Part shown: piece after piece, positions 1 through 64,000 of the stretch | Position numbering within the stretch: the stretch's first letter is position 1 | Layout of the letters: each line of letters begins with the position of its first letter | Source of the DNA: an uncultured Collinsella sp. | Lineage (GTDB): Bacteria; Actinomycetota; Coriobacteriia; Coriobacteriales; Coriobacteriaceae | DNA: 64,000 bases | Assembly (NCBI GenBank): GCA_900540835.1 | Contig: UQHN01000004.1 | Span: 165 to 64,164 of the forward strand | Direction: 5' to 3' | Notes under the pieces: generated by a model | Databases searched by the model: none | What the model was told of the DNA's origin: nothing | Seen by the model: only the letters and a program-made list of their open reading frames with translations | Made by a program: the position numbers and the translations under genes

Positions 1-50
1 GACTCCTGCCACATGCATGACAGGGGTTAAACACAAAAAAGGAGTCAACT

Positions 51-314
51 ATGGTTTCTGAGAAGGCTACCCTCGTTAATCCTCAGGGTCTGCACATGCG
101 TCCGGCTGGTCTGTTCGCCTCCACCATGGGCAAGTACGCCTGTGACGTGACGGTCGTCACCCCCGAGAAGGAGGTCAACGGCAAGTCCCCGATGGCCCTC
201 ATGGCTGCTGGTATCCCCTGCGGCACCGAGGTCGAGGTCAAGTGCGACGGCGCCGACGAGGCCGAGGCTCTGGCTGCTGCCATCGAGCTCATCAAGAGCG
301 GTCTTGGCGAGTAG
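51..314 (+). CDS. ptsH: Phosphocarrier protein HPr
   Basis: 87 aa with active-site motif GLHMRPAG (His15 region) and the Ser46 region (KSPMALM). RBS aaggag sits 5-10 nt upstream. Confidence 0.9.
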   Translation: MVSEKATLVNPQGLHMRPAGLFASTMGKYACDVTVVTPEKEVNGKSPMALMAAGIPCGTEVEVKCDGADEAEALAAAIELIKSGLGE

Positions 315-441
315 AACTCAAACGGGTCGCATGTTGAACAACTAAGTTCATATTTGGGGGCGCAGTGACCTGTCTTAAGGTAGCTGCGCTCTTTTGTCAT
401 GGATATGGCAAAACGCTTTATCACATGACACGGAGAGAGGA

Positions 442-2151
442 ATGGGAATGTATCAGGGAGTCAACGCTTCCGAGGGCATCGGTATCGGCACCGTCATGGT
501 CGCCGTCGATCCCGACTTGACGTTTGAGCCGCACGAGGTTGCTGATTCGGCAGCAGAGAAGGAGCGCTATCAGTCCGCTCTTTCGGTCTTCTGCGAGAAG
601 ACCCAGGCTCAGGCCGACCACATGAAGGAGACGGTGGGCGAGGCCGAGGCCGAGATCATGAGCGGACACATTGTCCTTGCTCAGGACCCGGGCATGACCG
701 ACGCCATCAACGCCGCCATTGACGGCGGCACCTGTGCCGAGCAGGCGCTCATGGACACCTCGACCATGTTCGAGAACATGTTCCTGTCCATGGACGACGA
801 GATGTTCCGTCTGCGCGCGGCCGACATCGCCGACATCCGCACCGGTATTCTGGCCGAGCTGCTGGGCAAGGAGGTCGTCGACCTCTCCGTCCTGCCCGAG
901 AATACCGTCGTTGTCGTGCACGACCTCACGCCGTCCATGACCGCCACGATCGATAAGGCCCACGTTGCCGGTATCGTCACCGAGACCGGTGGCCGCACGT
1001 CGCACTCCGCGATCATTGCGCGCGCCCTCGAGATCCCGGCTGTCCTTTCGGTTTCCAACAGCTGCACCGCGTTGCGCAACGGTATGACCGTTGTCGTCGA
1101 CGGTGGCAAGGGTATCGTCGAGGCCGATCCCGACGAGGAGACGCTCGCTGCCTACACCGCCAAGGCCGAGGCCTTCGCTGCCGAGAAGGCAGCCCTCGAG
1201 GCCTTCCGTGGCAAGCCGTCCGTGACTGCCGATGGCATCAAGAAGATCATCGCCTGCAACATCGGTAACCCCGATGACGTGCCCAACGCGCTCGATCACG
1301 ACGCCGAGGCTATCGGTCTGTTCCGCTCCGAGTTCCTGTTCATGGACTCTGCTGAGCTTCCTTCCGAGGAGGAGCAGTTCAACGCCTATCGTAAGGTCGC
1401 CAGCGCGCTCAAGGGTGCTCCGGTCATCATCCGCACGCTCGATGTGGGCGGCGACAAGGAGATTCCGTATCTGCACATGGTCAAGGAAGAGAACCCCTTC
1501 ATGGGCTTCCGCGCCGTGCGTTACTGCCTGGCCAATCCCGACCAGTACAAGGTTCAGCTCCGCGCCCTGCTGCGCGCCAGCGCCTTTGGTGACGTCAAGA
1601 TCATGATCCCGCTCGTCACCTGCGTCGAGGAGGTCGTGGCCGTCAAGGAGCTCGTCGAGCAGTGCAAGGCCGAGCTGACCGAAGAGGGTCGCAAGTTCAA
1701 CGAGAACATCGAGGTCGGCATTATGGTCGAGACGCCTGCCGCCTCGCTGCTCGCTGACCGTCTGGCCGAGGTCGCCGACTTCTTCTCTATCGGCACCAAC
1801 GACCTCATCGGCTACACCATGTGCGCCGACCGTGGCAACGACACCATCTCCAACCTGTACCAGGTGTACTATCCCGCCGTGCTCCGCTCGCTCAAGAACA
1901 TCATCGAGAGCGGCGTGAAGGCCGGTATCATGGTCGGCATGTGCGGCGAGGCCGCTGCCGATCCGCTGCTTGAGCCGCTGCTGATCAGCTGGGGCCTGGA
2001 GGAGTTCTCGATGAGCGCTCCGTCCATCCTGCGCGCCCGCAAGACCATCAGCCAGTGGACCAAGGCCGAGTGTGACGAGCTCGCCGAGAAGGCACTCGCC
2101 TGCAACACTGCCGCCGAGGTCAAGGCGCTGCTCGAGTCTGCTGCTCGCTAA
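442..2151 (+). CDS. ptsI: PTS enzyme I (phosphoenolpyruvate-protein phosphotransferase)
   Basis: PEP-utilizing enzyme motifs GGRTSHSAIIARALEIPAV, the IRTLDVGGDK swivel region and a C-terminal TIM-barrel region. The ORF opens at 394; start at ATG 442/448 is preferred because RBS ggagagagg lies at 432-440. Confidence 0.9.
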   Translation: MGMYQGVNASEGIGIGTVMVAVDPDLTFEPHEVADSAAEKERYQSALSVFCEKTQAQADHMKETVGEAEAEIMSGHIVLAQDPGMTDAINAAIDGGTCAEQALMDTSTMFENMFLSMDDEMFRLRAADIADIRTGILAELLGKEVVDLSVLPENTVVVVHDLTPSMTATIDKAHVAGIVTETGGRTSHSAIIARALEIPAVLSVSNSCTALRNGMTVVVDGGKGIVEADPDEETLAAYTAKAEAFAAEKAALEAFRGKPSVTADGIKKIIACNIGNPDDVPNALDHDAEAIGLFRSEFLFMDSAELPSEEEQFNAYRKVASALKGAPVIIRTLDVGGDKEIPYLHMVKEENPFMGFRAVRYCLANPDQYKVQLRALLRASAFGDVKIMIPLVTCVEEVVAVKELVEQCKAELTEEGRKFNENIEVGIMVETPAASLLADRLAEVADFFSIGTNDLIGYTMCADRGNDTISNLYQVYYPAVLRSLKNIIESGVKAGIMVGMCGEAAADPLLEPLLISWGLEEFSMSAPSILRARKTISQWTKAECDELAEKALACNTAAEVKALLESAAR

Positions 2152-2225
2152 TTTGGTATCAGAGGTAACCGCGTGGTTGGAATGGGCCAATCACGCGGCC
2201 CTCACATATACAGGGGGTACTGTAA

Positions 2226-3158
2226 ATGTTCTACACGCTAACCGCTAACCCGGCTGTCGACATGACGGTTTCGAGCTCTCCGCTCGAGCCCGACGAGAAC
2301 GTCCGCACCGGCTCGGCCAGCTACACGGCTAACGGCAAGGGCCTCGACGTGTCCTTCGCCTTTAAGAAGATGGGCGTCGACACCGTCGCGCTCGGTTTCT
2401 TCGCCGGCTTCACGGGCAAGTTCATCGTCGAGGAGGTCATGAACCTGGGTTGCCTCTGCCGCCCGGTCTGGACCGACGGTATCACGCGCATCAACACCTA
2501 CGTCAACGATGGCCAGCACGAGTACGGCATCCTGAACCCCGGTGCTCCGATCACGCCGCAGCATCAGGAGGAGCTCTACAACATCCTGGACACCGCGGGC
2601 GACCTTGAGTGCCTGATCGTCTCCGGCTCCGTGCCTCCCAAAGCTACGCCCGACTTCCTGGCTCAGGTCATGGAGCACGCTCAGGCCCGTGGCGCCGACG
2701 TCGTCCTGGACCTGTCCTCCGACAAGCTCAAGGAGCTCGCTCACAAGAAGCCGCTGCTCATTAAGCCGAACCATCACGAGATGAAGGCTATCTTCGGCGT
2801 GCCGGTCGACACCGACGACGAGGTCCGCGTTGCCATGAAGCTGGCTCACGAGGCCGGCGTCCAGAACGTGCTGCTCACCCGTGGTAGCCGCGGTGACGCT
2901 TACTTCTCCAACGGCGAGGACATCTGGTATGCCAAGCGTGAGTTCAACATCAAGCTTGTCTCTTCCGTCTGCGCCGGCGACTGCACCCTCGCTGCGTTCC
3001 TGCACAAGTGGTACAGGGATCGCGACAACGTCGAGGAGGCCATGAAGCTCGCTATGGCCACCGGCGCCAACGTTGCTGAGTCCGTCGGCATCGGCGACTT
3101 TGGTCACGTCGACGAGTACAGCAAGCGCGTTGCCGTTCGCAAGCTCGATCGCAAGTAA
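2226..3158 (+). CDS. fruK: 1-phosphofructokinase / PfkB-family sugar kinase
   Basis: 310 aa with the N-terminal MFYTLTANPAVD, GG-K-N motifs and the PfkB C-terminal signature (GAGDCTLAAFL). It lies directly downstream of ptsI. Confidence 0.8.
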   Translation: MFYTLTANPAVDMTVSSSPLEPDENVRTGSASYTANGKGLDVSFAFKKMGVDTVALGFFAGFTGKFIVEEVMNLGCLCRPVWTDGITRINTYVNDGQHEYGILNPGAPITPQHQEELYNILDTAGDLECLIVSGSVPPKATPDFLAQVMEHAQARGADVVLDLSSDKLKELAHKKPLLIKPNHHEMKAIFGVPVDTDDEVRVAMKLAHEAGVQNVLLTRGSRGDAYFSNGEDIWYAKREFNIKLVSSVCAGDCTLAAFLHKWYRDRDNVEEAMKLAMATGANVAESVGIGDFGHVDEYSKRVAVRKLDRK

Positions 3159-3185
3159 GCGAAACACTACAAACTCGTGCGCATA

Positions 3186-3220
3186 CGGCGTCCCGGTTTC
3201 GACCGGGGCGCCGTTTTTTG
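3186..3220 (+). terminator. Rho-independent terminator after fruK
   Basis: GC-rich hairpin cggcgtcccggt-ttcg-accggggcgccg followed by TTTTTTG. Confidence 0.6.
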
Positions 3221-3341
3221 TCCCACTCGAACCTCGGAGCCGCGCTTCACGCGTTCCACACCGTTCACCGAGTTGTTGTAGCCTTTTGCCGAAGCGTGGA
3301 ATATACTTTCATTAACACGTTGCTTCGTGAAAGGAACATTC

Positions 3342-4274
3342 ATGATTTACACGCTTACTGCAAATCCCGCTATTGACTACAACATCTCCTGCGATGGCTT
3401 GTCCGCCAACACCGTTACCCGCACCCGTAACGCTGTCTACACCCCCAACGGCAAGGGTCTCAACGTTTCGTTTACGCTCGACCACTACGGCGTCGACACC
3501 ACGATCCTGGGCTTCTTCGCCGGCTTCTCGGGTGAGTATATCGTTAAGGGCGCCGAGGCCCTGGGCGTGCCCGTCAAGCCCGTGTGGACTGACGGCATCA
3601 CGCGTGTCAACGTGTTCCTCAATGCCGGTCCCGACACCGAGTACAACATGGTCAACGCCGGTGCCGCCATCAACGAGGCCAACGAGCAGGAGATGTTTGA
3701 GCTGATCGATTCGCTCGAGGACATGACCTGCCTGGTCATTAGCGGCTCGCTGCCCCCCAACACCTCTGAGGGCTTCCTGGCCGAGGTGCTTCGCCGCGTT
3801 AAGGCAAAGGGCGCCGAGTTCGTGCTCGATATTTCGAGCCATCAGTTGGCCGACCTCATTGCCATGGAGCCGCTGCTGATCAAGCCCAATGACGACGAGC
3901 TGCTCGACATCTTTGGCATTAAGGTGAGCGGCGGCGACGATGAGTCCGTCAAGGCTGCCATGGCCGAGCTGCATGCCAAGGGCGCCAAGAACGTGCTGTT
4001 GACCCTGGGTGGCGCCGGCGCGTACTTCTCCAACGGCGAGCACATCTGGTTTGCCAACCGTACCTTTGAGGTCAAGCTGCTGTCGACCGTTTGCGCCGGT
4101 GACTCTTCGCTGGCCGCCTTCCTGTCCGTGTGGCACGACGCTCCCGAGCGCGTCGAGGACGCCCTGCGCCTCTCGATGGCCACCGGCGCCAACGTGGTCG
4201 AGTGCCCGGGTCTGGGCGATTTTGCCAAGGTCGATGAGTATCAGAAGGGTATTGCAATTCGTCAGGTTTGCTAG
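3342..4274 (+). CDS. Second PfkB-family kinase (1-phosphofructokinase / tagatose-6-P kinase paralog)
   Basis: Begins MIYTLTANPAIDYN, parallel to the upstream paralog, and ends with the PfkB GAGDSSLAAFL motif. RBS aaagga sits before ATG 3342; the ORF track starts at 3327. Confidence 0.8.
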   Translation: MIYTLTANPAIDYNISCDGLSANTVTRTRNAVYTPNGKGLNVSFTLDHYGVDTTILGFFAGFSGEYIVKGAEALGVPVKPVWTDGITRVNVFLNAGPDTEYNMVNAGAAINEANEQEMFELIDSLEDMTCLVISGSLPPNTSEGFLAEVLRRVKAKGAEFVLDISSHQLADLIAMEPLLIKPNDDELLDIFGIKVSGGDDESVKAAMAELHAKGAKNVLLTLGGAGAYFSNGEHIWFANRTFEVKLLSTVCAGDSSLAAFLSVWHDAPERVEDALRLSMATGANVVECPGLGDFAKVDEYQKGIAIRQVC

Positions 4275-4308
4275 TTCCGGCACCTTGCCTGAATAGTTCA
4301 ATTATTTC

Positions 4309-4345
4309 GCATCCGTCTTAGACCAGGACGGATGCGTTTTTGTTT
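4309..4345 (+). terminator. Rho-independent terminator
   Basis: Hairpin gcatccgtc-ttagaccag-gacggatgc followed by gtttttgttt. Confidence 0.65.
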
Positions 4346-4438
4346 ATCGGACTTGCGTGTGCAGTGGAGGCTGTTTCTTGCTAGACTTCTTGCAGACGCA
4401 ATCGATAGCCAATTTGATAGTCGCAGGAGGCCATAGGC

Positions 4439-5845
4439 ATGTGCAATGTTTCGCTCAACGGTACGCAGCCGACCGATGCCTCTATCCGTGTCCTGCGTGC
4501 GCTTGAGGCAGCAGGTCTTGAGGCTTGGTACGTGGGCGGTTGGGTACGTGATGCCCTGATGGGACGCCCCAGCCACGATGTTGACATGTGCTGCAGCGGC
4601 CTGTGGCAGGAGTCCAAAGAGGCGCTCGAAGCGGCTGATATTGCCGTGGTTGAGTCGGGCATAAAATTTGGCGGCATCACGGCTATTTGCGATGATGAGC
4701 GCATTGAGGTCACCACCTACCGCCTAGACGGCTTTTACACCGACGGCCGCCATCCCCAGAGTGTGGAGCGTGCGGCGTCGCTTGAGGACGATCTGGCGCG
4801 TCGTGACTTTACCGTTAACGCTATGGCCTGGCATCCCGAGCGTGGTCTTGTCGACCGCTACGATGGTCAGGGCGACCTAGACCGCAAGCTCATCCGCGCC
4901 GTTGGAGATCCCAAGCGTCGTTTTAACGAGGACGCGCTTCGCATGCTGCGCGCGGTGCGTTTTGCCTGCCGTCTGGATTTTATGATCGAGCCTAAGACTA
5001 AACAGGCGCTTGCCGAGTGCGCGCCGCTGCTCGATGCTGTGGCGCGCGAGCGCGTGGGCATTGAGCTCGAGGGTATCCTTTCGACCGGCCATGGGGGAGA
5101 CGCGATGCTGCGCTACCCCGAGCTTGTTTGCGCCGCCGTGCCCGAGCTCGCGTCCGCTCGCGGGTTTGATCAACGCAGCGTCTATCATGCGTTTAACGTC
5201 TACGAGCATATCGCCCGCGTGCTGACGGTGGCAGGGGAGCTGGCGCTGTGCGACGGCGTCGCGCCCTCGTCGAGCCTTATGTGGGCGGCGTTTTTGCACG
5301 ACGTTTCCAAACCCGAGTGCTTTACGGTCGATCACGACGGCAGCGGCCACTTCTACGGTCATCCCGAGCTCGGCGCCAAGAAGGCGCGTGTCATCATGGA
5401 TCGCCTGGCGCTCTCGCACGATTTGGTGCGCGATGTGTGCCTGCTGATCAAATACCATGACAAGCCGCTGCGCCCCGAGCGCTCCTGCCTGCTCAATATG
5501 ATGCGCGCGCTTTCGGGCGAGGGTGTCGATACGCCGCGTCTGATGGACGAGCTCATGGACCTTAAGCGTGCCGACACGCTCGGCAAGGCGCCCTCGTGCT
5601 TCTATTACGTCGAGACGATCGAGGAGATGCGTACGCTCGCCCACGATCTGCTGCAGGCGGGGGAGCCCTATACACTCAAGATGCTTGCCATCAATGGTGG
5701 CGACCTGATCCGCGCCGGCGTCAAGCCGGGGCCGGAGCTGGGACAGCTTCTCAACGCCGCCCTCGACGCCGTGATCGAGGACAACATCCCCAACGATCGC
5801 GAAACCCTTTTGGTTCATCTCAACTTGAACTATCTAACCAGTTGA
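4439..5845 (+). CDS. cca: CCA-adding tRNA nucleotidyltransferase with HD domain
   Basis: PolyA-polymerase head motif GGWVRDALMGRPSHDVDM and RDFTVNAMA, plus a C-terminal HD domain (HDVSKP... KYHDKP). Confidence 0.85.
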   Translation: MCNVSLNGTQPTDASIRVLRALEAAGLEAWYVGGWVRDALMGRPSHDVDMCCSGLWQESKEALEAADIAVVESGIKFGGITAICDDERIEVTTYRLDGFYTDGRHPQSVERAASLEDDLARRDFTVNAMAWHPERGLVDRYDGQGDLDRKLIRAVGDPKRRFNEDALRMLRAVRFACRLDFMIEPKTKQALAECAPLLDAVARERVGIELEGILSTGHGGDAMLRYPELVCAAVPELASARGFDQRSVYHAFNVYEHIARVLTVAGELALCDGVAPSSSLMWAAFLHDVSKPECFTVDHDGSGHFYGHPELGAKKARVIMDRLALSHDLVRDVCLLIKYHDKPLRPERSCLLNMMRALSGEGVDTPRLMDELMDLKRADTLGKAPSCFYYVETIEEMRTLAHDLLQAGEPYTLKMLAINGGDLIRAGVKPGPELGQLLNAALDAVIEDNIPNDRETLLVHLNLNYLTS

Positions 5846-5898
5846 CCTGCGCGTTCCATAACCTGCCGACATTTTTTTCGGCAATTTGGAATTTCTTC

Positions 5899-5927
5899 TT
5901 GCGCTGATGTTTTTTGTCCCGTAATAT
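5899..5927 (+). promoter_or_regulatory. Candidate sigma70-like promoter for tRNA-Glu
   Basis: TTGCGC, 17 nt spacer, TAATAT, about 35 nt upstream of the tRNA 5' end. Confidence 0.35.
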
Positions 5928-5961
5928 ATTTCCTCGCAGCACGGCAGTGCAGATGTCATGT

Positions 5962-6038
5962 GGCCCGTTCGTCTAGCGGTTTAGGACGCCGCCCTCTCAA
6001 GGCGGAGATCACCAGTTCGAATCTGGTACGGGCTACCA
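5962..6038 (+). tRNA. tRNA-Glu: tRNA-Glu (anticodon CUC)
   Basis: Cloverleaf closely parallels E. coli tRNA-Glu (TTCGTCTAG...GGTTCGAATCC). The anticodon loop is CTCTCAA, and the 3' end is A-CCA encoded. Confidence 0.9.
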
Positions 6039-6046
6039 CGCATCTG

Positions 6047-6083
6047 ATACCCGGACTTCCTATGGAAGCCCGGGTTTTTATTT
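6047..6083 (+). terminator. Terminator after tRNA-Glu
   Basis: Hairpin cccggacttcc-tat-ggaagcccggg followed by ttttta. Confidence 0.55.
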
Positions 6084-6187
6084 TCAAACAACCGTCTGCA
6101 ATTCCCGTTTGAAAAAGAGCTTTGCGTTCTGCCTATGGCCCTTACGGGTACAATATCCAAGATATTTTGACTGTTAGAAGGAGTCTC

Positions 6188-7492
6188 ATGACGGAGTCCT
6201 CTCAGCATACATCTAAGCCCCAGGTCGAGGTTGAGGCCTCGGGCGGCGATGACAACAAGGGTGCACGCCGCGGTGCCATTTTTATCGGCGTCGTGCTGGT
6301 TGGCTATATCGTTTATCTGATTGTGACCGGCCAGATGGGACAGTTCTGGGCTGCCATGTCGAGCGTTCAGGCGCCGTGGCTCGTTGCTGCATGCTTTTGC
6401 ATGTTCCTGTACCTGTTCTTTGGCATTGTGGCCTATGCGATCGCCGTCTGGCTCGATCCCAATTCGCCCGTCGGTATCCGCGACCTGATTTCGGTCGAGG
6501 CGAGTGGCATCTTCTTTGGTAATCTGACACCCATGATGATGGGCTCTACGCCTGCCCAGATCTACCGCCTGACCAAAGCGGGCCAAAATGTCGGCGAGGC
6601 CGGCGCCACGCAGTTCACGCGTTTTATCGTGTATCAGTTTGGCCTTGTTGCCTGGGGCGCTATCCTATTGCTTGCTCGCATGCCGTTTTTTGCCGAGCGC
6701 TATGGCGACATGACGCTGCTGTGCGTCTTTAGTTTTGGCGGCCACTGCTGCATCTTGCTTGGTATCTTCGCCGTCGCGCTCATGCCTAAGACCGTCACGC
6801 GCGTCGCCCATTGCATCATCAATTGGCTCGAGCGCATGGGCGTCTCGGCCACCAAGATTGAGGGCTGGCGTACGTTTGTCGACGGCGAAATCTACTCTTT
6901 CTCCGAGAAGTTCAAGCTTTCAGCCGGCCACTTTTCGTCCATGCTGCTCACGGTGGTCATCACCATGTTGCAGCTCGCGTTTTTCTACCTCGTGCCGTAT
7001 TTCCTGATGCTTGCCTTTGGCCACCACGAAGTCGACTTTTTCTCGGTCATGGCCGCGAGCGCCTTTGTTCAGCTCCTGAGCTCTGCTGTTCCCCTGCCCG
7101 GTGGCACCGGCGGTGCCGAGGGTGGCTTCGCGCTGTTCCTGGGTCATTTCTTTGGGTCGGCCTCGACCGCCGGTTATCTGCTGTGGCGCCTCATTACGTT
7201 TATCGCGCCGACCATTTTGGCTGCGCCCCTGCTGGGCCTTAAGAGCGCCCACAACGAGAGTATCCATGCGCGCTGGGATCGCGTGATGCGCAAGCTCGGC
7301 CGCGCGCCTCAGACGCCCTCTAAGCCTGCAAAGCCCCATCCTGTGAATGCGGTTACCGTGGATCCCAATCAGCATGCTCAGAAGGCTTCTGGGGCCGCCA
7401 AACCGTCGCATAAGGCCTATGTGCGCCAGACAGGTGACGGCATCCGTGTGTCCCCGGCTGCTTTGAACAAAAAGAAGCTCCCTAAGGCGTAA
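6188..7492 (+). CDS. Integral membrane protein, flippase-like / lysylphosphatidylglycerol-synthase TM-region family (UPF0104-like)
   Basis: Multiple hydrophobic helices and the conserved PLPGGTGGAEGGFALFLG motif. RBS aaggag sits before ATG 6188; the ORF track opens at 6122. The C-terminus is a basic tail. Confidence 0.6.
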   Translation: MTESSQHTSKPQVEVEASGGDDNKGARRGAIFIGVVLVGYIVYLIVTGQMGQFWAAMSSVQAPWLVAACFCMFLYLFFGIVAYAIAVWLDPNSPVGIRDLISVEASGIFFGNLTPMMMGSTPAQIYRLTKAGQNVGEAGATQFTRFIVYQFGLVAWGAILLLARMPFFAERYGDMTLLCVFSFGGHCCILLGIFAVALMPKTVTRVAHCIINWLERMGVSATKIEGWRTFVDGEIYSFSEKFKLSAGHFSSMLLTVVITMLQLAFFYLVPYFLMLAFGHHEVDFFSVMAASAFVQLLSSAVPLPGGTGGAEGGFALFLGHFFGSASTAGYLLWRLITFIAPTILAAPLLGLKSAHNESIHARWDRVMRKLGRAPQTPSKPAKPHPVNAVTVDPNQHAQKASGAAKPSHKAYVRQTGDGIRVSPAALNKKKLPKA

Positions 7493-7610
7493 CAGTTGGT
7501 CGTGCGTTCTTCATGTTGCCGGGCTTTTTTGCGCCGGATGGGAGATAATCCTCTTACGTAGATTAACTCTCATCTGTTGATGAATGCTCACATTCCGAAG
7601 GGACACGTCC

Positions 7611-8222
7611 ATGGACACCAGCAAACCGCGCCTCGACCGCCGCATCGTTCGCAGCCGCAATGCCATCCTTTCTGCGTTTGAGCGCCTGCTGATGGATAAA
7701 CCGCTTGCCGATATTACCGTGAGTGCCATCGCGCGTGAGGCAAATGTCGATCGTAAGACCTTCTACGTGCACTTTGGCACGGTCGACGGCCTGCTCGATG
7801 CCATCGCCGCCGATGTGGTCAAGATGATCGTCGACTCGGTCGAAAAGACGCTTTCCACTATGGGCAGTGACCCCAACGAGCGCGCCCTTGGAGCGGCGGC
7901 TACCTTCTTTAAGACCATCAACGAGGCACTTTGCAATAACCTCGTGCTCAATCGCCAGCTGATTGAAAACATCCCGCTCGACGATTTTATGACGCGTTTG
8001 CGCGTGCCGCTCGAGCATGAGATTGCCGAGCGCGACTTGCTGCCCCACGGCCTCAAGGACGAGATGTTCGATTACTATCTGGCGTTTTTGCTGTCGGGAA
8101 TTATCGGAATCTATCGCACATGGGCGCTGTCTGACGGCTCGGTTCCTATCGAGCGCGTCTCGGAGGTCGCCAACGACCTGACTCTCAATGGCCTGTCGAG
8201 TCTGGAATCTCGCTTGGATTAG
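7611..8222 (+). CDS. TetR/AcrR-family transcriptional regulator
   Basis: N-terminal HTH region ILSAFERLLMDKPLADITVSAIAREANVDRKTFYVHF. It lies adjacent to the membrane protein. Confidence 0.85.
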   Translation: MDTSKPRLDRRIVRSRNAILSAFERLLMDKPLADITVSAIAREANVDRKTFYVHFGTVDGLLDAIAADVVKMIVDSVEKTLSTMGSDPNERALGAAATFFKTINEALCNNLVLNRQLIENIPLDDFMTRLRVPLEHEIAERDLLPHGLKDEMFDYYLAFLLSGIIGIYRTWALSDGSVPIERVSEVANDLTLNGLSSLESRLD

Positions 8223-8479
8223 GCGCAGGCTCGAGTTCGTGAGGCGCTTGTCGGGGTGCAGCCCGATCGATCAGGCGACGAGCATCCCGCCGAAGCAGTC
8301 GATGACCGGGCTCAGGTAGACCTTCTCGCCGCCCGGGAGCCTGAACTCGGTGATGTCGGTGAGCCACAGCAGGTTGGGCTCGTCGGCGTGGAAATTCCTG
8401 TTTACGAGGTTCTCCGGCGCCTTGTAGACCTCGCCGGCGTAGGAGCTGTAGCCTGAGGATCCTTAAAAGAAAGTCCAGT

Positions 8480-9796
8480 TTATCCTTTCCACCCCAATTG
8501 GGAATCCTCCGATGCGCCTTCGCACGCTCGCATGACCTCGATACCGTGCGAGCGTGCGAACTCGACGAGCTCTGCGTTGCGGGCGTTTATGGTGCCGAAG
8601 GCGGCGGGACACACGATAAGGCGCGCGCAGTGGACGAGGAGCTCTTTGGCGCGGGCTATGGTTCTATCCCCGATCGGCTCGAAGGCGCGCTCGGCCACGC
8701 ATTCCGCCGCCAGGTCGCGCGCGAGCTCGCAGTCGATGTCCCCTTCGTGCAGAACGCCCGTGTAGAACGCCTTGCCCTGCCGGATGAGCTGGCGAAACAC
8801 AGCCGACCCCGTACCTGCGCCGGCGATGACGAACGTGTGCGCATCGCCGTGCGGGCGTCCAATTTCCACGCTGCCGAAGCGCTCGTTGAAGGTGCCATGT
8901 TGAAGGCCGTAGAGCTCGCCAATCGTCTCGCGCGTGAATATGTCCTCGGGTGCGCCGGCGCGGAAGACCCGGCCGTCCTTCACGCAAATCACCTTGTCGG
9001 CGCTTTTCTGCGCGAGCTCGAGTTCGTGGATGGACATGATGACAGCCACATTCCGCGATTTCGCAAGGTGGCGAAGTATTCGCAGCAGGTCGATCTGGTA
9101 GCGGATATCGAGATATGACGTGGGCTCGTCGAGCACGAGCACACGCGGATCCTGCGCGATGGCGCGTGCGAGCATGACGCGCTGGCGTTGCCCGTCGCTT
9201 ATCTGCATGAAGTCGCGCTCGGCGAGCTCTTCCACATGTGCGGTTTTCATGGCCTCGTCGACCCGACTATGGTCGTCGGGCGAGAGTGTGCCCATTCGCC
9301 CGGTGTAGGGGTGCCTTCCCGCCTCTACGACATCGCGGCAGGTGAGGAGCTCGGTCCGGGGGCGATCTGTCAGCATAACGGCAAGGTTCCTTGCAAACTC
9401 CGCCGTCTTCCATCGGGAAATCTCCCGCCCGTCGAGCTCGACCGCGCCGGCAAGCGGTGCCAGATGGCGTGTGATGGTTTTCAAGATGGTCGACTTGCCC
9501 GAGCCGTTCGGCCCGATGAGCGCCACGACGTCGCCCGCGCGAACCTCCAGATCGACGCCTTCGACTACGACCTTCTTGTCGTAGCCCGCCGACAGGTCGC
9601 TTATGTGGAAAAGCGGCGCTCCGTCAGCCTGCGTTTCGACCGTAGTTTCGAGGTTCGGCTCCGCTCGGAGGAGGCGTTCCGCGCGCAGTTCCGCACGAGC
9701 CGAAAGTGCCTTCTGGCGCTTTCGTGCGAGCTCAGGACTGTCTAAGCATGGAATGTCCCCTTCGAGCGTTTTGGGCCGCGGCACGAATTCCCCCAT
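8480..9796 (-). CDS. ABC transporter ATP-binding protein (FecE/BtuD-like) with an extra ~125 aa C-terminal Rossmann-like domain
   Basis: Walker A GPNGSGKST, the LSGG-like region, and Walker B LVLDEPTSYLD. The C-terminal extension is FVIAGAGTGSAVF...CPAAFGT. Its start is adjacent to the permease stop, consistent with translational coupling. Confidence 0.85.
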   Translation of the reverse strand: MGEFVPRPKTLEGDIPCLDSPELARKRQKALSARAELRAERLLRAEPNLETTVETQADGAPLFHISDLSAGYDKKVVVEGVDLEVRAGDVVALIGPNGSGKSTILKTITRHLAPLAGAVELDGREISRWKTAEFARNLAVMLTDRPRTELLTCRDVVEAGRHPYTGRMGTLSPDDHSRVDEAMKTAHVEELAERDFMQISDGQRQRVMLARAIAQDPRVLVLDEPTSYLDIRYQIDLLRILRHLAKSRNVAVIMSIHELELAQKSADKVICVKDGRVFRAGAPEDIFTRETIGELYGLQHGTFNERFGSVEIGRPHGDAHTFVIAGAGTGSAVFRQLIRQGKAFYTGVLHEGDIDCELARDLAAECVAERAFEPIGDRTIARAKELLVHCARLIVCPAAFGTINARNAELVEFARSHGIEVMRACEGASEDSQLGWKG

Positions 9797-10837
9797 CTAC
9801 CTCACCCGCTTCTTCAACATGAGCGCGATAACCACCGGAGCGCCGAAGATGGCGGTGACGGCGCTGATGGAAAGCTCGACGGGAGAGAACAGCGTGCGCG
9901 CGATCAAATCGCAGCCCGCGCAGAAGATGGCGCCTCCCAAGAAGCACGCAGGAATCACGCGGATGGGCTTCGACGACTTTAGCGCCGACTTCACGAGATG
10001 CGGAACCGCGATGCCTACGAACGACACCGGACCAGCGAACGCGGTCACGCAGGCGGAGAGCATGCTCGCTAGAAGGACGAGCACCACGCGGAAGCGTTCG
10101 ACGTTCACGCCGACGCTTTTCGCGTAGGCTTCTCCCAGCTGGAAGGCGGAAAGGGGCTTCGATATCGCGAATACGCATGCGCTCACGGTGATCACCACGA
10201 CCGCGATGACCGCGATGTCGTCCCAGCTCGAACCCGAGAAGCTACCCAAAGACCAGTTGTGCAGGTTCACGATGGACTGGTCGTCGGCGAAGGCGATGAG
10301 GAAGTTCGTCGCCGCCGAGCAGATGTATCCCACCATGACGCCCGCAACGATGAGCATGGCCATGGAACTTATGCGCCGTGCGATGAGGAGCACGAAGCCG
10401 ATGGTGATAAGCGAGCCCAGAAACGCTGCGGCCACCATGGCCGGCGAAGACATGGCCATGTTCGCGCCTAGAAGTACGATCATCGTAAGCGCGACGACGA
10501 ACTTTGCGCCCGAGGAGACGCCCAAGATGAACGGGTCGGCGATGGGGTTGTTGAAAAACGTCTGCAGCAGGAACCCGGAAAGCGAAAGTGCCCCGCCGAG
10601 AAGCACGGCTGAAAGCACGCGCGGCAGGCGAATCTCCCAGATGACCTGGCTTTCCATGGAATTGGCCGCGCCGCCCGAAAGGATGCCGGGGATGTGGTCT
10701 GCGGGCACGAGCACGCTCCCGATGCACAGGTTGGCCCCGACGAGCACGATGAGGGCAACAGCGAGCAGCGCCGTCACGACGCGACACCGCGCGGCGCGCC
10801 CCGATTCGTCGTATGCCATGGAAAGCCGGCTTCTCAT
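9797..10837 (-). CDS. FecCD-family ABC permease (BtuC-like, iron-siderophore/cobalamin type)
   Basis: About 9 TM helices and the FecCD signature RLPRVLSAVLLGGALSLSGFLLQTFFNNPIADPFILGVSSGA. Confidence 0.9.
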   Translation of the reverse strand: MRSRLSMAYDESGRAARCRVVTALLAVALIVLVGANLCIGSVLVPADHIPGILSGGAANSMESQVIWEIRLPRVLSAVLLGGALSLSGFLLQTFFNNPIADPFILGVSSGAKFVVALTMIVLLGANMAMSSPAMVAAAFLGSLITIGFVLLIARRISSMAMLIVAGVMVGYICSAATNFLIAFADDQSIVNLHNWSLGSFSGSSWDDIAVIAVVVITVSACVFAISKPLSAFQLGEAYAKSVGVNVERFRVVLVLLASMLSACVTAFAGPVSFVGIAVPHLVKSALKSSKPIRVIPACFLGGAIFCAGCDLIARTLFSPVELSISAVTAIFGAPVVIALMLKKRVR

Positions 10838-10841
10838 GGCG

Positions 10842-12413
10842 CTAACCGAGCTTCCTCAGATAATGGAAGTCGCTCGCGTCATCGCCGGTGAACGCCCCGT
10901 GCAGCTCGTCGATAATGTCGGCGGTAGAAGTCATCTGCTGGTACATGTCGGCGCTTGTGACCCAGACGTTGCCGTTCTTCACGGCTTTGAACTGCGACAA
11001 TAGCGCGTTTTTGCCTACGAAGTCGTTCAAGGTGGCAACCGATTCGTCGATGGTGCCGTTGTAGACGATGATGTCGGCATCCTTCGCTGTCGCGTAGAAG
11101 CGCTCCATTTCGAGCGTTACTGACGAACCTGACGTCGACGCCGTCTGCGCGTCATCGAGTGCGTAGCTGCCGCCTGCAAGCTCGATCATCTGCGCCACGT
11201 AGTCGCCCGCCCGCCGCGTGACGGCGGCCCCGTTCGAGTTAATGTAGAAATACGCCACGGTTTTACCTGACGACGCGAGCCCCGACGTTTGCTCGACGCG
11301 GGCCTTCTGCTCGTTGAACAGGTGCGTGGCCTCGTCTTCCTTGTCGAACAGGACGCCGAAAAGCTTAATCCACTCGACGCGCCCGAGTGCTTTGGGCTCG
11401 CTCGACGACTGTTCGGTGAGCACGACGAGCCCGAGCTTCTGCAGCTTTTCCTTCACATCGGGCGTGTGGTTGATCATGGTGTTCTCGATGGCGAGCGTGC
11501 AGCCCGAGGCCGATATTCGCTCGTAGTCGGGCGCGCTGTACTTGCCGCCGTAGGCGATCGCCCCACTTCCGAGCGCGCTTTTGAAGCCCGCGACCGAGCA
11601 ATCGTCGGCTTTCGTGCCCGACATTAAGATATTGTCGTTCGCATCGAGCGCGTCGACCAGGCACATCGTCGCCGACGACACGAGGTACACCTTGTCGGCG
11701 GGGCGCCTTATGACCGCGATGTCGGAGCTTAACCCATCAGGTACCTTCGCATCTTGCGGCACCACGAGGAAGCGCTCCCCGTTCGAAACGCAGATAAGCC
11801 GCAGGCCGCCTTCGAACTCGTCGACAGTGAAGTGCTCGGCGTATTCAAGCTGAAGCGCTCCCGTCGGCTCCCAGCCGCAGCCCAAATCGGCGTTGTGGAA
11901 GTCGGCCGCGGCGCTTGAAGCCGTTCCCGCAGGGGAGCCGCCGCTTGCATCGTCGCCCGATTTCTCCTTCATGGTGGATGAGTCGAAGTGGAGCGTGTAG
12001 TCGATGGTGTGCGGCGTCGACATGGCGACGGTCTCGGCCGACACGGCGATGTCCTCGTCGAGCGTGACGGGTATCTCGAACGTGGAGTTGCCGCCGTCGT
12101 TTACGGGCGCGTAGTCCACGCCGTCGACGGTCATCTTGTCGTAGTTCGAACTCGACCAGGTGATGGTCGCGGTGTAGGTGTCGCCATCCTTCACAATTGT
12201 GGTGGGTGAGGCGATGCTTGCGCGCCCTGACCCGCCGGAAAGCGAGACGCTCACCGTGTATTCCTGAGAGCCCGCCGTGCCACCGGTCGCGTTCGGGCTC
12301 GCACTGCACCCCGCGAAGGGAAGCGCGAGCAGGGCGACGAGAACGCAGGCGATCGCGCGCGCCGCGATGCTGTGGAGCTTCCTGTTTTCCCCCTTGGGAA
12401 GAATCGACCGCAT
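10842..12413 (-). CDS. Periplasmic-binding-protein lipoprotein (BtuF/FecB-like class III SBP) with an extra N-terminal beta-rich domain
   Basis: Signal peptide plus lipobox LALPFAGCSAS. The C-terminal ~300 aa are PBP-like (LICVSNGERFLVVPQ..., tryptophan/aromatic-rich). The N-terminal ~150 aa domain is paralogous to the adjacent small lipoprotein. Confidence 0.8.
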   Translation of the reverse strand: MRSILPKGENRKLHSIAARAIACVLVALLALPFAGCSASPNATGGTAGSQEYTVSVSLSGGSGRASIASPTTIVKDGDTYTATITWSSSNYDKMTVDGVDYAPVNDGGNSTFEIPVTLDEDIAVSAETVAMSTPHTIDYTLHFDSSTMKEKSGDDASGGSPAGTASSAAADFHNADLGCGWEPTGALQLEYAEHFTVDEFEGGLRLICVSNGERFLVVPQDAKVPDGLSSDIAVIRRPADKVYLVSSATMCLVDALDANDNILMSGTKADDCSVAGFKSALGSGAIAYGGKYSAPDYERISASGCTLAIENTMINHTPDVKEKLQKLGLVVLTEQSSSEPKALGRVEWIKLFGVLFDKEDEATHLFNEQKARVEQTSGLASSGKTVAYFYINSNGAAVTRRAGDYVAQMIELAGGSYALDDAQTASTSGSSVTLEMERFYATAKDADIIVYNGTIDESVATLNDFVGKNALLSQFKAVKNGNVWVTSADMYQQMTSTADIIDELHGAFTGDDASDFHYLRKLG

Positions 12414-12417
12414 GGCG

Positions 12418-12951
12418 TTACTTCAGTGCGTCGGCGCGCAGATCGACGCCGGCGGATTCGAACACAAGTGTGCGGTCGTACCACTGCTCTTTTCTAATAC
12501 TCCACGCGGCACAGGCGGTGTCCTCGTCGAGCGCATCAACGGGCACGTCGTAGGTGTACTTGCCTTCCGCGTTTTCCACATAGGGGATGAAGTCGGCCTC
12601 GCTCGCGGCGGCAGCCTCGTCGCCCGTGCCCATGAAGAGCTTGCCGTAGCCCGTGCCGGAAAGCGTCATCACGCAGTGCATGGAGCCGTTTTCCACGATG
12701 AGCTGGGCGTCCACGATCCTGAACATGTTCGAGCTGGAATCTACGGTGATTGGATAGGTGCCGTCGGCCACCTTGTCGGCGGTGATGGGGGCAGCGCTTG
12801 CGCCCGCGGGCGCATCGGCCGCCTGTTCGGTCTTTTCCTGGGAATCGGCATCGCTTGCCTTTGCGCTGTCGATTGAATTTCCGGCGCAGCCGGCGAGCGA
12901 GAACGCGCAAAGCGCCGCCGACAGGGCGAAGACGAGGGTTTTCTTCAACAT
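12418..12951 (-). CDS. Small secreted lipoprotein of unknown function (paralog of the SBP N-domain)
   Basis: MLKKTLVFALSAALCAFSLAGCAG (lipobox), with an RBS before ATG 12951; the ORF track opens at 13026. Beta-rich, with motif DVPVDALDEDTACAAWS. Confidence 0.6.
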   Translation of the reverse strand: MLKKTLVFALSAALCAFSLAGCAGNSIDSAKASDADSQEKTEQAADAPAGASAAPITADKVADGTYPITVDSSSNMFRIVDAQLIVENGSMHCVMTLSGTGYGKLFMGTGDEAAAASEADFIPYVENAEGKYTYDVPVDALDEDTACAAWSIRKEQWYDRTLVFESAGVDLRADALK

Positions 12952-13097
12952 GGAGGGGGTTCCTTTCAATCGCTTCGACCGCCCGTGCCGTGCGGTGGGC
13001 GGTCGGGATGCGAATGCAACGGGCATGCGTCGTCAGTCGGGGAAAGGCGCATGCCCGTTGCACGGGGACGCGACCGGCGCCCCCGTGCGCGGCGAGT

Positions 13098-14027
13098 TTA
13101 CAGCTTGGCGATGGCGTCGTCCACGTGCGAGACGTAGATGTCGTCGACCGCGACGTTCTGTCCCAGACCCTGGAGCAGGCACGTCACTTCGAAGCCGGCG
13201 GCCACGAACTTCGCAGCCCAGCTGTCGGGGTCGGTCTCGTCTGCCATGTCGTTGTTCGCGTGGTCGCCCGCGACCACCATGAACGGCGCGAGCACGGCCT
13301 TCTTGTAGCCTGCGGCGCTCGCGGCGGCGATAACATCCTCGCAGGTCGGTTCAGCCTCGACGGTGCCGACGAAGAACTGCGTCAAACCCTCGTTCTTGAA
13401 CACTTCCTGCATCTTGGCATAGTCGGCGTTGGAATCGGCTTCGGTGCCGTGGCCCATGAGGCACAGCGCCGTCTCGCCGTCGTCGAAGGACGCCATGTTC
13501 TCCTTAATGGCTGCGGCCACCTTTTTGTAGTCGTCGTCGGAGGTGAGCAGCGGGTCGCCGAGCGAGATCTTGTCGAACTTGTCGGCGTACTTGTCGAGCT
13601 CGTCTTTCACGTCGGCGTATTCCAGGCCAGCCATGAGATGCGTCGGCTGCACGACGATTTCCTTCACGCCGTCTTCCACGCAGCGGTCAAGCGCCTCGGT
13701 CATGTTGTCGATCGTGATGCCGTCGCGCTTCTTCAGCTTGTCGATGATGATCTGCGCGGTGAAGGCGCGGCGGATGTCGTAGTCCTGCCAGTACTTCTCG
13801 CGGATAGCGTCTTCGATGGCGCCGATGGTGATGTGGCGCGAGTCGTTGTAGCTCGTGCCGAAGCTCGTGACGAGGATGACCGGCTTCGCGGCCTTCTCCT
13901 TTTCACTAGATTTCTCGGAACTCGCGGAGGTGTTGGAGCAGCCCGCGAGCGCGACTCCGGCGAGCGCGACGGCTCCGGTTGCTGCGGCGCCCATGAAGCC
14001 GCGGCGTGACATCTGGTCGGACATGGT
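13098..14027 (-). CDS. cbiK: CbiK-like sirohydrochlorin cobaltochelatase homolog carrying a Tat signal and lipobox (exported)
   Basis: MSDQMSRRGFMGAAATGAVALAGVALAGCS gives a twin-arginine motif plus LAGC lipobox. The mature part has CbiK class-II chelatase features (ILVTSFGTSY, LMGHGTE, VVAGDHANND). Start was remapped to ATG 14027; the ORF track opens at 14111. Confidence 0.8.
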   Translation of the reverse strand, partial: TMSDQMSRRGFMGAAATGAVALAGVALAGCSNTSASSEKSSEKEKAAKPVILVTSFGTSYNDSRHITIGAIEDAIREKYWQDYDIRRAFTAQIIIDKLKKRDGITIDNMTEALDRCVEDGVKEIVVQPTHLMAGLEYADVKDELDKYADKFDKISLGDPLLTSDDDYKKVAAAIKENMASFDDGETALCLMGHGTEADSNADYAKMQEVFKNEGLTQFFVGTVEAEPTCEDVIAAASAAGYKKAVLAPFMVVAGDHANNDMADETDPDSWAAKFVAAGFEVTCLLQGLGQNVAVDDIYVSHVDDAIAKL

Positions 14028-14039
14028 TTTTCCTTTCCT

Positions 14040-14260
14040 CGGTTTGCCGGTCCCCCGGCGACAGTTGCTTGTCGGCACAAGCGAAAGAAAAGCGCACCCC
14101 TCGGGGTTCACAAGGAGCTAACGCCACGGCGATGCCGTGAGGAAAAGGCGAAGCAGTCTGGCTTGGGGCGCGAGGCGGTTCGCCCGCGCGTCCTATACAG
14201 TAATGTCCCTTGCCCAGGATTCCCACCTGGTTCCCTCCGCAAGCCAGCGCGGGCTGTGCA
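14040..14260 (-). promoter_or_regulatory. Cobalamin (AdoCbl) riboswitch in the 5' leader of the cbiK-lipoprotein-btuFCD operon
   Basis: The minus-strand transcript contains GGGAAccaGGTGggAATCCtgg (coords ~14213-14238) and then ...ACTGTat.... Near the RBS it has a B12-box-like GCAACTGTCGCCGGGGGACCGGC. The leader is ~230 nt ahead of a B12-transport operon. Confidence 0.6.
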
Positions 14261-14482
14261 GGCGCCGCGCCGGTCATTTCCTTTTATCCGATTGTCATAT
14301 GCTCGTTGCCGAAACTTTTACTATGATAGTGGGCACTTGTGAACGTGTCAAAGCCAGCGCGGGCGGCATTGCGCCTCCTGCCTGCGTATTTGCGCCGATT
14401 GCTGCCGCAGGCGCCGTGTTTTGCCCGCTGCGCGAATGGCGGCGTAAACGGTTGCGATGAGAAACGGGAAGGGAAGGCTCGG

Positions 14483-15274
14483 ATGATTCATATCGTTGGC
14501 GCAGGCTCTGGCGCCGCCGACCTTATCACGCTGCGCGGGGCGCGCCTTCTGCACGCGGCCGACGTGGTCGTTTGGGCGGGGAGCCTTGTGAACCCCGAGC
14601 TGCTCGCTGAGTGCAAGGAATCCTGCATCGTCTACGACAGCGCGCACATGACCTTGGAGGAAGTGCTCGACGTGATGTGCGCGGCAGATGCGCGGGGCGA
14701 GGAAGTGGTGCGCCTGCACACGGGCGACCCGTGCCTGTACGGCGCCATCCAGGAGCAGATGGACGCGCTCGACGCGCGCGGCGTGGACTACGAGGTGGTG
14801 CCCGGCGTGTCGAGCTTTTGCGGTGCCGCGGCGGCGCTTCGCCAGGAATACACGCTGCCGGGAATCAGCCAGTCGGTCGTGATCACGCGGCTTTCCGGGC
14901 GCACCCCCATGCCTGCGGGCGAGGGCATGCGCACCATGGCGGAAAGCGGCTCGACTATGGTCATCTTCCTGAGCTCGGGTATGCTCGCCGAGCTTTCCGC
15001 CGAGCTTTTGGCCGCGGGCCGCAGCTCCGACGAGCCGGCGGCGCTCGTGTATAAGGCGACCTGGCCTGAGGAGCGCGTGGTGCGATGCACAGTGGGCACG
15101 CTCGCCGATGCGGGCGCGCGAGAGGGCATCGACCGCACGGCGCTCGTGGTGGTGGGCCGCGTGCTCGGAGCTCGCGGCGGGCTTGCGCACGACGGCGCGC
15201 AAGCGGAGTCGTACGAGCGCAGCAAGCTTTACGACCCTTCGTTTGCCACGGGGTATCGGAAGGCGAGCAGCTAG
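14483..15274 (+). CDS. cbiF: Cobalt-precorrin-4 C11-methyltransferase
   Basis: Tetrapyrrole methylase with IHIVGAGSGAADLITLRGARLL and GDPCLYG motifs; start MIHIVGAG. Confidence 0.9.
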   Translation: MIHIVGAGSGAADLITLRGARLLHAADVVVWAGSLVNPELLAECKESCIVYDSAHMTLEEVLDVMCAADARGEEVVRLHTGDPCLYGAIQEQMDALDARGVDYEVVPGVSSFCGAAAALRQEYTLPGISQSVVITRLSGRTPMPAGEGMRTMAESGSTMVIFLSSGMLAELSAELLAAGRSSDEPAALVYKATWPEERVVRCTVGTLADAGAREGIDRTALVVVGRVLGARGGLAHDGAQAESYERSKLYDPSFATGYRKASS

Positions 15275-15275
15275 C

Positions 15276-16460
15276 GTGGCCTTCGAGCACTACATATATA
15301 CCGGGACGACCCGCCTGCGCTGCGGCTACACCACGGGGAGCTGCGCCGCTCTCGCGGCGAAGGCGGCCTGCGAGATGCTCTTGTCACGAAAGACCGTGGG
15401 CCGCGTGTCGATCGTCACCCCCGGCGGGCTGCCCGTCGAGACGGACGTGGTCGACGTATGCATCGGCGAGGGGTGCGCCCAGTGCGCCGTGCGAAAGGAC
15501 GCAGGCGACGATGCCGATGTGACCGACGGCGTGCTCGTGTACGCGCTCGTGGAACATGCGGGGCCGGGCACGGGCGCTGCGGGCAGCAAGGGCGTGCCCG
15601 CGCGCGAATCGGAAGTTTCCGTCGATGGCGGCGTGGGCGTGGGGCGCGTGACGTTGCCCGGGCTTGAGCAGCCGGTGGGGGCGGCCGCCATCAACGCGAC
15701 GCCGCGCGCGATGATCACTTCGGCGGTGCGCGAGGTGTGCGCCGCGCACGGCTTTTCTGGAAATATTGCTGTGACGATTTCGGTACCCGAGGGTGTTGCC
15801 CTTGCCGAAAAGACCTTCAACCCGCACCTGGGGATAGAGGACGGCATCTCCATCCTGGGTACGACGGGCATCGTCGAGCCGCGCAGCCTCGCTGCCTTGC
15901 GCGACAGCATCGAGCTCGAGATCCGGCAGCATGCGGCTATGGGGCGGCGCGGAGTCGTGCTCACGCCCGGCAACTACGGCGGGCAGTTCATCTCGGGGCA
16001 TTTCCACCTAAACGGTGCGCCGGTGGTCTTCATCTCCAACTTTGTGGGCGATGCGATTGATTGCTGCGTTCGCGAGGGATTTACCAATGTCCTTCTTGTG
16101 GGACACATCGGCAAGCTAGTGAAGGTCGCGGGCGGCATCATGGACACCCATTCGCGTACCGCCGACTGCCGCGCGGAGATTCTGGCCGCCCACGCGGCCT
16201 TGGCCGGCGCGGGCGCGAAGACCGTGCACGAGATCATGTCGTCGGTCACGACCACGACGGCGCTTGAGGTAATCGAGGCCGCCGGCGTGGGGGACGCTGT
16301 GCGCGCCTCGCTCGCTGCGGCAATCGAGGACAGGTTGCGCCGCCGCGCGGCGGGCGCATGCGACATCGCCGCGGTCGTGTTCGACGCCGGGCGCCGCGAG
16401 CTTTTCCGCACGTCGGGCGCCGATGCTGTTATCGGGGAATTGGGGGCGACGTATGAGTAA
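15276..16460 (+). CDS. cbiD: Cobalt-precorrin-5B C1-methyltransferase
   Basis: Conserved LRCGYTTGSCAALAAKAA N-terminal motif. GTG start lies immediately after the cbiF stop; the ORF track opens further upstream at 15108. Confidence 0.85.
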   Translation: MAFEHYIYTGTTRLRCGYTTGSCAALAAKAACEMLLSRKTVGRVSIVTPGGLPVETDVVDVCIGEGCAQCAVRKDAGDDADVTDGVLVYALVEHAGPGTGAAGSKGVPARESEVSVDGGVGVGRVTLPGLEQPVGAAAINATPRAMITSAVREVCAAHGFSGNIAVTISVPEGVALAEKTFNPHLGIEDGISILGTTGIVEPRSLAALRDSIELEIRQHAAMGRRGVVLTPGNYGGQFISGHFHLNGAPVVFISNFVGDAIDCCVREGFTNVLLVGHIGKLVKVAGGIMDTHSRTADCRAEILAAHAALAGAGAKTVHEIMSSVTTTTALEVIEAAGVGDAVRASLAAAIEDRLRRRAAGACDIAAVVFDAGRRELFRTSGADAVIGELGATYE

Positions 16461-17142
16461 AGGCGTGCTGTACGGGGTGGGCACGGGGCCTGGCGACCCC
16501 GAGCTGCTCACGATCAAGGCCGTCCGCACAATCGAATCGTGTCCGGTCATCGCCGCACCGCAAACGGCGGACGGGGTCATGGTCGCGCTTGACATTGTGC
16601 GCGGCGCCGTCGACCTTACAGGCAAGACGGTGATCCCCGTGCGATTCTCGATGACGCGCGACGCCGAGCGCCGCGCGGCCGAGCATGCCTCGCTTGTTCG
16701 CGAGCTTGTCGCGCACCTGGATGCGGCCCGCGACGTCGCGCTGCTGAACCTGGGGGACCCAAGCATCTACGCCACCTTCCAGCGCATAGCGCCCGACGTG
16801 CGCGCCCGCGGGTTCGAGGCGCGCGCCATTCCCGGCGTGCCGAGCTTCTGCGCGGTCGCCGCGGCGCTCGAGCGCGACCTCACGCCCGAGATGTCGTCGC
16901 CTCTGCACATCGTGCCCGGCGGCTACGATGACGTTCGCCGCGCAATCGGCTGGCCGGGGACGAAGGTGGTCATGAAGGCGCGCCGCTCGCTTGCGGACAC
17001 GAAGCGCATCCTTCGCGAGGAGGGCGCCTTCGACGGTGCCGAGCTCGTAGAGGACTGTGGGCTTCCGGGCGAGCGCGTGTACCGCTCGCTCGACGATGTG
17101 CCCGATCGGGGCAGCTACTTCTCGACGATGGTGGTGCGCTAG
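16453..17142 (+). CDS. cbiL: Cobalt-factor II / precorrin-2 C20-methyltransferase
   Basis: MSKGVLYGVGTGPGDPELLT tetrapyrrole-methylase N-terminus; overlaps the cbiD stop. Confidence 0.85.
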   Translation: MSKGVLYGVGTGPGDPELLTIKAVRTIESCPVIAAPQTADGVMVALDIVRGAVDLTGKTVIPVRFSMTRDAERRAAEHASLVRELVAHLDAARDVALLNLGDPSIYATFQRIAPDVRARGFEARAIPGVPSFCAVAAALERDLTPEMSSPLHIVPGGYDDVRRAIGWPGTKVVMKARRSLADTKRILREEGAFDGAELVEDCGLPGERVYRSLDDVPDRGSYFSTMVVR

Positions 17143-18276
17143 ATGAGGGTTTCCTGCATAGCGTTCACTGAGAGGGGGTATGCGTTGGCGGAGCGCACCG
17201 CACGCGCGCTTTCCGATTGCGCGCAGACAGGTGAAGATGACTCTGGCTGGAACGTTTCCGTTTCGCGCGGGTTCGGCGAGGGGAAGGCCGACCTGCGCGC
17301 ATGGACGGCGCTCGCGTGGGAAGCGTCGGACGCGCTTCTGTTCGTGGGCGCGGCGGGCATCGCCGTGCGGGCGATCGCGCCGCATGTCGCCTCGAAGGCA
17401 AACGATTCCGCGGTTGTGGTGATCGACGAGGCGGGGCGCTTTGCCGTCTCGCTTTTGTCGGGGCATTTGGGCGGTGCGAACGAGCTTGCGCAAACTGTGG
17501 CACGCGCGGCAGGGGCCATCCCCGTCATCACCACGGCGACCGACGTCCGCGGCGTGTGGGCGGTGGATACGTGGGCGCGCTGTGCTGGGCTCGCCGTTTC
17601 GAATCCCGAGGCTATCAAGCGAGTGTCGGCGCGGCTGCTTTCGGGCGGGCGCGTGGCGCTCTATTCCGACATGCCGATTTCGGGACAGCCGCCTGAGGGG
17701 GTTGACATTGCGTCCGACCGCGCTCGGGCCGATATCGTCGTGTCGCCGTTCGCTGGCGCGAATGCAGGTGCGTCCGTTCGCGCGGCGGAGACAACGGGCG
17801 AGGTCGTGCCCGCCGGTGTGACGGGGAAGCCGGCGGGCGTGCGGGCGCAGGCGCCTGCGCCCGAGCCGCTTCACCTTGTCTTACCCTGCATCGTTGCGGG
17901 CATAGGGTGCCGTCGCGGTGCGTGCACCGAAGCGATCGGGGAGGCGTTTCTTCTCGCGTGCGGGCAGGCGGGCATCTCGCCTTCGGCCGTGCGCGAGGCG
18001 GCGACGATCGACGTTAAGGCGCGCGAGGAGGGTCTGCTCGCCTTCTGCCACGCGCGCAGTATCCCGCTCGCGACGTATTCCGCAGAGGAGTTGTCGCAGG
18101 TCGAAGGCAGCGTTTCGCCATCTGATTTCGTGCGCGCGACGGTGGGGGTCGACAACGTGTGCGAGCGCGCGGCGCTCGCGGGCGGGGGCAAACTTTTCTT
18201 CCCGAAGCTCGCTCACGGCGGCGTGACCGTCGCGTTTTCCAAGGTAACTATCGAACTTTCGTTTAAGGAGCGGTGA
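17143..18276 (+). CDS. cbiG: Cobalt-precorrin-5A hydrolase
   Basis: CbiG N-, middle and C-terminal (CobE-like) regions: LVLPCIVAGIGCRRG...IDVKAREEGLLAFCHARSIPLATYSAEEL. Confidence 0.85.
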   Translation: MRVSCIAFTERGYALAERTARALSDCAQTGEDDSGWNVSVSRGFGEGKADLRAWTALAWEASDALLFVGAAGIAVRAIAPHVASKANDSAVVVIDEAGRFAVSLLSGHLGGANELAQTVARAAGAIPVITTATDVRGVWAVDTWARCAGLAVSNPEAIKRVSARLLSGGRVALYSDMPISGQPPEGVDIASDRARADIVVSPFAGANAGASVRAAETTGEVVPAGVTGKPAGVRAQAPAPEPLHLVLPCIVAGIGCRRGACTEAIGEAFLLACGQAGISPSAVREAATIDVKAREEGLLAFCHARSIPLATYSAEELSQVEGSVSPSDFVRATVGVDNVCERAALAGGGKLFFPKLAHGGVTVAFSKVTIELSFKER

Positions 18277-19019
18277 TGGGAAAGCTCTTCGTGGTGGGGA
18301 TTGGCCCGGGCGGCCCCGACGGCATGACGATTGCGGCTCGGCGCGCGCTCGAGGCGGCCGACATCGTTGTGGGGTACACGAAATACGTGGAGCTCGCGCT
18401 CGCCGCCGTGCCCGACGCGGCGCATCTCGCGACGCCGATGATGCACGAGGTCGAACGGTGCCGCCTGGCGCTTTCGCGCGCGCAGAGCGGAGAAGCCGTG
18501 GCGCTCGTGTGCAGCGGTGACGCGGGCGTGTACGGCATGGCGAGCCCCGTGCTGGAGCTTGCGGAGGACTACCCCGATGTAGACGTGGAAGTTATCGCCG
18601 GGGCCACCGCGGCTCAGAGCGGGTCGGCGGTGCTCGGCGCCCCGCTTGCCCACGATTTCGCGGTCGTGTCGCTCTCTGACCTGCTCACGCCGTGGGAGGT
18701 CATCGAGCGCAGGCTCGCCGCCGTGGCGAGCGCCGACTTCTGCATCTGTTTGTACAACCCGCGCAGCAGAAAGCGCGCCGACAGGCTCTCGCGCGCGGCG
18801 AAGATTATGCTCGAATGGAAGGCCCCCGACACGCTCTGCGGCTGGGTGCGCAATATCGGGCGCGAGGGGCAGCAGTCGGGTATGTGCAGGCTCTCCGAGC
18901 TGGGGGAGTTCGATGCAGACATGTTCACCACCGTGTTCGTCGGCAACGCGGACACGAAGCGCGTAGGCGGCCGTATGGTCACGCCGCGCGGGTATCGGGA
19001 GATTCCATGCGAAAGGTAA
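18273..19019 (+). CDS. cbiH: Cobalt-precorrin-3B C17-methyltransferase
   Basis: LFVVGIGPGGPDGMTIAARRALEAADIVVGY methylase motif. Confidence 0.9.
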   Translation: MMGKLFVVGIGPGGPDGMTIAARRALEAADIVVGYTKYVELALAAVPDAAHLATPMMHEVERCRLALSRAQSGEAVALVCSGDAGVYGMASPVLELAEDYPDVDVEVIAGATAAQSGSAVLGAPLAHDFAVVSLSDLLTPWEVIERRLAAVASADFCICLYNPRSRKRADRLSRAAKIMLEWKAPDTLCGWVRNIGREGQQSGMCRLSELGEFDADMFTTVFVGNADTKRVGGRMVTPRGYREIPCER

Positions 19020-20479
19020 CGATCATCGGGGCGGGGCCCGGAAACCCCGACTTGCTCTCGCGCGCGGCGCTCGACGCGATCGACATCGCCGACGTGGTCA
19101 TCGGCGCTCATCGCGCACTTGTCGGCATCGACGTGCCGCCCGACGTGGTGAGATGCGAGCTCGTTAAGACGGCGGACATCGTCGCCGCGCTCACCGATGC
19201 GGCGTCGTGGCAGCGCGCCGTGGTCGTGATGACGGGCGATGTGGGGCTGTTCAGCGGCGCGCGCCGCCTGGTGGAGGCGCTCTCCGGCGACGCGCAGGTG
19301 GACGTGCGCGTCATTCCCGGCATAAGCTCAGCGTCGTATCTCGCCGCGCGCCTCGCGCGTCCATGGCAGGATTGGCGCTTCGTGAGCGCTCACGGCGTGG
19401 CGTGCGACATCGTGGCCGAGGCCGAGCGCGCAGGTGAGCTCTTCCTCGCCACGTCGGGCGGGGAAGACCCCTCGCGGCTTTCGGGCGAGCTTGTGCAGGC
19501 GGGCTTCGAGGACGCGCGCGTGACGGTGGCCGAGCGCCTGTCGTACCCCGACGAGCGCATCACCTGCGCGACCGCAAGTGAAATCGCAGGTCAGACGTTC
19601 GACGACTTGAACGTGATGCTTATCGAGTTCGCAGGCTGCGCCGGGTCGCCTGCGAACTCTAGTGCAGCCTCCGAGGCGCCGGCTGGCGCATCTGCGCCCG
19701 CGGCGGCTTCTTTCGTGGCGGACTCTGCGGGCGCATTCCACGCCGCGAGCCCCCGCTGGCCGTACGCTTCCTCGGGCATTCCCGACGAGCTCTTCATCCG
19801 CGGCGACGTTCCCATGACCAAGCAGGAGGTGCGCGCCGTCGCGCTCGCGAAGCTGCGCCTTACCGCGACCGACACCGTGTGGGATGTCGGCGCCGGCACG
19901 GGGAGCGTGTCGATCGAGGCGGCGCTCGTCGCGCGAGCGGGGTCGGTATGGGCGGTCGAGCGCAACGCGGCCGGCGTGCGGCTCATCCGAGAGAACGCGG
20001 ATGCATTCGGGTGCGGCAACGTGCATGCGGTCCCCGGTGTCGCCCCCGAAGCGCTCGCGAAACTGCCCGACCCCGACGCCGTGTTCGTCGGCGGGAGCGC
20101 GGGCGAGCTTCCCTCCATCGTGGAGGCGGCGCTCGAGAAGAACTCGCAGGTTCGCCTGTGCGTGCCATGCGTCACCGTTGAGACGCTCACCGAGGCGTGC
20201 GCGCTCCTCTCGGGTTCGCGCTTTAAGGAGTTCGAGGCGTGCCAGGTGTCGGCCGCCCGTGCCGAGGCTGTAGGCTCGCACCATCTTATGAAGGCGCAAA
20301 ACCCCGTGTTCCTCGTCAGCGCGCGTGGTGCGGGCGCGGATGCCGAGGAGCTTGCCGAAGTCGGCGCGCTTGCTGAGTCGCCTGTCGGGGAGGACCTCTC
20401 TGTCGAGGGGAACCCATCCGTTGAGGTGGTCTCGCTTGCTAACTGCAGCGCCGCAGGTGGGGAAGGCGGCGCCCGGTGA
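19007..20479 (+). CDS. cbiET: Cobalt-precorrin-6B/7 methyltransferase fusion CbiE::CbiT (CobL-like)
   Basis: N-terminal VTIIGAGPGNPDLL (CbiE) is joined by an Ala/Ser-rich linker to CbiT (VWDVGAGTGSVSIEAAL), with a low-complexity C-tail. ATG 19007 overlaps the cbiH stop. Confidence 0.85.
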   Translation: MRKVTIIGAGPGNPDLLSRAALDAIDIADVVIGAHRALVGIDVPPDVVRCELVKTADIVAALTDAASWQRAVVVMTGDVGLFSGARRLVEALSGDAQVDVRVIPGISSASYLAARLARPWQDWRFVSAHGVACDIVAEAERAGELFLATSGGEDPSRLSGELVQAGFEDARVTVAERLSYPDERITCATASEIAGQTFDDLNVMLIEFAGCAGSPANSSAASEAPAGASAPAAASFVADSAGAFHAASPRWPYASSGIPDELFIRGDVPMTKQEVRAVALAKLRLTATDTVWDVGAGTGSVSIEAALVARAGSVWAVERNAAGVRLIRENADAFGCGNVHAVPGVAPEALAKLPDPDAVFVGGSAGELPSIVEAALEKNSQVRLCVPCVTVETLTEACALLSGSRFKEFEACQVSAARAEAVGSHHLMKAQNPVFLVSARGAGADAEELAEVGALAESPVGEDLSVEGNPSVEVVSLANCSAAGGEGGAR

Positions 20480-21858
20480 GCACGTCCATCCCGCGCTTCA
20501 TGGTCGCTGCGCCCTCGAGCGGGAGCGGCAAGACGGTCGTAACGTGCGCGCTCCTGCGCGCGCTCGCGCACCGCGGCATTGCATGTGCGGCCTTCAAATG
20601 CGGCCCCGACTACATTGACCCGCTCTTTCATCGCCGCGTCGTGGGTGCGCGCTCGGGCAATTTAGACGGCTTCTTCACCGACGCCCCGACGCTGCGCGCC
20701 CTGCTCGCACGCGGCGCCGCGGGCGCGGATGTCGCGGTGCTCGAGGGGGTTATGGGCTTCTACGACGGCATGGCGCCCGGCGTGGCCGACGCGAGCAGCT
20801 ACCAGGTTGCGCGCGACACGGAAACGCCGGTCGTTTTAGTGGTGAACGGGCGCGGGGCGTCTTTATCGCTCGCCGCTGTAATCCACGGCATCGCCGAGTT
20901 CCTGCCTTGTGCGAACGTGCGCGGCGTCGTGCTGAACAAGACGAGCGCCGCTGCCTGCGCCTACGCGGCGCCTGCGATCGAGAAGCACACGGGCGTCGCG
21001 GTTTTGGGGAATATCCCCGCCGACGAGGCGTTCTCGCTCGAAAGCCGGCATCTGGGGCTTGTGACCGCCGACGAGGTCGAGCAGCTCTCCGCGCGCATCG
21101 ACAAGATGGCCGAGCTGGTGGAAAAGAGCATCGACGTCGACCGCTTGCTCGAAATAGCGGCGACGGCACCCGATATCCGCGAGGAACCTTACCGGTTGGA
21201 GCCGATCGCGGGAGCGCGGCCCATCGTCGCCGTCGCGCGTGACGAGGCGTTCTCGTTCTACTACGAGGAGAATCTGCGCGCGCTCGAGGACCTGGGTTGC
21301 GAGCTGGCCTTTTTCAGCCCCCTGTGTGATGGCGAGTTGCCCCGGGGGACAAGCGCCCTCTATCTGGGGGGCGGCTACCCGGAGCTCCATGCGCGGCAGC
21401 TCTCCGAGAACGTGTCGATGCGCGGGGCGGTGCGGCGCGCTGTGGAATCCGGCATGCCGACGGTCGCCGAATGCGGTGGGTTTCTGTACCTGCAGCGCGA
21501 AATCGCCGATAGCGAGGGGTGGCGCTGGCCTGTTGCGGGCGCCCTTGAGGGCGCAAGCGAGAACGGGGGAAGGCTGTCCCATTTCGGGTACGTGGAGCTC
21601 ACTTCCCAACGCGACGGGCTCTACGGGCCGCGCGGCACACGCATCCGCGCGCACGAGTTCCACTACTGGCAGTCCACCTGCCCGGGCGGCGACTTTTGGG
21701 CGCAGAAGCCCCGGCGCGACAAGGGCTGGCCGTGCATGACGACCACCCCGTCCCTGGTGGCGGGCTTCCCGCATGTGTACTATCCTGCGAACCCCGACGT
21801 TGCGCGCGCGTTCGCGTCTGCCGCAGCGTCGTTCACAGAGAGGAGGCGGCATGGCTGA
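20476..21858 (+). CDS. cbiA: Cobyrinate a,c-diamide synthase
   Basis: P-loop VAAPSSGSGKTVVTCALLRAL, a DPLFH motif and a C-terminal glutamine amidotransferase region. GTG 20476 overlaps the upstream stop. Confidence 0.9.
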   Translation: MSTSIPRFMVAAPSSGSGKTVVTCALLRALAHRGIACAAFKCGPDYIDPLFHRRVVGARSGNLDGFFTDAPTLRALLARGAAGADVAVLEGVMGFYDGMAPGVADASSYQVARDTETPVVLVVNGRGASLSLAAVIHGIAEFLPCANVRGVVLNKTSAAACAYAAPAIEKHTGVAVLGNIPADEAFSLESRHLGLVTADEVEQLSARIDKMAELVEKSIDVDRLLEIAATAPDIREEPYRLEPIAGARPIVAVARDEAFSFYYEENLRALEDLGCELAFFSPLCDGELPRGTSALYLGGGYPELHARQLSENVSMRGAVRRAVESGMPTVAECGGFLYLQREIADSEGWRWPVAGALEGASENGGRLSHFGYVELTSQRDGLYGPRGTRIRAHEFHYWQSTCPGGDFWAQKPRRDKGWPCMTTTPSLVAGFPHVYYPANPDVARAFASAAASFTERRRHG

Positions 21859-22993
21859 AGCAACCGAAACCGCGCTTGCCTGCATCCGCGAGGAAGTCGA
21901 GCGCGCGTTCTCGTCGGCGCCGGGCGCCGTGCTCGAAGCCGCGCTTTCCCGGATCGCGCCCGCAGACGAATGCGCCCGTACCGCCGCGTACGCCGCGTGG
22001 GACTCCATCGCGCACCCCTTGGGGGGATTGGGCGACTTTGAAGACGCCGTCGCGTGTATCGCCGCAGCTCAGGGGAGCGCCGAGGTGGCCGAGTTTCCCC
22101 GTGCGCTCGCGGTATTCTTCTCCGACAACGGGGTCGTTGCCGAAGGCGTGTCGCAAAGCGGGCAAGATGTGACGCGAGCCGTCGCGCGCAACATGTGCGA
22201 GGGGGCCGCGAGCGCCTGCCGCATGGCGGCGTTCGCGAGTGCCGAGGTCGTGCCCGTCGACGTGGGTATGGCCCGGGGCATAGAAGACGCGCGCATGGTG
22301 CGCGCGAACGTGCGGCGGGGGAGCGGCAACATCGCTCTCGGCTCCGCTATGTCTCGCGATGGGGCCGTGCGCGCGATCGAGGTCGGAATCGCCGTCGCGT
22401 GCGGGCTTGCCCGCGCCGGCGTGCGCCTTCTCGCCGCGGGCGAGATGGGCATCGGCAACACGACCACCTCGGCGGCGGTGGCCGCAGTGCTCATCCGGGC
22501 GGACGCGCGGAGCCTTGTCGGGCGCGGCGCGGGGCTCTCGGACGCCTCGCTCGCGCGCAAGCGCGACGTGGTCGAGCGCGCTATCGACGCGAACTCGCCC
22601 GATCCCGCCGACCCGATCGACGTGCTCTCGAAGGTGGGCGGCTTCGACATCGCTGCGATGTGCGGCTTCTACCTGGGGGCCGCGGTCTCGAAGGCGCCGG
22701 CGCTCCTCGACGGGGTCATATCCTGCACGGCGGCCCTGTGCGCGGCGCGCCTGTGCCCCAACGCCTTGGGCTACCTCGTGGGCACCCACGCATCAAGCGA
22801 ACCCGCAAGCCGGGAGCTCCTTCGTGAGCTCGGCATAAAGGCGCCCCTCGACGCAGGCATGCACTTGGGCGAGGGCGCGGGCGCCATGGCGTATCTCCCC
22901 CTTCTGGATTCGGCGCTGCGCGTGTACCGGGATGGGAAGACGTTCACGGCGACTGGCATGGCTGCTTACGAGCATTTCGAGGCCGGGAAATGA
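21851..22993 (+). CDS. cobT: Nicotinate-nucleotide--dimethylbenzimidazole phosphoribosyltransferase
   Basis: CobT signature GEMGIGNTTTSAAV; RBS aggagg before ATG 21851. Confidence 0.9.
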   Translation: MAEATETALACIREEVERAFSSAPGAVLEAALSRIAPADECARTAAYAAWDSIAHPLGGLGDFEDAVACIAAAQGSAEVAEFPRALAVFFSDNGVVAEGVSQSGQDVTRAVARNMCEGAASACRMAAFASAEVVPVDVGMARGIEDARMVRANVRRGSGNIALGSAMSRDGAVRAIEVGIAVACGLARAGVRLLAAGEMGIGNTTTSAAVAAVLIRADARSLVGRGAGLSDASLARKRDVVERAIDANSPDPADPIDVLSKVGGFDIAAMCGFYLGAAVSKAPALLDGVISCTAALCAARLCPNALGYLVGTHASSEPASRELLRELGIKAPLDAGMHLGEGAGAMAYLPLLDSALRVYRDGKTFTATGMAAYEHFEAGK

Positions 22994-23538
22994 CGGTGAC
23001 GCTCGTCATCGGCGCCGCCGCGAGCGGCAAGAGCGCCTACGCCGAGTCCCTGTGCCTCGGGCACGACGGCCCTCGCGTGTACCTGGCAACGATGGAGCCC
23101 TTCGGGGAAGAGGGCGCCCGCCGCATCGCGCGCCATCGGGCGCTGCGCGAGGGCAAGGGGTTTTCCACCCTCGAGCGAACGCGTGACGTGGGCGCCGCAG
23201 TGCCCGGGCTTCCGCGCGGCTGCACGCTTCTTTTGGAGGACGTGGGCAACCTGGTTGCGAACGAGCTTTTCGCGGAAGGCGGCTTGTCCCCACGTGACCC
23301 CGACGCTGCGGCGCGCGAGGTGCTCGGAGGCATTGAACGGCTCGCTCAGGCCGCTGCGTATACGGTGGTGGTCACCGTCGACGTGTTCGCCGATGAGATG
23401 CGCTACGATGAGGGGACCGAGGCATGGAGGCGCGCGCTCGCGCGCGTGAACGCGGGCGTGGCGGCGCTGGCCGACCGCGCAGTCGAAGTGGTATGCGGGA
23501 TTCCCGTGTGGATGAAAGGTGAAGGACCTACAAGGTGA
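22990..23538 (+). CDS. cobU: Adenosylcobinamide kinase / adenosylcobinamide-phosphate guanylyltransferase
   Basis: P-loop VIGAAASGKSAYAE; 182 aa, the typical CobU size. Confidence 0.85.
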   Translation: MTVTLVIGAAASGKSAYAESLCLGHDGPRVYLATMEPFGEEGARRIARHRALREGKGFSTLERTRDVGAAVPGLPRGCTLLLEDVGNLVANELFAEGGLSPRDPDAAAREVLGGIERLAQAAAYTVVVTVDVFADEMRYDEGTEAWRRALARVNAGVAALADRAVEVVCGIPVWMKGEGPTR

Positions 23539-24302
23539 AGATAGCAGAGGCAATCGGCGCGGCGTTCGGAACGTTCTCGCGCATCCCCGTCCCGAAATCG
23601 GCCTGGACCGATTTCGGGTCAACCCATGCGCTTGCCGCGTTTCCCCTGGTGGGCCTTGCGGAAGGGTTCCTCATGACGGCGTGGGGACACGTTGCGAACC
23701 TGCTCGGCGTGCCCGCGACCATCGTCGCGGCCGTGCTCGTGGCGCTGCCTGTAGCGGTGACGGGAGGCATCCACCTAGACGGGCTCTGCGACACCTCCGA
23801 TGCGCTTGCAAGTTGGGCCCCGCGCGAGCGAAAGCTCGAGATCATGCACGACCCGCGGGCGGGCGCCTTCGGGGTCATCGGTGTTGTTGTGTACCTTATT
23901 CTGCAGTTTTCCCTGTTCACCGCGCTGCCGCTTACGGCGGGGGCGTTCCTCGCGCTTCTGTGCTCGCTCGTGTTCTCCCGCGCGCTTTCGGGACTCGCCG
24001 TTGAATGCTGGCCTGCCGCGCGGGCGGACGGCATGGCCGCGGGGCTCTCGCCTGCGAAGAAGCGCGCGGCGATCGTCGTGCCGCTTTGCGCTTTCGCTGC
24101 GGCTTCGGCTGCAGGGATGGTCGCGTGCGCTCAGGCTGTCGGCGCCCTTATGGCGGTGGCGGGGCTTTTGGCGCTCGCGTGGTACCGCCATGTTGCCCTG
24201 TCCCGCTTCGGCGGGGTGACGGGGGATTTGGCCGGATGGTTTCTGCAATGGGCCGAGCTCGCGATGCTTGCCATGCTGGTGGCGGGGGGCATGCTCCTAT
24301 GA
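23535..24302 (+). CDS. cobS: Adenosylcobinamide-GDP ribazoletransferase (cobalamin synthase)
   Basis: Polytopic membrane protein; the N-terminus FGTFSRIPVP and DGLCDTSDAL motif are typical of CobS. Confidence 0.85.
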   Translation: MKIAEAIGAAFGTFSRIPVPKSAWTDFGSTHALAAFPLVGLAEGFLMTAWGHVANLLGVPATIVAAVLVALPVAVTGGIHLDGLCDTSDALASWAPRERKLEIMHDPRAGAFGVIGVVVYLILQFSLFTALPLTAGAFLALLCSLVFSRALSGLAVECWPAARADGMAAGLSPAKKRAAIVVPLCAFAAASAAGMVACAQAVGALMAVAGLLALAWYRHVALSRFGGVTGDLAGWFLQWAELAMLAMLVAGGMLL

Positions 24303-25300
24303 TGCTCGTGGTAGGTGGCGCGCATTCGGGGAAGAGGACCTTCGTGCGTGAAAAGCTCGGGTTCGCGGCGGACGATTTCGTCGACGCGGCGCAGCTTGCG
24401 GAGGGCGGCGTGCCCGCGGCTTTTGCCGGCCGCGTCGCATACCGTGCTGAGGAACTCGTACGCGCGCTCGACGCTGACCGGGCGCTCGAGCGGCTGATCG
24501 GCTTCGACGCAGTGATTCTGCCCTTGGTCGGCTCGGGGGTCGTCCCCATGCGTGCGGAAGACGCCCAATGGCGCGAGCGCGCGGGGCGCCTGGGATGCGC
24601 GCTCGCTGCGCGCGCCGACGTCGTCGTGCGCATGACGTGCGGGATTCCCCAGGTCATCAAAGGAAACCTTGCCGATGCGCCTCGAGGGACGCAGGGCGCG
24701 GGTGCGCCTTTGGAAGTCGTCTTCGTGCGCCATGGTGCCACGGCGGGCACGGAAGACCATCGCTACAGCGGGGCGGGCACCGACGAGCCCCTGTCGATTG
24801 CGGGCGAGCGCGCTTTGCGCGACCTCGCGTGCGATCGTGACGTGTTCCGTGTTATCACGAGCGGCATGGTCCGCACCGACCAGACGGCGCGCATCCTCTT
24901 CCCGAATGCGGAGCTTATGGCGTGCCCCGGTCTGCGCGAGATGGATTTCGGCGACTTCGAGGGGCGAAGCGCCGCCGAGCTTAAAGAGGATGCGCGCTAT
25001 CGCGCCTGGGTAGACTCCTGGTGCGAGACGCGCTGCCCGCATGGCGAGGACAAGAGCGATTTCACCCGCCGCGTCGTCGCGGCGTTTCGGGAGGCGTGCA
25101 AATCGGAGCGCGCCCAGGGGAGCGGGCGCGCCGTCTTCGTCGTTCACGCGGGTACCGTGAAAGCGCTGCTCTCCGAGCTAGCTGTCCCGAAAATGGGATA
25201 CTTCGACGTGCATACCGAGCCGGGCGGCGCATGGGCCGCCACTTGGGATGGGCGCTGCCTTCGCGACGTTCGCCCCGCTTCGGGGGGCGATGCCCGGTGA
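24299..25300 (+). CDS. cobC: Fusion of a truncated CobU-like P-loop domain with alpha-ribazole-5'-phosphate phosphatase (CobC, histidine phosphatase family)
   Basis: The N-terminal ~130 aa (VVGGAHSGKRTFV ... RMTCGIPQVIKGN) align to the full CobU encoded upstream. The C-terminal half has the RHG motif (VVFVRHGATAGT) of the phosphoglycerate-mutase-like family. Confidence 0.75.
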   Translation: MMLVVGGAHSGKRTFVREKLGFAADDFVDAAQLAEGGVPAAFAGRVAYRAEELVRALDADRALERLIGFDAVILPLVGSGVVPMRAEDAQWRERAGRLGCALAARADVVVRMTCGIPQVIKGNLADAPRGTQGAGAPLEVVFVRHGATAGTEDHRYSGAGTDEPLSIAGERALRDLACDRDVFRVITSGMVRTDQTARILFPNAELMACPGLREMDFGDFEGRSAAELKEDARYRAWVDSWCETRCPHGEDKSDFTRRVVAAFREACKSERAQGSGRAVFVVHAGTVKALLSELAVPKMGYFDVHTEPGGAWAATWDGRCLRDVRPASGGDAR

Positions 25301-26274
25301 TGACGATTCTTGCCATCGCCGCCGGGTTCGCGGCCGACCTTGCCTTCGGCGACCCGCGCTGGCTTCCCCATCCCGTCGTCGCCATGGGGCGCGCGATCAC
25401 GTGGGCCGAAGGCCGCCTGCGGGGCGCATTCCCGCAAACGTCCGCGGGTACGCGCGCCGCAGGGCTTGTGCTCGCCGTGGCGCTTCCGCTTGCGTGTGGG
25501 CTTTTGACCTGGGGAATCCTGCATCTTTGCGGCATGGTTCACTCCGGCTTGCGCTTCGTGGCCGAGGCATGGGCGAGCTATCAGATTCTCGCGGCATGCG
25601 AGCTGCGCCGCCAGAGCCTGGCCGTTGCCCGCGCGTTCTCGAAGGGCGGACTTGTCGCGGCGCGCGAAGCCGTCGGGCTCATCGTGGGACGTGACACGTC
25701 TGTTCTCGACGAGCAGGGTGTCGCGCGCGCCGCCGTGGAAACGGTGGCGGAGAACGCGAGCGACGGTGTCATCGCGCCGCTTTTCTACCTTATGATTGGG
25801 GGTGCGCCCTTGGGCATGGCGTACAAGGCGGTGAACACGCTCGACAGCATGGTGGGCTACAAAAACGAGCGCTACATCGACTTCGGCTGCGCCTCGGCGC
25901 GCCTCGACGATGCGGTGAACTGGATTCCCTCGCGGTTATCGGCCCTGTTCATGATCGCCGTGTGCCCGATCGTCGGGCTCGACGCGCGCGGGGCGGCGCG
26001 CATCTGGCGCCGCGACAGGCGTCGCCATGCGAGCCCGAACGCGGCGCAGACCGAGTCGGCGTGCGCGGGTGCGCTCGGACTGCGCCTGGCAGGACCCGCG
26101 GTGTATTTCGGTAAGCTCGTTGAGAAACCGACGATAGGCGACGCGTCCCGCGAAATCGAGTGGGGCGACATCGCCCGGGCGACAAGGCTCATGCTCGCCG
26201 CGTCCGTATGCGCGCTCGTCGTCTTCGGCGCCGCGCGTGCGGCGGTCGTACTCGCCGTGGGGGCGATGGCATGA
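25300..26274 (+). CDS. cbiB: Adenosylcobinamide-phosphate synthase
   Basis: Membrane protein beginning MTILAIAAGFAADLAFGDPRWLPHPV, the canonical CbiB/CobD N-terminus. Confidence 0.85.
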   Translation: MTILAIAAGFAADLAFGDPRWLPHPVVAMGRAITWAEGRLRGAFPQTSAGTRAAGLVLAVALPLACGLLTWGILHLCGMVHSGLRFVAEAWASYQILAACELRRQSLAVARAFSKGGLVAAREAVGLIVGRDTSVLDEQGVARAAVETVAENASDGVIAPLFYLMIGGAPLGMAYKAVNTLDSMVGYKNERYIDFGCASARLDDAVNWIPSRLSALFMIAVCPIVGLDARGAARIWRRDRRRHASPNAAQTESACAGALGLRLAGPAVYFGKLVEKPTIGDASREIEWGDIARATRLMLAASVCALVVFGAARAAVVLAVGAMA

Positions 26275-27494
26275 GGAAAGACCACGCCGCGCCCCGGGCT
26301 GCCGGGGGAATCCTGCGCGCCCGCACGCATGGGGGCAGCGCGCAATCGCTCGGCATCGCTTGCGAAGGGGGTGCCTCCGACCTCATTGACTTCTCGGTGA
26401 ACGTGAATCCGGCAGGCCCCTCGCCGCGCGCCGTCGCCGCAGCTTGCAAGGCGCTTTCTCGAATCGACGCCTACCCCGATAGGGAAAGCCTCGCCCTCGT
26501 TCGCGCGCTAGCGCGCGACCAGGGCATTCCCGAAGATACTATCGTCTGCGGCGCGGGCGCGTCCGACATCATCTGGCGGCTCGCAGCGGCGGTGCGCCCG
26601 AAACGCATCGTCGTGTGCGCGCCGACGTTCTCTGAATATGCTGAGGCGGCATCGTACTACGGCGCATGCGTGCAGGAGTTCCCGCTCTCTGAAGCGGACG
26701 ACTTCGACGTGCCCGCCTCCTTCGCCCGCGCGATCGAGGGGCCGGGAGACGTGGCGTACCTCTGCAATCCGAACAACCCGACGGGGCGCCTCGTCGACCC
26801 CAGCGTGATCGAGGCCGCGGCTTGCCGCTGCGAGCAGGTGGGCGCGCTGCTTGTCGTGGACGAGTGCTTCCTCGGATTTGCGCCCGACGCCCGCGAAAGG
26901 AGCGTGGCCGCACGCGCCGCGTGTTCGCGCCATGTGGCCGTGCTCTCCGCGTTCACCAAGCTCTACGGAATGGCGGGGTTGCGGTTGGGATATCTGATCA
27001 GCGGAAACGCCCAACTCATCGAGGGGATTCGCCGGGCGGGGCAGGCGTGGCCCGTCTCCTCGGTCGCCGAGGCCGCGGGCATCGCCGCCCTGGAAGACGT
27101 TGAATACGTCTCGCGCACGCGCGACGTATTGGCGGGCGAGCGAGCGTGGCTTTCCCACGAGCTCTCCTCGCTCGGGCTTTCCGTCGTGCCGTCGGATACG
27201 AACTTCCTTTTAGTCCGCACGCCGGCGAAAGACATCCCCGAGCGCCTGTATAATCAGGGTGTTTTGGTCCGCACGTGCGACTCGTTTTCGGTACTGTCCC
27301 GTTTCTGGTGCCGCGTCGCGGTGCGCACGCACAGGGAGAACGCCCGGCTTGCGATGGCGTTCAGCCGCGCGCTTCGGGCGGAAGGTGCATCGGGCGAAGG
27401 CGAACCCGACGAACGGGGCGGCGCTTCTTGCGGCGGCGCTATGGCGGGCGCGGATGGCCGAGGCTCGGCGAAGGAGGTCGATACCCGTGGGTAG
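26271..27494 (+). CDS. cobD: L-threonine-O-3-phosphate decarboxylase (class I/II aminotransferase fold)
   Basis: PLP aminotransferase-like, with IDFSVNVNPAGPSP and SAFTKLYGMAGLRLGY (lysine-PLP region); carries an acidic low-complexity C-tail. Confidence 0.8.
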   Translation: MRKDHAAPRAAGGILRARTHGGSAQSLGIACEGGASDLIDFSVNVNPAGPSPRAVAAACKALSRIDAYPDRESLALVRALARDQGIPEDTIVCGAGASDIIWRLAAAVRPKRIVVCAPTFSEYAEAASYYGACVQEFPLSEADDFDVPASFARAIEGPGDVAYLCNPNNPTGRLVDPSVIEAAACRCEQVGALLVVDECFLGFAPDARERSVAARAACSRHVAVLSAFTKLYGMAGLRLGYLISGNAQLIEGIRRAGQAWPVSSVAEAAGIAALEDVEYVSRTRDVLAGERAWLSHELSSLGLSVVPSDTNFLLVRTPAKDIPERLYNQGVLVRTCDSFSVLSRFWCRVAVRTHRENARLAMAFSRALRAEGASGEGEPDERGGASCGGAMAGADGRGSAKEVDTRG

Positions 27495-28986
27495 GGCCAA
27501 GCCCATCATGATCCAGGGCACCATGTCGAACGCGGGGAAGAGCCTGCTTGCGGCTGGGCTGTGCCGCGTACTTTCGCAGGACGGCTTGCGCGTGACTCCC
27601 TTCAAGAGCCAGAACATGGCACTCAACAGTGGTGTCACGGCCGACGGGCTCGAGATGGGGCGCGCCCAGATCATGCAGGCCGAGGCGTGCGGCATCGCGC
27701 CCGACGTGCGCATGAACCCCATCCTGCTCAAGCCCGAAAGCGGCCACCGAAGCCAGCTCATCGTGGCCGGCAAGGCGCAGGGAGCCTTCGCTGCGAGGGA
27801 CTACTTCGCGCGAAAGAAGGCGCTCATGCCGCAGATTCTGGAGGCGTTCGATTCGCTCGCGGAGGAAAACGACGTCATCGTCATCGAGGGCGCCGGCAGC
27901 CCCGCCGAAATCAACCTTGCCGAAAACGACATCGTCAACATGGGGCTCGCGCGCGCCGTGTCCTCCCCCGTGCTGCTTGCGGGCGACATCGACCCGGGCG
28001 GGGTATTTGCCCAGCTCTACGGCACGGTCGCGCTCCTTGCGCCCGAGGACCGCGCGCTTTTGCGGGGGCTTATGGTGAACAAGTTCCGCGGCGATGTGGA
28101 AATCCTGCGCCCGGGTTTGGCCCCGCTCGAGAAGATGTGCGGGGTTCCCGTCGTGGGGGTCGTGCCGTATCTTACGCTCGACCTGGACGACGAGGACTCG
28201 CTCGCGCCGCGCCTATCTGCCCGCGAGGCGCGCGGCGTCATCGACGTCGCCGTCGTGCGTCTTCCGCATCTGTCGAACTTCACCGACTTCGACCCGCTTT
28301 CGCGCGTGCCCGGCGTGGGCGTGCGCTACGTTTCCTCGACGACCGATCTGGGCCGACCCGACCTGGTGGTGCTTCCCGGCTCGAAGACCACGCTCGACGA
28401 CGCGCGCTGGCTTGCGGCTAGCGGCATCGGGGCCTGTGTACGCGCGCTTTCGGGCGCGGGCACGCCGGTGCTCGGCATATGCGGTGGCTACCAGCTTTTG
28501 GGAGACGAGCTTTCCGACCCGCACGGCAGGGAAGGCGCTGGCACCGCGCGCGGGCTCGGGCTCATCCCTGCAAGTACGGTGTTCAAGGAGGAAAAGCGCC
28601 TCGCCCAGTCGGCACTGCGCATCACGGGCGCCCAAGGCGCGTTCTCGGTGTGGAACGGCATGACGGCGCGCGGGTACGAGATTCACGACGGCGAAACGAC
28701 CGTCTCCTGCGCCCCTGTGGGCACGATTGGCGGCAAACCAGAAGGCGCGGCCTGCGGAAACGTGTTCGGAACCTATCTCCACGGCCTGTTCGACGAACCG
28801 GGGGTTGCGCTCGCCCTCGCGCGCTCGCTCGCGCGCATGCGCGGCCTGCCCGAGAGCGTCGTGGGTGCTGCGGGCGCGGCGTCCGCGGCCGATCACCGTG
28901 CGCGCGAGTTTGACCGCCTGGCCGACGTCGTGCGCGGGGCGCTCGACATGGAGTATGTCTACCGCATTATCGAGGAGGGCGTATGA
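27487..28986 (+). CDS. cobQ: Cobyric acid synthase
   Basis: IMIQGTMSNAGKSLLAAGLCRVL P-loop plus a C-terminal GATase domain. The start is GTG 27487 or ATG 27508. Confidence 0.85.
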   Translation: MGRAKPIMIQGTMSNAGKSLLAAGLCRVLSQDGLRVTPFKSQNMALNSGVTADGLEMGRAQIMQAEACGIAPDVRMNPILLKPESGHRSQLIVAGKAQGAFAARDYFARKKALMPQILEAFDSLAEENDVIVIEGAGSPAEINLAENDIVNMGLARAVSSPVLLAGDIDPGGVFAQLYGTVALLAPEDRALLRGLMVNKFRGDVEILRPGLAPLEKMCGVPVVGVVPYLTLDLDDEDSLAPRLSAREARGVIDVAVVRLPHLSNFTDFDPLSRVPGVGVRYVSSTTDLGRPDLVVLPGSKTTLDDARWLAASGIGACVRALSGAGTPVLGICGGYQLLGDELSDPHGREGAGTARGLGLIPASTVFKEEKRLAQSALRITGAQGAFSVWNGMTARGYEIHDGETTVSCAPVGTIGGKPEGAACGNVFGTYLHGLFDEPGVALALARSLARMRGLPESVVGAAGAASAADHRAREFDRLADVVRGALDMEYVYRIIEEGV

Positions 28987-29498
28987 TCCACGTGTATCAT
29001 GGCGACGGCAAAGGCAAGACCACGGCGGCGATGGGCCTCGCCCTTCGCATGCTCGCTGCAGGCCGCCGCGTCGTCGTCGTGCAGTTCCTGAAAGACGGCG
29101 AAAGCGGGGAGGTGCGCCTGCTCGCTGAGCATTTCGGCGTGCCCGTGTTCGCGGGGAAGGCGTCGGACAAGTTTACCTGGTCGATGACGTCGGAAGAACT
29201 TGCCGCGACGTGCGAGCTGCACGATGGGAACCTCGCTTCCGCGCTCGCCGAGCTCGAGGGCGCGCAAGAGGGACTGCTCGTGCTCGACGAGGCGCTCGAC
29301 GCGCTTTCGAAGGGGCTTGTCGACGAGGCGCTCGTGGACCGCGCGCTCGATATGTCCGCGCGCGGCGTCGAAGTAGCGCTCACCGGGCGCGCGCCTTCCC
29401 GCAAGATCGTGGAGAAGGCCGACTACATAACCGAGATGCGGTGCGAGAAACACCCCTACTCTCAGGGGATATGTGCAAGGGAAGGAGTGGAGTACTAG
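28983..29498 (+). CDS. cobO: Cob(I)yrinic acid a,c-diamide adenosyltransferase
   Basis: MIHVYHGDGKGKTTAAMGLALR P-loop, typical of the CobA/CobO/BtuR family. Confidence 0.85.
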   Translation: MIHVYHGDGKGKTTAAMGLALRMLAAGRRVVVVQFLKDGESGEVRLLAEHFGVPVFAGKASDKFTWSMTSEELAATCELHDGNLASALAELEGAQEGLLVLDEALDALSKGLVDEALVDRALDMSARGVEVALTGRAPSRKIVEKADYITEMRCEKHPYSQGICAREGVEY

Positions 29499-30140
29499 AT
29501 GGATTCCAAGGAGATGGCGCCCGGCGACATCGAGCGGCGCAGCTTCGAGATCATCACCGAAGAGCTCGGCGGCCGCACGTTCCTGCCGCTCGAAGAGCCC
29601 GTCGTGAAGCGCGTCATCCACACCACTGCCGACTTCTCGTACGCCGATTCTCTCGTGTTCACCCATGACGCCGCGCACTGTGCGCTCGACGCACTGCGCG
29701 CAGGGGCCACGGTGCTCACCGACACGAACATGGCGCTCGCAGGCATAAGCAAGCCCGCGCTCGCGAAGCTCGGCTGCAAGGCCGTGTGCTTCATGGCCGA
29801 CCCTGATGTCGCCGCGGCTGCGCGCGCCGCGGGCACGACTCGCGCCGTTGCGAGCATGGACAAAGCTTGCGGCATCGAGGGTCCGCTCATCGTGGCCGTC
29901 GGCAACGCTCCCACAGCACTTCTGCGCCTCGCCGAGCTCATGGACGTGGGGAAGATCGCGCCCGCGCTCGTCGTTGGGGTGCCGGTCGGGTTTGTGAACG
30001 TGGTCGAGGCGAAAGAGGAGCTACTCGCGCGACGCGTGCCGGCCATCGTCGCGAGGGGTCGCAAGGGCGGCTCGACCGTGGCGGCTGCCATTATGAACGC
30101 GCTGCTCTACCAGATCACGCGCCCAGGCGGCCCGAAGTGA
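29499..30140 (+). CDS. cbiC: Cobalt-precorrin-8 methylmutase
   Basis: VIHTTADFSYADSL motif of CbiC/CobH; RBS ggaaggag. Confidence 0.85.
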   Translation: MDSKEMAPGDIERRSFEIITEELGGRTFLPLEEPVVKRVIHTTADFSYADSLVFTHDAAHCALDALRAGATVLTDTNMALAGISKPALAKLGCKAVCFMADPDVAAAARAAGTTRAVASMDKACGIEGPLIVAVGNAPTALLRLAELMDVGKIAPALVVGVPVGFVNVVEAKEELLARRVPAIVARGRKGGSTVAAAIMNALLYQITRPGGPK

Positions 30141-30910
30141 CGGCGCCCGCATCCGCGCCGGCGCTGCGCATCTTCGCCGGCACCACCGAGGGCCGCCTTC
30201 TGTGCGAATGGGTGAGCGGGGCGGGCATCCCCGCCCGTGCCTACGCGGCAACCGAGTACGGAGGCGAGCTTTTGGGCGAGCTTCCGGGCATCGAGGTGCA
30301 TGCGGGCAGGCTCGACGAGGCCGACATGGAGTGCGAGCTTTCTGGCGCGCGCATCGTCGTCGACGCCACGCACCCCTTCGCTACGCTCGCAAGCGGCAAC
30401 ATCCGGGCCGCTTCGCTCGCCGTGGGTGCACAATGCCTGCGCCTTGCGCGCCCGGTCGAGGCGCTGCCCAAAGGCGTCGTCTCGGTCGCGTCGATCGCCT
30501 GCGCGGCGCGCTTTCTCTCCGAGAACCCGGGTCGCGCGCTTCTCACGACGGGGAGCAAGGAGCTTGCTCCCTACACGCGCGTCGCCGATTTCGCGGAGCG
30601 CTTCTTCGTGCGTGTGCTCCCGCTGCCCGGTGCTATAACGAAGTGCATCGACGCGGGGTTTTCGCCATCGCACGTCATCGGCATGCAGGGGCCCTTCACC
30701 CGCGAGCTCAACGAGGCGATGCTTCGGCAGGTGGGCGCCCAGTGGCTTGTGACCAAGGACTCGGGAACCGTAGGCGGCACGGCCGAGAAGATCGCCTCCG
30801 CGCGCGGCGTGGGAGCGCGCTGCATCGTGGTCGCCCGTCCCGCCGAGGGAGGCGGGGCCCTTTCGCTTCGGGAAGTGGAAGACGCGCTCTTACGGGAGTT
30901 CGCGCGCTAG
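30137..30910 (+). CDS. cbiJ: Cobalt-precorrin-6A reductase
   Basis: CbiJ/CobK-like (LRIFAGTTEGR ... IVVDATHPFA). GTG start overlaps the cbiC stop. Confidence 0.8.
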   Translation: MTAPASAPALRIFAGTTEGRLLCEWVSGAGIPARAYAATEYGGELLGELPGIEVHAGRLDEADMECELSGARIVVDATHPFATLASGNIRAASLAVGAQCLRLARPVEALPKGVVSVASIACAARFLSENPGRALLTTGSKELAPYTRVADFAERFFVRVLPLPGAITKCIDAGFSPSHVIGMQGPFTRELNEAMLRQVGAQWLVTKDSGTVGGTAEKIASARGVGARCIVVARPAEGGGALSLREVEDALLREFAR

Positions 30911-31039
30911 GCGCTCGCCGCGCCTGCGCGCCCTCTCGCCCGCGAGGAGGAGCGCCCCGAGCAAGCTCGACCCGTACAAGCCCGTCATCCATCAATAGCT
31001 CGAGGACGACGCCCAGAACTGGCGCAAACACCCTTCAAT

Positions 31040-31156
31040 AAGTTGCGGTGAAATAGTGTCTGTTTTAGCTGCTAGATAGCATATTCAGTCCCTGATTCAC
31101 CGCAACTTGTTGGTGGTGGCTTACTGGTAGCTGGTGGTGGCTTACTGGTAGCGTAG
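31040..31156. repeat. Inverted repeat plus a 21-nt tandem duplication in the convergent intergenic region
   Basis: Perfect 12-bp inverted repeat AGTTGCGGTGAA ... TTCACCGCAACT around a ~45 nt AT-rich spacer, followed by TGGTGGTGGCTTACTGGTAGC x2; the second copy overlaps the stop of the permease gene. Confidence 0.7.
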
Positions 31157-32356
31157 GCACTCCACCGGGTTGAGCTTTGCCGCGCGGCGAGCGGGGTAGA
31201 AGCCAAAGATTACGCCGATGCCGACGGAGACGCCGAAGGCCAGCAGCACCGTGGCGATTGAAAAGCTCGGTGTGATTTGCCCGCTGGCACCGAGCTCGCT
31301 GAGAACCCCTGATCCTGCAGCAAACATCGCAAGGCCCCAGGCCAGCAGATAGCCAATCAGGACACCCAGTAGGCCACCGGTGACGCACAGCGCCGAGGAC
31401 TCGGCCAAAAACTGCGCGGTGATATCGCGACGACTGGCGCCCAAGGCACGGCGAATACCGATCTCGCGGATGCGCTCAGTCACGTTGGTAAGCATCATAT
31501 TCATAATGCCGATTCCGCCGACAAGCAGTGAGATACTGGCGACAGCGCCCATGATGAGCGAGAAGGCGCCCATAAACGAGTTGAGCGCATCGATGGCGCT
31601 TTTCATGGAGGTCGCCGATACGCTGTCGTACTCATCATCCTCCGAGATGCCCTTCATCGCGCGCACCTTAGACTCGATGGTCTTGCAGAGCTCGTCCATG
31701 TCCGTGCCCTCGGCAGCAAGTGCCGTCACGCTGGGGAATGAAGGATTCTCGTCGCCAAACAGGCCGGAGATGGTTTCGCGTGGCATATACAACGTGAGCG
31801 AGCCCATGGAGTCGCTGCCGCCATCAATCACGCCTACAATCTGCACCTCGCCGTTGGACACCTTGATGGTTTTCCCCAGTGCGTCCTGTTCGTTGCCGTA
31901 AAGCTGATCGGCGCCGCCACGGCTGATGAGCGCCACGCGCGAGCCTGATTGAGACTCGGCCTGTGAATAGACACGTCCCGCAACGAGCTTGCTGGCACCC
32001 ACGGCGTCGAGCATGTCGCTGTCGACACCCTGTGCCATGACGGTATAGCTTTTATCGCCGGTCTTATACTCGGTATACGCGCTGTCGACAATGCCGATCT
32101 GCTCTATCTGCGGCACCAGTTTTTGAAGCTTCTGGACGTCAGAATCAGTGAGTTCTTGGGACGAATAGATCTGCACCATGCGGGCTGCATTGAGCCCCAG
32201 GCTGTTGACCAGGCTGTTTTGGATGCCGCCGATGAGCGAAGTCATGGCGATGACCGATGCGATGCCAATGACGATGCCCAGGATGGTGAGCAGGCTGCGC
32301 CCCTTGTTGGCCTCGAGCGAGTGAAGTGCTTCCTGGATGAGATCGCGGGCGCTCAT
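31142..32356 (-). CDS. MacB/FtsX-family ABC efflux permease
   Basis: N-terminal TM helix (LLTILGIVIGIASVIAM), a large extracytoplasmic domain and a C-terminal FtsX-like 3-TM bundle. Confidence 0.8.
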   Translation of the reverse strand: MSARDLIQEALHSLEANKGRSLLTILGIVIGIASVIAMTSLIGGIQNSLVNSLGLNAARMVQIYSSQELTDSDVQKLQKLVPQIEQIGIVDSAYTEYKTGDKSYTVMAQGVDSDMLDAVGASKLVAGRVYSQAESQSGSRVALISRGGADQLYGNEQDALGKTIKVSNGEVQIVGVIDGGSDSMGSLTLYMPRETISGLFGDENPSFPSVTALAAEGTDMDELCKTIESKVRAMKGISEDDEYDSVSATSMKSAIDALNSFMGAFSLIMGAVASISLLVGGIGIMNMMLTNVTERIREIGIRRALGASRRDITAQFLAESSALCVTGGLLGVLIGYLLAWGLAMFAAGSGVLSELGASGQITPSFSIATVLLAFGVSVGIGVIFGFYPARRAAKLNPVECLRYQ

Positions 32357-33126
32357 GCCACCACTCCTTTCGGCGGGTTGGCGGAGGCGGAAATCATGGG
32401 CAGGCTATCTACGGCGCTGCGCAGGGTCCGCGGTGTATGTGGAATATACGCGCCGTCGTGTATACGACCGTCGCGGATGGTCACGGCACGGTCGGCCTCG
32501 GCGGCGATGCCGGGGTCGTGCGTGATGAGTATGATGGTCTTGCCGCGCTCCTGGAGCTTATGGAAGGTTTCCATGACGAGCGCTCCAGTGGCGGAGTCCA
32601 GGTTTCCCGTCGGCTCGTCAGCCAAAATGATAGGCGGATCGTTGACGAGGGCACGTGCGATGGCGACACGCTGCATCTGGCCGCCCGAGAGCTCGGATAT
32701 GCGGTGGTCCCAGTGGTCGACGGGCAGCGTGACGGCCTGCAGCGCGTGCACGGCGCGCATTTCGCGCTGGCTACAGGGTACGTTGGTGTAGGCCAGCGGC
32801 AGCATGACGTTTTCGATAACCGACAGGCGCGGCAGCAGGTTGAAGCTCTGAAAGACAAAGCCGATGCTCAGGGCGCGGACTTCGGTGAGCTCGTCATCAT
32901 CGAGCTCGGCCACGTTGAGCCCTTGCAGGTAGTAGTCGCCCGCCGTCGGCTTATCCAGGCAACCTAGGATGTTCATGAGCGTTGATTTGCCCGAGCCCGA
33001 GGGGCCGGTAATGGCGACGAACTCGCCGGGATCTACCGCCAGGCTCACGTTGTGCAAGATGTGGGCGCAACCCGCTTCGCTCTCAAAGATGCGGTGCACG
33101 TTGCGGATGTCGATGACGGGACGCAT
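32353..33126 (-). CDS. MacB-type ABC transporter ATP-binding protein
   Basis: Walker A GPSGSGKSTLMNILG, signature LSGGQMQRVAIARAL, Walker B ILADEPTGNLD. Confidence 0.9.
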   Translation of the reverse strand: MRPVIDIRNVHRIFESEAGCAHILHNVSLAVDPGEFVAITGPSGSGKSTLMNILGCLDKPTAGDYYLQGLNVAELDDDELTEVRALSIGFVFQSFNLLPRLSVIENVMLPLAYTNVPCSQREMRAVHALQAVTLPVDHWDHRISELSGGQMQRVAIARALVNDPPIILADEPTGNLDSATGALVMETFHKLQERGKTIILITHDPGIAAEADRAVTIRDGRIHDGAYIPHTPRTLRSAVDSLPMISASANPPKGVVA

Positions 33127-34553
33127 TACATACCCTCGTCGGCAGACATGCTGCCCGAATCCGCGCTGTAGCCGCCGTCAGCCGTTGCGCCCGCTCCGGT
33201 GTCCATGACGAGGGTGTCGCCATCGCGCAGCTTGGTAACCGGCACGTTAGGGTTGATCTCGTTGCCCTGTTCATCGTGCTTGACCTGTGTCTTGCCGACC
33301 ACGGCTTCGTCATCGTTTTGTGTCACGACGGTCACCTTCACGCGACGGGTTTGCTTGCCCTCGTCATCGGTTGCCACGTTGACGTAATAGTGTTCGCCGT
33401 CTTCGGTCATGAGCGCCATCGTCGGCACCATCACCACGTCGTCGAGCTGCTCGGTCACCACCGATACCTCGGCAGTCATGCCAGGCTTAAGGCGAGCGTC
33501 GGGCGCTTCGATGAGGATGTCGACGTTAAAGGTTGCGCTCCCGCCGCCACCGTTGGCGGTGTCGGAGTTTGCCACCGAGGCGATAGCCGTGACGGTGCCT
33601 TGGCTCACAATATCGGGAAACGCGGGATAGGTCACGTTGGCGCTCTGGCCCACGGCGATCTTGGCGATATCCTTTTCGCCCACCTGAACCGTTACCTTCA
33701 TCTTGGAGAGGTCGGCGATTTGCATGCACTGCTTGCCGCCGCTCGTGTCGCCTTCGCCCATGATCGTGCCTCCGGTCACCGTGGCACCGACTTTGGCGTT
33801 GAGCTCGACGATGTTGCCCGAGCTGGGGGCCTTTACGGTGCGCTCGGCCGCCTTTGCAGTTGCCTGCTCCAGCGTTGCCTGGGCCGAGGCGAGGTTGCGC
33901 TGGGCGGTCGAGACGGCATTTGCGTTGGTGCTTGCGTCCGATGGGCCGGTCGATCCGTCACCGTCCGTTGCCGGTGCGGCCTGTGCGGCCGCGAGCGTCG
34001 CCTCTGCATTGTTCAGGTCTTCCTGGGCGGCCGCGACCGCGCGCTGCGCCTCGGAAACAGCGTTATCGAGCGCGTCGTTCTTAATAGTCATGAGCACGTC
34101 GCCCTCGTTGACGCTCTGTCCGGCCTGCACGTTGATCTGCGCCACCGTACCATCGACGGAAGGGGAGACGACCGAGGCTGAAATAGGCTTGAGCTGTCCC
34201 TTGGCTTCGACTGTGGTGGTAAACGTGCCTTCGGTGACCATGTCGGTCACCGGTCCGTTGGTGCCTGCGGGTTGCGCGTTGATGACCAGCGTTGCGATGA
34301 TGGCAATGAGCGCGATGGCAACAACGACACCGACGGCGATACCGCGTCGGATGAGCTTTTTGCGCCGACGCTCGGCACGCTTTGCCTTGAGCTTTGCATA
34401 GGCTTCTTCATCGGAAATCTCGGCGGTATCGTTCGTGCGTCCGCTCTGCTTTTCGGCATGTACGTTTGTAATCAAAGGAATCGTTTCGGTGGCACCTTCG
34501 GGCGTGTACTCGGCATCATCCGGGCCTGGGGTGATGGTGGGGACATTCGGCAT
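33126..34553 (-). CDS. HlyD/MacA-family periplasmic adaptor (membrane fusion protein)
   Basis: Basic cytoplasmic N-terminus, one TM helix, a lipoyl-like hairpin region, coiled-coil Ala-rich repeats and a beta-barrel C-domain. Confidence 0.75.
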   Translation of the reverse strand: MPNVPTITPGPDDAEYTPEGATETIPLITNVHAEKQSGRTNDTAEISDEEAYAKLKAKRAERRRKKLIRRGIAVGVVVAIALIAIIATLVINAQPAGTNGPVTDMVTEGTFTTTVEAKGQLKPISASVVSPSVDGTVAQINVQAGQSVNEGDVLMTIKNDALDNAVSEAQRAVAAAQEDLNNAEATLAAAQAAPATDGDGSTGPSDASTNANAVSTAQRNLASAQATLEQATAKAAERTVKAPSSGNIVELNAKVGATVTGGTIMGEGDTSGGKQCMQIADLSKMKVTVQVGEKDIAKIAVGQSANVTYPAFPDIVSQGTVTAIASVANSDTANGGGGSATFNVDILIEAPDARLKPGMTAEVSVVTEQLDDVVMVPTMALMTEDGEHYYVNVATDDEGKQTRRVKVTVVTQNDDEAVVGKTQVKHDEQGNEINPNVPVTKLRDGDTLVMDTGAGATADGGYSADSGSMSADEGM

Positions 34554-34577
34554 AGCGTCTCCTTTATAGAAAGTTCC

Positions 34578-34618
34578 TCAATAAGTATATGCGCCCGTCG
34601 CGTAAGGCGGGCGCATAT
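34578..34618 (-). terminator. Hairpin downstream of the L,D-transpeptidase gene
   Basis: Perfect stem ATATGCGCCCG-tcgcgtaa-CGGGCGCATAT with a short U-tract on the minus transcript. Confidence 0.45.
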
Positions 34619-34685
34619 GGCGGATTCTTTCGGAACTGTTAGATTGGTCGCAGCGGCTCCACGTTGTGGGAATGCGCGCGTTGCA

Positions 34686-36410
34686 CTACGAGTGGACAAC
34701 CACGCACAGGCCGACTTTGATGCAGTCGTGAAGTGCCTTTGCATCGGCCAGGCGCAGGTTGATGCAACCGTGGCTGCCGCACCACTTGTACGACTCGGCA
34801 TTATCGAAGCTCTTGTCGTTTTGCCAGGTGGCGTCGTGGAATCCGACCATATTGCCCTCGAACGGCATCCAATAGCTGACCGGGCTCTCGTATTTGGGCT
34901 TGCCGGTCTCGGGGTCCTTGGCACCGATAAGCTTGCTGGCGCCATTGTTGCTGTTGATCTGCCATACGCCCTCGGGGGTGGCGTCCTCTCCCGGCTTGCC
35001 AGAAATAAAGTTGGCCTCCCAAACGATATTACCGTTCTCGTCATAGTAGCGCGCGTGCTGCTCGGACAGATCGACGTCGATATACGCCTTCCAGTCGGGC
35101 TCTCCCTTTGCGGTAAAGGTGTCGGCCTTCTGGGAGTACTTGATCTCGATTTCGCCGGTCTGCTTGTTGTTAATGGCGTCCTCGACCTGCTTGGCGAGCG
35201 AGCTGCTGTCGATGGACCAACCAAAGTCACCGCCTTCGACGGCACACTGCTTGCCATCGGCGCGCGTCCACCAGCGAGTGGAGCCCACGGTATTAAAGCC
35301 GTTGGCGAGCTCGGCTGCCCAACTGCTGATCTGCGACGTATCGAGCGTGGGGTTGGCCGGATCGGCAAAGCTGATCCACTGCAATACGGAGCTGCCATCA
35401 ACCTTGCCGGCATCCTCGCCGTTGAGCTTGAGGGTCACGTTGACGCCCAAGAAGTTGTTGGCGGCATCGCATGCGGCCTGAATCTGATCATCGGTCAGCG
35501 TTCCATTGAGCGGCTCATAGGCATCGTTGCCGAGCTTGGAAAGATCTACGGTCTCGGCCAGCGAGGCAAGCTCGAGCTCGGCATACTTAATGACATGCTC
35601 GCGGTTGAGTTTTTCGTTGGAGCGCGCCTTCTCGACGGTAAACTTGCCGGCCTGCTCGTCATAGGAGCTATTGGCCTCGAACGCGCCCGAACGCCCCTCG
35701 TTAAACTCGTCGATGGCGGCGCCCAGATCCTTCTCAAACTGCTTTTGGTCAAAGGTGTCGGAGAGCATGGACAGGTCGACGTCTTGATCAAGATCGACTT
35801 CGTTGGAGCTAGCGGTTGTTTTGGTCTTGCCGCTTAAGGATTCTACAAGGCGAACCGGCCATACAATGGCTTCGTTGCGGCTGATAATCTCTTTTGCGGC
35901 AGCTTCGCCGTCGACAATGGGCTCATCGGACTCGGGCTGATAGGTCCAGCTAAAATCATCGCCTGTCACGGTGAGCTTATAGTGCTTCCAAGCCGAGTTG
36001 ACCTTGGTGGCGGCAGACGAAGCGTTGGAGAACGAGACATCGACGCCGGCGATAGTGGTGTTGGGGTAGGCTACCTGCGAAAACGCTACAACGCCTACGA
36101 TATAGACAATGACGATAAGACCCAGAACGACAAAGAGCGTCGTCTTTTTGCCCGACTTATTGTTCTCGGCGGGTTTGCGTGCGGGGCCGCGATCGCCTCG
36201 AGCGTGCGTGGGGGGCTGCTTGGGCGCATTGCCATTTGCCTGGCGCTGCTGATGCTGCTTGTTCGGACGTTGGGAAACGTTTGCCGCACCTCGCTGCTGA
36301 CCGCGTCTCGGCGCGATAGGACGCGGCGACTGAACGCCGCCGGTGTGCCTGCTCGGCTGCTGCGGATCGGGAATCAGTTGAGTTCGATCGTTTTGCGACA
36401 TCGTATGCAT
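34686..36410 (-). CDS. L,D-transpeptidase (YkuD/ErfK family) with a basic Gln/Pro-rich cytoplasmic tail and TM anchor
   Basis: C-terminal catalytic motif HDATWQ...GSHGCINL, a PG-binding-like middle region and an N-terminal low-complexity basic region followed by TM helix LFVVLGLIVIVYIVGVVAF. Confidence 0.8.
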   Translation of the reverse strand: MHTMSQNDRTQLIPDPQQPSRHTGGVQSPRPIAPRRGQQRGAANVSQRPNKQHQQRQANGNAPKQPPTHARGDRGPARKPAENNKSGKKTTLFVVLGLIVIVYIVGVVAFSQVAYPNTTIAGVDVSFSNASSAATKVNSAWKHYKLTVTGDDFSWTYQPESDEPIVDGEAAAKEIISRNEAIVWPVRLVESLSGKTKTTASSNEVDLDQDVDLSMLSDTFDQKQFEKDLGAAIDEFNEGRSGAFEANSSYDEQAGKFTVEKARSNEKLNREHVIKYAELELASLAETVDLSKLGNDAYEPLNGTLTDDQIQAACDAANNFLGVNVTLKLNGEDAGKVDGSSVLQWISFADPANPTLDTSQISSWAAELANGFNTVGSTRWWTRADGKQCAVEGGDFGWSIDSSSLAKQVEDAINNKQTGEIEIKYSQKADTFTAKGEPDWKAYIDVDLSEQHARYYDENGNIVWEANFISGKPGEDATPEGVWQINSNNGASKLIGAKDPETGKPKYESPVSYWMPFEGNMVGFHDATWQNDKSFDNAESYKWCGSHGCINLRLADAKALHDCIKVGLCVVVHS

Positions 36411-36502
36411 ATCCTTCGGATTTCGCCTTGCGGCTCATCGTGTTTTTACTGGGCTTGCATTATAGCGATTACCCAGTTGTTTGTGGTATGGAAACGGTGG
36501 CA

Positions 36503-36532
36503 TTCAAAAGAGGTGGGACATTTGTCCCACCT
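36503..36532 (-). terminator. Rho-independent terminator after sdaA
   Basis: Perfect 10-bp stem AGGTGGGACA/TGTCCCACCT followed by a U-tract on the minus strand. Confidence 0.6.
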
Positions 36533-36550
36533 TCGAGTCTTTCTTTGTCG

Positions 36551-38158
36551 CTATCCGCACTCACCGCATTTTGCACAGGCCGAAAGTGCGGCCGGAGCCT
36601 GCGCGATGCCACCCTTTGCCGTCTCGCGCAGCGTGGCCGGCAACGCGTGGCCCACGGAGAGCATGACGTGCGCCATCTGGTCAAACGGCACCAGGCTCTT
36701 GATACCGGCAAGTGCAAGCTGCGCCGAGCTAAATGCCGCGGCCACGCCGATGGCATTGCGGTTTTGGCACGGCACCTCCACGAGGCCGCCCACCGGGTCG
36801 CAGACCAGGCCCAGCAGGTTGCTCAGGGCGATGGAGCTGGCGTCGAGTGCCTGCTCAGGCGTGCCTCCGAGCATCTGCACCAGCGCGGCGGCGGCCATGG
36901 CGGCCGCGCTTCCCACCTCGGCTTGGCATCCGCCCTCGGCGCCGGCGACGCAGGCGCTCGTGGTGAGGTTGAGGCCGATGGCGGCGGCGCAGTAGAGGGC
37001 GTCCATGACTTGCTCATCGTCCAGTTGCAGATGGTCGGCGAGCGCCAGCACGCAGCCGGGCACGACGCCTGCGGAGCCGGCCGTGGGGGCGGCGACGATC
37101 ACTCCCATTGTGGCGGAGCGCTCAAGGACGGCCATGGCGCGGGCCACGGCATCGGTCTGGACGGCGCCCATCAGGCTTACGCTCAAGTCGTTGCGGCCGG
37201 TGGCATCAACGAGCTTGGCCTCGCCGCCGATAAGCCCGCCGAGCGAGCGCTGAGGATTGGCGATGGGGGCCGTGGTCTCCTCGCGCATGACGTCGAGCAC
37301 GCGGCGCATGGCGGCGACGGCGTGGGCCTCGCCGGTCAGGCGCGCCTCGCGAACGGCCATGACGGCGCCGATGTTGAGGCCGAGTTCGGCGCAGGCGTCG
37401 AGCAACTGTGCACCATCGTCAAAGATTTCCTTGGCCGAAACGCCGGGGGAGAGCGACGAGGCCGAGCCCGGGAGCTCGATAAAGGTGGCGTAGTTTACAT
37501 TGTCGAGCTTGCGCAGCATGGGGATGACGGTGTCGTCGGGGGCGCCATCGGTTTCAAAGACGGAGTATGCCTGGCCGCCCACCTCGGTGCGGTAGGTGCG
37601 GCAGAAAGCGATGTTTACATGTGCGTAGGCGAGCAGGTTCGTGAGCGCGGCGAGCACACCGGGGACGTCCTGGTGGGCCACGAAGAGCGTGGAATACATG
37701 CCCGAGATATCGACGCCGACGCCGTTGATGCGGCTGATGCGCATCTTGCCGCCGCCGAGGCTCTCGCCGCGGACCTGCGCCGTGGCGCCCGTATCGTCGG
37801 CCATGTCGATGTCGACGGTGTTGGGATGGATGGAGGCGTCGTCGCCCTTAATTTCAAAGTGGTAGTCGAGGCCCTGCTCGCGTGCGAGGTCGAAGGCCTG
37901 CTTGATGTTCTCGTCATCGGTGTCGAGGCCCAGAATGCCCGCGACGAGAGCGCGGTCGGTGCCGTGGCCGCGGTAGGTGTGGGCGAAGGAGTTCCACAGG
38001 CCAAAGGTGACTTTGGTGATGCGGCCTTCCAGCAGGCTGGCGGCAACTTGTGCGCAGCGCAGGGCGCCGGCGGTGTGCGATGAGCTGGGGCCGACCATGA
38101 TGGGGCCCAAGATCTCGAATGCCGAGGTCGTAGCTAGTGTTTGTGGCTTGCCTGCCAT
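36551..38158 (-). CDS. sdaA: L-serine dehydratase, iron-sulfur dependent, single-chain (beta-alpha fused)
   Basis: The beta region begins FEILGPIMVGPSSSHTAG; the alpha region has a cysteine-ligand C-terminus. Start was mapped to internal ATG 38158; the ORF track opens at 38242. Confidence 0.85.
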   Translation of the reverse strand: MAGKPQTLATTSAFEILGPIMVGPSSSHTAGALRCAQVAASLLEGRITKVTFGLWNSFAHTYRGHGTDRALVAGILGLDTDDENIKQAFDLAREQGLDYHFEIKGDDASIHPNTVDIDMADDTGATAQVRGESLGGGKMRISRINGVGVDISGMYSTLFVAHQDVPGVLAALTNLLAYAHVNIAFCRTYRTEVGGQAYSVFETDGAPDDTVIPMLRKLDNVNYATFIELPGSASSLSPGVSAKEIFDDGAQLLDACAELGLNIGAVMAVREARLTGEAHAVAAMRRVLDVMREETTAPIANPQRSLGGLIGGEAKLVDATGRNDLSVSLMGAVQTDAVARAMAVLERSATMGVIVAAPTAGSAGVVPGCVLALADHLQLDDEQVMDALYCAAAIGLNLTTSACVAGAEGGCQAEVGSAAAMAAAALVQMLGGTPEQALDASSIALSNLLGLVCDPVGGLVEVPCQNRNAIGVAAAFSSAQLALAGIKSLVPFDQMAHVMLSVGHALPATLRETAKGGIAQAPAALSACAKCGECG

Positions 38159-38181
38159 ATGCGCTCCTGTTCTATCCCGTC

Positions 38182-38303
38182 GTCCCGAGGGGCGGGGCAT
38201 AAGGTCGCCTGCTCGGACAGTCCTGACTCGCACGGAGAGCACATTAAGTGCTCTCCGGCTCGTGCGGAACTCGCGATCGACCTTATGCCCCGCCCCTCGG
38301 GAC
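38182..38303. repeat. Structured intergenic element, family 1 copy 1: 26-bp perfect outer stem enclosing a conserved ~55-nt core
   Basis: GTCCCGAGGGGCGGGGCATAAGGTCG ... CGACCTTATGCCCCGCCCCTCGGGAC flank the core CTCGCACGGAGAGCACATTAAGTGCTCTCCGGCTCGTGCGGAACT. A second copy lies at 44657-44790. Confidence 0.8.
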
Positions 38304-38469
38304 TAAGGATACATGGTAGAGGCGCTCGTGCTGCAAAATTCATGAGCTGGTGACCTATTCTGCGTCCCAGGTCGGCTCATCTTCACCACCGGTTAATAAA
38401 AAAGAGGTACCGGTTGGTCCGGTACCTCTTTTGGTGCGTTTCGATTTGGCTGTAGCTTTTGCCGCTAGC

Positions 38470-39750
<1,281 letters not shown>

Positions 39751-39858
39751 GATTGTCCTTTCAAAAACGTGTCCCGGCGACCGTTACCATTCCGCCGGGC
39801 TCTCTATGCAAGGGCACATCATAGCGCGTAAATCAAACATTCACACCCTTTCCGCACC

Positions 39859-39991
39859 TACTCATTGGGGACAGACTTAATTACTCATTGGGGACAGACT
39901 TAAATGACCAGTCTTAAACCAAGAATGTCCCCAATGACTACAACGACTGGTCATTTAAGTCTGTCCCCAATGAGTAGTCCCCAATGAGTGG
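39859..39991. repeat. Palindromic repeat array in the divergent metK-gltX intergenic region
   Basis: 22-nt direct tandem TACTCATTGGGGACAGACTTAA x2. A 31-bp perfect inverted repeat ACTCATTGGGGACAGACTTAAATGACCAGTC / GACTGGTCATTTAAGTCTGTCCCCAATGAGT surrounds a 31-nt loop. In total there are 5 copies of the half-site TCATTGGGGACA or its complement. Confidence 0.85.
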
Positions 39992-40074
39992 GTCGGTGCC
40001 CTTTGTGCGGAGGTGGGCATTGTTGCTTTATACTGGTGCGGTTAGACATCCATCCTGCAATCGAGGAGATTTCC

Positions 40075-41550
40075 ATGGCATCAGACGTTCGCGTCCGCTT
40101 TGCACCCTCACCGACGGGCAAGCTGCACATCGGCGGCGCCCGCACCGCTATCTATAACTGGGCTTTCGCCCGTGCTAACGGCGGCACGTTCATCCTGCGC
40201 ATTGACGACACCGATCCCACCCGCTCTACCGACGAGAACACGCAGATCATCCTGCGCGCCATGCGTTGGCTGGGCCTGGACTGGGACGAGGGTCCCGAGG
40301 TGGGCGGAGACTTTGGCCCCTATGCCCAGACCGAGCGCCTGGACCTGTACAAGCAGGCCGCCCAGAAACTTTGGGACGAGGGCAAGGCCTATCCCTGCTT
40401 CTGCACCAAGGAGCAGCTCGACGCCGACCGCAAGGCCGCGCAGGAGCGCAAGGACCCCTTCCAGGGCTATCAGCGTCGTTGCCGCGATCTTGATCCCGAG
40501 GAGGCCCGCCGCCGCATCGAGGCCGGCGAGTCCTACGTCCTGCGCATCAAGGTGCCCGAGGACCGCGGCGACGTCGTCATCCACGATGCCGTCCACGGCG
40601 AGGTGACCTTCGACGCCAAGGAGCTCGACGACTTTGTCATCTTCCGCTCCGATGGCACGCCCACGTACAACTTCGCGACCGTCGTCGACGACGCCATGAT
40701 GAAGATCACCCATGTCATCCGCGGCGACGACCACCTGTCCAACACCCCGCGCCAGGTCATGGTCTACGAGGCCCTCGGCGCGCCCGTGCCCACGTTCGCC
40801 CACATCTCCATGATCCTGGGCGCCGACGGTAAGAAGCTCTCCAAGCGCCACGGCGCAACTTCGGTGGAGGAGTACCGCGACGCCGGTTACCTTTCCGACG
40901 CCTTCGTCAACTACCTGGCGCTGCTCGGCTGGTCGCTCGACGGCGAGACCACGATCATCCCGCGCGATGTCCTAGCCAGCAAGTTCTCGCTCGACCGCAT
41001 CTCCAAGAACCCGGCGACCTTCGATCCCAAGAAGCTCGATTGGGTCAATGCCGAGTACATCAACGGCATGTCCGACGCGCAGTTTGCCGATGAGATCATG
41101 GTCCCCAAGCTGCACGAGGCGGGTCTCATCGAGGGCAACGTCGAGTACGGCGAGGACTGGATTGATGCGCTTGCCGCCATCGTCAAGCCGCGCACCAAGA
41201 TGCCGACCGACGCCGTGACCGTCGCCGCTCCCATCTTCGCTACGGCCGAGACGCTCGAGTATGACGTGAAATCCGTTAACAAGGGCCTGGCTAAGGAAGG
41301 CATGGGCGCCATTCTGGATGCCGCCAAGGCTGCGCTCGAGGGCGTGGACAAGTGGACTGCCGAGGCCATCGACGCCGCGCTTGAGCCGCTGCCCGAGCAG
41401 ATGGACCTCAAGAAGCGCGTGGTGTTCCAGGCCGTGCGCGTCGCCGTCTGCGGCAACATGGTGAGCCCTCCGCTGGGCGAGACCATGGCGCTCGTCGGCC
41501 GCGACGACTGCCTGGCGCGCATCGACCGCGCCCGCACGATGGCGCTGTAG
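40075..41550 (+). CDS. gltX: Glutamate--tRNA ligase
   Basis: HIGH motif RFAPSPTGKLHIGGARTA and KMSKS-region LSKRHGATSV. The start is internal ATG 40075; the ORF track opens at 39988. Confidence 0.9.
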   Translation: MASDVRVRFAPSPTGKLHIGGARTAIYNWAFARANGGTFILRIDDTDPTRSTDENTQIILRAMRWLGLDWDEGPEVGGDFGPYAQTERLDLYKQAAQKLWDEGKAYPCFCTKEQLDADRKAAQERKDPFQGYQRRCRDLDPEEARRRIEAGESYVLRIKVPEDRGDVVIHDAVHGEVTFDAKELDDFVIFRSDGTPTYNFATVVDDAMMKITHVIRGDDHLSNTPRQVMVYEALGAPVPTFAHISMILGADGKKLSKRHGATSVEEYRDAGYLSDAFVNYLALLGWSLDGETTIIPRDVLASKFSLDRISKNPATFDPKKLDWVNAEYINGMSDAQFADEIMVPKLHEAGLIEGNVEYGEDWIDALAAIVKPRTKMPTDAVTVAAPIFATAETLEYDVKSVNKGLAKEGMGAILDAAKAALEGVDKWTAEAIDAALEPLPEQMDLKKRVVFQAVRVAVCGNMVSPPLGETMALVGRDDCLARIDRARTMAL

Positions 41551-41573
41551 CAGCTGCGTAAACGCATGTATCC

Positions 41574-41607
41574 GAGCCCCGTTCACCCGAGCGGGGCTCT
41601 TGTTTCT
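41574..41607 (+). terminator. Rho-independent terminator after gltX
   Basis: Stem GAGCCCCG-ttcacccga-CGGGGCTC followed by TTGTTTCT. Confidence 0.6.
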
Positions 41608-41638
41608 AAAGACGTATGGGATGGGAGGTACAGAGACC

Positions 41639-44092
41639 ATGGCCGAGCAACTGTCGCTGTTTGGTTTGCCGGAACCGGAGGAAGCTCCGGTGAAGCCCAA
41701 GCCTGCCGCTGCCTCGGCTCAGTCTAAGCCTTCGCCCGAGCCCCCTGCCGCCTACGCAAGCGTGGTCCTCGACATCCCCACCCGTGCGCTGTCGGAACCG
41801 TTTGCTTACGGCATCCCCGAGTCCCTTGCCAACGAGGTCCAGATCGGATCCACGGTCCTGGTCCACTTTGGTAACCGTGCCGCCGCGGGCTATGTCGTCG
41901 ACATTGCGCCTGATCTGGGCGATCTGCCGGGCAACAACTCCCTCGACCCGGTGCGCATCAAGCCCATCGAGGCCATCCTCAGCAAACCGCTCTTTACCGC
42001 CGAAGCCGCCCGCATCGCACGTTGGATGAGCCGCGAGTATGTCGTGACGCTTTCCGAGTGTCTGCGCCTGTTCTTGCCTCCGGGTGGCAGCCCGCGTGTG
42101 GTCAAGGGCGACGACGGTGTGTGGACGGTTGAACGTCCAGCCGTCAAACCCATCCAAAACCGCTGGGTGATGCTTACGCCCGAAGGCTTTGACTACACGC
42201 CACCCAAGACCGCGGTCCGCCAGCGCCAACTCATCGAGGCGCTCCAGTGTGGTCCTGTCACGACGCGCGACCTCAACCTTCTCTATAACAGTATGTCGGC
42301 GACCATCAAGGCGCTCGAAAAACGCGGCATCGTGGTGGTGGAGGAGCGCCGTGCCTGGCGCGGTTGCAGCGAGCAGACTACGCTGTCCTCGGCAAGCGGC
42401 AAGGCGCCGGTCTCCCTTACCAACGGCCAGCAACAGGCACTCGCGCAGATTGAGCGCGCCCGCCTTGACGCTCATGGCGACGTGGTGCTGGTTGACGGCG
42501 TCACCGGCTCCGGCAAAACCGAGGTTTACCTCTCCGCTATCGAGCGCGTGCTCGCGGCAGGCCGCTCTGCCTGCGTGCTCGTGCCCGAGATCTCGCTGAC
42601 GGCCCAGACCGTCGGCCGCTTCCGCTCGCGCTTTGGCGAGACGGTCGCGGTCTTCCACTCGCGCCTTTCGGCCGGCGAGCGCCTGGACCAGTGGGACATG
42701 GTTGCCAGTGGTACTGCCCGCGTTGTCGTCGGCGCGCGTTCGGCGCTCTTTTGCCCGCTCAGCGACCTGGGTCTCATCATCATCGACGAGGAACACGAGA
42801 CCAGTTACAAGCAGGGCTCCAGCCCGCGCTACCATGCGCGCGAGGTTGCGGCCGAGATGGCGCGCCGCTATCGCTGCCCACTTGTGCTGGGCTCGGCCAC
42901 GCCTTCTGCCGAGGCCCTCGACCGCTGCCGCCGCGGTACATACAACGGTGCTACCTGGACGCGTGTCGAGATGCCCGAGCGCCCGGGACTCGCCGTGCTG
43001 CCTACGGTCCGCATTGCCGACCTGCGCCGTGAGTTTTCACACGGCAGCCGCTCCATGTTCTCAAAACCCTTGATGGAGGGCTTGGAGCGTGTGGTCGAGC
43101 GTCGCGAGAAGGCCGTGCTGCTGCATAACCGCCGTGGCTTTGCGCCGTTCCTGATGTGTCGCGAGTGCGGCTGCGTTCCCACCTGCAACCACTGCTCCAC
43201 AGCGCTTACGTATCACGAGCGCACGCACACGCTGCAATGTCACACATGCGGATCCTCCTGGCGCGTGCAGCCGTATCCCGCGCCCACGAGTCGTTGCCCC
43301 AAGTGCGGCAGCCGCTACCTGGCAAAAATGGGGCTGGGCACGCAGCAGATCGAGGACGCACTGCACCAGATGCTGCCCGAGGACGTCGCCATCATCCGCA
43401 TGGATGCCGATTCCACGCGCGGCAAGGATTCGCACAAAAAGCTGCTCGAGCAGTTCGATGCGGCCGATTGCGCCGTGTTGCTGGGCACCCAAATGATCGC
43501 AAAGGGTCTCGATTTTCCCGAGGTCACGCTCGTGGGCGTGGTCAATGCCGACTTCGCCCTTAAGCTGCCCGATTTTCGCGCAGGGGAGCGCGCCTACGAT
43601 TTACTGGAGCAGGTCGCCGGCCGTGCCGGTCGTGGTGATCGTCCCGGCGAGGTGATCGTCCAGACCTACCTGCCCGAGGATCCGGTCATTCGTGCCGTCG
43701 CTGAGCACGACCGTTCGATCTTTACCGACTACGATTTGGACCAGCGCCGCGACGCGCTGTACCCGCCGTTTGTTCGCCTGGTCAACATCTTGGTGTGGTC
43801 GGCAAACCGAGACGACGCGCAGGACTACATTGGGCGCATCGCAAAGCTTCTTAAGCGCCGCTGGCATGCCGCCGCGCCCGATTTTTTGCGGGCGGGGAGT
43901 GCCGTGCCGCAGGTGCTAGGCCCGGCTTCGTGTGTAATCGAGAGAGCCAAGGACCGTTACCGCTTCCATCTGCTTGTGAAGTCGCCCGTGGGGTACCATG
44001 TCTCTGATGATATCGACGCCTGCCTCAAAGAGGTGGGCTCTGTGCGCGGCGTGAGCGTGAGCGTTGACGTCGACGCCTATGATTTGATGTAA
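41639..44092 (+). CDS. priA: Primosomal protein N' (PriA replication-restart helicase)
   Basis: DEAD/DEAH helicase motifs (VDGVTGSGKTEVY, IIDEEHE) and a Cys-rich zinc-binding insert CRECGCVPTCNHCSTALTYH...CHTCGSSW...CPKCGS. Start is 41600 or 41639. Confidence 0.9.
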   Translation: MAEQLSLFGLPEPEEAPVKPKPAAASAQSKPSPEPPAAYASVVLDIPTRALSEPFAYGIPESLANEVQIGSTVLVHFGNRAAAGYVVDIAPDLGDLPGNNSLDPVRIKPIEAILSKPLFTAEAARIARWMSREYVVTLSECLRLFLPPGGSPRVVKGDDGVWTVERPAVKPIQNRWVMLTPEGFDYTPPKTAVRQRQLIEALQCGPVTTRDLNLLYNSMSATIKALEKRGIVVVEERRAWRGCSEQTTLSSASGKAPVSLTNGQQQALAQIERARLDAHGDVVLVDGVTGSGKTEVYLSAIERVLAAGRSACVLVPEISLTAQTVGRFRSRFGETVAVFHSRLSAGERLDQWDMVASGTARVVVGARSALFCPLSDLGLIIIDEEHETSYKQGSSPRYHAREVAAEMARRYRCPLVLGSATPSAEALDRCRRGTYNGATWTRVEMPERPGLAVLPTVRIADLRREFSHGSRSMFSKPLMEGLERVVERREKAVLLHNRRGFAPFLMCRECGCVPTCNHCSTALTYHERTHTLQCHTCGSSWRVQPYPAPTSRCPKCGSRYLAKMGLGTQQIEDALHQMLPEDVAIIRMDADSTRGKDSHKKLLEQFDAADCAVLLGTQMIAKGLDFPEVTLVGVVNADFALKLPDFRAGERAYDLLEQVAGRAGRGDRPGEVIVQTYLPEDPVIRAVAEHDRSIFTDYDLDQRRDALYPPFVRLVNILVWSANRDDAQDYIGRIAKLLKRRWHAAAPDFLRAGSAVPQVLGPASCVIERAKDRYRFHLLVKSPVGYHVSDDIDACLKEVGSVRGVSVSVDVDAYDLM

Positions 44093-44104
44093 CAAACCGA
44101 AAGG

Positions 44105-44647
44105 ATGGCCATGGAAGCCAACGGAATCGTACTGTCGCCCGACCCTCGTCTGCGCCAGGAGTGCGCCGTCATCGAGGAGATCACCCCGGCGATCGAGGCG
44201 CTTGTCGAGAAGATGAAGAAAATGATGTTCGATAACGGCGGTTGCGGCCTGGCTGCTCCGCAGATCGGCGAGCTCATTCAGCTCGTTACCATCGACTGCG
44301 ACTACAGCGACAAGAACGACTACGACCCGTACGTGCTCATCAATCCCGTGATTGTCGAGCAAAGCGACCATCTCGTTCCGTATAGCGAGGGCTGTCTATC
44401 CATTCCTGGCATTAGCTGTGAGATCGAGCGTCCCGACCATGTCGTCGTCGAGGCGTATGACCTGGACGCCAACCTGATTCGCTATGAGGCCTCGGGCGAT
44501 CTGTTCTGCGTGTGCCTGCAGCACGAGATCGATCACCTGCATGGCAACACCATGTTTGAGCGACTCAAGCCCATGCAGAGGATTAAGGCCGTCAAGGAGT
44601 ACCAGGACGCCCTGGCCCGCGGCGCTCGACCGGGCGAGACGGAGTAG
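44105..44647 (+). CDS. def: Peptide deformylase
   Basis: Motifs GLAAPQIG, EGCLSIPG and QHEIDHL. Confidence 0.95.
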   Translation: MAMEANGIVLSPDPRLRQECAVIEEITPAIEALVEKMKKMMFDNGGCGLAAPQIGELIQLVTIDCDYSDKNDYDPYVLINPVIVEQSDHLVPYSEGCLSIPGISCEIERPDHVVVEAYDLDANLIRYEASGDLFCVCLQHEIDHLHGNTMFERLKPMQRIKAVKEYQDALARGARPGETE

Positions 44648-44656
44648 GTCCCACCG

Positions 44657-44790
44657 TCCCCTTCCGCCGCAGGGCTTAGGTTTTGCTCCATGCTCAAACA
44701 GTCCTGCTCGCACGAAGAGCACATTAAGTGCTCTTCGGCTCGTGCGGAACTGCGCGTGGAGCAAAACCTAAGCCCTGCGGCGGAAGGGGA
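44657..44790. repeat. Structured intergenic element, family 1 copy 2: 34-bp perfect outer stem enclosing the same conserved core
   Basis: TCCCCTTCCGCCGCAGGGCTTAGGTTTTGCTCCA ... TGGAGCAAAACCTAAGCCCTGCGGCGGAAGGGGA flank CTCGCACGAAGAGCACATTAAGTGCTCTTCGGCTCGTGCGGAACT. The inner hairpin shows a compensatory G-C to A-T change relative to copy 1. Confidence 0.8.
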
Positions 44791-45008
44791 CTGCGTTTTC
44801 GTGCTCCTTTTCGCCCGGGTGCCGTCGGGCCAGGGAAGGGCGTCTTCGCTGATAATTGCTTTGTTGGAAGAGTCGCTTTTATTGCGGCTCTTTCTTTGGT
44901 TTTGGGTATATTTGTTCTTGTTGAAATGTTATTGCGGATGGGCTGGTGATTTGGCTTTCCGCTGCTCTTTGTAGCCGTCTCGGCTTTGGTTGAGGGGAGA
45001 TGTCCTTT

Positions 45009-45929
45009 ATGCGTATTGTGTTTATGGGTACGCCTGATTTTGCTGTGCCTTCGTTGACTTCGCTTGTTGAGGCTGGGAACGAGATTGCGCTTGTTGTTAC
45101 TCGTCCTGATGCTGTTCGTGGGCGTGGTAAGAAGCTGGAGCCGTCTCCTGTTAAGGCTAAGGCGCTGGAGCTGGGGTTGCCGGTCATTGAGGCGAATCGT
45201 ATGACGCCTGAGGTTGTTGAGGTGCTCCAGGCTGCCCAGGCTGATATTTTCTGTGTGGCTGCCTATGGCTGCATTTTGCCCGATGAGGTGCTGCATATGG
45301 CACCGCTCGGTATTGTGAATGTTCATGCGTCCTTGCTGCCTCGTTGGCGTGGGGCTGCTCCTATTCAGCGTGCCATTCTTGCTGGTGATGAGATTGCTGG
45401 CGTTTCTATTATGCGCATTGGGCATGGCGTGGATACCGGCGCCTATTGTGCGCAGGCCTCGACCTCGGTTGCCGGTAAGCATGCTGAGGCGCTGACCATG
45501 GAGCTTGGTGAGCTTGGCGGTAAGCTGCTGGCCGATACGCTACCGTCGCTTGCCGATGGTACGGCGGTGTGGATCGAGCAGGATGAGTCGCTTGTCACCC
45601 ATGCTGCGAAGATTTCCAAGCAGGAGATGCGTCTTGATCCGCAGATGGCGGCGCTCGATTGCGTGCGTCATGTGCTCGCCTCGTCCGACACCGCTCCCGC
45701 TCGTTGCGTGATTGCCGGCAAGACCGTGCGCGTGCTCGATGCTGCGCCGGCTGATGTGTCGCTTGGTGAGGGTCAGGTTCTCATTAGGGCCAAGCGTGTT
45801 TACCTTGGTCTTTCCGATAGCTCAGTTGAACTGCTCGAGGTTAAGCCTGATGGCAAGCGTGCTATGACTGCTTCTGCTTGGGCTGCTGGCCTGCAGGGTG
45901 CCGATCTTATCTGGGGTGTTTTATCATGA
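45009..45929 (+). CDS. fmt: Methionyl-tRNA formyltransferase
   Basis: MRIVFMGTPDFAVPSL and HASLLPRWRGAAPIQRAI motifs; RBS gaggggag before ATG 45009. Confidence 0.9.
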   Translation: MRIVFMGTPDFAVPSLTSLVEAGNEIALVVTRPDAVRGRGKKLEPSPVKAKALELGLPVIEANRMTPEVVEVLQAAQADIFCVAAYGCILPDEVLHMAPLGIVNVHASLLPRWRGAAPIQRAILAGDEIAGVSIMRIGHGVDTGAYCAQASTSVAGKHAEALTMELGELGGKLLADTLPSLADGTAVWIEQDESLVTHAAKISKQEMRLDPQMAALDCVRHVLASSDTAPARCVIAGKTVRVLDAAPADVSLGEGQVLIRAKRVYLGLSDSSVELLEVKPDGKRAMTASAWAAGLQGADLIWGVLS

Positions 45930-47326
45930 GCAAGCTGTCTCCCGCGCGCAAGCTTGCGCTCGATGTGCTGATGGAGGCCGATCGCCGCGGCATGTATGCG
46001 CGCGACGTGCTGTCCTCTCGCGCATCGGCCAAGGCTATTGACCAGCGCGATTCCGCTTTTGCCGCCCGCTTGGCGCTGGGTGTAGCCGCCACGCAGGGTA
46101 TTTTGGACGAGCTGCTCGATCAGTTTCTCGATAAGCCCAAAAAGGTTGCGCCGCGCGTTCGCATGGCGCTTCGTATTTCTGCCTTCGAGATGCTCTACCT
46201 GCATACGCCTGGCCGCGTTGCCGTAAGTCAGGGAGTTGAGCTGGTTCGCTGCGGTGCTAAGTCCGCCGCTGGCTTGGCCAATGCTGTACTCCATAAGGTT
46301 TCAGACAATGTTGAGGACTTTGCTACTGCGTCCGATGTGGATGAGTCTGAGCGACGCTTGGTTCGTCTGTCGCGTCTGATGGGTCTTCCTCGCTGGCTGT
46401 GCGCTCGCATTATGGCGTCGTTTGACACGCCAGAGGGTGCGCTTAACTTTGCCGGCAATCTGGCCCCCGCGCCGCTGGCCCTGCATGAGAACGCCTTTGC
46501 AACCAAACCTGATCCGTACCTATCGCAGCTTGTGGCGCCTGTGTTCCCGGGCTGTCATGCCCCGGTTGATGCCCAGGTTACCGTTTCGTCGGGCGTATTT
46601 GAGCGCGCTGCTGCCGTGGCCTCGGATCTTAACGCCCAGCTCATCGCCACAGCTGCCACGCGCCCTGGAAGCTGCCTTGAGATTGGTGCCGGTCGTGGCA
46701 CCAAGACCTATGTGATGATGTGCCAGGCCAAGCGTGCGGGCTATGAGCGTCAGCATACGGCGCTCGATTTGCATGATCGCAAGTGCGATCTGAATCTCGC
46801 TCGCCTGCATAAGGCCGGTATTCAGGGCGTTCGTACGGTTTCGGGTGATGCCTGCGGGCTTGATGAAGTACTGACGTCGTTTGATGCCATGCTTGGCAAG
46901 CCGGTTAAGTTCGACACGGTCTTTATCGATGCGCCGTGCTCTGGCACCGGCACCATGCGTCGTCATCCCGAGATCCCTTGGCGCCTGACCGAAAAAGATG
47001 TGACGGTTGAGCTGCCCAAACTGCAGCTTACGATGCTCAAGGAGGCTGCTGCCCGCGTGGCTGCCGGCGGCGAGCTTATCTATGCCACCTGCTCGGTCTT
47101 TGATGAAGAGAACACGCAAGTCGTGGATGCGTTTTTGGCTTCTCCCGAGGGCGCCGGCTTTACCGTGGCGCCGCTCTCCGAAGCCCAGATTCTGCAACTC
47201 CCCGAGTTCGATCAGGCCAAGAAGCTCGTATCCGTACGTCAGAACGATCGAGGCCTCTTCCAAAGCGTGCCGGTAAACGCCGACTCCTACGACGGCCACT
47301 TCTGCGCCAGGCTGGTCCGCCAGTAA
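45926..47326 (+). CDS. rsmB: 16S rRNA (cytosine967-C5)-methyltransferase (RsmB/Sun family)
   Basis: N-terminal NusB-like domain plus SAM MTase motifs (IDAPCSGTGTMRRHPEI, LIYATCSV); overlaps the fmt stop. Confidence 0.85.
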   Translation: MSKLSPARKLALDVLMEADRRGMYARDVLSSRASAKAIDQRDSAFAARLALGVAATQGILDELLDQFLDKPKKVAPRVRMALRISAFEMLYLHTPGRVAVSQGVELVRCGAKSAAGLANAVLHKVSDNVEDFATASDVDESERRLVRLSRLMGLPRWLCARIMASFDTPEGALNFAGNLAPAPLALHENAFATKPDPYLSQLVAPVFPGCHAPVDAQVTVSSGVFERAAAVASDLNAQLIATAATRPGSCLEIGAGRGTKTYVMMCQAKRAGYERQHTALDLHDRKCDLNLARLHKAGIQGVRTVSGDACGLDEVLTSFDAMLGKPVKFDTVFIDAPCSGTGTMRRHPEIPWRLTEKDVTVELPKLQLTMLKEAAARVAAGGELIYATCSVFDEENTQVVDAFLASPEGAGFTVAPLSEAQILQLPEFDQAKKLVSVRQNDRGLFQSVPVNADSYDGHFCARLVRQ

Positions 47327-47331
47327 ATCGA

Positions 47332-47373
47332 AGTCCCGTCCCAAATCAGCTAATTTGGGACGGGACTATTTTA
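47332..47373 (+). terminator. Rho-independent terminator after rsmB
   Basis: Perfect 14-bp stem GTCCCGTCCCAAAT-cagct-AATTTGGGACGGGAC followed by ATTTT. Confidence 0.65.
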
Positions 47374-47416
47374 GCTACTTTGTGCCTCTTCGATCCGTTC
47401 GCCATGAAATGCGGTT

Positions 47417-47544
47417 ATTTACTACGTTAAACCGGCTGTCCTCATCCATGCCGAATTTTGTGAAATCAAAACCGCAGGTAGACGGCTTGCCGTTTTTGCA
47501 AATACGCTGCTATGCTCGACCAATACGGGTCAAACGTAGTAAAT
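47417..47544. repeat. Intergenic repeat element, family 2 copy A (~128 nt, terminal inverted repeat plus conserved core)
   Basis: Terminal inverted repeat ATTTACTACGTT / AACGTAGTAAAT. The core AAAACCGCAGGTAGACGGCTTGCC sits ~40 nt in. GC is lower than the surroundings. Confidence 0.7.
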
Positions 47545-47603
47545 GGGCCGCTTTCGTGGCGCAACTCCAGAGTAGTCAATTTGGGAGCGGGGCTACTTGC
47601 CTG

Positions 47604-47840
47604 TTAGTGGTTGTGTGGGCAGTTGGCGCAGCAGCCGCTGGTGGCGCTGGTGCTGGAGCCGCCGCTTCGCTGGTCGGTGTTGTAGAAGCCGCTGCCCTCA
47701 AATTTAATACCGCTGGCCGAGAACGTCTTGGCGGCCGGAGCGCCGCAGCTGGGGCACACGACCTCGGGAGTCTCGGACATAGGATGCTCAACCTCAAACA
47801 CGTTGCCGCAGCTCGAGCACTTGTAATCGTAGCGCGCCAT
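47604..47840 (-). CDS. FmdB-family zinc-ribbon protein
   Basis: MARYDYKCSSCGNVFEVEH ... VVCPSCGA with paired CxxC, plus a Cys/His-rich tail. Confidence 0.75.
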   Translation of the reverse strand: MARYDYKCSSCGNVFEVEHPMSETPEVVCPSCGAPAAKTFSASGIKFEGSGFYNTDQRSGGSSTSATSGCCANCPHNH

Positions 47841-47928
47841 AATACTTCCTTTTCAGCACAAAGCGGGCAGATTACTCTGCCCGCAAAAATTCAAACGTCT
47901 GTAACTGTACCCTATATCGGGCGTTTTA

Positions 47929-50900
47929 TCACGCTTCGCCCCAGAATCTATGCGTGTTGCGCAGGAGCTGTGCGGTTTTGCCCTCGGCGGCCGCAACGTC
48001 GGCCTCGTCAGCCTGCCAGGTCCAGTTGCCCGTGGCCACGCCCGGTACGTTCATGCGCGCGTCGTCGCCCAGCCCCAGGACATCCTGCAGCGGCATCATC
48101 ACCAGGGGAGCGTCGCTTGCCAGCGCATCGCTCATCAGCTTGGCCGCCACCTCAACACCGCTCGGTTCGTCGCCGCCCGCAAAGGAACGCGTACACCAAC
48201 CCGCGAGCGTCGACGTGTCGTGCGTCGAGGTATACAGGATCTTTCCTGGCGTAGGGTGCACGCCGCAACGGACGTCGTAGTCGCCAAACTCCAGCACGTC
48301 CATGCCGGGGAAGCCGCAGGTCGAGGCCATGGCGCGAACGCCGGGCGTCAAATAGCCCAGGTCCTCGGCAATAAAGTTGAGCGGACCCAGCTCGTCATAG
48401 GCGGTCTGAAACAGGTCCTTGCCCGGTCCCGCCAGCCAGCGACCTTCGGCGCAAGCCTTGCCAGCGGGGATACTGAAGTAGCTGTGGAAGCCCAAGAAGT
48501 GATCCAGACGCACGCGGTCGTAAAGTGAGAACGCACGACGTAGGCGATCCATCCACCAGCTATAGCCGTTCTGCTTCATGTGGTCCCAGCGGAACGTCGG
48601 GTTGCCCCACACCTGGCCCTCGGGCGCAAAGTTATCGGGCGGCGCACCGGAGATCTCGATTGCCTTGCCGGTATCGGATAGCCAGAAAATCTCGGGTTCG
48701 CTCCACGCATCTGCCGAATCGTCGGACACGTACATAGGGATATCGCCGATGACCTCGATGCCCTTCTTGTGCGCGTAGTTCATGAGCTCGCACCAGGCTA
48801 GGTCAAAGCGGTACTGCATGTACGCCTGAAGCTCGGCCTCGTCGTGGAAGCGCTTGTCGTCAATCAGGTGCTCGTTGTAGCGCGCAACATCTGCCGGCCA
48901 ATCGTGGCGCGACTCGCCCTCAAAGTATTTCTTGACGGCCATGTAGACGCAGTACTTCTCGAGCCAATCGGCATTGCGATGTTTAAACGCGGTGTACAGC
49001 GGATCGGCATCCTCGCCGCCACGGGCCTTCCAAGTTTCAAAGTCGGCCGCCAGCTCCTCGTGGCTTTCGGGCAGCAGGTCGATATTACCTGCAAAGGCCG
49101 AAGGACCGGCGTAAGGGGAGCGGAAGAAGTCCGTCGGGTTGACAGGCAGGACCTGCCAGTAGCGCATGCCCATAGCGGCCAGATGGTCGATAAAGCGACG
49201 CGTGGGTGCGCCGATCGTACCGGGCTTGCCGTCATCGGTCGGTACCGAGGTGATATGGCACACAACGCCCGCGCCGTGATCGAGCGGCTCCTGCAGGCGC
49301 TGCTCGGCATGGTGATAGATGATCGACGAGCCCAGCGGATACAAATCGAGCGTGACCGTGCCGTTGTGGATCTCGCACTCGTGACCGCTGATCACGTCAC
49401 TCGCGCATTCGTCGAGCGCCGGAATCGTCACGCGGTGCGAATTGCGCAGACTACGGTTAATGATAACCGTCGCGGACTCGCCATCCCTGCCCGTGCGGTT
49501 GTATGCCAGCACCTCGTCGTTGAGCGCGAAGGCCTTGATCTCGCCGTCGATCATAAACGGCAGTGCGCGGCGTACGGCGGAGGCGTTTTTGACAATAGCC
49601 AGCGTGTCGAAGTCGTGCAGTTGGTCCTTGGTCGGCATGGTGCGGCGGTTGCCCGGATCGGTAAGGCCCTCCAGGCCGTATTCGTCGCCGTAGTAGATCG
49701 AAGGCACGCCGGGGAAGGTCATCTGCATGAGCGTTGCAAGCCAAAAACGGCTCTTGGCCAGGCCCATCGCGTTCTCGTCCAGACGCCACTTGCTGCGCTC
49801 GCACTCGGGCAGCTGCGACTCGTCGGGGCCGCCGCCGAGCACCGAGATGATACGCGGGCGGTCGTGGCTCGAAAGCAGGTTGAGCGCGCAAGACAGGGCC
49901 TCACGCGGATAGTTCTCGCGTAGGGTCTCGATATCCTCGGCAGCTTGGTAGGCGTTTTTGTAGCCCATCAAAAAGCCGATGACCATGTCGCGGAAGGGGT
50001 AATCCATGGCAGAGTCCAGCTCGGAGCCCTGCAGGTAGCGGCGCAGATGGCCGTAGCTAATCTTGTTGGAGGCGTCCTCCCAGACTTCGCCGAGCAACAG
50101 TGCGTCAGGCTTTTCGGCAAGCACGGCCTTCTTGATCTCGGCCAGGAAGTCGTCGGAAAGCTCGTCAGCGACGTCCAGGCGCCAACCATGGGCACCGGCG
50201 CGCAGCCATTTGCGGATCACGCCGTCCTTACCTAGGAGCTTCTCGCGTACTAGCTCGGACTTCTCGTTGATGGCCGGCATGTTGCCCACACCCCACCAGC
50301 AGTCGTACGAGCCGTCCTCGTGGAAGGTAAACGCATCGCGCCACGGCGAGTCCTCGCTCTGCCACGCGCCCACGCCGGGGTAGTTGCCGTAGCGGTTGAA
50401 ATAGATCGAGTCGTCGCCCGTGTGGTTGAAGACGCCGTCCAGAATAACGGAGATGCCCAGCTTCTCGGCTGCCTGGCACAGCTCGGTAAAGTCCTGCTCG
50501 GTGCCCAGGATCGGGTCGATCTTGGTGTAGTCGGCCGTGTCGTAACGGTGGTTGCTCGCGGCTTCAAAGATGGGGTTGAGGTAGATGGCCGTAAAGCCCA
50601 ACTCGGCGATGCGGGGCAGGTCTTCCTGGATGCCCTTGAGCGAGCCGCCGTAGAAGTCCCAGGTCTTGATGGAGCCGTCCTCGGCGCGCTCGTATACGGG
50701 CGGCTCGTTCCAGTCCTCGACCATCCGGCGCTGAATACCCTTGCGCGGTTTTTCGAGTTCGGCCATTGTACGCTCGCGCCAATGCTCGTCACGGGCATAG
50801 CGATCGGGGAAGATCTGGTACACCATGCCGCGCTCGTACCAGGTGGGGCGGTTCTCGCGGTGCTTGTAGACGGTAATCTGGAAGGACGGAACCTCGGAGT

Positions 50901-51225
50901 AGTCGTAGGTCACACCCTCGCCACCGGTGCGACCCTGCGGTGCACCCAAGCGGACCTCGGGCTGGCCCTCGATATTGCAGATAAAGCTGTACCAGATAAG
51001 ACAGGGCTCGGTGCACTCAAGCTCTGCAGTAAATATGCCGTCGCCCTCGTGCGTCATGGGATACAGAGACTCACCGATTTCATCGACCCAGGTGCGCAGC
51101 GTAAGCGTTGCCTGGTTGGGATCGGCATCCTCCAAAATCACCGAGAGTGCAACGGAAGTTCCAGTGGTCACAGCGCCAAACGGAGTGCGAAACTGCGGCA
51201 GGCGGCTGTTGTGAATCAATCTCAT
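47929..51225 (-). CDS. malQ: Bifunctional GH13 alpha-amylase-family enzyme (neopullulanase/amylopullulanase-like) fused to GH77 4-alpha-glucanotransferase (MalQ)
   Basis: The N-terminal ~600 aa carry GH13 regions (GFTAIYLNPIF, DGVFNHTG, GWRLDVADE, EVWE, SHD). The C-terminal ~480 aa carry GH77 hallmarks (YWQVLPVNPTD, SPYAGPSAFAGN, GDIPMYVSDDSADAW, VWGNP, RLDHFLGF). Confidence 0.8.
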   Translation of the reverse strand: MRLIHNSRLPQFRTPFGAVTTGTSVALSVILEDADPNQATLTLRTWVDEIGESLYPMTHEGDGIFTAELECTEPCLIWYSFICNIEGQPEVRLGAPQGRTGGEGVTYDYSEVPSFQITVYKHRENRPTWYERGMVYQIFPDRYARDEHWRERTMAELEKPRKGIQRRMVEDWNEPPVYERAEDGSIKTWDFYGGSLKGIQEDLPRIAELGFTAIYLNPIFEAASNHRYDTADYTKIDPILGTEQDFTELCQAAEKLGISVILDGVFNHTGDDSIYFNRYGNYPGVGAWQSEDSPWRDAFTFHEDGSYDCWWGVGNMPAINEKSELVREKLLGKDGVIRKWLRAGAHGWRLDVADELSDDFLAEIKKAVLAEKPDALLLGEVWEDASNKISYGHLRRYLQGSELDSAMDYPFRDMVIGFLMGYKNAYQAAEDIETLRENYPREALSCALNLLSSHDRPRIISVLGGGPDESQLPECERSKWRLDENAMGLAKSRFWLATLMQMTFPGVPSIYYGDEYGLEGLTDPGNRRTMPTKDQLHDFDTLAIVKNASAVRRALPFMIDGEIKAFALNDEVLAYNRTGRDGESATVIINRSLRNSHRVTIPALDECASDVISGHECEIHNGTVTLDLYPLGSSIIYHHAEQRLQEPLDHGAGVVCHITSVPTDDGKPGTIGAPTRRFIDHLAAMGMRYWQVLPVNPTDFFRSPYAGPSAFAGNIDLLPESHEELAADFETWKARGGEDADPLYTAFKHRNADWLEKYCVYMAVKKYFEGESRHDWPADVARYNEHLIDDKRFHDEAELQAYMQYRFDLAWCELMNYAHKKGIEVIGDIPMYVSDDSADAWSEPEIFWLSDTGKAIEISGAPPDNFAPEGQVWGNPTFRWDHMKQNGYSWWMDRLRRAFSLYDRVRLDHFLGFHSYFSIPAGKACAEGRWLAGPGKDLFQTAYDELGPLNFIAEDLGYLTPGVRAMASTCGFPGMDVLEFGDYDVRCGVHPTPGKILYTSTHDTSTLAGWCTRSFAGGDEPSGVEVAAKLMSDALASDAPLVMMPLQDVLGLGDDARMNVPGVATGNWTWQADEADVAAAEGKTAQLLRNTHRFWGEA

Positions 51226-51430
51226 AGTACGGTCCAGTTCTATACAGTCATGGCCAACGGGCCATGGGCTAAACGCACAGTACTTAAGTATATCGTTGCA
51301 CTTTAGTTGTATAAACTACAGCCGCTCATTATCGGCGAACGGTTGTCCTAGAAAATCGTTTTACCATCCACATTATCGCGATACTCGAAAACGCCTATGT
51401 AGATAGTATTTGTAGCCAAACAAAACAGCT

Positions 51431-51564
51431 CCGGTTTACTACGACGAATTGAATGATCTCAACCACAGTCATTTTAGTGATATTAAAACTGCAGGTAGAA
51501 GCGTTGCCAATTTCGATGATTACTCGCCGTGGTCGGCCGGAGCCATTTTGTCGTAGTAAACCGG
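51431..51564. repeat. Intergenic repeat element, family 2 copy B
   Basis: Terminal inverted repeat CCGGTTTACTACGAC / GTCGTAGTAAACCGG. The core AAAACTGCAGGTAGAAGCGTTGCC sits at the same offset as in copy A, and total length is the same. Confidence 0.7.
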
Positions 51565-51594
51565 CCCTCTTTTTAATGCGGGGTTCAACCAAGA

Positions 51595-51627
51595 AGAGGG
51601 CGCCTGCTTGGGGCGCCCTCTTTTGCG
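51595..51627 (-). terminator. Hairpin downstream of glgA (possible bidirectional terminator)
   Basis: AGAGGGCGCC-tgcttg-GGGCGCCCTCT with T-runs on both flanks. Confidence 0.4.
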
Positions 51628-51654
51628 TTGAGGATTAAGTTTTAATCGTCAGGA

Positions 51655-53943
51655 TTAGCGGCGCTTGCGGGTGGCAGTTGCCTTGCGGACGGAGGTCTTC
51701 TTGGTCGGAGCCTTTTCCTCGGCCGGAGTGGCGGGGGAGACCGGAGTCTCCTTGGCAGGCTCGGGCTTAGCCTCTGCCTTCGGTGCGGCCTTGACCCCAG
51801 CGGCCTTCGGCGTCGGCTTGGCCTTTACCTCGGCCTTGGGCTCCTCTTTGGCAGCAGCGGGCTTAGCCTCTGCCTTGGGAGTTGCGGCCTTTGCCGTGGA
51901 CTTCTTGGCCGTCGTCGTTGCGCGCTTGCGCGTGGTGGTCTTGGCGGTCGGCTTGGCCTCGACAGCTGCCTCGGCCTTGGGCTCGGCGGCTGTCTCCTCG
52001 ACCTTGACGGCGGGCTTTGCGGCAGCCTTCAGAGCGGCCTTTGTCACAGTAGCCTTGGCGACCGTCGACTTCGTTGCCGTGGTCTTCTTGGCAGCTGTTG
52101 CCTTCTTGGCGGTCGTGGTCGTCTTCTTGGCAGCGGTCTTTGCCGGAGCCTTGGCGGACGGCTTGACCTCTGCGACCTCGGCCTTTACCTCGGCGGCGGC
52201 CTCGACCTCCGCGGCCTTCTTGGCAGCGGCGGTCGTGCGCTTGCGCGTCGTCGTTGCCTTGGCAGCGGTCATGGTCGTCGTAGTCTTCTTGGCCGTCGTC
52301 TTACGAGTCGCGGTCTTCTTTGCCGCAGGCTTCGTAGTGGGCTTCACCTCAGGCTCGGCCTTTGCGGGCTCAGCCTCAACCGGCTTCTCTTCGGCCTTGG
52401 GCTCCTCAGCGGCCACCGGCTCAGCAACAGCCTCAGGCTCGTCGACAACAGCCGCCGGCCGCTCAATCTCCGGATGCATAAAGAAGTACAGGTCCAGATA
52501 CTTGTCAGCCGAGCGCGTCCAGCTATAGTCCTGGCTCATGGCTTGCGTGACCAGCTGGTTCCAGGCATCGCGGTTGTCCCAGAACAGGCGTGCCGCACGG
52601 AACACGGCGTCGCCCATCTCGTCGCCGTTAAAGTTACTAAACGAGAAGCCCGTGCCCTCGCCGGTAAACTCGTTATACGGAATCACAGTGTCCTTCAGAC
52701 CACCGGTCTCGCGCACGATGGGCAGGGTACCGTAGCGCATGGCGATGATCTGCGACAGGCCGCAGGGCTCAAACTTCGAAGGCATCAGGAACATGTCGGC
52801 TGCGGCATACATGCGCTGCGACAGCGCCGGATCGAACTCGATGCGCGCGGCCATGGTGCCGGGGTATTTGTCCTGGAAGTAGCGCAGTCCGTCCTCGTAG
52901 TCGCGGTCGCCGGTGCCCAGAACGGCCACCTGAACGCCGCCGGCTAGGATGCGATCGAGCGCGTACATGACCAGGTCCATACCCTTTTGGCGCGTCAGGC
53001 GCGTGACCATCACCATAAGCGGACGGTCGTCGCGAACCTCGAGTCCCAGCTCTTCCTGCAGCTTGGCCTTGCACACGGCCTTGCCAGAACGGTCCTCCAC
53101 GGTGTAGTTGGCGGCAATGCGCTTGTCGGTCGCCGGGTCAAAGCCTGCCACATCAATGCCATTAAGGATGCCCTGCAGCGCGTACGAACGCTCGCGCAGC
53201 ACGCCATCCAGGCCCTCGCCAAACTCGGGCGTCTGGATCTCGTTGGCATAGGTGGGGCTCACCGTGGTGATGGCATCGGCATAGCGCAGGGCACCCAGCA
53301 TGTAGTTGATGCTGCAGGCGTCGCAACGCAGCTGCGAGGCGGCCGCCGGAATGTGCGCCACGCCCAGGATGTCCTCCATCACGGTGTCGCTAAACTGGCC
53401 TTGGAACGCCACGTTGTGGATCGAGAATACGGTCTTGACGCGGTCGTACAGTGGCAGGCCCTGGTAGAACTCGCGCAAGAACACGGGCGCCAGTGCCGTT
53501 TGCCAGTCGTTGCAGTGCAGTATGTCGCACTCAAAGCCGGCCGGCAGGTGCTGCAGACTCTCGGTGATGGCCTTGGAGAAGAACGCAAAGCGCTCGCCGT
53601 CGTCAAAGAAGCCGTACGGATAGTCGCGCGCAAAGTAGCGCTCGTTGTCGATGAACATATAGGTGACGCCGTCGTGCTCGAGCTTCTCGAGTCCGCAGTA
53701 CTCGTTGCGCCAGCCCAGGCTCACGTAAAAGTCGGAGAAGTGCTCCATCTGTGCCTTGTACTCGTCCTTGATGGTGGCGTACTTGGGCACCATCACGATA
53801 ACCTCGGCGCCGGCGCGCACGAGCGCCGCAGGCAGCGAGCCCGCCACGTCGCCCAGGCCGCCGGTCTTCACAAACGGCGCGCACTCGGCCGAGGCAAACA
53901 CGATCTGCATCTTTTTGCTGGAATCTGCCATATTGTCTCCCAT
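51655..53943 (-). CDS. glgA: Glycogen synthase (GT5) with a ~280 aa Lys/Ala/Thr-rich C-terminal tail
   Basis: N-terminal MQIVFASAECAPFVKTGGLGDV. Likely start is ATG 53931, which has an RBS gggaga. Catalytic domain is ~480 aa, then a PEAVAEP...AKKTATRKTTAKK...KAAPKAEAKPE low-complexity basic tail. Confidence 0.85.
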   Translation of the reverse strand: MGDNMADSSKKMQIVFASAECAPFVKTGGLGDVAGSLPAALVRAGAEVIVMVPKYATIKDEYKAQMEHFSDFYVSLGWRNEYCGLEKLEHDGVTYMFIDNERYFARDYPYGFFDDGERFAFFSKAITESLQHLPAGFECDILHCNDWQTALAPVFLREFYQGLPLYDRVKTVFSIHNVAFQGQFSDTVMEDILGVAHIPAAASQLRCDACSINYMLGALRYADAITTVSPTYANEIQTPEFGEGLDGVLRERSYALQGILNGIDVAGFDPATDKRIAANYTVEDRSGKAVCKAKLQEELGLEVRDDRPLMVMVTRLTRQKGMDLVMYALDRILAGGVQVAVLGTGDRDYEDGLRYFQDKYPGTMAARIEFDPALSQRMYAAADMFLMPSKFEPCGLSQIIAMRYGTLPIVRETGGLKDTVIPYNEFTGEGTGFSFSNFNGDEMGDAVFRAARLFWDNRDAWNQLVTQAMSQDYSWTRSADKYLDLYFFMHPEIERPAAVVDEPEAVAEPVAAEEPKAEEKPVEAEPAKAEPEVKPTTKPAAKKTATRKTTAKKTTTTMTAAKATTTRKRTTAAAKKAAEVEAAAEVKAEVAEVKPSAKAPAKTAAKKTTTTAKKATAAKKTTATKSTVAKATVTKAALKAAAKPAVKVEETAAEPKAEAAVEAKPTAKTTTRKRATTTAKKSTAKAATPKAEAKPAAAKEEPKAEVKAKPTPKAAGVKAAPKAEAKPEPAKETPVSPATPAEEKAPTKKTSVRKATATRKRR

Positions 53944-54021
53944 GTTGCAATTCGAGAATAGCCGCCTGGCGCTAACCGGGCGGCTATTCTACATGTTACG
54001 AGCGATGTTGCGGTGCCAACG

Positions 54022-55149
54022 TTAACGTACGATGGTGGTGTCGGAAGTTAACGGAGCCTTGCCCAGCACCAGGATGTTCTCGGGCGTGCCGCGAAGCTCG
54101 GTGTTGGTGGGAACCACGTTGTTCTTGTCCAGGATGGCGTTCTCGACGCGGGCGCCGCTCTTGATGATGCAGCTCTGGTTGATGATCGAGTTGGTGACCG
54201 AAGCGCCTTCCTCGACCACAACGCCGCGCGACAGGATCGAGTTGCGCACGGTGCCCTTGATGATGCAGCCGGCCGAGATGATCGAGTTGCACGCGTGGCT
54301 GCCGGTCGCATAGCGCGAAGGCGGCACGTCGTGAGCCTTGGTCAGGATCGGACGCTCGGGGTCAAAGAGCTGGTCGGCCACGGTCTGGTCGAGCAGGTCC
54401 ATGCTGCGGCGATACAGCGACTTCTCGCTAAACACGCCCACGACCTCGCCCTTGTACTCGTAGCTGCACACGTCGATGTTGCCAAAGTCGCCCTGGAGTG
54501 CCTCGAGCAGGTCCAGATAGTCGGCGGCCTGGTAGTGGTCGATGATCTCGAGCAGCGTCTCGCGGTTGACGATGCAGCAGTCCATGGAGGCGTTGTCGCC
54601 GTACACGACGCCGGCGCTCACGCCCGTCAGGCGGCCGTTCTCGTTAATCTCGAGCTTGGTCTCGTCATCGACGTTGCGCGTGGCCTTGCAGTACACCACG
54701 GTCATCTGGGCGCCAGAGTTCTCGTGCGCCTCGATGATGGTGTTGAGGTCCATGTTAAAGATGATGTTGGTGCCCATCATCACAACATAGGGCTTGTCCG
54801 AGCGCTGGAACAGCGTCTTGTTGGAGATGATGTCGCGCAGCAAGAAGCGCATACCGCCCTTGGTGGTGCCATACGCGTTGCCGGGGACCATGAACAGGCC
54901 GCCCTTCTTGCGGTCCAGGCCCCAGTCCTTGCCCGAGCCCACGTGATCGATCAGCGAGCGGTAGTTGCCCGGCATGACGACGCCGACGGTCTTAATGCCG
55001 GCATTCATCATGTTGGACAGCGGGAAGTCGATCAGGCGGTAGCGGCCCAAAAACGGAACGGACGCGATGGGGCGGTCCTTGAGCAGCACGCTGCCGTAGG
55101 TCGAAGAGTAGTTAGCGGTGATATAACCGATGGCCTTGCGATTGATCAT
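54022..55149 (-). CDS. glgD: Glucose-1-phosphate adenylyltransferase regulatory subunit GlgD
   Basis: NTP-transferase fold plus left-handed beta-helix, lacking the GlgC catalytic GG-G-RL motif. Start at ATG 55149 (RBS aaggggga); the ORF track opens at 55188. Confidence 0.8.
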   Translation of the reverse strand: MINRKAIGYITANYSSTYGSVLLKDRPIASVPFLGRYRLIDFPLSNMMNAGIKTVGVVMPGNYRSLIDHVGSGKDWGLDRKKGGLFMVPGNAYGTTKGGMRFLLRDIISNKTLFQRSDKPYVVMMGTNIIFNMDLNTIIEAHENSGAQMTVVYCKATRNVDDETKLEINENGRLTGVSAGVVYGDNASMDCCIVNRETLLEIIDHYQAADYLDLLEALQGDFGNIDVCSYEYKGEVVGVFSEKSLYRRSMDLLDQTVADQLFDPERPILTKAHDVPPSRYATGSHACNSIISAGCIIKGTVRNSILSRGVVVEEGASVTNSIINQSCIIKSGARVENAILDKNNVVPTNTELRGTPENILVLGKAPLTSDTTIVR

Positions 55150-55153
55150 CGGA

Positions 55154-56302
55154 TCATTCCCCCTTCCCGATAACGACGTCATTTCCAACGACGGCCGTAT
55201 CCTTGGTGGTATCGACAGAGCCGAGCTTCACGCCCTCTTCGACCGTGGAGTTCTCGCCCAAAATAGCGCGGCAGATGTGCGCGCCGCTCTTAACGTGCGC
55301 ACCCGGCAGCAGCACGGAGTCCTCGACCACGGCACGCTCCTCGATGATGACATCAGTCGAAAGAATCGAGTGGCGAGCGGTGCCGTAGATCTTGCAGCCG
55401 TTGGAGACCAGGCAGTCGTCCAGGCGGCCGTCCGGGCCAATATAGTGCGGCGGTCGCGTGGTGATGTTGGACATGATGGGGAAGTGCTTGTCGAACAGAT
55501 CGAACTCGGGGTTGTTGCCCAGCAGGTCCATCGAGGTCTCGTGGAAGCTGGCGATGGTGCCGACGTCCTTCCAAAAGCCGTGGAACTCGTAGCTGTACAG
55601 ACGCTTGTTCTCGCCGAGCAGCTTGGGGATGATGTCCTTGCCAAAGTCGTGGCTCGAACGCTGGTCCAGAGCGTCCTCCTCGAGCGCCTCGATCAGCACG
55701 TCGGCCGAGAAGATGTAGATGCCCATGGACGCGAGGTTCGAATCGGGCTTCTCGGGCTTCTCGGTAAACTTGGTAATGCGGCCATCCTCGGGGTCGGTGG
55801 TCAGGATGCCAAAGCGGCTGGCCTCCTCCCACGGCACGGGCATAACGCTCACCGTGAGGTCGGCGTTGTTCTCAATGTGCGTCTTGAGCATCTTGCGGTA
55901 GTCCATGCGATACAGGTGATCGCCCGAAAGAATCAGGACGTACTTGGGGTCGTTGGCCTTGATGTAGTCGAGGTTCTGCGTAATGGCGTCGGCCGTGCCC
56001 GCATACCAGGCGCCACCGGTCTGCGTCTCGTACGGCGGCAGGATCGACACGCCGCCGTCGCGGCTGTCCAGATCCCACGCCTCGCCGGAGCCCACGTAGG
56101 CATGCAGCAGGTAGGGACGGTACTGCGTCAGAACGCCCACCGTGTCGATGCCCGAGTTGGAGCAGTTGGACAGCGAAAAGTCGATAATGCGGAACTTGCC
56201 ACCAAAGCTAACCGCCGGCTTGGCGATCTTTTGGGTGAGTGCCCCCAATCGGCTGCCCTGTCCTCCTGCGAGGAGCATCGCGATGCATTCTTTCTTACTC
56301 AT
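55154..56302 (-). CDS. glgC: Glucose-1-phosphate adenylyltransferase
   Basis: [23 protein letters not shown] and the C-terminal LbH domain; RBS aaggag. Confidence 0.95.
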
Positions 56303-56408
56303 CGATTTCTCCTTCTGTCATCGATGTTCCTAAACCCATTTGCGACGGGCGCGGCGCTCTGTCACGCCCGTCGAGTAATGCCGTGCGGCAAAGGGAGCTC
56401 GCGCGCCT

Positions 56409-58835
56409 TTACGCGTGCCAGATCTCGTCGCGGTACTCGCGAATGGTGCGGTCGCTCGAGAACCAGCCGGAGGAGGCGGTGTTGAGCAAGGCCTTGCGGT
56501 TCCAGGTTTCCTGGTCGCCGTAGCTGCCGGTGAGCTTTTCCCATGCATCCACGTAGCTGCGGAAGTCGGCCATGACTAGGTCGGGGTCGTTGTTGTTCAT
56601 GAGCTCGTTGTAGATGCTCTCGAAGTTGCCCGAAAGACCCGCGAACGTGTTGTCCTTGAGCTCGTCCATCACGCGGCCCAGACGCTCGCGGTCGCCGTTG
56701 AGGGTATCCCACGCAAAGTAGCTGTTGGATGCCCAGAGCTGCTCGACCTCGGGGGCGGTCAGGCCAAAGATGGCCTCGTTCTCGCGACCGGCCAGGTCGG
56801 CGATCTCGATGTTGGCGCCGTCGAGGGTGCCCAGCGTAATGGCGCCGTTCATCATGAGCTTCATGTTAGACGTGCCCGAGGCCTCCTTGCCGGCCGTGGA
56901 GATCTGCTCCGAGATCTCGGCGGCGGGGTAGATGAGCTGGGCGTTGCTCACGCGGAAGTTGGGGATAAAGCAGACCTTCATGACCTCATTGACGCGGGCA
57001 TCGTTGTTGATGACGTCGGCAACGGAGTTAATGAGGCGGATGGTCTCCTTGGCAAAGGTGTAGCTCGAGGCAGCCTTGCCACTAAAGATGAAGGTCGTCG
57101 GCGTCACGTGGAAGTTGGGATCGGCGATGCGACGGTTGTAGATGTCCATCACCTTCATGATATTCATGAGCTGGCGCTTATAGGCGTGGAAGCGCTTTAC
57201 CTGGACATCGAAGACGGTGTTGGGGTCGATGACCAGACCGGTCTCGGCCTTGACGTAGGCGGCCAGACGCTCCTTGTTGGCGCGCTTGGAGGCACCAACG
57301 GCCTTCAGGAACTCGGTGTCGTTCTGGAACTCTTTGAGCTTCTCCAGCTCAAAGGCGTCCTTGAGCCAGCCATCGCCAATGGCCTCGGTCACGAGCTTGG
57401 CATAGGTGGGGTTGGCCTCGGCAAAGAAGCGACGGTGCGAGATGCCGTTGGTCTTGTTGTTGAACTTCTCGGGCGTGAGGGCATAGAAGTCTTTGAGCAC
57501 GATGTTCTTGATGATGTCGGAATGGATCTTGGCCACGCCGTTGACGCTGTGGCTGCAGATCACAGACAGGTTGGCCATGCGAATCTCGCCGTCCCACAGG
57601 ATGGCGGTCTGGCGCAGACGCTCCTGCCAGCCCTCCTTCGTGGTGTCGAACGACTCGTGCCAACGACGGCTGATCTCGTCGATGATCTGGTACACGCGGG
57701 GGAGGAGCTTGGAGAACGTGCCGATGGGCCACTTCTCCAGAGCCTCGGGCAGGATGGTGTGGTTGGTGTAGCTCACGACCTGCGTCACGATGTTCCAGGC
57801 GTCGTCCCACTCGAGCTTCTTCTCGTCGATGAGGATGCGCATGAGCTCGGGGCCGCACATGGCGGGGTGCGTGTCGTTGGTGTGGATGGCCACAAACTGC
57901 GGCAGCAGCTCCCAGTTCTCGCCGTGCTCCTTCTCAAAGGTGTCGAGCAGGCTGTAGATGCCGGCCGAGACAAACAGGTACTCCTGCTTCAGGCGCAGCA
58001 GACGGCCGTGCTCGCCGGCGTCGTTGGGGTAGAGGATGGCGCTGATGGCCTCGGCCTCGGCGCGCTCGGCGTCGGCCAGGGCGTAGTCGCCGCGGTTGAA
58101 GGCCTCCAGATCGAAGTGCTCCTCGACCGGCTCGGCAGCCCAGACGCGCAGCTTGTTGACTGTCTCGCCGGCATAGCCCACCACGGGGATGTCATAGGGG
58201 ACGGCCAGGATGTCCTGCGTGTCCACCGTGCGGTAGAACGTGCGGCCGTTCTCCTCAAAGCCCTCGACGCGGCCACCAAACTTGATGGTCACGGCCTTAT
58301 CCTGACGACGGACCTCCCAGGGATAGCCGTGGGTGAGCCACTCGTCGGTGGCCTCGACCTGGCTGCCGTTGACGATCTCCTGCTTAAACAGACCGTAGCG
58401 GTAACGCATGCCGTTGCCGTAGCCGGCAATGCCCTCGGCTGCCATCGAATCCAGGAAGCACGCGGCCAGACGGCCCAGGCCACCGTTGCCCAGAGCCGGA
58501 TCGGGCTCCTGGTTCTCGATGACGGACAGGTCAAAGCCCATGTCGTCGAGCGCCTCGGCGACCATGTCGCGCACGCCAAAGTTGAGCAGGTAGTTGTCGA
58601 GCAGGCGGCCGATCAAAAACTCGATCGAGAAGTAGTACACGCGCTTTTTGCCCTCGGCGGTGACGCGGGCGTCACTCTTGGTGGCAACGGTGCGCGCCTT
58701 CTCGGCCACGAGCTTGGCCAGGGCGTTAAAGCGGTCGAGGTCGCTGGCGGCCTCGACGCTCTTGCCGCTGATGCTCATGACGGCATCGCGATAGAGCTCG
58801 GTAAACTCCTGCTTGTTGTCAAAGATCTTATTCAT
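56409..58835 (-). CDS. glgP: Glycogen / alpha-glucan phosphorylase
   Basis: 808 aa with PLP-lysine motif EASGTSNMKLMMNGA. Confidence 0.95.
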   Translation of the reverse strand: MNKIFDNKQEFTELYRDAVMSISGKSVEAASDLDRFNALAKLVAEKARTVATKSDARVTAEGKKRVYYFSIEFLIGRLLDNYLLNFGVRDMVAEALDDMGFDLSVIENQEPDPALGNGGLGRLAACFLDSMAAEGIAGYGNGMRYRYGLFKQEIVNGSQVEATDEWLTHGYPWEVRRQDKAVTIKFGGRVEGFEENGRTFYRTVDTQDILAVPYDIPVVGYAGETVNKLRVWAAEPVEEHFDLEAFNRGDYALADAERAEAEAISAILYPNDAGEHGRLLRLKQEYLFVSAGIYSLLDTFEKEHGENWELLPQFVAIHTNDTHPAMCGPELMRILIDEKKLEWDDAWNIVTQVVSYTNHTILPEALEKWPIGTFSKLLPRVYQIIDEISRRWHESFDTTKEGWQERLRQTAILWDGEIRMANLSVICSHSVNGVAKIHSDIIKNIVLKDFYALTPEKFNNKTNGISHRRFFAEANPTYAKLVTEAIGDGWLKDAFELEKLKEFQNDTEFLKAVGASKRANKERLAAYVKAETGLVIDPNTVFDVQVKRFHAYKRQLMNIMKVMDIYNRRIADPNFHVTPTTFIFSGKAASSYTFAKETIRLINSVADVINNDARVNEVMKVCFIPNFRVSNAQLIYPAAEISEQISTAGKEASGTSNMKLMMNGAITLGTLDGANIEIADLAGRENEAIFGLTAPEVEQLWASNSYFAWDTLNGDRERLGRVMDELKDNTFAGLSGNFESIYNELMNNNDPDLVMADFRSYVDAWEKLTGSYGDQETWNRKALLNTASSGWFSSDRTIREYRDEIWHA

Positions 58836-58929
58836 ACGTTCCTTTCCCCCGGGGATGTTTCTCCCGGAACGGTAATGACTTGTATCCTACGCCTCGTCGG
58901 GGCGGGTAATTACAGTGGTAACGCCTTTG

Positions 58930-61236
58930 TTACGCTTTCTTAGCAGGAGCCTTAACGGCAGCTGCCTTAGCCTTGGGAGCGGCCTTTTTGGTGGCTGCCT
59001 TTTTGGCCGTGGTGGACTTGGCCGAAGCCTTGGCAGTGGGCTTGGTAGCCTTCGCCTTGGCCGGCGCCTTCTTAGCGGCCGCGGCCTTGGGCTTCACCGA
59101 GGACGTGCGCTTGCGCGTAGTCTTCTTGGGAGCCTCGACCACGGGCGGCTTGTAGCTGCTGGGACCGCGACGCTTAAGCACCACGCCTGCCAGGCCGGGA
59201 ACCTTAATCTCAATGGAATCCATCTGCCCGTTCCAGGGATAGGGCTCGCTCGAGCAGGTGTAGGGCTCCTCGCCGGCATAGCCACTGCCGCCAAACTCGG
59301 GACGGTCGGAGTCGAAGATGACCTCCCAGTCACCCTCGCGCGGCACGCCCACGCGGAAGCTCTCATAGCTCGCCGGATCAAAGTTGATCAGGATCACCAG
59401 ATCGTCGTCGATGTCCTCGCCCTGGCGCACAAAGCTCACGATGGACTGCTTGGAGTTATCCGCATCGATCCAGGTAAAGCCGTCGTCGGTGTAGCCACGC
59501 TCGTACAGGGCGGGCTCGGCGGTGTACAGGTGGTTGAGCGCCTTGATAAACGCCTGATGATGACGGTGGGTCTCGTACTCCTCGGTCAGGAACCACTGGA
59601 TGGACTCGTAGTAGCGCCACTCAATAAACTGGCCGATCTCGTTGCCCATAAAGTTGAGCTTGGCACCGGGGTGCGTCATCTGGTAGAAGGCCAGCGTGCG
59701 CAGGCCGGCAAACTGGCGCCACCAGTCGCCCGGCATACGGCCGATCAGCGAGCATTTACCGTGGACGACCTCGTCGTGGCTCAGCGGACAGATAAAGTTC
59801 TCGGTAAAGGCGTACATGATGGAGAACGTGAGCAGGCCGTGGTTGCCGGGGCGCCACGGAAAATCGGTCTGCATGTAGTGCAGGGTGTCGTTCATCCAGC
59901 CCATGTCCCACTTGTAGTGGAACCCCAGGCCGCCGTCCTGCGGCGGGTAGGTCACGAGCGGCCACGCGGTGGACTCCTCGGCCATCATCATCACGTCGGG
60001 GTAGTGTGCCTCCACGGCGCAGTTGACCTGACGGATAAACGCGCTGGCGTCCAGGTCCTCCTCGGTACCGTACTTGTTGAACTTCTTTTGGCCCGGATCG
60101 TCGATGCCAAAGTTGAGGTACAGCATGCTGGACACGCCGTCCATGCGGATGCCGTCCACATGGAAGTTCTCGAGCCAGTACAGCACGTTAGAGACCAAGA
60201 AGGAGCGGACCTCGCCACGGGCGAAGTCAAACTTATGCGTGCCCCAGTTGGGGTGAATCTCGTGTTCAAACAGCATGTGGCCGTTAAAGGTGGCAAGGCC
60301 GTGGGAGTCGGCACAAAAACCGCCGGGCACCCAGTCCATGATCACGCCGATGCCCGCCTCGTGGCACGCATCGATAAAGTGCATGAGCTGCTGCGGGTTG
60401 CCGTAGCGCGACGTGGCGGCATAGTAGCCGGTCGTCTGGTAGCCCCAGGAGCCATCGAAGGGATGCTCCATAAGCGGCATAACCTCAATGTGCGTATAGC
60501 CCATGTCGCGCACGTAGTCCACGAGCTCCACCGACAGGTCGTCGTAGGTATAGAACTCGCCGCGCTGCGCGGGGAAGGGATCCATGGGGCCGGGGTAGTT
60601 GCCGTACTCGTCGGGCTCGCCCTGCGGCGCGTCGCCGTGGCGCTTCCACGATCCAATATGCACCTCGTAGATGTTAAGGGGCTGCGACATGTGGTTATGG
60701 CTGGCGCGGCGCTGGAGCCATGCGGCGTCGTTCCACTTATAGCCGTCGAGGGTCCACAGCACGCTCGCCGTACCCGGAGGGCACTCGGCCTTAAAGGCAT
60801 ACGGATCGGCCTTATAGAGCTTTTCGCCCTCGTTGGTCTCGATGAGATACTTATAGAGCTGACCTTGTTCTGCGCCAGGAATAAAGCCTTCCCAGATAGC
60901 GCTCGTATGCACGGGCACCAGCGGGTTGGCTTCTTCATTCCAGTCGTTAAATTCGCCAATGACATGCACGCTCTTTACATCGGGCGCCCAAACGCAAAAG
61001 CGCCAGCCGCGCGTACGGTTCTGCGTGTCGGGGTGCGCGCCCATCTTTTCCCAGCTGCGCTCCCACGTGCCGATGCCAAATAGATAGACATCGTCCTTGG
61101 TGAGCTCCGGTGCGTGCGGGGCGGCTTTACGGGTTGCGGGCTTTTTAGCCGTTGGCTTTAGCTTTGTATCGCTCACGTTTGATCCCATCATGACGCGGCA
61201 GCGTGTTGCCTTGGTGACTAGATGCGAAAGGTCCAA
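58930..61236 (-). CDS. glgB: 1,4-alpha-glucan branching enzyme with a ~90 aa Lys/Ala-rich C-terminal tail
   Basis: GH13 branching-enzyme core (CBM48 N-domain, GIGVIMDWVPGGF, DGIRMDGV), then the tail PKKTTRKRTSSVKPKAAAAKKAPAKAKATKPTAKASAKSTTAKKAATKKAAPKAKAAAVKAPAKKA. Start is 61236 or the internal ATG at 61191. Confidence 0.9.
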   Translation of the reverse strand: MDLSHLVTKATRCRVMMGSNVSDTKLKPTAKKPATRKAAPHAPELTKDDVYLFGIGTWERSWEKMGAHPDTQNRTRGWRFCVWAPDVKSVHVIGEFNDWNEEANPLVPVHTSAIWEGFIPGAEQGQLYKYLIETNEGEKLYKADPYAFKAECPPGTASVLWTLDGYKWNDAAWLQRRASHNHMSQPLNIYEVHIGSWKRHGDAPQGEPDEYGNYPGPMDPFPAQRGEFYTYDDLSVELVDYVRDMGYTHIEVMPLMEHPFDGSWGYQTTGYYAATSRYGNPQQLMHFIDACHEAGIGVIMDWVPGGFCADSHGLATFNGHMLFEHEIHPNWGTHKFDFARGEVRSFLVSNVLYWLENFHVDGIRMDGVSSMLYLNFGIDDPGQKKFNKYGTEEDLDASAFIRQVNCAVEAHYPDVMMMAEESTAWPLVTYPPQDGGLGFHYKWDMGWMNDTLHYMQTDFPWRPGNHGLLTFSIMYAFTENFICPLSHDEVVHGKCSLIGRMPGDWWRQFAGLRTLAFYQMTHPGAKLNFMGNEIGQFIEWRYYESIQWFLTEEYETHRHHQAFIKALNHLYTAEPALYERGYTDDGFTWIDADNSKQSIVSFVRQGEDIDDDLVILINFDPASYESFRVGVPREGDWEVIFDSDRPEFGGSGYAGEEPYTCSSEPYPWNGQMDSIEIKVPGLAGVVLKRRGPSSYKPPVVEAPKKTTRKRTSSVKPKAAAAKKAPAKAKATKPTAKASAKSTTAKKAATKKAAPKAKAAAVKAPAKKA

Positions 61237-61522
61237 GGCTGCACGAATCGAAGGGACGGCGATAGTTCTATGATTCGTTCCACCTCGCGTGCTCGGTGGA
61301 ACTTTCGGCAGAAACTACGATAACACCTGTACGTTACTTTTATGAAGGAAAGTGGTTTTAGGGCGGCGTTTAATCGGTAAGCGCCATGTTTAGACCACTG
61401 GCAGAATTGCCGTGGTAAAACTCTTGACAGTTTTACCAATTAGGGTTTCAAGATTGTTAGTCTGACGTTTGGTAAAACGTTTTTAGCAGGATGTTTACCA
61501 TTTGACATCGAAAGGTTCGTTT

Positions 61523-62212
61523 ATGTCCCAGACCGCCGCCCCCAACGTTGCTTTTATTTTCGATTGCGACGGCACACTGGTTAATAGCACCCCCGTTTGG
61601 GCCTATGCCCAGCCCGAGTTATTGCACCGCCACGGAGTAGACGTGACGGTCGACGATTTTGCCCAGTTTGAGCATTTGTCGCTCGAGGACGAGTGCCAGG
61701 CCTACCACGACACCTGGGGCATTGGCGCAAATGGCGAGGAGCTCTATCGCGAGCTGAGCGACATTCTGATTGATGGGTACTCCAAGGTGCCGCCGCGCGA
61801 GGGGCTCCTGGCATTTTTGAAGCAGGCGAAGGCGGCGGGCATTGCCATGTGCGTTGCCACGTCTACGCCAGCCGAGCTGGTTAAGTCTGCGCTTGCGGGC
61901 GCCGGGCTCGATGCCTACATGGAGTTTGTTACCACGACGGGTGAGGCAGGACGCTCCAAACAGTTCCCCGACGTATACGAGCTGGCGCTGCGCCGTCTGG
62001 AGGAGCGCCACGGGCACAAGTTTGAGCGCGCGTGGGTGTTTGAGGACGCGGTTTTTGGCCTTAAGAGTTCTGGGGTCGCCGGCTTTAAGCGCGTGGGCAT
62101 TTATGACCCGCTCGGCCGTATGGAGCGCGACGAGGTTCGCGAAAACTGCGACATCTTTATCGATAGCTATGAGGACCTGGATCTGGCCCGCGTGCTTTCG
62201 TTTGAGGGATAG
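61523..62212 (+). CDS. HAD-superfamily hydrolase (subfamily IA; phosphatase / beta-phosphoglucomutase-like)
   Basis: DxDGT motif FIFDCDGTLVNS, motifs II-IV present, and RBS gaaagg. Confidence 0.7.
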   Translation: MSQTAAPNVAFIFDCDGTLVNSTPVWAYAQPELLHRHGVDVTVDDFAQFEHLSLEDECQAYHDTWGIGANGEELYRELSDILIDGYSKVPPREGLLAFLKQAKAAGIAMCVATSTPAELVKSALAGAGLDAYMEFVTTTGEAGRSKQFPDVYELALRRLEERHGHKFERAWVFEDAVFGLKSSGVAGFKRVGIYDPLGRMERDEVRENCDIFIDSYEDLDLARVLSFEG

Positions 62213-62221
62213 GCGAGGGTT

Positions 62222-62863
62222 GTGGCTTGTAAGGTATTAGTGGTCTGCGGCTCGCCCGTGGTTGCAAGCGCGAATCTGTTGCGTAGGCTAGCAGGGGAGT
62301 GCGACCACGTTGTCGCCGTGGATCGCGGGCTCGACGCGCTGCTGGGCGCCGGCCTGGGCTGCGACGTGTATGTGGGGGATGCCGATACGGTGAGCGACGC
62401 AGGCCGTGCGTTGGTCGATGCCGCCGAAGCCTTTGAGGTAGAGCGCCACGACCCCTACAAGGACTATACCGATCTGGCGCTGGCGCTCGATTCCGTCCGC
62501 CGTCGCTGGCCAGGTGCCGAAGTGGTAGCAACCTGCGCCACCGGCGGCCGTCCGGACATGGCCCTATCCGTGCTGGGCTTGCTTGCAGGCTATGATGACG
62601 CCCCAGTCTGGATTGCTGAGGACAAGGTAGTCGCCCGCATTCTTCACGCAGGTGAGTCGTGGACCATCGAGGGCGCCGAAGGCAAGACGTTCTCCATCAT
62701 CGCCATAGCCCTTGGGACGGTGGTAAGCGAGTACGGCCTAGAATGGGAGCTAGACCACAGCCCCCTAGCCCTCTTGGCCGACACCGGCATCAGCAACGTC
62801 GTCAGGTCAACAGCCGCGATCAGAGTCCACGCCGGCACCGCCATCGCTTACCTATATCAATAG
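62222..62863 (+). CDS. Thiamine pyrophosphokinase
   Basis: TPK motifs AVDRG, GDADT, KDYTDLALAL and TGGRPD; GTG start. Confidence 0.6.
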   Translation: MACKVLVVCGSPVVASANLLRRLAGECDHVVAVDRGLDALLGAGLGCDVYVGDADTVSDAGRALVDAAEAFEVERHDPYKDYTDLALALDSVRRRWPGAEVVATCATGGRPDMALSVLGLLAGYDDAPVWIAEDKVVARILHAGESWTIEGAEGKTFSIIAIALGTVVSEYGLEWELDHSPLALLADTGISNVVRSTAAIRVHAGTAIAYLYQ

Positions 62864-62900
62864 GCTCAATCGGCATTTAAAGTCTCACTCAAAAAAGTCC

Positions 62901-62929
62901 TTGCACGTCGAGTCAACTTCCCCTATAGT
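62901..62929 (+). promoter_or_regulatory. Candidate promoter for tRNA-Ala
   Basis: TTGCAC, 17-nt spacer, TATAGT, ending 14 nt before the tRNA 5' end. Confidence 0.5.
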
Positions 62930-62942
62930 ATCTCCTTGTCAC

Positions 62943-63018
62943 GGGGGCGTAGCTCAGCTGGGAGAGCGCTTGACTGGCAGTCAAGAGGTCAGGGGTTCGA
63001 TCCCCCTCGTCTCCACCA
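62943..63018 (+). tRNA. tRNA-Ala: tRNA-Ala (anticodon GGC)
   Basis: GGGGGCGTAGCTCAGCTGGGAGAGCG...GGTTCGATCCCC, anticodon loop CTGGCAG, the G3:U70 Ala identity pair, and CCA encoded. Confidence 0.9.
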
Positions 63019-63028
63019 TCGTGAATGC

Positions 63029-63058
63029 AAAGGCCTTCGGAATTCCGAAGGCTTTTTT
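63029..63058 (+). terminator. Rho-independent terminator after tRNA-Ala
   Basis: AAGGCCTTCGGAATTCCGAAGGCTT followed by TTTTT. Confidence 0.75.
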
Positions 63059-63797
63059 AATGCCAAAACACCTCGCACCACAAACCCCCGCACACTCCAA
63101 CAAAAAGTTGCACAATTTATTTCCCATGTCTGTACATAGTTTGTTAGAAAAACGTGATTATCAGTGCAGCTCGCCGTTCCATTTGTGCTTCAGGAACGCC
63201 CCTAATCACCGTTAGCATCCCAATAACCTGCATCAACGTGAACAACTTAGGCAAACAAGCCCCTCAAGCACGGATTCGTCGCATATGTTGTCCAACGCAA
63301 CCCAAATCAGTTTCACTATCAGCTTGTGCTAGGATACTTAACGTTACATGAGTTCAACTACGCTCACGGCTTCAGCAAGCCACAAAGCGCAGGGTCGATC
63401 AGCATCCGGCCGTAACGGCGGTGCCAGAAACACCACGAGCTCCAATATCGAGTGCCATGTGCATTTTTTCACTTGCTTTTGCGACTATTTATAAGTTCGC
63501 ATTAGGCAGTGCTTTAAGTTGTTGCGGCAAACCATGGCAGTCCTTCAGCTGTTTGCGTGCGGTCCAGTTTTGTGCCCGCTTGACTGGTTCGCACGCAGCC
63601 AGCTGGGGACGCGGTCATTTTGCGATACACGTCCGCGTCTCTAGCAACTGCATATGTACATACCGTTCACGGTGGGGCAGAGCCACGTGCTTGTCTGACT
63701 GGGCTCAGGGTTTGAATATGGAGCGCCTTCGCGCACAAGCGCCCTGGCGAAGCCATACCCAAACCCCGTGAGCCACACGTAAGACAGCAAGGGGGTG

Positions 63798-64000
63798 GTG
63801 CTCGTGTGGTATGTGATCCAGGTCATTAACGGTCGCGAAGATGTAATGCGCGAGCGCATCGAGCGCATGGTGCCGGCGAGCTCCATGCAAGAGCTCTTTT
63901 ATCCCCAATACCAAACCGAGATCAAGGTGCACGGCGAATGGGTCAGCACGACCAAGCCTCTGTTCCCCGGTTATCTTATCTGCGACACGGCAGATCCCCG
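63798..64000 (+). CDS. NusG-family transcription antiterminator paralog (LoaP/UpxY-like), 5' partial; continues beyond the window
   Basis: GTG start after RBS aggggg. The N-terminus VWYVIQVINGREDVMRERIERMVP ... KPLFPGYL matches the NGN-domain start of NusG paralogs. It is preceded by a ~740 nt lower-GC non-coding leader and is not in the ATG-based ORF track. Confidence 0.55.
   Translation, partial: MLVWYVIQVINGREDVMRERIERMVPASSMQELFYPQYQTEIKVHGEWVSTTKPLFPGYLICDTADP

Follow-up and report, generated by a model that had tools for sequence, protein, structure and literature searches.

A gut Collinsella operon that places a predicted surface cobalt-inserting enzyme and two NEAT-fold domains ahead of an ABC importer and is apparently turned off by B12

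Closest described systems

The ihtABCDE locus of Porphyromonas gingivalis encodes a surface lipoprotein homologous to CbiK (IhtB, the same protein as FetB, PDB 9b86) beside a binding protein, a FecCD-type permease and an ATPase. A coenzyme-B12 riboswitch precedes this locus (PMC3764172), P. gingivalis is reported to be without precorrin-2 synthesis (PMC6461909, discussion), and FetB is active as a chelatase on the cell surface, inserting cobalt and manganese into porphyrins (PMC13065792). The locus belongs to a Gram-negative bacterium, includes the TonB-dependent, BtuB-like receptor IhtA, has no NEAT-like domains, and is interpreted in the field as a haem/iron system. The exported CbiK of Desulfovibrio vulgaris, CbiKP, is periplasmic and soluble (reportedly with a Sec signal and not as a lipoprotein) and has no NEAT-like partners; D. 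vulgaris is said to have a cytoplasmic CbiK also and to make its own sirohydrochlorin, and an exported CbiK alone therefore does not imply precursor salvage. CbiKP (PDB 2xvx) is encoded with a FecCD-type (btuCDF-like) importer and a B12 element (PMC545781). In the Isd haem relay (IsdA/B/C/H to IsdE and IsdF), surface NEAT domains stand ahead of a class III binding lipoprotein and a FecCD permease. BtuFCD with the Bacteroides BtuJ/H/K/G relay combines a riboswitch-repressed type II importer with several surface lipoproteins that pass the ligand inwards (PMC13616437).

The operon described here was found in an uncultured Collinsella sp., within a 64-kb window (the whole stretch of DNA analysed, part of the genome), and is a Gram-positive version of the poorly understood Porphyromonas and Desulfovibrio system. 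The first-pass annotation had drawn the comparison with CbiKP and IhtB, which is apt, both of those loci also being linked to B12 riboswitches (PMC545781; PMC3764172). The Collinsella CbiK differs from FetB in its Tat-type signal and resembles biosynthetic CbiK more than it does FetB; its active-site residues align with those of CbiKP. With respect to Isd, control would be by a B12 riboswitch and not by iron, lipoproteins or transmembrane segments provide the anchors in place of sortase, a chelatase takes the place of the haemoglobin receptor, and an IsdG/I haem oxygenase is not present. The architecture of the operon, the surface location of its products and its B12-type control are put forward with high confidence.

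Table 1. Features of the uptake operon and its leader (positions in the window)
Feature	Coordinates	Strand	Basis
Predicted sigma-70-like promoter	14323..14351	-	TTGACA, 17-nt spacer, TATCAT; consensus match
Divergent cobalamin-type riboswitch aptamer	14135..14286	-	RF00174 15.2 bits (below gathering score); core and covariation
Terminator-like hairpin	14086..14118	-	Hairpin GCUCCUUGUGAACCCCGAGGGGU, then GCGCUUUUCU
Tat-type lipoprotein CbiK, class II chelatase	13098..14027	-	Pfam CbiK 5.5e-79, residues 51-306
Small lipoprotein, 177 aa, NEAT-fold domain A (residues ~60-170)	12418..12951	-	Lipobox LAGC
Binding lipoprotein, 523 aa: NEAT-B, linker, class III substrate-binding domain	10842..12413	-	Peripla_BP_2, residues 245-488
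NEAT-fold domain B, N-terminal part of binding protein (residues ~48-150)	11964..12272	-	
FecCD-family permease, type II ABC importer	9797..10837	-	Pfam FecCD 2.9e-81
ABC ATPase with C-terminal extra domain (residues ~310-438)	8480..9796	-	ABC_tran 3.4e-31

The five genes and their products

All five minus-strand genes (8480-14027) were confirmed at the coordinates given by the first-pass annotation (Table 1), with intergenic junctions of 0-4 nt throughout, except for a 146-nt gap after cbiK. The five-gene module occurs in Firmicutes too, with 44-62% identity between Collinsella and Firmicutes and a gene order shared across phyla. It is strongly supported that the operon is outward-facing, with three membrane-anchored lipoproteins (CbiK, domain A and the fusion of domain B to the substrate-binding domain, SBP).

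The N-terminus of CbiK reads MSDQMSRRGFMGAAATGAVALAGVALAGC, then S, and contains the signal SRRGFMG...LAGC. The Tat and lipobox calls for CbiK, the small lipoprotein and the binding protein (lipobox FAGC) are motif readings, and TIGR01409 (TAT signal) scored 16.2 on CbiK against a cut-off of 16.7, marginally short. The SRRxF twin-arginine motif with lipobox is common to six Coriobacteriia lineages, and lipoprotein signals were present on CbiK orthologues in 10 of 10 lineages examined, from two phyla; those of Firmicutes are Sec-type lipoboxes in the same signal position as the Tat type. The description of a full-length CbiK homolog with twin-arginine signal and lipobox is thus borne out by the Pfam match, the two motifs and the conserved signals. 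The chelatase active-site histidines, which the annotation had marked for checking, are present on alignment together with the glutamate: H145 aligns to MGHGTE, E175 to GTVEAE and H207 to AGDHAN, together the catalytic triad. The solved relatives of CbiK were, in order of rank, S. enterica CbiK (1qgo, 4e-44), P. gingivalis FetB (9b86, 5.9e-38) and D. vulgaris CbiKP (2xvx, 3.5e-33). Motifs and alignment together strongly support an exported surface chelatase with an intact active site.

Domains A and B are, by comparison of their sequences and profiles, homologous to each other: BLASTP gave an E-value of 4e-4, and profile-profile alignment a probability of 98.3% (E 2.1e-14, 123 columns), which agrees with the paralogy of the small lipoprotein and the N-terminal domain of the binding protein suspected earlier. 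The 177-aa protein with a lipobox was likewise as annotated. Structure models of both domains are NEAT folds, with Hbp2-N2, IsdC, IsdB-N2 and IsdA as the closest structural matches. Unlike the Isd NEAT domains, those in the window are under the Pfam NEAT threshold, and the YxxxY haem-ligand motif was not found in A (QWYDR) or B (HTIDY), domain B having HxxxY at the site of the haem-NEAT YxxxY. Certain members of the A/B family do pass the Pfam threshold, and the family includes multi-NEAT proteins with up to six copies.

Peripla_BP_2 is limited to residues 245-488 of the binding protein, which therefore has an extra N-terminal domain, as the annotation had stated. Its only solved relatives are weak ones (Lmo2184, 9e-4; BauB, 5e-3), its match to IsdE is weak (7.6e-5), and a search of solved structures detected no BtuF similarity, in which it is unlike BtuFCD; it is orthologous to stand-alone binding proteins of 378-413 aa (L083, L084, L087, L089). 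The fourth gene encodes a FecCD permease, in agreement with the earlier reading, and its top NCBIfam match is BtuC NF003001 (209.6 bits, below the cut-off of 334). For the ATPase the top match is NF007082, an archaeal-type corrinoid ABC ATPase model that covers residues 61-400 at 249 bits against a cut-off of 537; none of the transporter NCBIfam scores reaches its equivalog cut-off. The C-terminal extra domain reported for the ATPase is real as to its ~125 additional residues, but is already catalogued, as PF27219 'MJ0874' is carried by orthologues and NF007082 extends into it. The first ~60 residues of the ATPase are unmatched in relatives, alignments beginning at residue 62-67 and reaching the C-terminus.

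Fusions were observed between CbiK and A (L087), A and B (P0079, P0098, P0172, P0234), B and SBP (window, L086, L088, L091), and A, B and SBP (P0305); P0265 has an A-B-B arrangement. Because chain neighbours are fused in other lineages, a hand-over order from CbiK to A, B and the binding protein is judged moderately probable.

Leader and predicted control

The predicted promoter of the uptake operon matches 11 of 12 consensus positions, is the sole such site in 8300-14600, and is located ~35 nt upstream of the aptamer. The aptamer has a short P6 region, the core motif GGAGGGAACCAGGUGGGAAUCCUGGGCAAGGGACAUUACUGU and the B12 box AAGCCAGACUGC. In a scan of 700 nt, RF00174 scored 15.2 bits on the leader (E 0.17), short of the gathering score, 31.5, and every one of the Coriobacteriia leaders is under all Rfam thresholds. 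The core is kept in four divergent Coriobacteriia lineages; compensatory changes occur at 13 of 33 aptamer pairs, 96.9% of cells in the aptamer alignment are paired versus at most 54% with the partners slid, and none of 500 shuffles attained the observed values. A covariance model (R1) trained solely on Collinsella-type (Coriobacteriia) leaders recovered the canonical RF00174 riboswitches of L084 (E 6e-5) and L083 (E 2e-3). Canonical RF00174 elements lie directly upstream of cbiK at three Firmicutes loci (L087, 90.8 bits; L084, 57.2 bits; L083, 54.3 bits), in the same position as the Collinsella leader. The leader is called cobalamin-riboswitch-like because of the conserved core motifs, the covariation and the reciprocal covariance-model matches; of the earlier assignment as a cobalamin riboswitch, these points stood, whereas the RF00174 search fell under the gathering score. 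The claim that an extracytoplasmic CbiK lipoprotein and a FecCD-type importer are under the control of a leader of the B12-riboswitch type is supported as well.

The hairpin between aptamer and cbiK is likely an expression platform acting through transcription attenuation; its stem and UGUGAACCCCGA loop, though not its U-tract, are conserved in L088, L089 and L091.

Adjacent cbi operon and candidate cargo

A plus-strand cbi operon extends from 14480 to ~30910 and carries cbiF, cbiD, cbiL, cbiG, cbiH, cbiE/T and cbiA, and further cobT, cobS, cobU/C, cbiB, cobD, cbiP, cbiC and cbiJ. Neither a chelatase nor a cobalt transporter was found in this operon or in the rest of the 64-kb window, which extends the earlier remark that the adjacent operon has no cytoplasmic cobaltochelatase; SUMT/hem precursor genes and a riboswitch of its own were not found for the cbi operon either. 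Outside the window the genome may have a cytoplasmic CbiX/CbiK or a cobalt transporter. The module adjoins cbi genes at seven of nine distinct loci (window, L086, L087, L088, L089, L090, L091), and in L087 it immediately precedes cbiA and the genes after it and is read in their direction. Three Collinsella, among them C. aerofaciens ATCC 25986, are listed without any of the five steps to precorrin-2 (Shelton et al., PMC6461909, Suppl. Table 10), and C. aerofaciens requires B12 despite a complete cbi set, for which precorrin-2 auxotrophy has been proposed (Rodionov et al., PMC6593275).

Sirohydrochlorin scavenging is proposed because Collinsella has every post-chelatase cbi enzyme but, according to published genome surveys, no route to precorrin-2. 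The surface system would take up metal-free sirohydrochlorin, a supply of which in the gut is presupposed; surface CbiK would insert cobalt, and the cobalt-sirohydrochlorin (the CbiL substrate) would be handed along a relay resembling that of Isd, from CbiK through A, B and the binding protein to the permease, and imported, delivering ring and cobalt in one step. High B12 would shut this entry point through the riboswitch, ready-made corrinoids may enter by the same route, and the arrangement would suit a bacterium without an outer membrane. As a whole, cargo included, this account of B12-repressed surface capture, processing and import of a B12-pathway tetrapyrrole is given just short of an even chance, and sirohydrochlorin/cobalt-sirohydrochlorin as the cargo is offered tentatively. 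The precorrin-2 auxotrophy of Collinsella turns the role of the exported CbiK, previously noted as unclear, into a concrete hypothesis, and the operon may be the means by which bacteria unable to make the B12 ring precursor supply their B12 pathway.

FecCD importers under riboswitch control are usually BtuFCD, which together with the corrinoid-type family matches of the transporter makes plain corrinoid salvage a strong rival, possible though well under an even chance. The operon would then be a Gram-positive BtuFCD counterpart with accessory surface binders of cobamides or cobinamide, the CbiK site serving as a cobalt-tetrapyrrole pocket and not as a catalyst. Cobalamin riboswitches stand ahead of the module, BtuC and a corrinoid ATPase are the best matches of permease and ATPase, and C. 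aerofaciens, which needs supplied B12 in culture (PMC6593275), must therefore own a B12 importer, which this operon may be; Bacteroides has multi-protein extracellular cobamide relays, the Gram-positive equivalent of which has been called uncharacterised (PMC13616437), and IhtA, whose neighbour IhtB is CbiK-like, is homologous to BtuB (PMC3764172). Left unexplained, however, are the full catalytic triad in every exported CbiK, closest to biosynthetic CbiK, the chelatase missing from an adjacent, otherwise complete cbi operon, and the use of the remaining conserved cbi pathway by a precorrin-2 auxotroph; the binding protein is without detectable BtuF similarity, and the known corrinoid-binding folds, BtuG, BtuH and BtuJ, are neither NEAT nor CbiK (PMC13616437). 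Haem or iron acquisition, Isd-like or as proposed for Iht, in which the NEAT domains bind haem, CbiK binds haem or strips iron and the ABC transporter imports, is improbable. Haem receptors of Gram-positive bacteria classically have the NEAT fold, haem is bound by CbiKP and FetB/IhtB (PMC13065792; PMC12094164), and the weak IsdE match fits as well; yet FetB showed no dechelatase activity on haemin, and the iht operon is unresponsive to iron or haem (PMC13065792; PMC12094164). Cobalamin riboswitches at three of three Firmicutes loci and a homologous leader in Collinsella, with no iron regulator visible, also argue against haem, as do the adjoining cbi genes, the absence of YxxxY from both domains and of sortase/LPXTG anchoring, and an operon without a haem-degrading enzyme.

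Uptake of cobalt ions, with surface CbiK binding Co(II) and feeding an importer that substitutes for the CbiMNQO missing from the cbi cluster, is very improbable, as FecCD/Peripla_BP_2 importers carry chelates (siderophores, haem, B12) and not free ions. It would give no role to two tetrapyrrole-type NEAT domains, which are fused to CbiK and to the binding protein alike. CbiMNQO genes are often found inside cbi operons, and the window lacks a cobalt transporter. For this explanation also speak the leading position of the module in the L087 row of cbi genes and B12 feedback, typical of cobalt importers (PMC7689651). Hardly credible is a start-codon artefact, by which CbiK would be the usual cytoplasmic chelatase belonging to the divergent cbi operon, placed beside an unrelated transporter by chance. 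The TIGR01409 shortfall and the proximity to the biosynthetic S. enterica CbiK would fit it, but there is no ATG between the signal and the conserved KPVILVTSFGTSY with which the domain starts, signal and lipobox are kept in the ten lineages at an identical position, whether Tat or Sec, L087 has its CbiK joined in one protein with domain A, which is extracytoplasmic, and the gene order is conserved across phyla.

The fusion series, the spread to Firmicutes and the published precorrin-2 auxotrophy of Collinsella are additions to the first-pass annotation.

Operon organization and genomic neighbourhood

The module is firmly associated with B12, through its riboswitches and through the cbi genes that adjoin it at seven of the nine distinct loci, and it is strongly linked to tetrapyrroles, since a tetrapyrrole chelatase stands in it together with a type II importer and two predicted NEAT folds. 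The ORF listing and family scans of the window gave five minus-strand genes, all co-directional. The first-pass annotation had described them as tightly packed. Over 8480-14027 the families are confirmed and the junctions between the last four genes measure 0-4 nt, with an untranslated gap of 146 nt after cbiK (12952-13097, minus strand). A comparable untranslated gap (54-149 nt) separates cbiK from domain A in every comparison locus (L083-L091) that has both as separate genes, the other genes being closely packed there too; an element for processing or stability may reside in the gap and set the CbiK-to-transporter ratio. The first ~60 residues of the ATPase (438 aa; window 9617-9796, minus strand) are unmatched in orthologues, with alignments beginning at residue 62-67; either an internal non-ATG codon is the true start or the N-terminus is a Collinsella lineage-specific extension.

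The divergent cbi/cob operon has its full gene set, cbiF through cbiJ. Between 14480 and about 30910 on the plus strand it contains no chelatase, in agreement with the earlier statement that a cytoplasmic cobaltochelatase is absent from it, and no cbiMNQO-type cobalt transporter, SUMT or hem genes. The plus-strand operon has no riboswitch of its own, the B12-type leader being found only on the divergent uptake operon. The rest of the window carries housekeeping and glycogen genes, megablast against plasmids gave no match, and the source organism is a member of the Collinsella aerofaciens group.

Positions of the module, its leader elements and neighbouring features in the window
Feature	Coordinates	Strand	Remarks
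ABC ATPase	8480-9796	-	best NCBIfam model archaeal-type 'corrinoid ABC transporter ATPase', residues 61-400
FecCD permease	9797-10837	-	
Binding lipoprotein	10842-12413	-	523 aa; Peripla_BP_2 restricted to residues 245-488
Domain A lipoprotein	12418-12951	-	177 aa; no Pfam family
cbiK-like gene	13098-14027	-	309 aa; Pfam CbiK 5.5e-79, residues 51-306
Shine-Dalgarno-like sequence	before ATG at 14027	-	GAGGAAAGGA
Terminator-like hairpin	14118-14086	-	U-rich tail
Sigma-70-like promoter	14351-14323	-	11/12 consensus
cbi/cob operon, divergent	14480 to ~30910	+	cbiF, D, L, G, H, E/T, A, cobT, S, U/C, cbiB, cobD, cbiP, cbiC, cbiJ
MacB-type tripartite efflux set	31142-34553	-	HlyD-family adaptor, ABC ATPase, MacB/FtsX permease; directly downstream of cbi operon, opposite strand
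Glycogen-metabolism cluster	47929-61236		starch synthase, nucleotidyl transferase, glycogen phosphorylase, branching enzyme; 1,098-aa fusion of alpha-amylase catalytic domain and GH77 4-alpha-glucanotransferase
tRNA genes	5962-6035; 62943-63015	+	

The five functions occur in conserved order in L083, L084 and L086-L091, sharing 44-66% identity with the window proteins across the four loci that were compared (44-62% in the Firmicutes ones). The module of L087 lies directly upstream of cbiA and the genes following it, co-directional with them, and that of L086 comes after cbiJ. The domains are variously separate or fused, and the fusions join only neighbours in the order CbiK-A-B-SBP, from which a hand-over chain along this order is inferred.

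Arrangement of CbiK, the NEAT-like domains A (small lipoprotein) and B (N-domain of the binding protein) and the substrate-binding domain (SBP) in comparison loci (L) and homologous proteins (P)
Locus or protein	Source	Arrangement
Window	Collinsella	CbiK / A / B::SBP
L086, L090	Paratractidigestivibacter	CbiK / A / B::SBP
L088, L091	other Coriobacteriia	CbiK / A / B::SBP
L089	other Coriobacteriia	CbiK / A / B with transmembrane anchor / SBP
L083	Paratissierella segnis (GCA_014385195.1)	CbiK / A-B / SBP
L084	Harryflintia acetispora (GCA_015550205.1)	CbiK / A-B / SBP
L087	Bacillota MAG GCA_045534105.1	CbiK-A / B / SBP
P0305		A-B-SBP
P0265		A-B-B

The exported CbiK homologue and its NEAT-like partners

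The cbiK product had been annotated as a full-length CbiK homologue carrying a twin-arginine signal and a lipobox, and both points are sustained. It is a full-length match to Pfam CbiK (PF06180; 265.6 bits, profile positions 3-261 of 262); the NCBIfam equivalog NF047852 gave 227 bits against a cut-off of 400, and the protein is therefore a family member without being a called equivalog. Alignment to S. enterica CbiK (1qgo) places the catalytic His145, Glu175 and His207 of that enzyme at MGHGTE, GTVEAE and AGDHAN, including the active-site histidines singled out beforehand as a check on the chelatase assignment, and the catalytic His/Glu/His set is also present in CbiK of L083, L084, L086 and L087. 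The nearest solved structure is S. enterica CbiK itself (4e-44), followed by P. gingivalis FetB (9b86, 5.9e-38) and D. vulgaris CbiKP, the exported Desulfovibrio CbiK (2xvx, 3.5e-33).

The N-terminus reads MSDQMSRRGFMGAAATGAVALAGVALAGC followed by SNTS, with a twin-arginine motif and lipobox (SRRGFMG...LAGC), and no ATG occurs between this signal and the start of the conserved domain. The Tat model TIGR01409 scored 16.2, just below its cut-off of 16.7. The export call rests more on comparison than on this score, because the signals are conserved across lineages and because in L087 the C-terminus of CbiK is fused to the extracytoplasmic domain A. Six Coriobacteriia lineages (window, L086, L088, L089, L090 and L091) retain SRRxF and the lipobox, the Firmicutes orthologues (L083, L084, L087) have Sec-type lipoprotein signals at the same position, and lipoprotein signals are found on CbiK in 10 of 10 lineages. 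Given this signal, the window protein does not belong with the cytoplasmic enzymes of the anaerobic cbi pathway; with the exported CbiK group (CbiKP, IhtB/FetB) it shares the signal peptide, the upstream B12 riboswitch and an ABC importer of FecCD type next to it.

Domains A and B are, judged by sequence comparison, paralogues, as had been suspected of the small lipoprotein and the N-domain of the binding protein: BLASTP of A against B gave an E-value of 4e-4, and profile-profile comparison gave 98.3% probability (E 2.1e-14, 123 columns), a score that comes partly from aligned signal peptides, with both domain cores within the alignment. Against solved structures the sequence profiles of A and B yielded signal-peptide matches or noise only, so the NEAT fold was recognised via structure prediction, in which both domains are modelled as the eight-strand beta-sandwich of that fold. 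A match of the small lipoprotein to PplA (NF041941, E 1.4e-4) was rejected, since it spans only the signal peptide and linker. Pfam NEAT (PF05031, gathering 32.8 bits) is missed at threshold, with 12.8 bits for domain A and no match for domain B of the window; relatives reach 29 (P0079), 32.2 (P0098) and 55 bits (P0265), so the A/B family grades into NEAT. The candidate new ligand-binding domain of the first-pass annotation is thus a divergent NEAT subfamily and not a new fold.

On the last strand the haem-ligand YxxxY is replaced by Q-W-Y-D-R in A and H-T-I-D-Y in B, positions taken to correspond to IsdC Y132/Y136. The surrounding motifs are AAWSI[RK]KExWYDR in A and, invariant within the sample, AMSxPHxxxY in B. 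More invariant residues lie between the first strands (SSSxMF in A, LSGGSGRA in B), presumably at the site of the 3-10 'lip' helix of canonical NEAT domains. The pocket seems to have been retained with altered chemistry.

At E<=1e-3 the domain B family numbers 1,593 representatives among 1.84 billion, a figure that falls to 1,275 at E<=1e-10; some of the proteins carry the domain three to six times and are as long as 1,605 aa. Among these, P0263, P0264, P0372, P0395 and others (880-1,605 aa) contain hardly any Pfam domain besides the B-type NEAT-like copies. P0132, a 227-aa protein from a Collinsella MAG, is a NEAT-B::SBP split by a frameshift after B, with out-of-frame residues following ...SGGS; this probably reflects faulty assembly or a pseudogene rather than a natural stand-alone B domain.

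The leader and its probable divergent riboswitch

Taken alone, the Rfam scan of the whole window at gathering scores would lead to rejection of a riboswitch, as its sole matches were the two tRNA genes. A local scan with RF00174 (Rfam clan CL00101) gave 15.2 bits against a gathering score of 31.5, in a match at 14157-14284 that has 70 nt of the P6 extension deleted, and a related leader in L089 gave 25.8 bits against 50 with RF01482 of the same clan. The Rfam alignment from the permissive scan put the B12 box in the wrong place. Alignment of leaders from four divergent Coriobacteriia lineages gave the order invariant core GGAGGGAACCAGGUGGGAAUCCUGGGCAAGGGACAUUACUGU, variable hairpin and, last, the true B12 box AAGCCAGACUGC; the core (GGGAA..GGUG..AAUCC, ACUGU) and the B12 box (AGCCAG..GC) are invariant in the window, L030, L053, L074, L088, L089 and L091.

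RNAalifold folded the leaders into a P1-closed multi-helix junction. In six sequences, from which the structure itself had been derived, compensatory changes occur in 13 of 33 pairs of the trimmed alignment, 96.9% of cells pair as against at most 54% with partners slid, and none of 500 shuffles reached the observed values. The covariance model R1, built from Coriobacteriia leaders only, recovers two canonical RF00174 riboswitches where Rfam places them, that of L084 with 29.2 bits (E 6e-5) and that of L083 with 20.2 bits (E 2e-3). Canonical riboswitches stand directly upstream of cbiK in all three Firmicutes loci (L087, 90.8; L084, 57.2; L083, 54.3 bits), and none was found in the short cbiJ-cbiK gap of L086, even with filters off. 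The cobalamin-riboswitch-like leader proposed earlier thus finds backing in its core motifs, covariation and R1 matches, and none in the RF00174 gathering score. We conclude that it is probably a genuine, divergent cobalamin-type riboswitch, which would regulate the operon.

A genome-collection scan with a domain-A profile returned 80 loci, from Collinsella or unclassified Coriobacteriia/uncultured MAGs, which at 96-100% identity were of no use for covariation. The L083 riboswitch (6577-6762) was missed by the multi-locus gathering-score scan and found in a short-range scan; Rfam speed filters can therefore conceal true matches in large inputs. In L088, a Collinsella-like contig, a TPP riboswitch (16026-16149, minus strand; 64.4 bits) lies upstream of a thiamine-related cluster (HK, Thiamine_BP, TMP-TENI).

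Candidate cargo and relation to known systems

Precursor salvagers keep a costly cbi pathway with no means to make its substrate, a puzzle that P. gingivalis reportedly has presented since about 2000 (Roper et al.). Shelton et al. designated 180 species as tetrapyrrole-precursor salvagers, among them C. aerofaciens ATCC 25986, Collinsella sp. 4_8_47FAA and C. tanakaei, which were typed as 'precorrin-2' salvagers and are without ALA synthesis, PBG, HMB and UroIII synthases and precorrin-2 synthase (PMC6461909). According to Rodionov et al., C. aerofaciens requires B12 despite a complete cbi set (PMC6593275). No precursor uptake route for salvagers was found assigned in the literature searched, and the module is a specific, testable candidate for one.

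The preferred reading is extracellular insertion of cobalt into scavenged sirohydrochlorin. Collinsella would scavenge metal-free sirohydrochlorin given off by neighbouring microbes, to be loaded with cobalt by the lipoprotein CbiK at the cell surface. The resulting cobalt-sirohydrochlorin would be relayed via the two NEAT-fold domains, re-tuned from haem to a cobalt isobacteriochlorin, and imported as a joint source of ring and cobalt, this single entry step being gated by the B12 riboswitch. Such a route would account for the intact active site of CbiK, the missing cytoplasmic chelatase and cobalt transporter of the window, the retained downstream cbi pathway, the placement of the module beside or inside cbi operons, and a riboswitch on the uptake operon only, with none on the window cbi operon. 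The wider claim, that with surface cobalt loading, a NEAT relay and a riboswitch gate the anaerobic B12 pathway begins outside the cell in Collinsella, in other 'precorrin-2 salvagers' and perhaps in P. gingivalis, is put forward tentatively, as something that may well prove otherwise.

The main rival is corrinoid salvage alone, by plain uptake. The organism is evidently able to use external B12, and the best-scoring families of the permease and ATPase are BtuC/BtuD-like, yet all fall below cut-off (BtuC NF003001, 209.6 against 334; corrinoid ATPase NF007082, 249 against 537), and the binding protein found no BtuF match among solved structures; plain uptake, moreover, would leave the chelatase unexplained. 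Cobalt-ion uptake fits the module poorly, and so does haem uptake. The unexplained exported CbiK proteins CbiKP and IhtB/FetB, which the field has filed under haem and iron, would be tied by the module to the salvager puzzle. The Isd haem system is not matched: the module is anchored by lipoboxes or transmembrane segments where Isd uses sortase, its control element is a riboswitch as against iron regulation, IsdE gave 22 bits against 298.65 on the binding protein, and the window operon has no IsdG/I-like gene.

P. gingivalis, also reported to lack precorrin-2 synthesis (PMC6461909), has a riboswitch-preceded ihtABCDE locus with the CbiK-like lipoprotein IhtB/FetB (PMC3764172). At the cell surface FetB shows Co/Mn chelatase activity (PMC13065792); it removes no metal from haemin, and the operon encoding it is unresponsive to iron and haem (PMC13065792, PMC12094164). 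In Desulfovibrio, cbiK-cbiL and btuCDF lie under one B12 element (PMC545781). These loci have thus already documented what the window shares with them, an exported CbiK combined with a FecCD importer and a B12 riboswitch (PMC3764172, PMC545781). New are the Gram-positive form, in which CbiK is a Tat or Sec lipoprotein, the divergent NEAT subfamily as CbiK partners, the fusion series and the link of the module to precorrin-2 auxotrophy; no description of a CbiK/NEAT/ABC module in Gram-positives was found in the literature searched, and a 2026 review calls extracellular cobamide capture in Gram-positives entirely uncharacterised (PMC13616437).

If sirohydrochlorin is indeed taken up in this way, the missing transporter would be named and the long-standing puzzle of a full cbi set without precursor synthesis would be explained. 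NEAT domains, of which the divergent subfamily is sizeable, would acquire a function beyond haem acquisition. Should the cargo be ordinary corrinoids, no extracellular cobamide relay would have been described before this one in Gram-positive gut bacteria. Collinsella is abundant in the human gut, so the module bears on cross-feeding of B12 and its precursors.

In L086 the module is followed (12512-16531) by genes for a PocR-type sensor kinase, an AraC-type regulator, microcompartment shell proteins and the large subunit of a B12-dependent diol/glycerol dehydratase; a B12-consuming pathway thus adjoins the uptake module. In L087 (1-5811) the riboswitch, module and following cbi genes have as immediate neighbours genes for an integrase, a MobL relaxase, HTH and sigma-70 region 4 proteins, which suggests an integrative mobilisable element next door and possible horizontal spread of the module.

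Follow-up and report, generated by a model that had tools for sequence, protein, structure and literature searches.

The 17 cobalamin genes at 14483–30910 of the window (the whole 64-kb stretch of Collinsella DNA analysed) probably encode a genuine anaerobic pathway which is truncated and fed by an imported tetrapyrrole, cobalt chelation being either located outside the cytoplasm or bypassed. The locus belongs to the C. aerofaciens group, its CbiK being 99% identical to that of C. aerofaciens ATCC 25986 (L054).

Gene content of the cbi-cob operon

The description in the earlier note, seventeen genes in one direction and in the order CbiF, D, L, G, H, ET, A, CobT, U, S, C, CbiB, CobD, CobQ, CobO, CbiC and CbiJ, is borne out by ORF and NCBIfam scans. 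Each gene is a single intact ORF on the + strand, tightly packed with its neighbours and identified by strong matches to NCBIfam equivalog or subfamily models. The operon spans all anaerobic steps from cobalt-sirohydrochlorin to adenosylcobalamin.

14483–15274, + strand: cbiF, cobalt-precorrin-4 C11-methyltransferase, 263 aa (TIGR01465, 309.6 bits)
15276–16460, + strand: cbiD, cobalt-precorrin-5B C1-methyltransferase, 394 aa, GTG start (TIGR00312, 387.6 bits)
16453–17142, + strand: cbiL, cobalt-factor II / precorrin-2 C20-methyltransferase, 229 aa (TIGR01467, 185.8 bits)
17143–18276, + strand: cbiG, cobalt-precorrin-5A hydrolase, 377 aa (NF004466, 246 bits; CbiG_N, CbiG_mid, CbiG_C)
18276–19019, + strand: cbiH, C17-methyltransferase / ring contraction, 247 aa (TIGR01466, 294.1 bits)
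19007–20479, + strand: cbiET fusion, 490 aa (TIGR02467 CbiE, residues 6–204, 131.4 bits; TIGR02469 CbiT, residues 269–378, 118 bits)
20500–21858, + strand: cbiA/cobB, cobyrinic acid a,c-diamide synthase, 452 aa (NF002204, 447.2 bits)
21851–22993, + strand: cobT, NaMN:DMB phosphoribosyltransferase, 380 aa (NF000996, 316.4 bits)
22990–23538, + strand: cobU, cobinamide kinase / guanylyltransferase, 182 aa (Pfam CobU, 98.3 bits; NF004469, 78 bits)
23535–24302, + strand: cobS, cobalamin synthase, 255 aa (111.2 bits with TIGR00317, cut-off 110, to 131 bits)
24299–25300, + strand: cobC, alpha-ribazole phosphatase, 333 aa (NCBIfam, 94.9 bits; His_Phos_1, residues 140–295)
25300–26274, + strand: cbiB, adenosylcobinamide-phosphate synthase, 324 aa (208.5 bits with TIGR00380 to 247 bits)
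26271–27494, + strand: cobD, threonine-phosphate decarboxylase, 407 aa (TIGR01140, 285 bits)
27508–28986, + strand: cobQ/cbiP, cobyric acid synthase, 492 aa (NF001989, 598.7 bits)
28983–29498, + strand: cobO/cobA(btuR), corrinoid adenosyltransferase, 171 aa (TIGR00708, 120.9 bits)
29499–30140, + strand: cbiC, cobalt-precorrin-8 methylmutase, 213 aa (NF006137, 224.5 bits, full length)
30137–30910, + strand: cbiJ, cobalt-precorrin-6A reductase, 257 aa (TIGR00715, 155.2 bits)

No chelatase domain is fused to CbiC. CobC carries a 130-aa N-terminal extension with a CobU C-terminal-like fragment at residues 76–119 (31.8 bits when scanned alone), and the C-terminal ~45 aa of CbiET are variable across Collinsella loci.

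Measured with the start codons of public gene calls, the 16 junctions comprise overlaps of 1 nt (two), 4 nt (six), 8 nt (two) and 13 nt (one), and gaps of 0 nt (two), 1 nt, 13 nt and 20 nt (one each). No junction thus exceeds 20 nt, and the tight packing reported earlier stands. The 1–4 nt overlap then claimed for almost every junction is found in only 8 of 16, or 9 of 16 if alternative GTG starts are used, which turn the two largest gaps into overlaps of 4 nt (CbiA) and 8 nt (CobQ). Such close packing makes translational coupling a reasonable inference, the overlap originally invoked for it being present at about half of the junctions.

Absence of the early steps

CbiK/CbiX, SUMT and precorrin-2 dehydrogenase are indeed missing from the operon, as previously stated. 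Family scans of every long ORF detected no CbiX, SUMT, precorrin-2 dehydrogenase or cytoplasmic CbiK in the 64-kb window. In six-frame tblastn searches of the window, the SUMT domain of E. coli CysG gave only cross-matches to CbiF (85 bits, the best SUMT-like one), CbiH, CbiE and CbiL, and its SirC-like N-domain gave no match with E < 0.07. SUMT, precorrin-2 dehydrogenase and a cytoplasmic CbiK or CbiX are also absent from ~80 related loci with 10-kb flanks.

C. aerofaciens ATCC 25986, Collinsella sp. 4_8_47FAA and C. tanakaei have been classified among the “tetrapyrrole precursor salvagers” of precorrin-2 type (Shelton et al. 2019, ISME J, PMC6461909), a study in which the ALA salvagers, not the precorrin-2 type, were validated experimentally. 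ALA synthesis, HemB, HemC, HemD and SUMT were not found in these three Collinsella genomes by annotation and BLASTP (Suppl. Table 10 of that study). The best CobA-HemD match reported there, 85.9 bits, is of the same level as the above cross-match of CbiF with CysG. These salvagers are of the same genus and have essentially the same locus, with complete corrin-ring and nucleotide-loop genes and no genes for the steps from ALA to precorrin-2. Unlike in the present analysis, cbiK was simply counted as present and the location of the chelatase was not considered. C. aerofaciens needs B12 in culture despite its B12 genes, and is for this reason read as a precorrin-2 auxotroph (Rodionov et al. 2019).

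An ordinary split pathway, with SUMT, precorrin-2 dehydrogenase and a cytoplasmic CbiK or CbiX encoded elsewhere on the chromosome (among hem genes, for instance) and B12 made de novo, appears very improbable. Such a layout is common in other bacteria, and in S. enterica cysG lies outside the cbi-cob operon. C. aerofaciens was also scored as a producer, with criteria that begin at precorrin-2 (Magnusdottir 2015). However, the published searches, the B12 requirement and the lack of these genes in the window and the related loci all argue against it. Since the early genes are lacking genome-wide (Shelton 2019) and B12 is needed (Rodionov 2019), the Collinsella pathway is truncated, not split, as already published. 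The earlier note had left the choice between missing steps encoded elsewhere and salvage: for SUMT and the upstream steps the genome-wide searches of this species complex contradict the former (Shelton 2019), and the latter is the published reading.

Deletion in cbiL and selection on the ring genes

The cbiL gene is intact in the window, unlike in the type strain ATCC 25986. Of 66 Collinsella species representatives, 28, the type strain included, carry an in-frame 453-bp deletion (~16483–16935) which removes most of the gene, and one further locus (L074) has a second, independent deletion. The early ring steps thus look dispensable in much of Collinsella.

These deletions favour a relic pathway, in which the ring genes from cbiL to cbiC would be functionless baggage after early-gene loss, and cobQ, cbiB, cobD, cobU, cobS, cobT, cobC, cobO and perhaps cbiA would serve to salvage or remodel cobyrinate, cobyric acid or cobinamide imported via the neighbouring transporter. 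The B12 requirement of ATCC 25986 (Rodionov 2019), transporter subunits most similar to BtuC and a corrinoid ABC ATPase, and the occurrence of the uptake module alone in some Firmicute contigs are in line with this reading, which is possible but rather doubtful. Every ring gene is indeed intact in the window, and selection on these genes is purifying, with pN/pS values of 0.10–0.36 in CbiF, D, G, H and ET, equally with or without the cbiL deletion, and of 0.26 in intact cbiL. Because pN/pS is low despite a synonymous diversity of ~0.055 within the cbiL-deleted group, CbiF, D, G, H and ET have been constrained since the deletion. Intact ring genes are also present in C. tanakaei, where CbiK identity falls to 66%.

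The exported CbiK and its uptake operon

As the earlier note had recognized, the sole CbiK homologue in the 64-kb window has an export signal. It is encoded by the first gene of an uptake operon divergent from the cbi-cob operon.

14323–14351, - strand: sigma-70-like promoter of the cbiK operon, TTGACA-17-TATCAT (11/12 consensus matches)
14157–14284, - strand: degenerate, short-P6, cobalamin-riboswitch-like aptamer in the cbiK leader (RF00174, 15.2 bits, E 0.11–0.19)
14096–14118, - strand: terminator-like hairpin and T-run, putative expression platform, between the aptamer and the cbiK start
13098–14024, - strand: exported CbiK homologue, 308 aa (Pfam CbiK, 265 bits)
12418–12951, - strand: Sec lipoprotein, 177 aa, predicted NEAT-like beta-sandwich (AlphaFold core pLDDT above 90, and Foldseek)
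10842–12413, - strand: lipoprotein, 523 aa, N-terminal beta-sandwich and Peripla_BP_2 substrate-binding domain (PF01497, 108 bits, residues 245–488)
9797–10837, - strand: FecCD/BtuC-like permease (PF01032, 273 bits; best NCBIfam model BtuC, 209.6 bits)
8480–9796, - strand: ABC ATPase with C-terminal extension (best NCBIfam model NF007082, “corrinoid ABC transporter ATPase”, 249 bits)

CbiK begins MSDQMSRRGFMGAAATGAVALAGVALAGCS, with a twin-arginine (TAT) motif, SRRGFMG, a lipobox, LAGC, and a Ser-rich linker, followed by a complete CbiK domain. No internal start could yield a cytoplasmic isoform. The export signal is kept in all orthologues examined, down to 65% identity, the matches listed in the homologue and genome scans being dominated by near-identical Collinsella orthologues. 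The best PDB matches are 1QGO (4e-44), 9B86 FetB (6e-38) and 2XVX CbiK(P) (3.5e-33). H192, E223 and H255 align with the catalytic H145, E175 and H207 of S. enterica CbiK, and the catalytic residues are thus intact. No description of the exported location of the Collinsella chelatase was found in the literature searched.

The aptamer score is far under the RF00174 gathering score of 31.5; at the same position C. tanakaei gives 27.6 bits, and another Coriobacteriaceae contig 30.5 bits. Across Collinsella loci its diversity is 0.0095 per site, as compared with 0.03–0.05 at synonymous sites, and that of 14090–14156 is only 0.002 per site (76 loci).

The 177-aa lipoprotein belongs to a small family (229 homologues). 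Foldseek matches of its predicted structure in the PDB are nearly all NEAT haem-binding domains (IsdX1, IsdA, IsdH-N3, IsdC); at the sequence level, the Pfam NEAT match falls short of significance (E 0.17). The N-domain of the 523-aa protein is homologous to the second domain of Firmicute NEAT-like proteins, and the protein has a weak IsdE-like match. As in the Isd NEAT haem relay of Firmicutes (IsdX1, IsdA, IsdC to IsdE-IsdF), NEAT-fold lipoproteins would thus lie beside a Peripla_BP_2/FecCD importer. In contrast to that relay, BtuC and BtuD are the nearest counterparts of the Collinsella transporter subunits.

The divergent layout is kept in C. tanakaei and another Coriobacteriaceae contig. 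The same module (riboswitch, exported CbiK, NEAT-like protein, substrate-binding protein, FecCD, ATPase) is found in some Oscillospirales contigs, with a riboswitch of 100–103 bits, joined head-to-tail to cbiD-F-G-H-J-ET-A. The exported CbiK appears therefore to be part of a recurrent uptake module, linked to cbi genes in two phyla and regulated by B12 rather than iron. Three Firmicute contigs (L008, L091, L094) have the module without cbi genes within 10 kb, so that general corrinoid or porphyrin uptake fits as well as precursor feeding.

Related exported chelatases

The cytoplasmic CbiK of S. enterica has no signal peptide, and precorrin-2 or sirohydrochlorin is provided there by CysG; neither is the case in the Collinsella locus. 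The S. enterica cbi-cob operon otherwise encodes the same enzymes from CbiL on, and its CbiK (PDB 1QGO) is the best PDB match of the window’s CbiK.

In P. gingivalis, the protein most like CbiK is IhtB/FetB, an exported surface lipoprotein of the TonB/ABC uptake operon ihtABCDE, which is preceded by an experimentally validated coenzyme-B12 riboswitch. This organism is also reported to be a precorrin-2 auxotroph with a downstream cbi pathway and no precorrin-2 synthesis (Roper et al. 2000). The Collinsella version differs in being Gram-positive, with NEAT-like lipoproteins in place of the TonB receptor, a TAT signal on CbiK and an uptake operon directly adjoining the cbi operon. Moreover, current interpretations place FetB in the metabolism of haem, iron or Mn-porphyrin and not in that of B12.

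D. vulgaris differs from Collinsella in that it reportedly possesses a cytoplasmic CbiK, CbiK(C), and the whole of the early pathway. Its second protein, CbiK(P) (PDB 2XVX), is described as exported and as keeping its chelatase site intact (Lobo 2008; Romao 2011; Lobo 2017). A B12 element precedes the CbiK(P) gene, which is accompanied by cbiL and btuCDF-like genes.

A role of the Collinsella CbiK in haem or iron acquisition, like that proposed for IhtB/FetB, would make its adjacency to the cbi genes coincidental: the enzyme would strip iron from porphyrins of the host or the diet, or load other metals into them. The NEAT-like fold of the adjoining lipoprotein and the IsdE-like match suggest such a role. 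FetB is a Co and Mn chelatase on a porphyrin analogue, its deletion greatly reduces Mn-protoporphyrin production, and CbiK(P) is described as binding haem. However, cobalamin riboswitches precede the module (near threshold in the two Coriobacteriaceae relatives), that of P. gingivalis responds to B12, and the haem-bridging His96 and His103 of CbiK(P) are Ala and Asp in the window’s CbiK. No iron-regulator site was noticed either. Together with the linkage to cbi genes, these features make this reading improbable.

A pathway fed from outside

The truncated pathway fed by import is thus the reading retained. Counting against it, no gut source of sirohydrochlorin or precorrin-2 is documented. Because the genus lacks ALA synthesis, HemB, HemC, HemD and SUMT according to the published searches, the pathway would run only on imported tetrapyrrole, which may be a modified tetrapyrrole of the gut environment at the precorrin-2 or sirohydrochlorin level, or a later intermediate. 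The uptake operon would deliver this substrate, and the exported CbiK may metallate or capture it. Cobalt insertion would most likely be extracytoplasmic, or bypassed, the window’s sole class II chelatase being a predicted TAT-exported lipoprotein. The encoded cytoplasmic steps start at CbiL, with cobalt-sirohydrochlorin or cobalt-precorrin-2 as its substrate, and lead to adenosylcobalamin.

Gene Content of the cbi–cob Operon

Judged by its gene content, the cbi–cob operon specifies the anaerobic (early cobalt insertion) pathway of cobalamin synthesis, with complete sets of corrin-ring and nucleotide-loop genes. It consists of 17 uninterrupted ORFs on the forward strand, which NCBIfam and Pfam models identify as intact genes in the order reported in the earlier note:

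14483-30910, + strand: CbiF, CbiD, CbiL, CbiG, CbiH, CbiE–CbiT fusion, CbiA (CobB), CobT, CobU, CobS, CobC, CbiB, CobD, CobQ (CbiP), CobO adenosyltransferase, CbiC, CbiJ

The oxygen-independent enzymes CbiD (387.6 bits) and CbiG (246 bits) are both present and, as to the aerobic-specific CobG, CobF and CobNST, no CobG, CobF or CobN family match was obtained on any ORF of the window. In the oxygen-independent route, cobalt-sirohydrochlorin is the substrate of CbiL. With steps assigned from general knowledge of the pathway, each one from this compound to adenosylcobalamin is encoded (CbiL, H, F, G, D, J, E, T, C, A, adenosyltransferase, CobQ, CbiB, CobD, CobU, CobS, CobT and CobC). The genes are tightly packed, as had been proposed, but the ATGA/GTGA type of overlap of 1–4 nt, thought to be nearly universal, is found at only half of the junctions. 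With start codons taken from public gene calls of identical contigs, the 16 junctions comprise overlaps of 1 nt (two), 4 nt (six), 8 nt (two) and 13 nt (one), and gaps of 0 nt (two), 1 nt, 13 nt and 20 nt (one each). No riboswitch was found ahead of cbiF.

Some local features of the operon and its surroundings were also observed. The alpha-ribazole phosphatase CobC has an N-terminal extension of 130 aa (24299-24700, the N-terminal 134 aa), kept in all public copies (333 aa). Scanned by themselves, these residues resemble at 76–119 the C-terminus of CobU (PF02283, 31.8 bits), and the extension could be the leftover of a cobU duplication or fusion. About half of the Collinsella loci have a replaced or divergent sequence in the last 45 or so codons of CbiET, past the CbiT domain (20341-20479), and the protein is 433 aa long in C. 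tanakaei versus 490 aa in the window. Directly downstream, a MacB-type permease, an ABC ATPase and an HlyD-like adaptor (31142-34553, - strand) converge on the operon. A similar MacB/FtsX and adaptor set (3728-9398) adjoins a stand-alone exported-CbiK module on an unrelated Firmicute contig (L094), which may be a coincidence or may reflect a linked exporter. The other genes of the window are housekeeping genes, including PTS enzyme I, PfkB kinases, the CCA-adding enzyme, MetK, GltX, PriA, Def, Fmt, RsmB, glycogen metabolism and the MacB-type exporter.

A Pathway without Its Early Steps

The absence from the operon of SUMT, precorrin-2 dehydrogenase and a cytoplasmic CbiK/CbiX, first noticed by reading the sequence, was confirmed by model scans of the window ORFs and by a search with E. 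coli CysG. Family models for SUMT, precorrin-2 dehydrogenase, hem genes and a signal-less chelatase match no ORF of the 64-kb window. In six-frame searches of the window, the methyltransferase half of CysG cross-matches only CbiF (85 bits, 28% identity), CbiH, CbiE and CbiL, and its SirC-like half gives no match with E < 0.07. That one of the operon methyltransferases could be a disguised SUMT was rejected, CbiF scoring 309.6 bits on the CbiF model versus 157 bits on the SUMT model (cut-off 185). The idea that CbiC, CbiG, CbiET or the extended CobC might harbour a fused chelatase domain was likewise rejected; the extra CobC segment is the CobU-like fragment.

Such organisms have been named “tetrapyrrole precursor salvagers” (Shelton 2019, PMC6461909). 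Supplementary Table 10 of that study includes C. aerofaciens ATCC 25986, Collinsella sp. 4_8_47FAA and C. tanakaei YIT 12063, with “precorrin-2” as the salvage type: ALA synthesis, HemB, HemC, HemD and SUMT are reported absent genome-wide from ATCC 25986 and the two other Collinsella genomes, and BLASTP added no genes. The best Collinsella match to the CobA-HemD query in this table has 85.9 bits, which is so close to the 85 bits of CbiF against CysG in the window that the best SUMT-like protein of a whole Collinsella genome is presumably CbiF itself. ATCC 25986 needs B12 for growth in culture, and the B12 requirement of C. aerofaciens was put down to the missing precorrin-2 genes (Rodionov et al. 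2019; supplement entry “RG, Goodman et al. 2009”), a point repeated in a 2021 review. C. aerofaciens was scored as a B12 producer by Magnusdottir et al. (2015), because the criteria used there begin at precorrin-2.

The earlier note had left a choice between missing steps encoded elsewhere and salvage of intermediates. Salvage is the branch that stands; for SUMT and the steps upstream of it, the other one fails in the published genomes of the species complex. Since these genomes do not have the SUMT which would have made this an ordinary split pathway (Shelton 2019, PMC6461909), it is a truncated pathway rather than a split one. That SUMT and hem genes are absent is drawn here from the cited papers together with the 64-kb window, and the main point, a truncated pathway relying on precursor salvage, is already published for the species complex.

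An Exported CbiK in an Uptake Operon

The only CbiK of the window heads an operon which lies beside the cbi–cob operon and is divergent from it:

13098-14024, - strand: CbiK homologue, 308 aa (Pfam CbiK, 265 bits)
12418-12951, - strand: NEAT-like Sec-type lipoprotein, 177 aa, downstream of cbiK
10842-12413, - strand: lipoprotein, 523 aa, with an N-terminal beta-rich domain and a Peripla_BP_2 domain (the substrate-binding protein, SBP)
9797-10837, - strand: FecCD permease, best NCBIfam match BtuC
8480-9796, - strand: ABC ATPase, best match “corrinoid ABC transporter ATPase”

The cbiK gene is thus part of an uptake operon of the FecCD/BtuCD type. The claim that its product carries an export signal was borne out, with a twin-arginine motif (SRRGFMG) and a lipobox (LAGC). 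The N-terminus, MSDQMSRRGFMGAAATGAVALAGVALAGCSNTSASSEKSSEK, displays in turn the twin-arginine motif, a hydrophobic stretch, the lipobox cysteine and a Ser-rich linker, and so has the features expected of a Gram-positive lipoprotein exported by the TAT route; export signals were read by eye, without a signal-peptide predictor. Orthologues of 65–88% identity all retain R7, R8 and C29. The longer ORF from 14111 is not used, the ATG at 14024 being favoured by public calls and by the sequence. A cytoplasmic isoform starting internally was also rejected: there is no in-frame ATG, GTG or TTG between codons 11 and 97, and therefore no cytoplasmic form with the whole domain. No cytoplasmic class II sirohydrochlorin cobaltochelatase (CbiK/CbiX) is thus found within the window, its sole CbiK bearing both the TAT motif and the lipobox.

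The active site is conserved. H192, E223 and H255 align with the metal-binding His145, Glu175 and His207 of S. enterica CbiK (1QGO) and are invariant in 8 CbiK orthologues. The export signal, these metal-binding residues and the uptake-operon context are shared with the type represented by D. vulgaris CbiK(P) and IhtB/FetB. The window CbiK differs from D. vulgaris CbiK(P), however, in lacking the inter-subunit haem ligands His96 and His103, in place of which it has Ala and Asp; these two histidines make the D. vulgaris enzyme a haem protein.

The 177-aa lipoprotein belongs to a small family (229 homologues). Its AlphaFold model, built from 20 homologues, has a core of 98 residues with pLDDT > 90, the PDB matches of which are almost only NEAT haem-binding domains (IsdX1, IsdA, IsdH-N3, IsdC and Hal; probability 1.0, target-normalised TM-score 0.5–0.6). 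At the sequence level, the NEAT signal of this protein is not significant (E 0.17); a NEAT-like fold is thus predicted from the model. In Firmicute homologues, the NEAT-like domain is followed in the same protein by a second domain, which corresponds to the N-terminal domain of the Collinsella SBP. The SBP (10842-12413) thus carries, fused at its N-terminus, a beta-sandwich domain related to that of the 177-aa protein. One Coriobacteriia protein (P0191) has the NEAT-like domain attached C-terminally to CbiK. With NEAT-like lipoproteins and a BtuFCD-like importer, the predicted architecture of the Collinsella locus resembles an Isd-type relay, in which tetrapyrrole-binding surface proteins would feed the importer.

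Relatives and Known Systems

Exact protein matches assign the window to Collinsella (unclassified Collinsella and the C. aerofaciens group, human gut), and a Desulfovibrio origin, considered in view of the high G+C content and the CbiK(P)-like gene, was dropped accordingly. A scan with CbiK over one genome per GTDB species returned at least 80 loci with CbiK 98–100% identical, all labelled Collinsella or Coriobacteriaceae except one Ellagibacter; matches are nearly all Collinsella because this genus has been split into very many species. The CbiK of C. aerofaciens ATCC 25986 is 99% identical to that of the window, and loci with no difference from the window are present in many gut metagenomes as well as in assembly GCA_027671585.1. 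The exception (L074), labelled Ellagibacter isourolithinifaciens DSM 104140 (contig_010), has a Collinsella-type locus with a 98% identical CbiK, and looks like assembly contamination or a recent transfer.

C. tanakaei (CbiK 66% identical) and another Coriobacteriaceae contig (69%) preserve the divergent layout, in which cbiK, the NEAT-like protein and the SBP point away from cbiF-cbiD-cbiL-cbiG-cbiH and the genes after them. The matches listed in the CbiK homologue search include only orthologues of at least 55% identity, and among them the closest ones outside the family are 55% identical and have Sec lipoprotein signals; one belongs to a MAG labelled Faecousia sp. (Oscillospirales), the organism names given here for metagenomic contigs being those of the records. 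These 55% homologues lie in operons with the order riboswitch, cbiK, NEAT-like protein, SBP, FecCD and ATPase. On three Oscillospirales-like contigs from gut metagenomes (L090, L092 and L093), the first with a cobalamin riboswitch of 100 bits, the module runs into cbiD-cbiF-cbiG-cbiH-cbiJ-cbiET-cbiA with overlapping stop and start codons; no cbiL is found within the visible 10 kb of these three loci. A metagenome contig scan found no relatives covering the downstream half of this fused operon.

Comparable associations have been described in Gram-negative bacteria. P. gingivalis is the classic case of a cbi pathway without precorrin-2 synthesis (Roper 2000, as cited in later studies). The surface lipoprotein IhtB/FetB, the best match to CbiK in this species, has cobalt and manganese chelatase activity in vitro. 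The first gene of the FetB operon encodes IhtA, a homologue of BtuB, and follows a riboswitch with a demonstrated response to coenzyme B12. Desulfovibrio has cbiK-cbiL-btuCDF downstream of a B12 element. Taken with the Oscillospirales operons, these parallels make the Collinsella locus a Gram-positive member of a recurring set, which thus associates an exported CbiK with a corrinoid-type importer under B12 control. There is room for a role of the uptake module unrelated to precursor feeding, which would agree with the three other contigs where the exported-CbiK module stands alone within 10-kb flanks, as well as with a porphyrin- or haem-centred interpretation of FetB.

A Probable Diverged Riboswitch in the cbiK Leader

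Upstream of cbiK, the following elements occur in the expected order:

14351-14323, - strand: promoter-like site, TTGACA-17-TATCAT
14284-14157, - strand: cobalamin-riboswitch-like match to the whole model, with a shortened P6 (RF00174, 15.2 bits, E about 0.1–0.2)
14118-14096, - strand: terminator-like hairpin and T-run
14024, - strand: cbiK start, the last of the leader elements

On its own, the RF00174 match is no evidence. Its 15.2 bits are below the gathering score of 31.5, and at Rfam gathering thresholds there is no riboswitch anywhere in the window, this weak match being seen in a relaxed search only. The riboswitch-like core P4-L4-P5 aligns well, the B12 box only in part. Orthologous leaders at the same position reach 27.6 bits in C. 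tanakaei and 30.5 bits on the other Coriobacteriaceae contig, and the homologous operons of Oscillospirales-like Firmicutes have unambiguous riboswitches (100–103 bits). Over about 78 Collinsella loci, leader diversity is 0.002–0.0095 per site versus 0.03–0.05 at synonymous sites of the flanking genes; the leader is thus 4–20 times less variable than synonymous sites, among sequences too alike for covariation. Orthologous scores, Oscillospirales-like riboswitches and low diversity together point to a functional leader, probably a cobalamin riboswitch that has diverged.

The divergent cbiK/cbiF intergenic region also contains an exact 14-nt direct repeat, AAGCCAGCGCGGGC, at 14241-14254 and 14351-14364, and nowhere else in the 64 kb. 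One copy is antisense to a stem of the riboswitch-like aptamer and the other abuts the -35 element of the cbiK promoter, in the cbiF leader. The repeat may be an operator, or the cbiK and cbiF leaders may pair with each other.

cbiL Deletions and Selection on the Ring Genes

The cbiL gene of the window (16453-17142) is intact. A shared in-frame deletion of 453 bp (approximately 16483-16935), removing 151 of its 229 codons, affects 28 of the 66 Collinsella species-representative loci covering the gene (L032, L034, L035, L038, L041 and L054 among them, the last being C. aerofaciens ATCC 25986) and leaves a 78-aa remnant (MSKGVLYGV|RRAIGWPG...). The Ellagibacter-labelled locus L074 has a different deletion (16594-16867, 274 bp), which is not a multiple of three.

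These deletions, found even in ATCC 25986, count against a truncated pathway that still functions, and lend some weight to the reading of a relic pathway used for late salvage only, which we consider unlikely. The selection data argue against such a decay. Pooled pairwise pN/pS is 0.10–0.13 for CbiF, 0.12–0.14 for CbiH, 0.25 for CbiD, 0.35 for CbiG and 0.26 for CbiL, and the ring genes are under purifying selection. In the cbiL-deleted group, the synonymous diversity is about 0.055 and pN/pS of the other ring genes (0.1–0.36) is as low as in the intact group. Hence the deletion is an old one, and constraint on the other genes has persisted without a full CbiL. In the deleted lineages, it is possible that the entry point lies after CbiL, that another enzyme substitutes for it, or that the selection measure is blurred by recombination.

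How the Locus May Work, and What It Means

A truncated pathway that functions on imported intermediates, with chelation either extracytoplasmic or bypassed, is the reading we favour, with some reserve. An extracytoplasmic chelatase with a conserved active site is physically linked here to a tetrapyrrole-type importer, and the two are probably linked in regulation too. The cell would import a modified tetrapyrrole; either the surface CbiK would insert cobalt before import, or the imported compound would already hold it; CbiL and the following enzymes would then finish the cofactor. When B12 is plentiful, the leader would switch the uptake operon off. Metallation outside the cell, as a specific mechanism, is rather doubtful.

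A broader proposal, which we put forward as a speculation with the odds clearly against it, is that exported CbiK, NEAT-like lipoproteins and the BtuFCD-like importer make up a B12-repressed module which serves, in several phyla, as the entry to corrin synthesis. A metal-free isobacteriochlorin, sirohydrochlorin or a relative scavenged at the cell surface, would be captured there, receive cobalt from the extracytoplasmic chelatase and be imported as a cobalt-tetrapyrrole, entering the cytoplasmic pathway at or after CbiL. Such a module would replace the pair of cobalt transporter and cytoplasmic chelatase where precorrin-2 synthesis has been lost (Collinsella, some Oscillospirales, P. gingivalis) and, if it exists, would explain the long-standing “enigma” of the cbi genes retained in these organisms.

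A complete downstream B12 pathway without its own precursor supply is already documented for Collinsella, under the name of “precorrin-2 salvager”, so that the present case mainly serves to warn that genomes of this kind should not be counted as B12 producers. What is added is the extracytoplasmic place of the sole chelatase of the window, its NEAT-like partners and the cbiL polymorphism; this is no new kind of system. These additions make an old question testable in abundant gut bacteria, namely what precorrin-2 auxotrophs salvage and where cobalt enters. The locus is well suited to such a test, with a chelatase predicted to be extracellular, its linkage to an importer that B12 apparently controls, and natural strains in which cbiL is either intact or deleted.

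Follow-up and report, generated by a model that had tools for sequence, protein, structure and literature searches.

Palindromic intergenic repeats of Collinsella with a conserved centre and site-specific arms that appear to be rewritten at the DNA level

The window analysed here, a 64,000-nt stretch of DNA from an uncultured Collinsella sp., contains in its metK–sdaA spacer a long palindrome whose conserved centre recurs, between arms of unrelated sequence, in the def–fmt spacer. This arrangement raises the question of what keeps such arms complementary while their sequence changes from site to site: selection on a structured RNA, a role in transcription termination, recognition of a DNA site, or a process acting on the DNA itself. 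A preliminary description of the locus had reported perfect outer arms of 26 bp (copy 1) and 34 bp (copy 2), unrelated between the copies, and an inverted-repeat check returned the same arms. Covariance model R1 was built from the family, with 119 copies aligned; the copies in the window, their R1 scores and their parts are as follows.

38182..38303, plus strand: copy 1, whole element, in the metK–sdaA spacer (R1, 123.9 bits)
38182..38207, plus strand: copy 1 left arm, 26-bp perfect partner of 38278-38303, with a site-specific sequence
38208..38277, plus strand: copy 1 conserved core, between the two arms
38278..38303, plus strand: copy 1 right arm, pairing with 38182-38207
44656..44791, plus strand: copy 2, whole element, in the def–fmt spacer (R1, 107.3 bits)
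44656..44689, plus strand: copy 2 left arm, 34-bp perfect partner of 44758-44791
44758..44791, plus strand: copy 2 right arm, pairing with 44656-44689
9662..9768, minus strand: copy 3, degenerate (R1, 61.9 bits)

A 45-nt core pattern matches the window exactly twice, at 38227-38271 and 44707-44751, both on the plus strand, where shuffled sequences lead one to expect no match. The original count of two copies is thus correct for exact cores but leaves out the third, degenerate copy on the minus strand, and copy 2, which had been placed at 44657-44790, is a genuine element whose true span is one base wider on each side. The core of copy 1 runs from a junction loop (CCTGCTCGGACAGTCCTGACT) through helix P2 (CGCACG/CGTGCG) and the apical helix P3 (GAGAGCAC/GTGCTCTC, with the loop ATTAA) to the 3' bulge CGGCT and the junction GAACTCGCGAT. 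Copy 3 has the junction loops and P2 of copies 1 and 2, whereas its apical hairpin differs (GAAAGCGCC-AGAA-GGCACTTTC) and its arms have decayed to 12 bp. Copies 1 and 2 had been said to differ in the core by a single compensatory change; inside the 45-nt motif a compensated pair (G/C versus A/T) is indeed the sole difference, but just outside it the copies are also separated by a 1-nt indel (CTGACTCG versus CTGCTCG), and their junction loops differ too. Pairing extends beyond the perfect arms, reaching 31 nt at 94% in copy 1 and 41 nt at 95% in copy 2, and each strand of both copies forms a single long rod in RNA as well as in DNA folding. In RNA folding, the two strands of copy 1 reached −92.6 and −94.2 kcal/mol and those of copy 2 −114.5 and −115.5 kcal/mol (z between −11 and −17.5); DNA folding of the two copies gave z of −11 and −15.

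That these copies might represent a wider family was borne out. An exact-pattern scan of one genome per species returned at least 120 loci, which fall at 20 or more distinct sites across many Collinsella genomes, and among the matches listed (at least 120 contigs) almost all carriers of the core are Collinsella. The elements measure about 110-150 bp, with a core of about 65-70 nt and near-perfect inverted-repeat arms of 20-45 bp. The copies were sorted into 20 or more site classes, with about 32 arm alleles; every class has its own arms, which have only a general plan in common, the outer part being G+C-rich and the inner part A+T-richer (CATAAGGTCG, TAAAGTTT or TTGGTTTTCG). At least 12 copies lie in a 0.9-Mb C. 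aerofaciens record, of which 150 kb of sequence was examined. The core region has no match in phage and viral collections, and this, together with the common layout of the arms, led us to discard captured foreign 'spacers' as the origin of the arms. Rfam 15 holds no family for the element and finds only two tRNAs in the window; at E ≤ 10 the element matches only a plant miRNA precursor, spuriously (27.7 bits, the gathering score being 142). A literature search turned up no paper on the element, and its loop sequence does not occur in the 200 files searched out of the 408 supplementary files of a human-microbiome structured-RNA catalogue. We conclude that the Collinsella palindromic repeat family is real and undescribed.

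The labels of two records that carry copies deserve a remark. NZ_OY725717.1 (loci L128-L131), named 'Collinsella aerofaciens plasmid 6', is 899,693 bp long, has recA, ftsK, pnp and ribosomal protein genes, and is evidently chromosomal. A 4-kb contig labelled Methanobrevibacter smithii (CAVHBE010000073.1, locus L033) contains a typical Collinsella copy whose flanks match a Collinsella class (L006, L012); judged by its sequence, its assignment is probably a binning error.

Covariation in the stems had been taken as the classic signature of a selected RNA. The covariation itself is clear from the 119 aligned copies: 97.8% of cells are paired, compared with 70% in shuffles and 28-47% with slid partners; all 18 modelled arm pairs vary on both sides and use all four Watson–Crick types; and P3 is 99.8% paired, with six of its eight pairs covarying. 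Its character, however, is at odds with the RNA signature. Double changes account for 688 cells against about 14 one-sided ones, G-U pairs make up about 1.5% of arm cells and are no commoner than true mismatches, mismatch types have no strand bias (46 G.T versus 37 A.C), and changes come in blocks. The features generally expected of a selected RNA, namely G-U intermediates, wobble confined to one strand and a fixed orientation, were not found, six to eight site classes being antisense. Strict Watson–Crick pairing could alternatively stem from a need for perfect double-stranded RNA.

Orthologous copies differ by mirrored blocks, in some cases with a change in length (classes 0, 3, 4 and 14). 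In class 0, GGGGAGGGCAAATAT is replaced by GCCGCCGGGCGGCAGACAT and the opposite arm carries the exact complement, and indels in the arms are likewise mirrored on both sides. At the def–fmt site, close relatives with def genes about 92% identical have different arms, while the outermost GTCCCC/GGGGAC and the flanks are identical. At locus L038, what was GGCGAGGAGCCCC in the left flank now reads GTGCGGGAGCCCC, complementary to the right flank in the other species, and the palindrome is longer. The pnp-site element has a left arm that overlaps the pnp terminator (its 3' half and T-tail) and a right arm that repeats this sequence in inverted form, AATAGCAAAAGGGC; in other species the site holds the terminator alone. 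Taken together, the mirrored blocks, the flank conversion and the terminator-copying arm point to hairpin-templated symmetrisation at the DNA level rather than to classical RNA covariation. We propose that intrastrand template switching or hairpin-templated repair in replication (quasipalindrome correction) may maintain and extend the arms; their outer parts would be inverted copies of local flanking DNA. The palindrome itself can grow outward as one flank is converted into the complement of the other. The 'covariation' of the arms is best explained by such a DNA mechanism and not by RNA selection. On balance, we lean towards regarding the elements as Collinsella-specific non-coding palindromic intergenic repeats with a conserved asymmetric centre and site-specific arms that are rewritten at the DNA level; they would be a REP/MITE-like family, akin to REP/REPIN, ERIC or Correia-type elements but with the architecture reversed.

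The sdaA site itself has two arm alleles. In L100 (7400-7470) and L121 (2010-2070), a partial extra left arm and a duplicated flank (…CCCGTCGTCCCGAGGGGCGGGGCATA then …CCCGCCGTTCCGAGGGCTTTGG…) were observed at this site ahead of a copy that carries the other arm allele, and together they look like the footprint of an arm replacement.

The position of the elements bears on a different account, in which they are cis-acting structured RNAs in mRNA untranslated regions, or processed small RNAs, whose apical domain binds a protein while the basal stem need merely be paired; such an RNA would act on the upstream gene by controlling the stability of its 3' end, its processing or its read-through. The stop codon of a co-oriented gene precedes the element by 5-46 nt in about 13 of 21 site classes, and in several classes a canonical terminator follows 30-75 nt downstream, so that most copies precede the real terminator and would be transcribed. 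Several head-to-head pairs, 100-300 nt apart, are found behind facing or adjacent genes, and these pairs, along with the sense bias (about 13 versus six to eight site classes), fit a role at the RNA level at least as well. Conserved loops and bulges that adjoin covarying helices, and a core more conserved than the adjoining coding sequence, also favour an RNA. In these very variable helices, however, G-U pairs and one-sided intermediates are almost absent and mismatches lack a strand bias, and RNA helices do not evolve by flank conversions or by block and indel changes mirrored in both arms. In six to eight site classes the element runs antisense to the genes around it, as do copy 1, the rplJ leader site and a second copy in the pnp–rnj spacer, and the genes upstream of elements (pnp, def, uvrD, manA, an SDR, a peptidase and others) are unrelated and have no common function. 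Moreover, the two strands fold equally well, Rfam has no matching family, and one copy, located inside an ORF (copy 3, see below), is dispensable. The structured-RNA account is therefore possible, yet we consider it fairly improbable.

More specific RNA functions were considered and rejected. A recoding signal of the SECIS or PYLIS type is not indicated, as the stop codons beside the elements (TAG, TAA, rarely TGA) match the genomic background of 46/44/10%. A hammerhead-like core (CUGA...GAAC around P2) was dismissed because the CUGANGA box is not conserved (CTGCTCG, CTGACTCG, CTGGCTCG) and no Rfam ribozyme matches.

For the gene context of copies 1 and 2, neighbouring genes were named by Pfam, and the following features were placed around the copies.

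38400..38432, minus strand: metK intrinsic terminator, a 14-bp perfect hairpin between A and T runs, located between metK and copy 1
38470-39750, minus strand: metK (Pfam)
44866..44904, plus strand (also placed at 44866-44894): canonical intrinsic terminator with a stem of 11 bp and a T-tract, 75 nt 3' of copy 2 and before fmt

Both copies had been placed at gene 3' ends, and a terminator had been among the roles suggested. The placement holds for copy 2, which lies in sense orientation 9 nt past the def stop codon in the 352-nt def–fmt spacer (window 44648-44999), but not for copy 1, which lies beyond metK's own terminator, about 100 nt from it and about 20 nt before the start codon of sdaA, itself on the minus strand. 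Copy 1 is thus situated in the sdaA leader/promoter region, with its core antisense to metK and sdaA. No promoter-like site was found in either copy, and the reading as an internal promoter was dropped. Neither copy is followed by a T-tract or scored as terminator-like, and since a canonical terminator lies 75 nt beyond copy 2, copy 2 is not itself the terminator of def. A family of terminators or insulators, in the manner of the long 'I-shaped' hairpins without a U-tract proposed for some Actinobacteria, would account for very stable G+C-rich hairpins straight after stop codons and for paired copies that face each other behind adjacent genes. The canonical hairpin-plus-T terminators that lie 30-75 nt downstream of the element in several classes, or before it at metK and pnp, argue against this role, for which a conserved 65-nt core would also be superfluous; furthermore, one copy lies within an ORF that needs read-through. 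We judge termination to be a highly improbable function of the family.

The 352-nt def–fmt spacer, which consists of the element, the canonical terminator and an A+T-rich stretch, is confined to the C. aerofaciens clade. In other, more distant Collinsella species, def and fmt lie 2-32 nt apart without the element, and from this comparison of sequences the def–fmt operon appears to have been split at the copy 2 spacer in the C. aerofaciens clade. The pnp–rnj spacer measures 654 nt in C. aerofaciens versus 113-230 nt, without the element, in more distant Collinsella. The absence of both the def–fmt and the pnp–rnj elements from distant species indicates that the family expanded in the C. aerofaciens clade.

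Further features of the window were also noted. The metK–gltX block (window 38470-41550) is inverted relative to more distant Collinsella (loci L123-L126), where the gene order is sdaA–gltX–metK–priA versus sdaA–metK–gltX–priA in the window, and one breakpoint of the inversion coincides with the spacer that houses copy 1. The divergent metK–gltX spacer (39858-39977) holds an unrelated repeat cluster, with a 32-bp perfect inverted repeat (TACTCATTGGGGACAGACTTAAATGACCAGTC) and extra direct and inverted copies of TACTCATTGGGGACAGACTT. Imperfect inverted repeats at 47400-47561 and 51422-51573 (74-83% complementary, with arms of about 30-34 nt about 93 nt apart) have the motif GGTTTACTACG in common and may belong to another repeat family. 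The G+C content is 0.67-0.69 at positions 14001-30000 versus about 0.57-0.64 elsewhere in the window.

The core and the arms evolve at different rates. At orthologous sites, the pairwise diversity of the core is 0-0.015, compared with 0.03-0.08 for the coding flank beside it, 0.04-0.19 for the arms and 0.09-0.33 for the spacer downstream; the core, 5-20 times less variable than neighbouring coding DNA, is therefore the most constrained sequence of its neighbourhood, whereas the arms change at or above the flanking rate yet stay Watson–Crick complementary. The core exists as a few discrete variants, all of which retain the loop CAC-ATTAA-GTG together with the junction motifs ACAGTCCTG and GTGCGGAAC. 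The apical helix occurs as GGAGAGCAC, GAAGAGCAC, GGAAAGCAC, GGAGGCCAC and GAAGGCCAC, and P2 as CGCACG/CGTGCG, CACGA/TCGTG and GCGCAA/TTGCG. Conservation beyond that of neighbouring coding DNA is hard to square with purely selfish DNA and suggests a host-level or enzyme-recognition role. The core may persist through sequence-specific recognition by a protein or enzyme, or through periodic homogenisation by gene conversion.

Such constraint brings into consideration a DNA site for a sequence- and structure-specific protein, either an HUH or tyrosine recombinase or transposase acting on a folded single strand, or a nucleoid or replication protein, with arms whose sole task would be to make the core extrude in hairpin or cruciform form. 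The invariant core, including its loop and its asymmetric bulges, which recall the extrahelical bases of folded attC, favours such a site, as does the strictly Watson–Crick pairing. Rearrangements at the copies point the same way. At the pnp site, the core module is exchanged between L001 and L130 while the arms are unchanged, and at L106 and L067 the copies are chimeric, with non-complementary arms; recombination, which the preliminary description had raised as a possibility, is therefore observed, and some copies flank rearrangements. In the shortened, derived def–fmt allele, the centre is exactly inverted in L002 relative to L045, L121 and L122; within the family-1 site classes, no orientation flip was found in up to 22 genomes per class. 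On the other hand, no recombinase or transposase gene lies consistently near the copies, and a tblastn search of 1.18 Mb of Collinsella DNA with an approximate E. coli YafM (RAYT) query gave a single weak and spurious match, antisense to an aminotransferase gene. The element was not found in viral or phage collections, its ends have neither a target duplication nor a conserved cleavage motif, and its orientation tracks the neighbouring gene instead of one replication direction; replication direction as the setter of orientation was in fact rejected, being contradicted by the head-to-head pairs 100-300 nt apart. A dedicated DNA site of this kind is thus doubtful in our assessment.

It is the dispersed distribution by itself that suggests mobility of the family. 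There is no empty site among the 120 matches listed. The def–fmt and pnp–rnj spacers of distant species, which lack these elements, are unalignable, so that insertion boundaries are unreadable there. No direct repeats indicative of target-site duplication were seen at the palindrome ends across site classes, and neither a transposase or RAYT partner nor an unambiguous pre-insertion empty site was found in the Collinsella sequence examined. A filled and an empty state can be compared at copy 3, which lies in frame in the annotated 5' end of an ABC ATPase ORF (8480-9796, minus strand), 28 nt past the stop codon of a FecCD permease gene. In the 438-aa protein 'MULTISPECIES: ABC transporter ATP-binding protein [Collinsella]', copy 3 is translated as 32 N-terminal residues (GGDIPCLDSPELARKRQKALSARAELRAERLL); as copy 3 and the ABC domain are not separated by any in-frame start codon (ATG, GTG or TTG), these repeat-encoded residues may really be translated. 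Some close relatives have an ABC ATPase of 406 or 412 aa and lack exactly 96 nt at the copy 3 site. Alignment of the filled and empty DNA revealed two junctions, one keeping the left-arm version and the other the right-arm version, which implies that every deletion took the core and one arm. No target duplication was found at this site, and since the site is filled in more distant relatives too, secondary deletion is the simplest origin of the empty alleles.

Returning to the favoured reading, that of palindromic repeats whose arms are rewritten at the DNA level, the position of most copies between the stop codon and the true terminator, a transcribed stretch, makes a very stable mRNA 3' UTR hairpin their likely effect. 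Such a hairpin would act as an exonuclease barrier or as an RNase III substrate. The likeliest candidates for a function, both unproven, are this 3' UTR hairpin and a protein-recognised site. A bolder proposal is that the core is the active part of a mobile or self-propagating DNA hairpin of a new type: a candidate enzyme would read the folded single strand, and the element would install itself next to gene ends, build its site-specific arms by duplicating the target flank in inverted orientation and keep them perfect by hairpin-templated synthesis. We put this forward tentatively, as an unlikely possibility, and a new protein-binding 3'-UTR RNA module has about equal standing with it. If the mobile hairpin were true, its mode of insertion and maintenance would be new to bacterial repeats.

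Collinsella is an abundant genus of the human gut, and with about 12 copies per megabase beside housekeeping genes (def, pnp, uvrD, sdaA and the rplJ leader, among others), the elements are likely to influence mRNA ends and genome rearrangement. Such strong conservation of the core implies a recognition partner. As a natural case in which perfect complementarity and 'compensatory' change would come from a mutational process at the DNA level, the family is a caution for covariation-based RNA discovery, and it offers a system in which quasipalindrome template switching and palindrome growth can be studied in real populations.

Among known systems, intrinsic terminators, including the mycobacterial TRIT-type repeats, resemble the Collinsella family as stable G+C-rich hairpins downstream of genes; in contrast to them, the family has no U-tract, its stems are much longer, and a separate canonical terminator is usually close. 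Integron attC sites are hairpins of 60-140 nt in which the paired sequence varies while the structure and the unpaired bases are kept, and they stand in fixed orientation right after a stop codon. However, attC sites have conserved outer R''/R' boxes, a variable centre and cassette arrays beside intI, whereas the Collinsella family has variable ends, a conserved centre and housekeeping neighbours: its outer ends, for example GTCCCGAGG or GTCCCCTTCC, vary between sites and do not show the R''/R' consensus (RYYYAAC ... GTTRRRY), and its neighbours include def, fmt, sdaA, pnp, uvrD and manA.

REP/REPIN sequences and their RAYT partners offer a further parallel. They too are short, non-coding, multi-copy intergenic palindromes, often 3' of genes or between facing genes, with long hairpins, complementary stems and long persistence at orthologous sites. 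In Enterobacteria and Pseudomonas, however, these repeats have conserved arms with a 5' GTAG-type motif and a variable loop, whereas in the Collinsella family the centre alone is conserved and the arms are site-specific, with about 32 alleles. MITE-like repeats (Correia/CREE, ERIC/IRU, RUP, BOX, bcr1) share with the family a length of 100-150 bp, the lack of an ORF, a dispersed intergenic distribution, co-transcribed stable hairpins, presence/absence polymorphism and recombination between copies. Unlike them, the Collinsella family has neither common terminal inverted repeats nor target-site duplication, and its sole filled/empty comparison resembles hairpin deletion and not excision or insertion. 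The arm ends differ at every site in all classes, which upholds the earlier argument that the element is not a simple MITE with shared terminal inverted repeats.

Finally, quasipalindrome template switching is known as a mutational mechanism at single laboratory reporter sites; the model is reportedly due to Ripley, and the process is said to have been studied in E. coli by Lovett and colleagues. To our knowledge, it has never been described as the force that shapes an entire natural family of repeats with a conserved core. As in the Collinsella arms, it accounts for simultaneous complementary changes of several bases, for the correction of imperfect inverted repeats, and for the outward growth of a palindrome by copying of the opposite flank.
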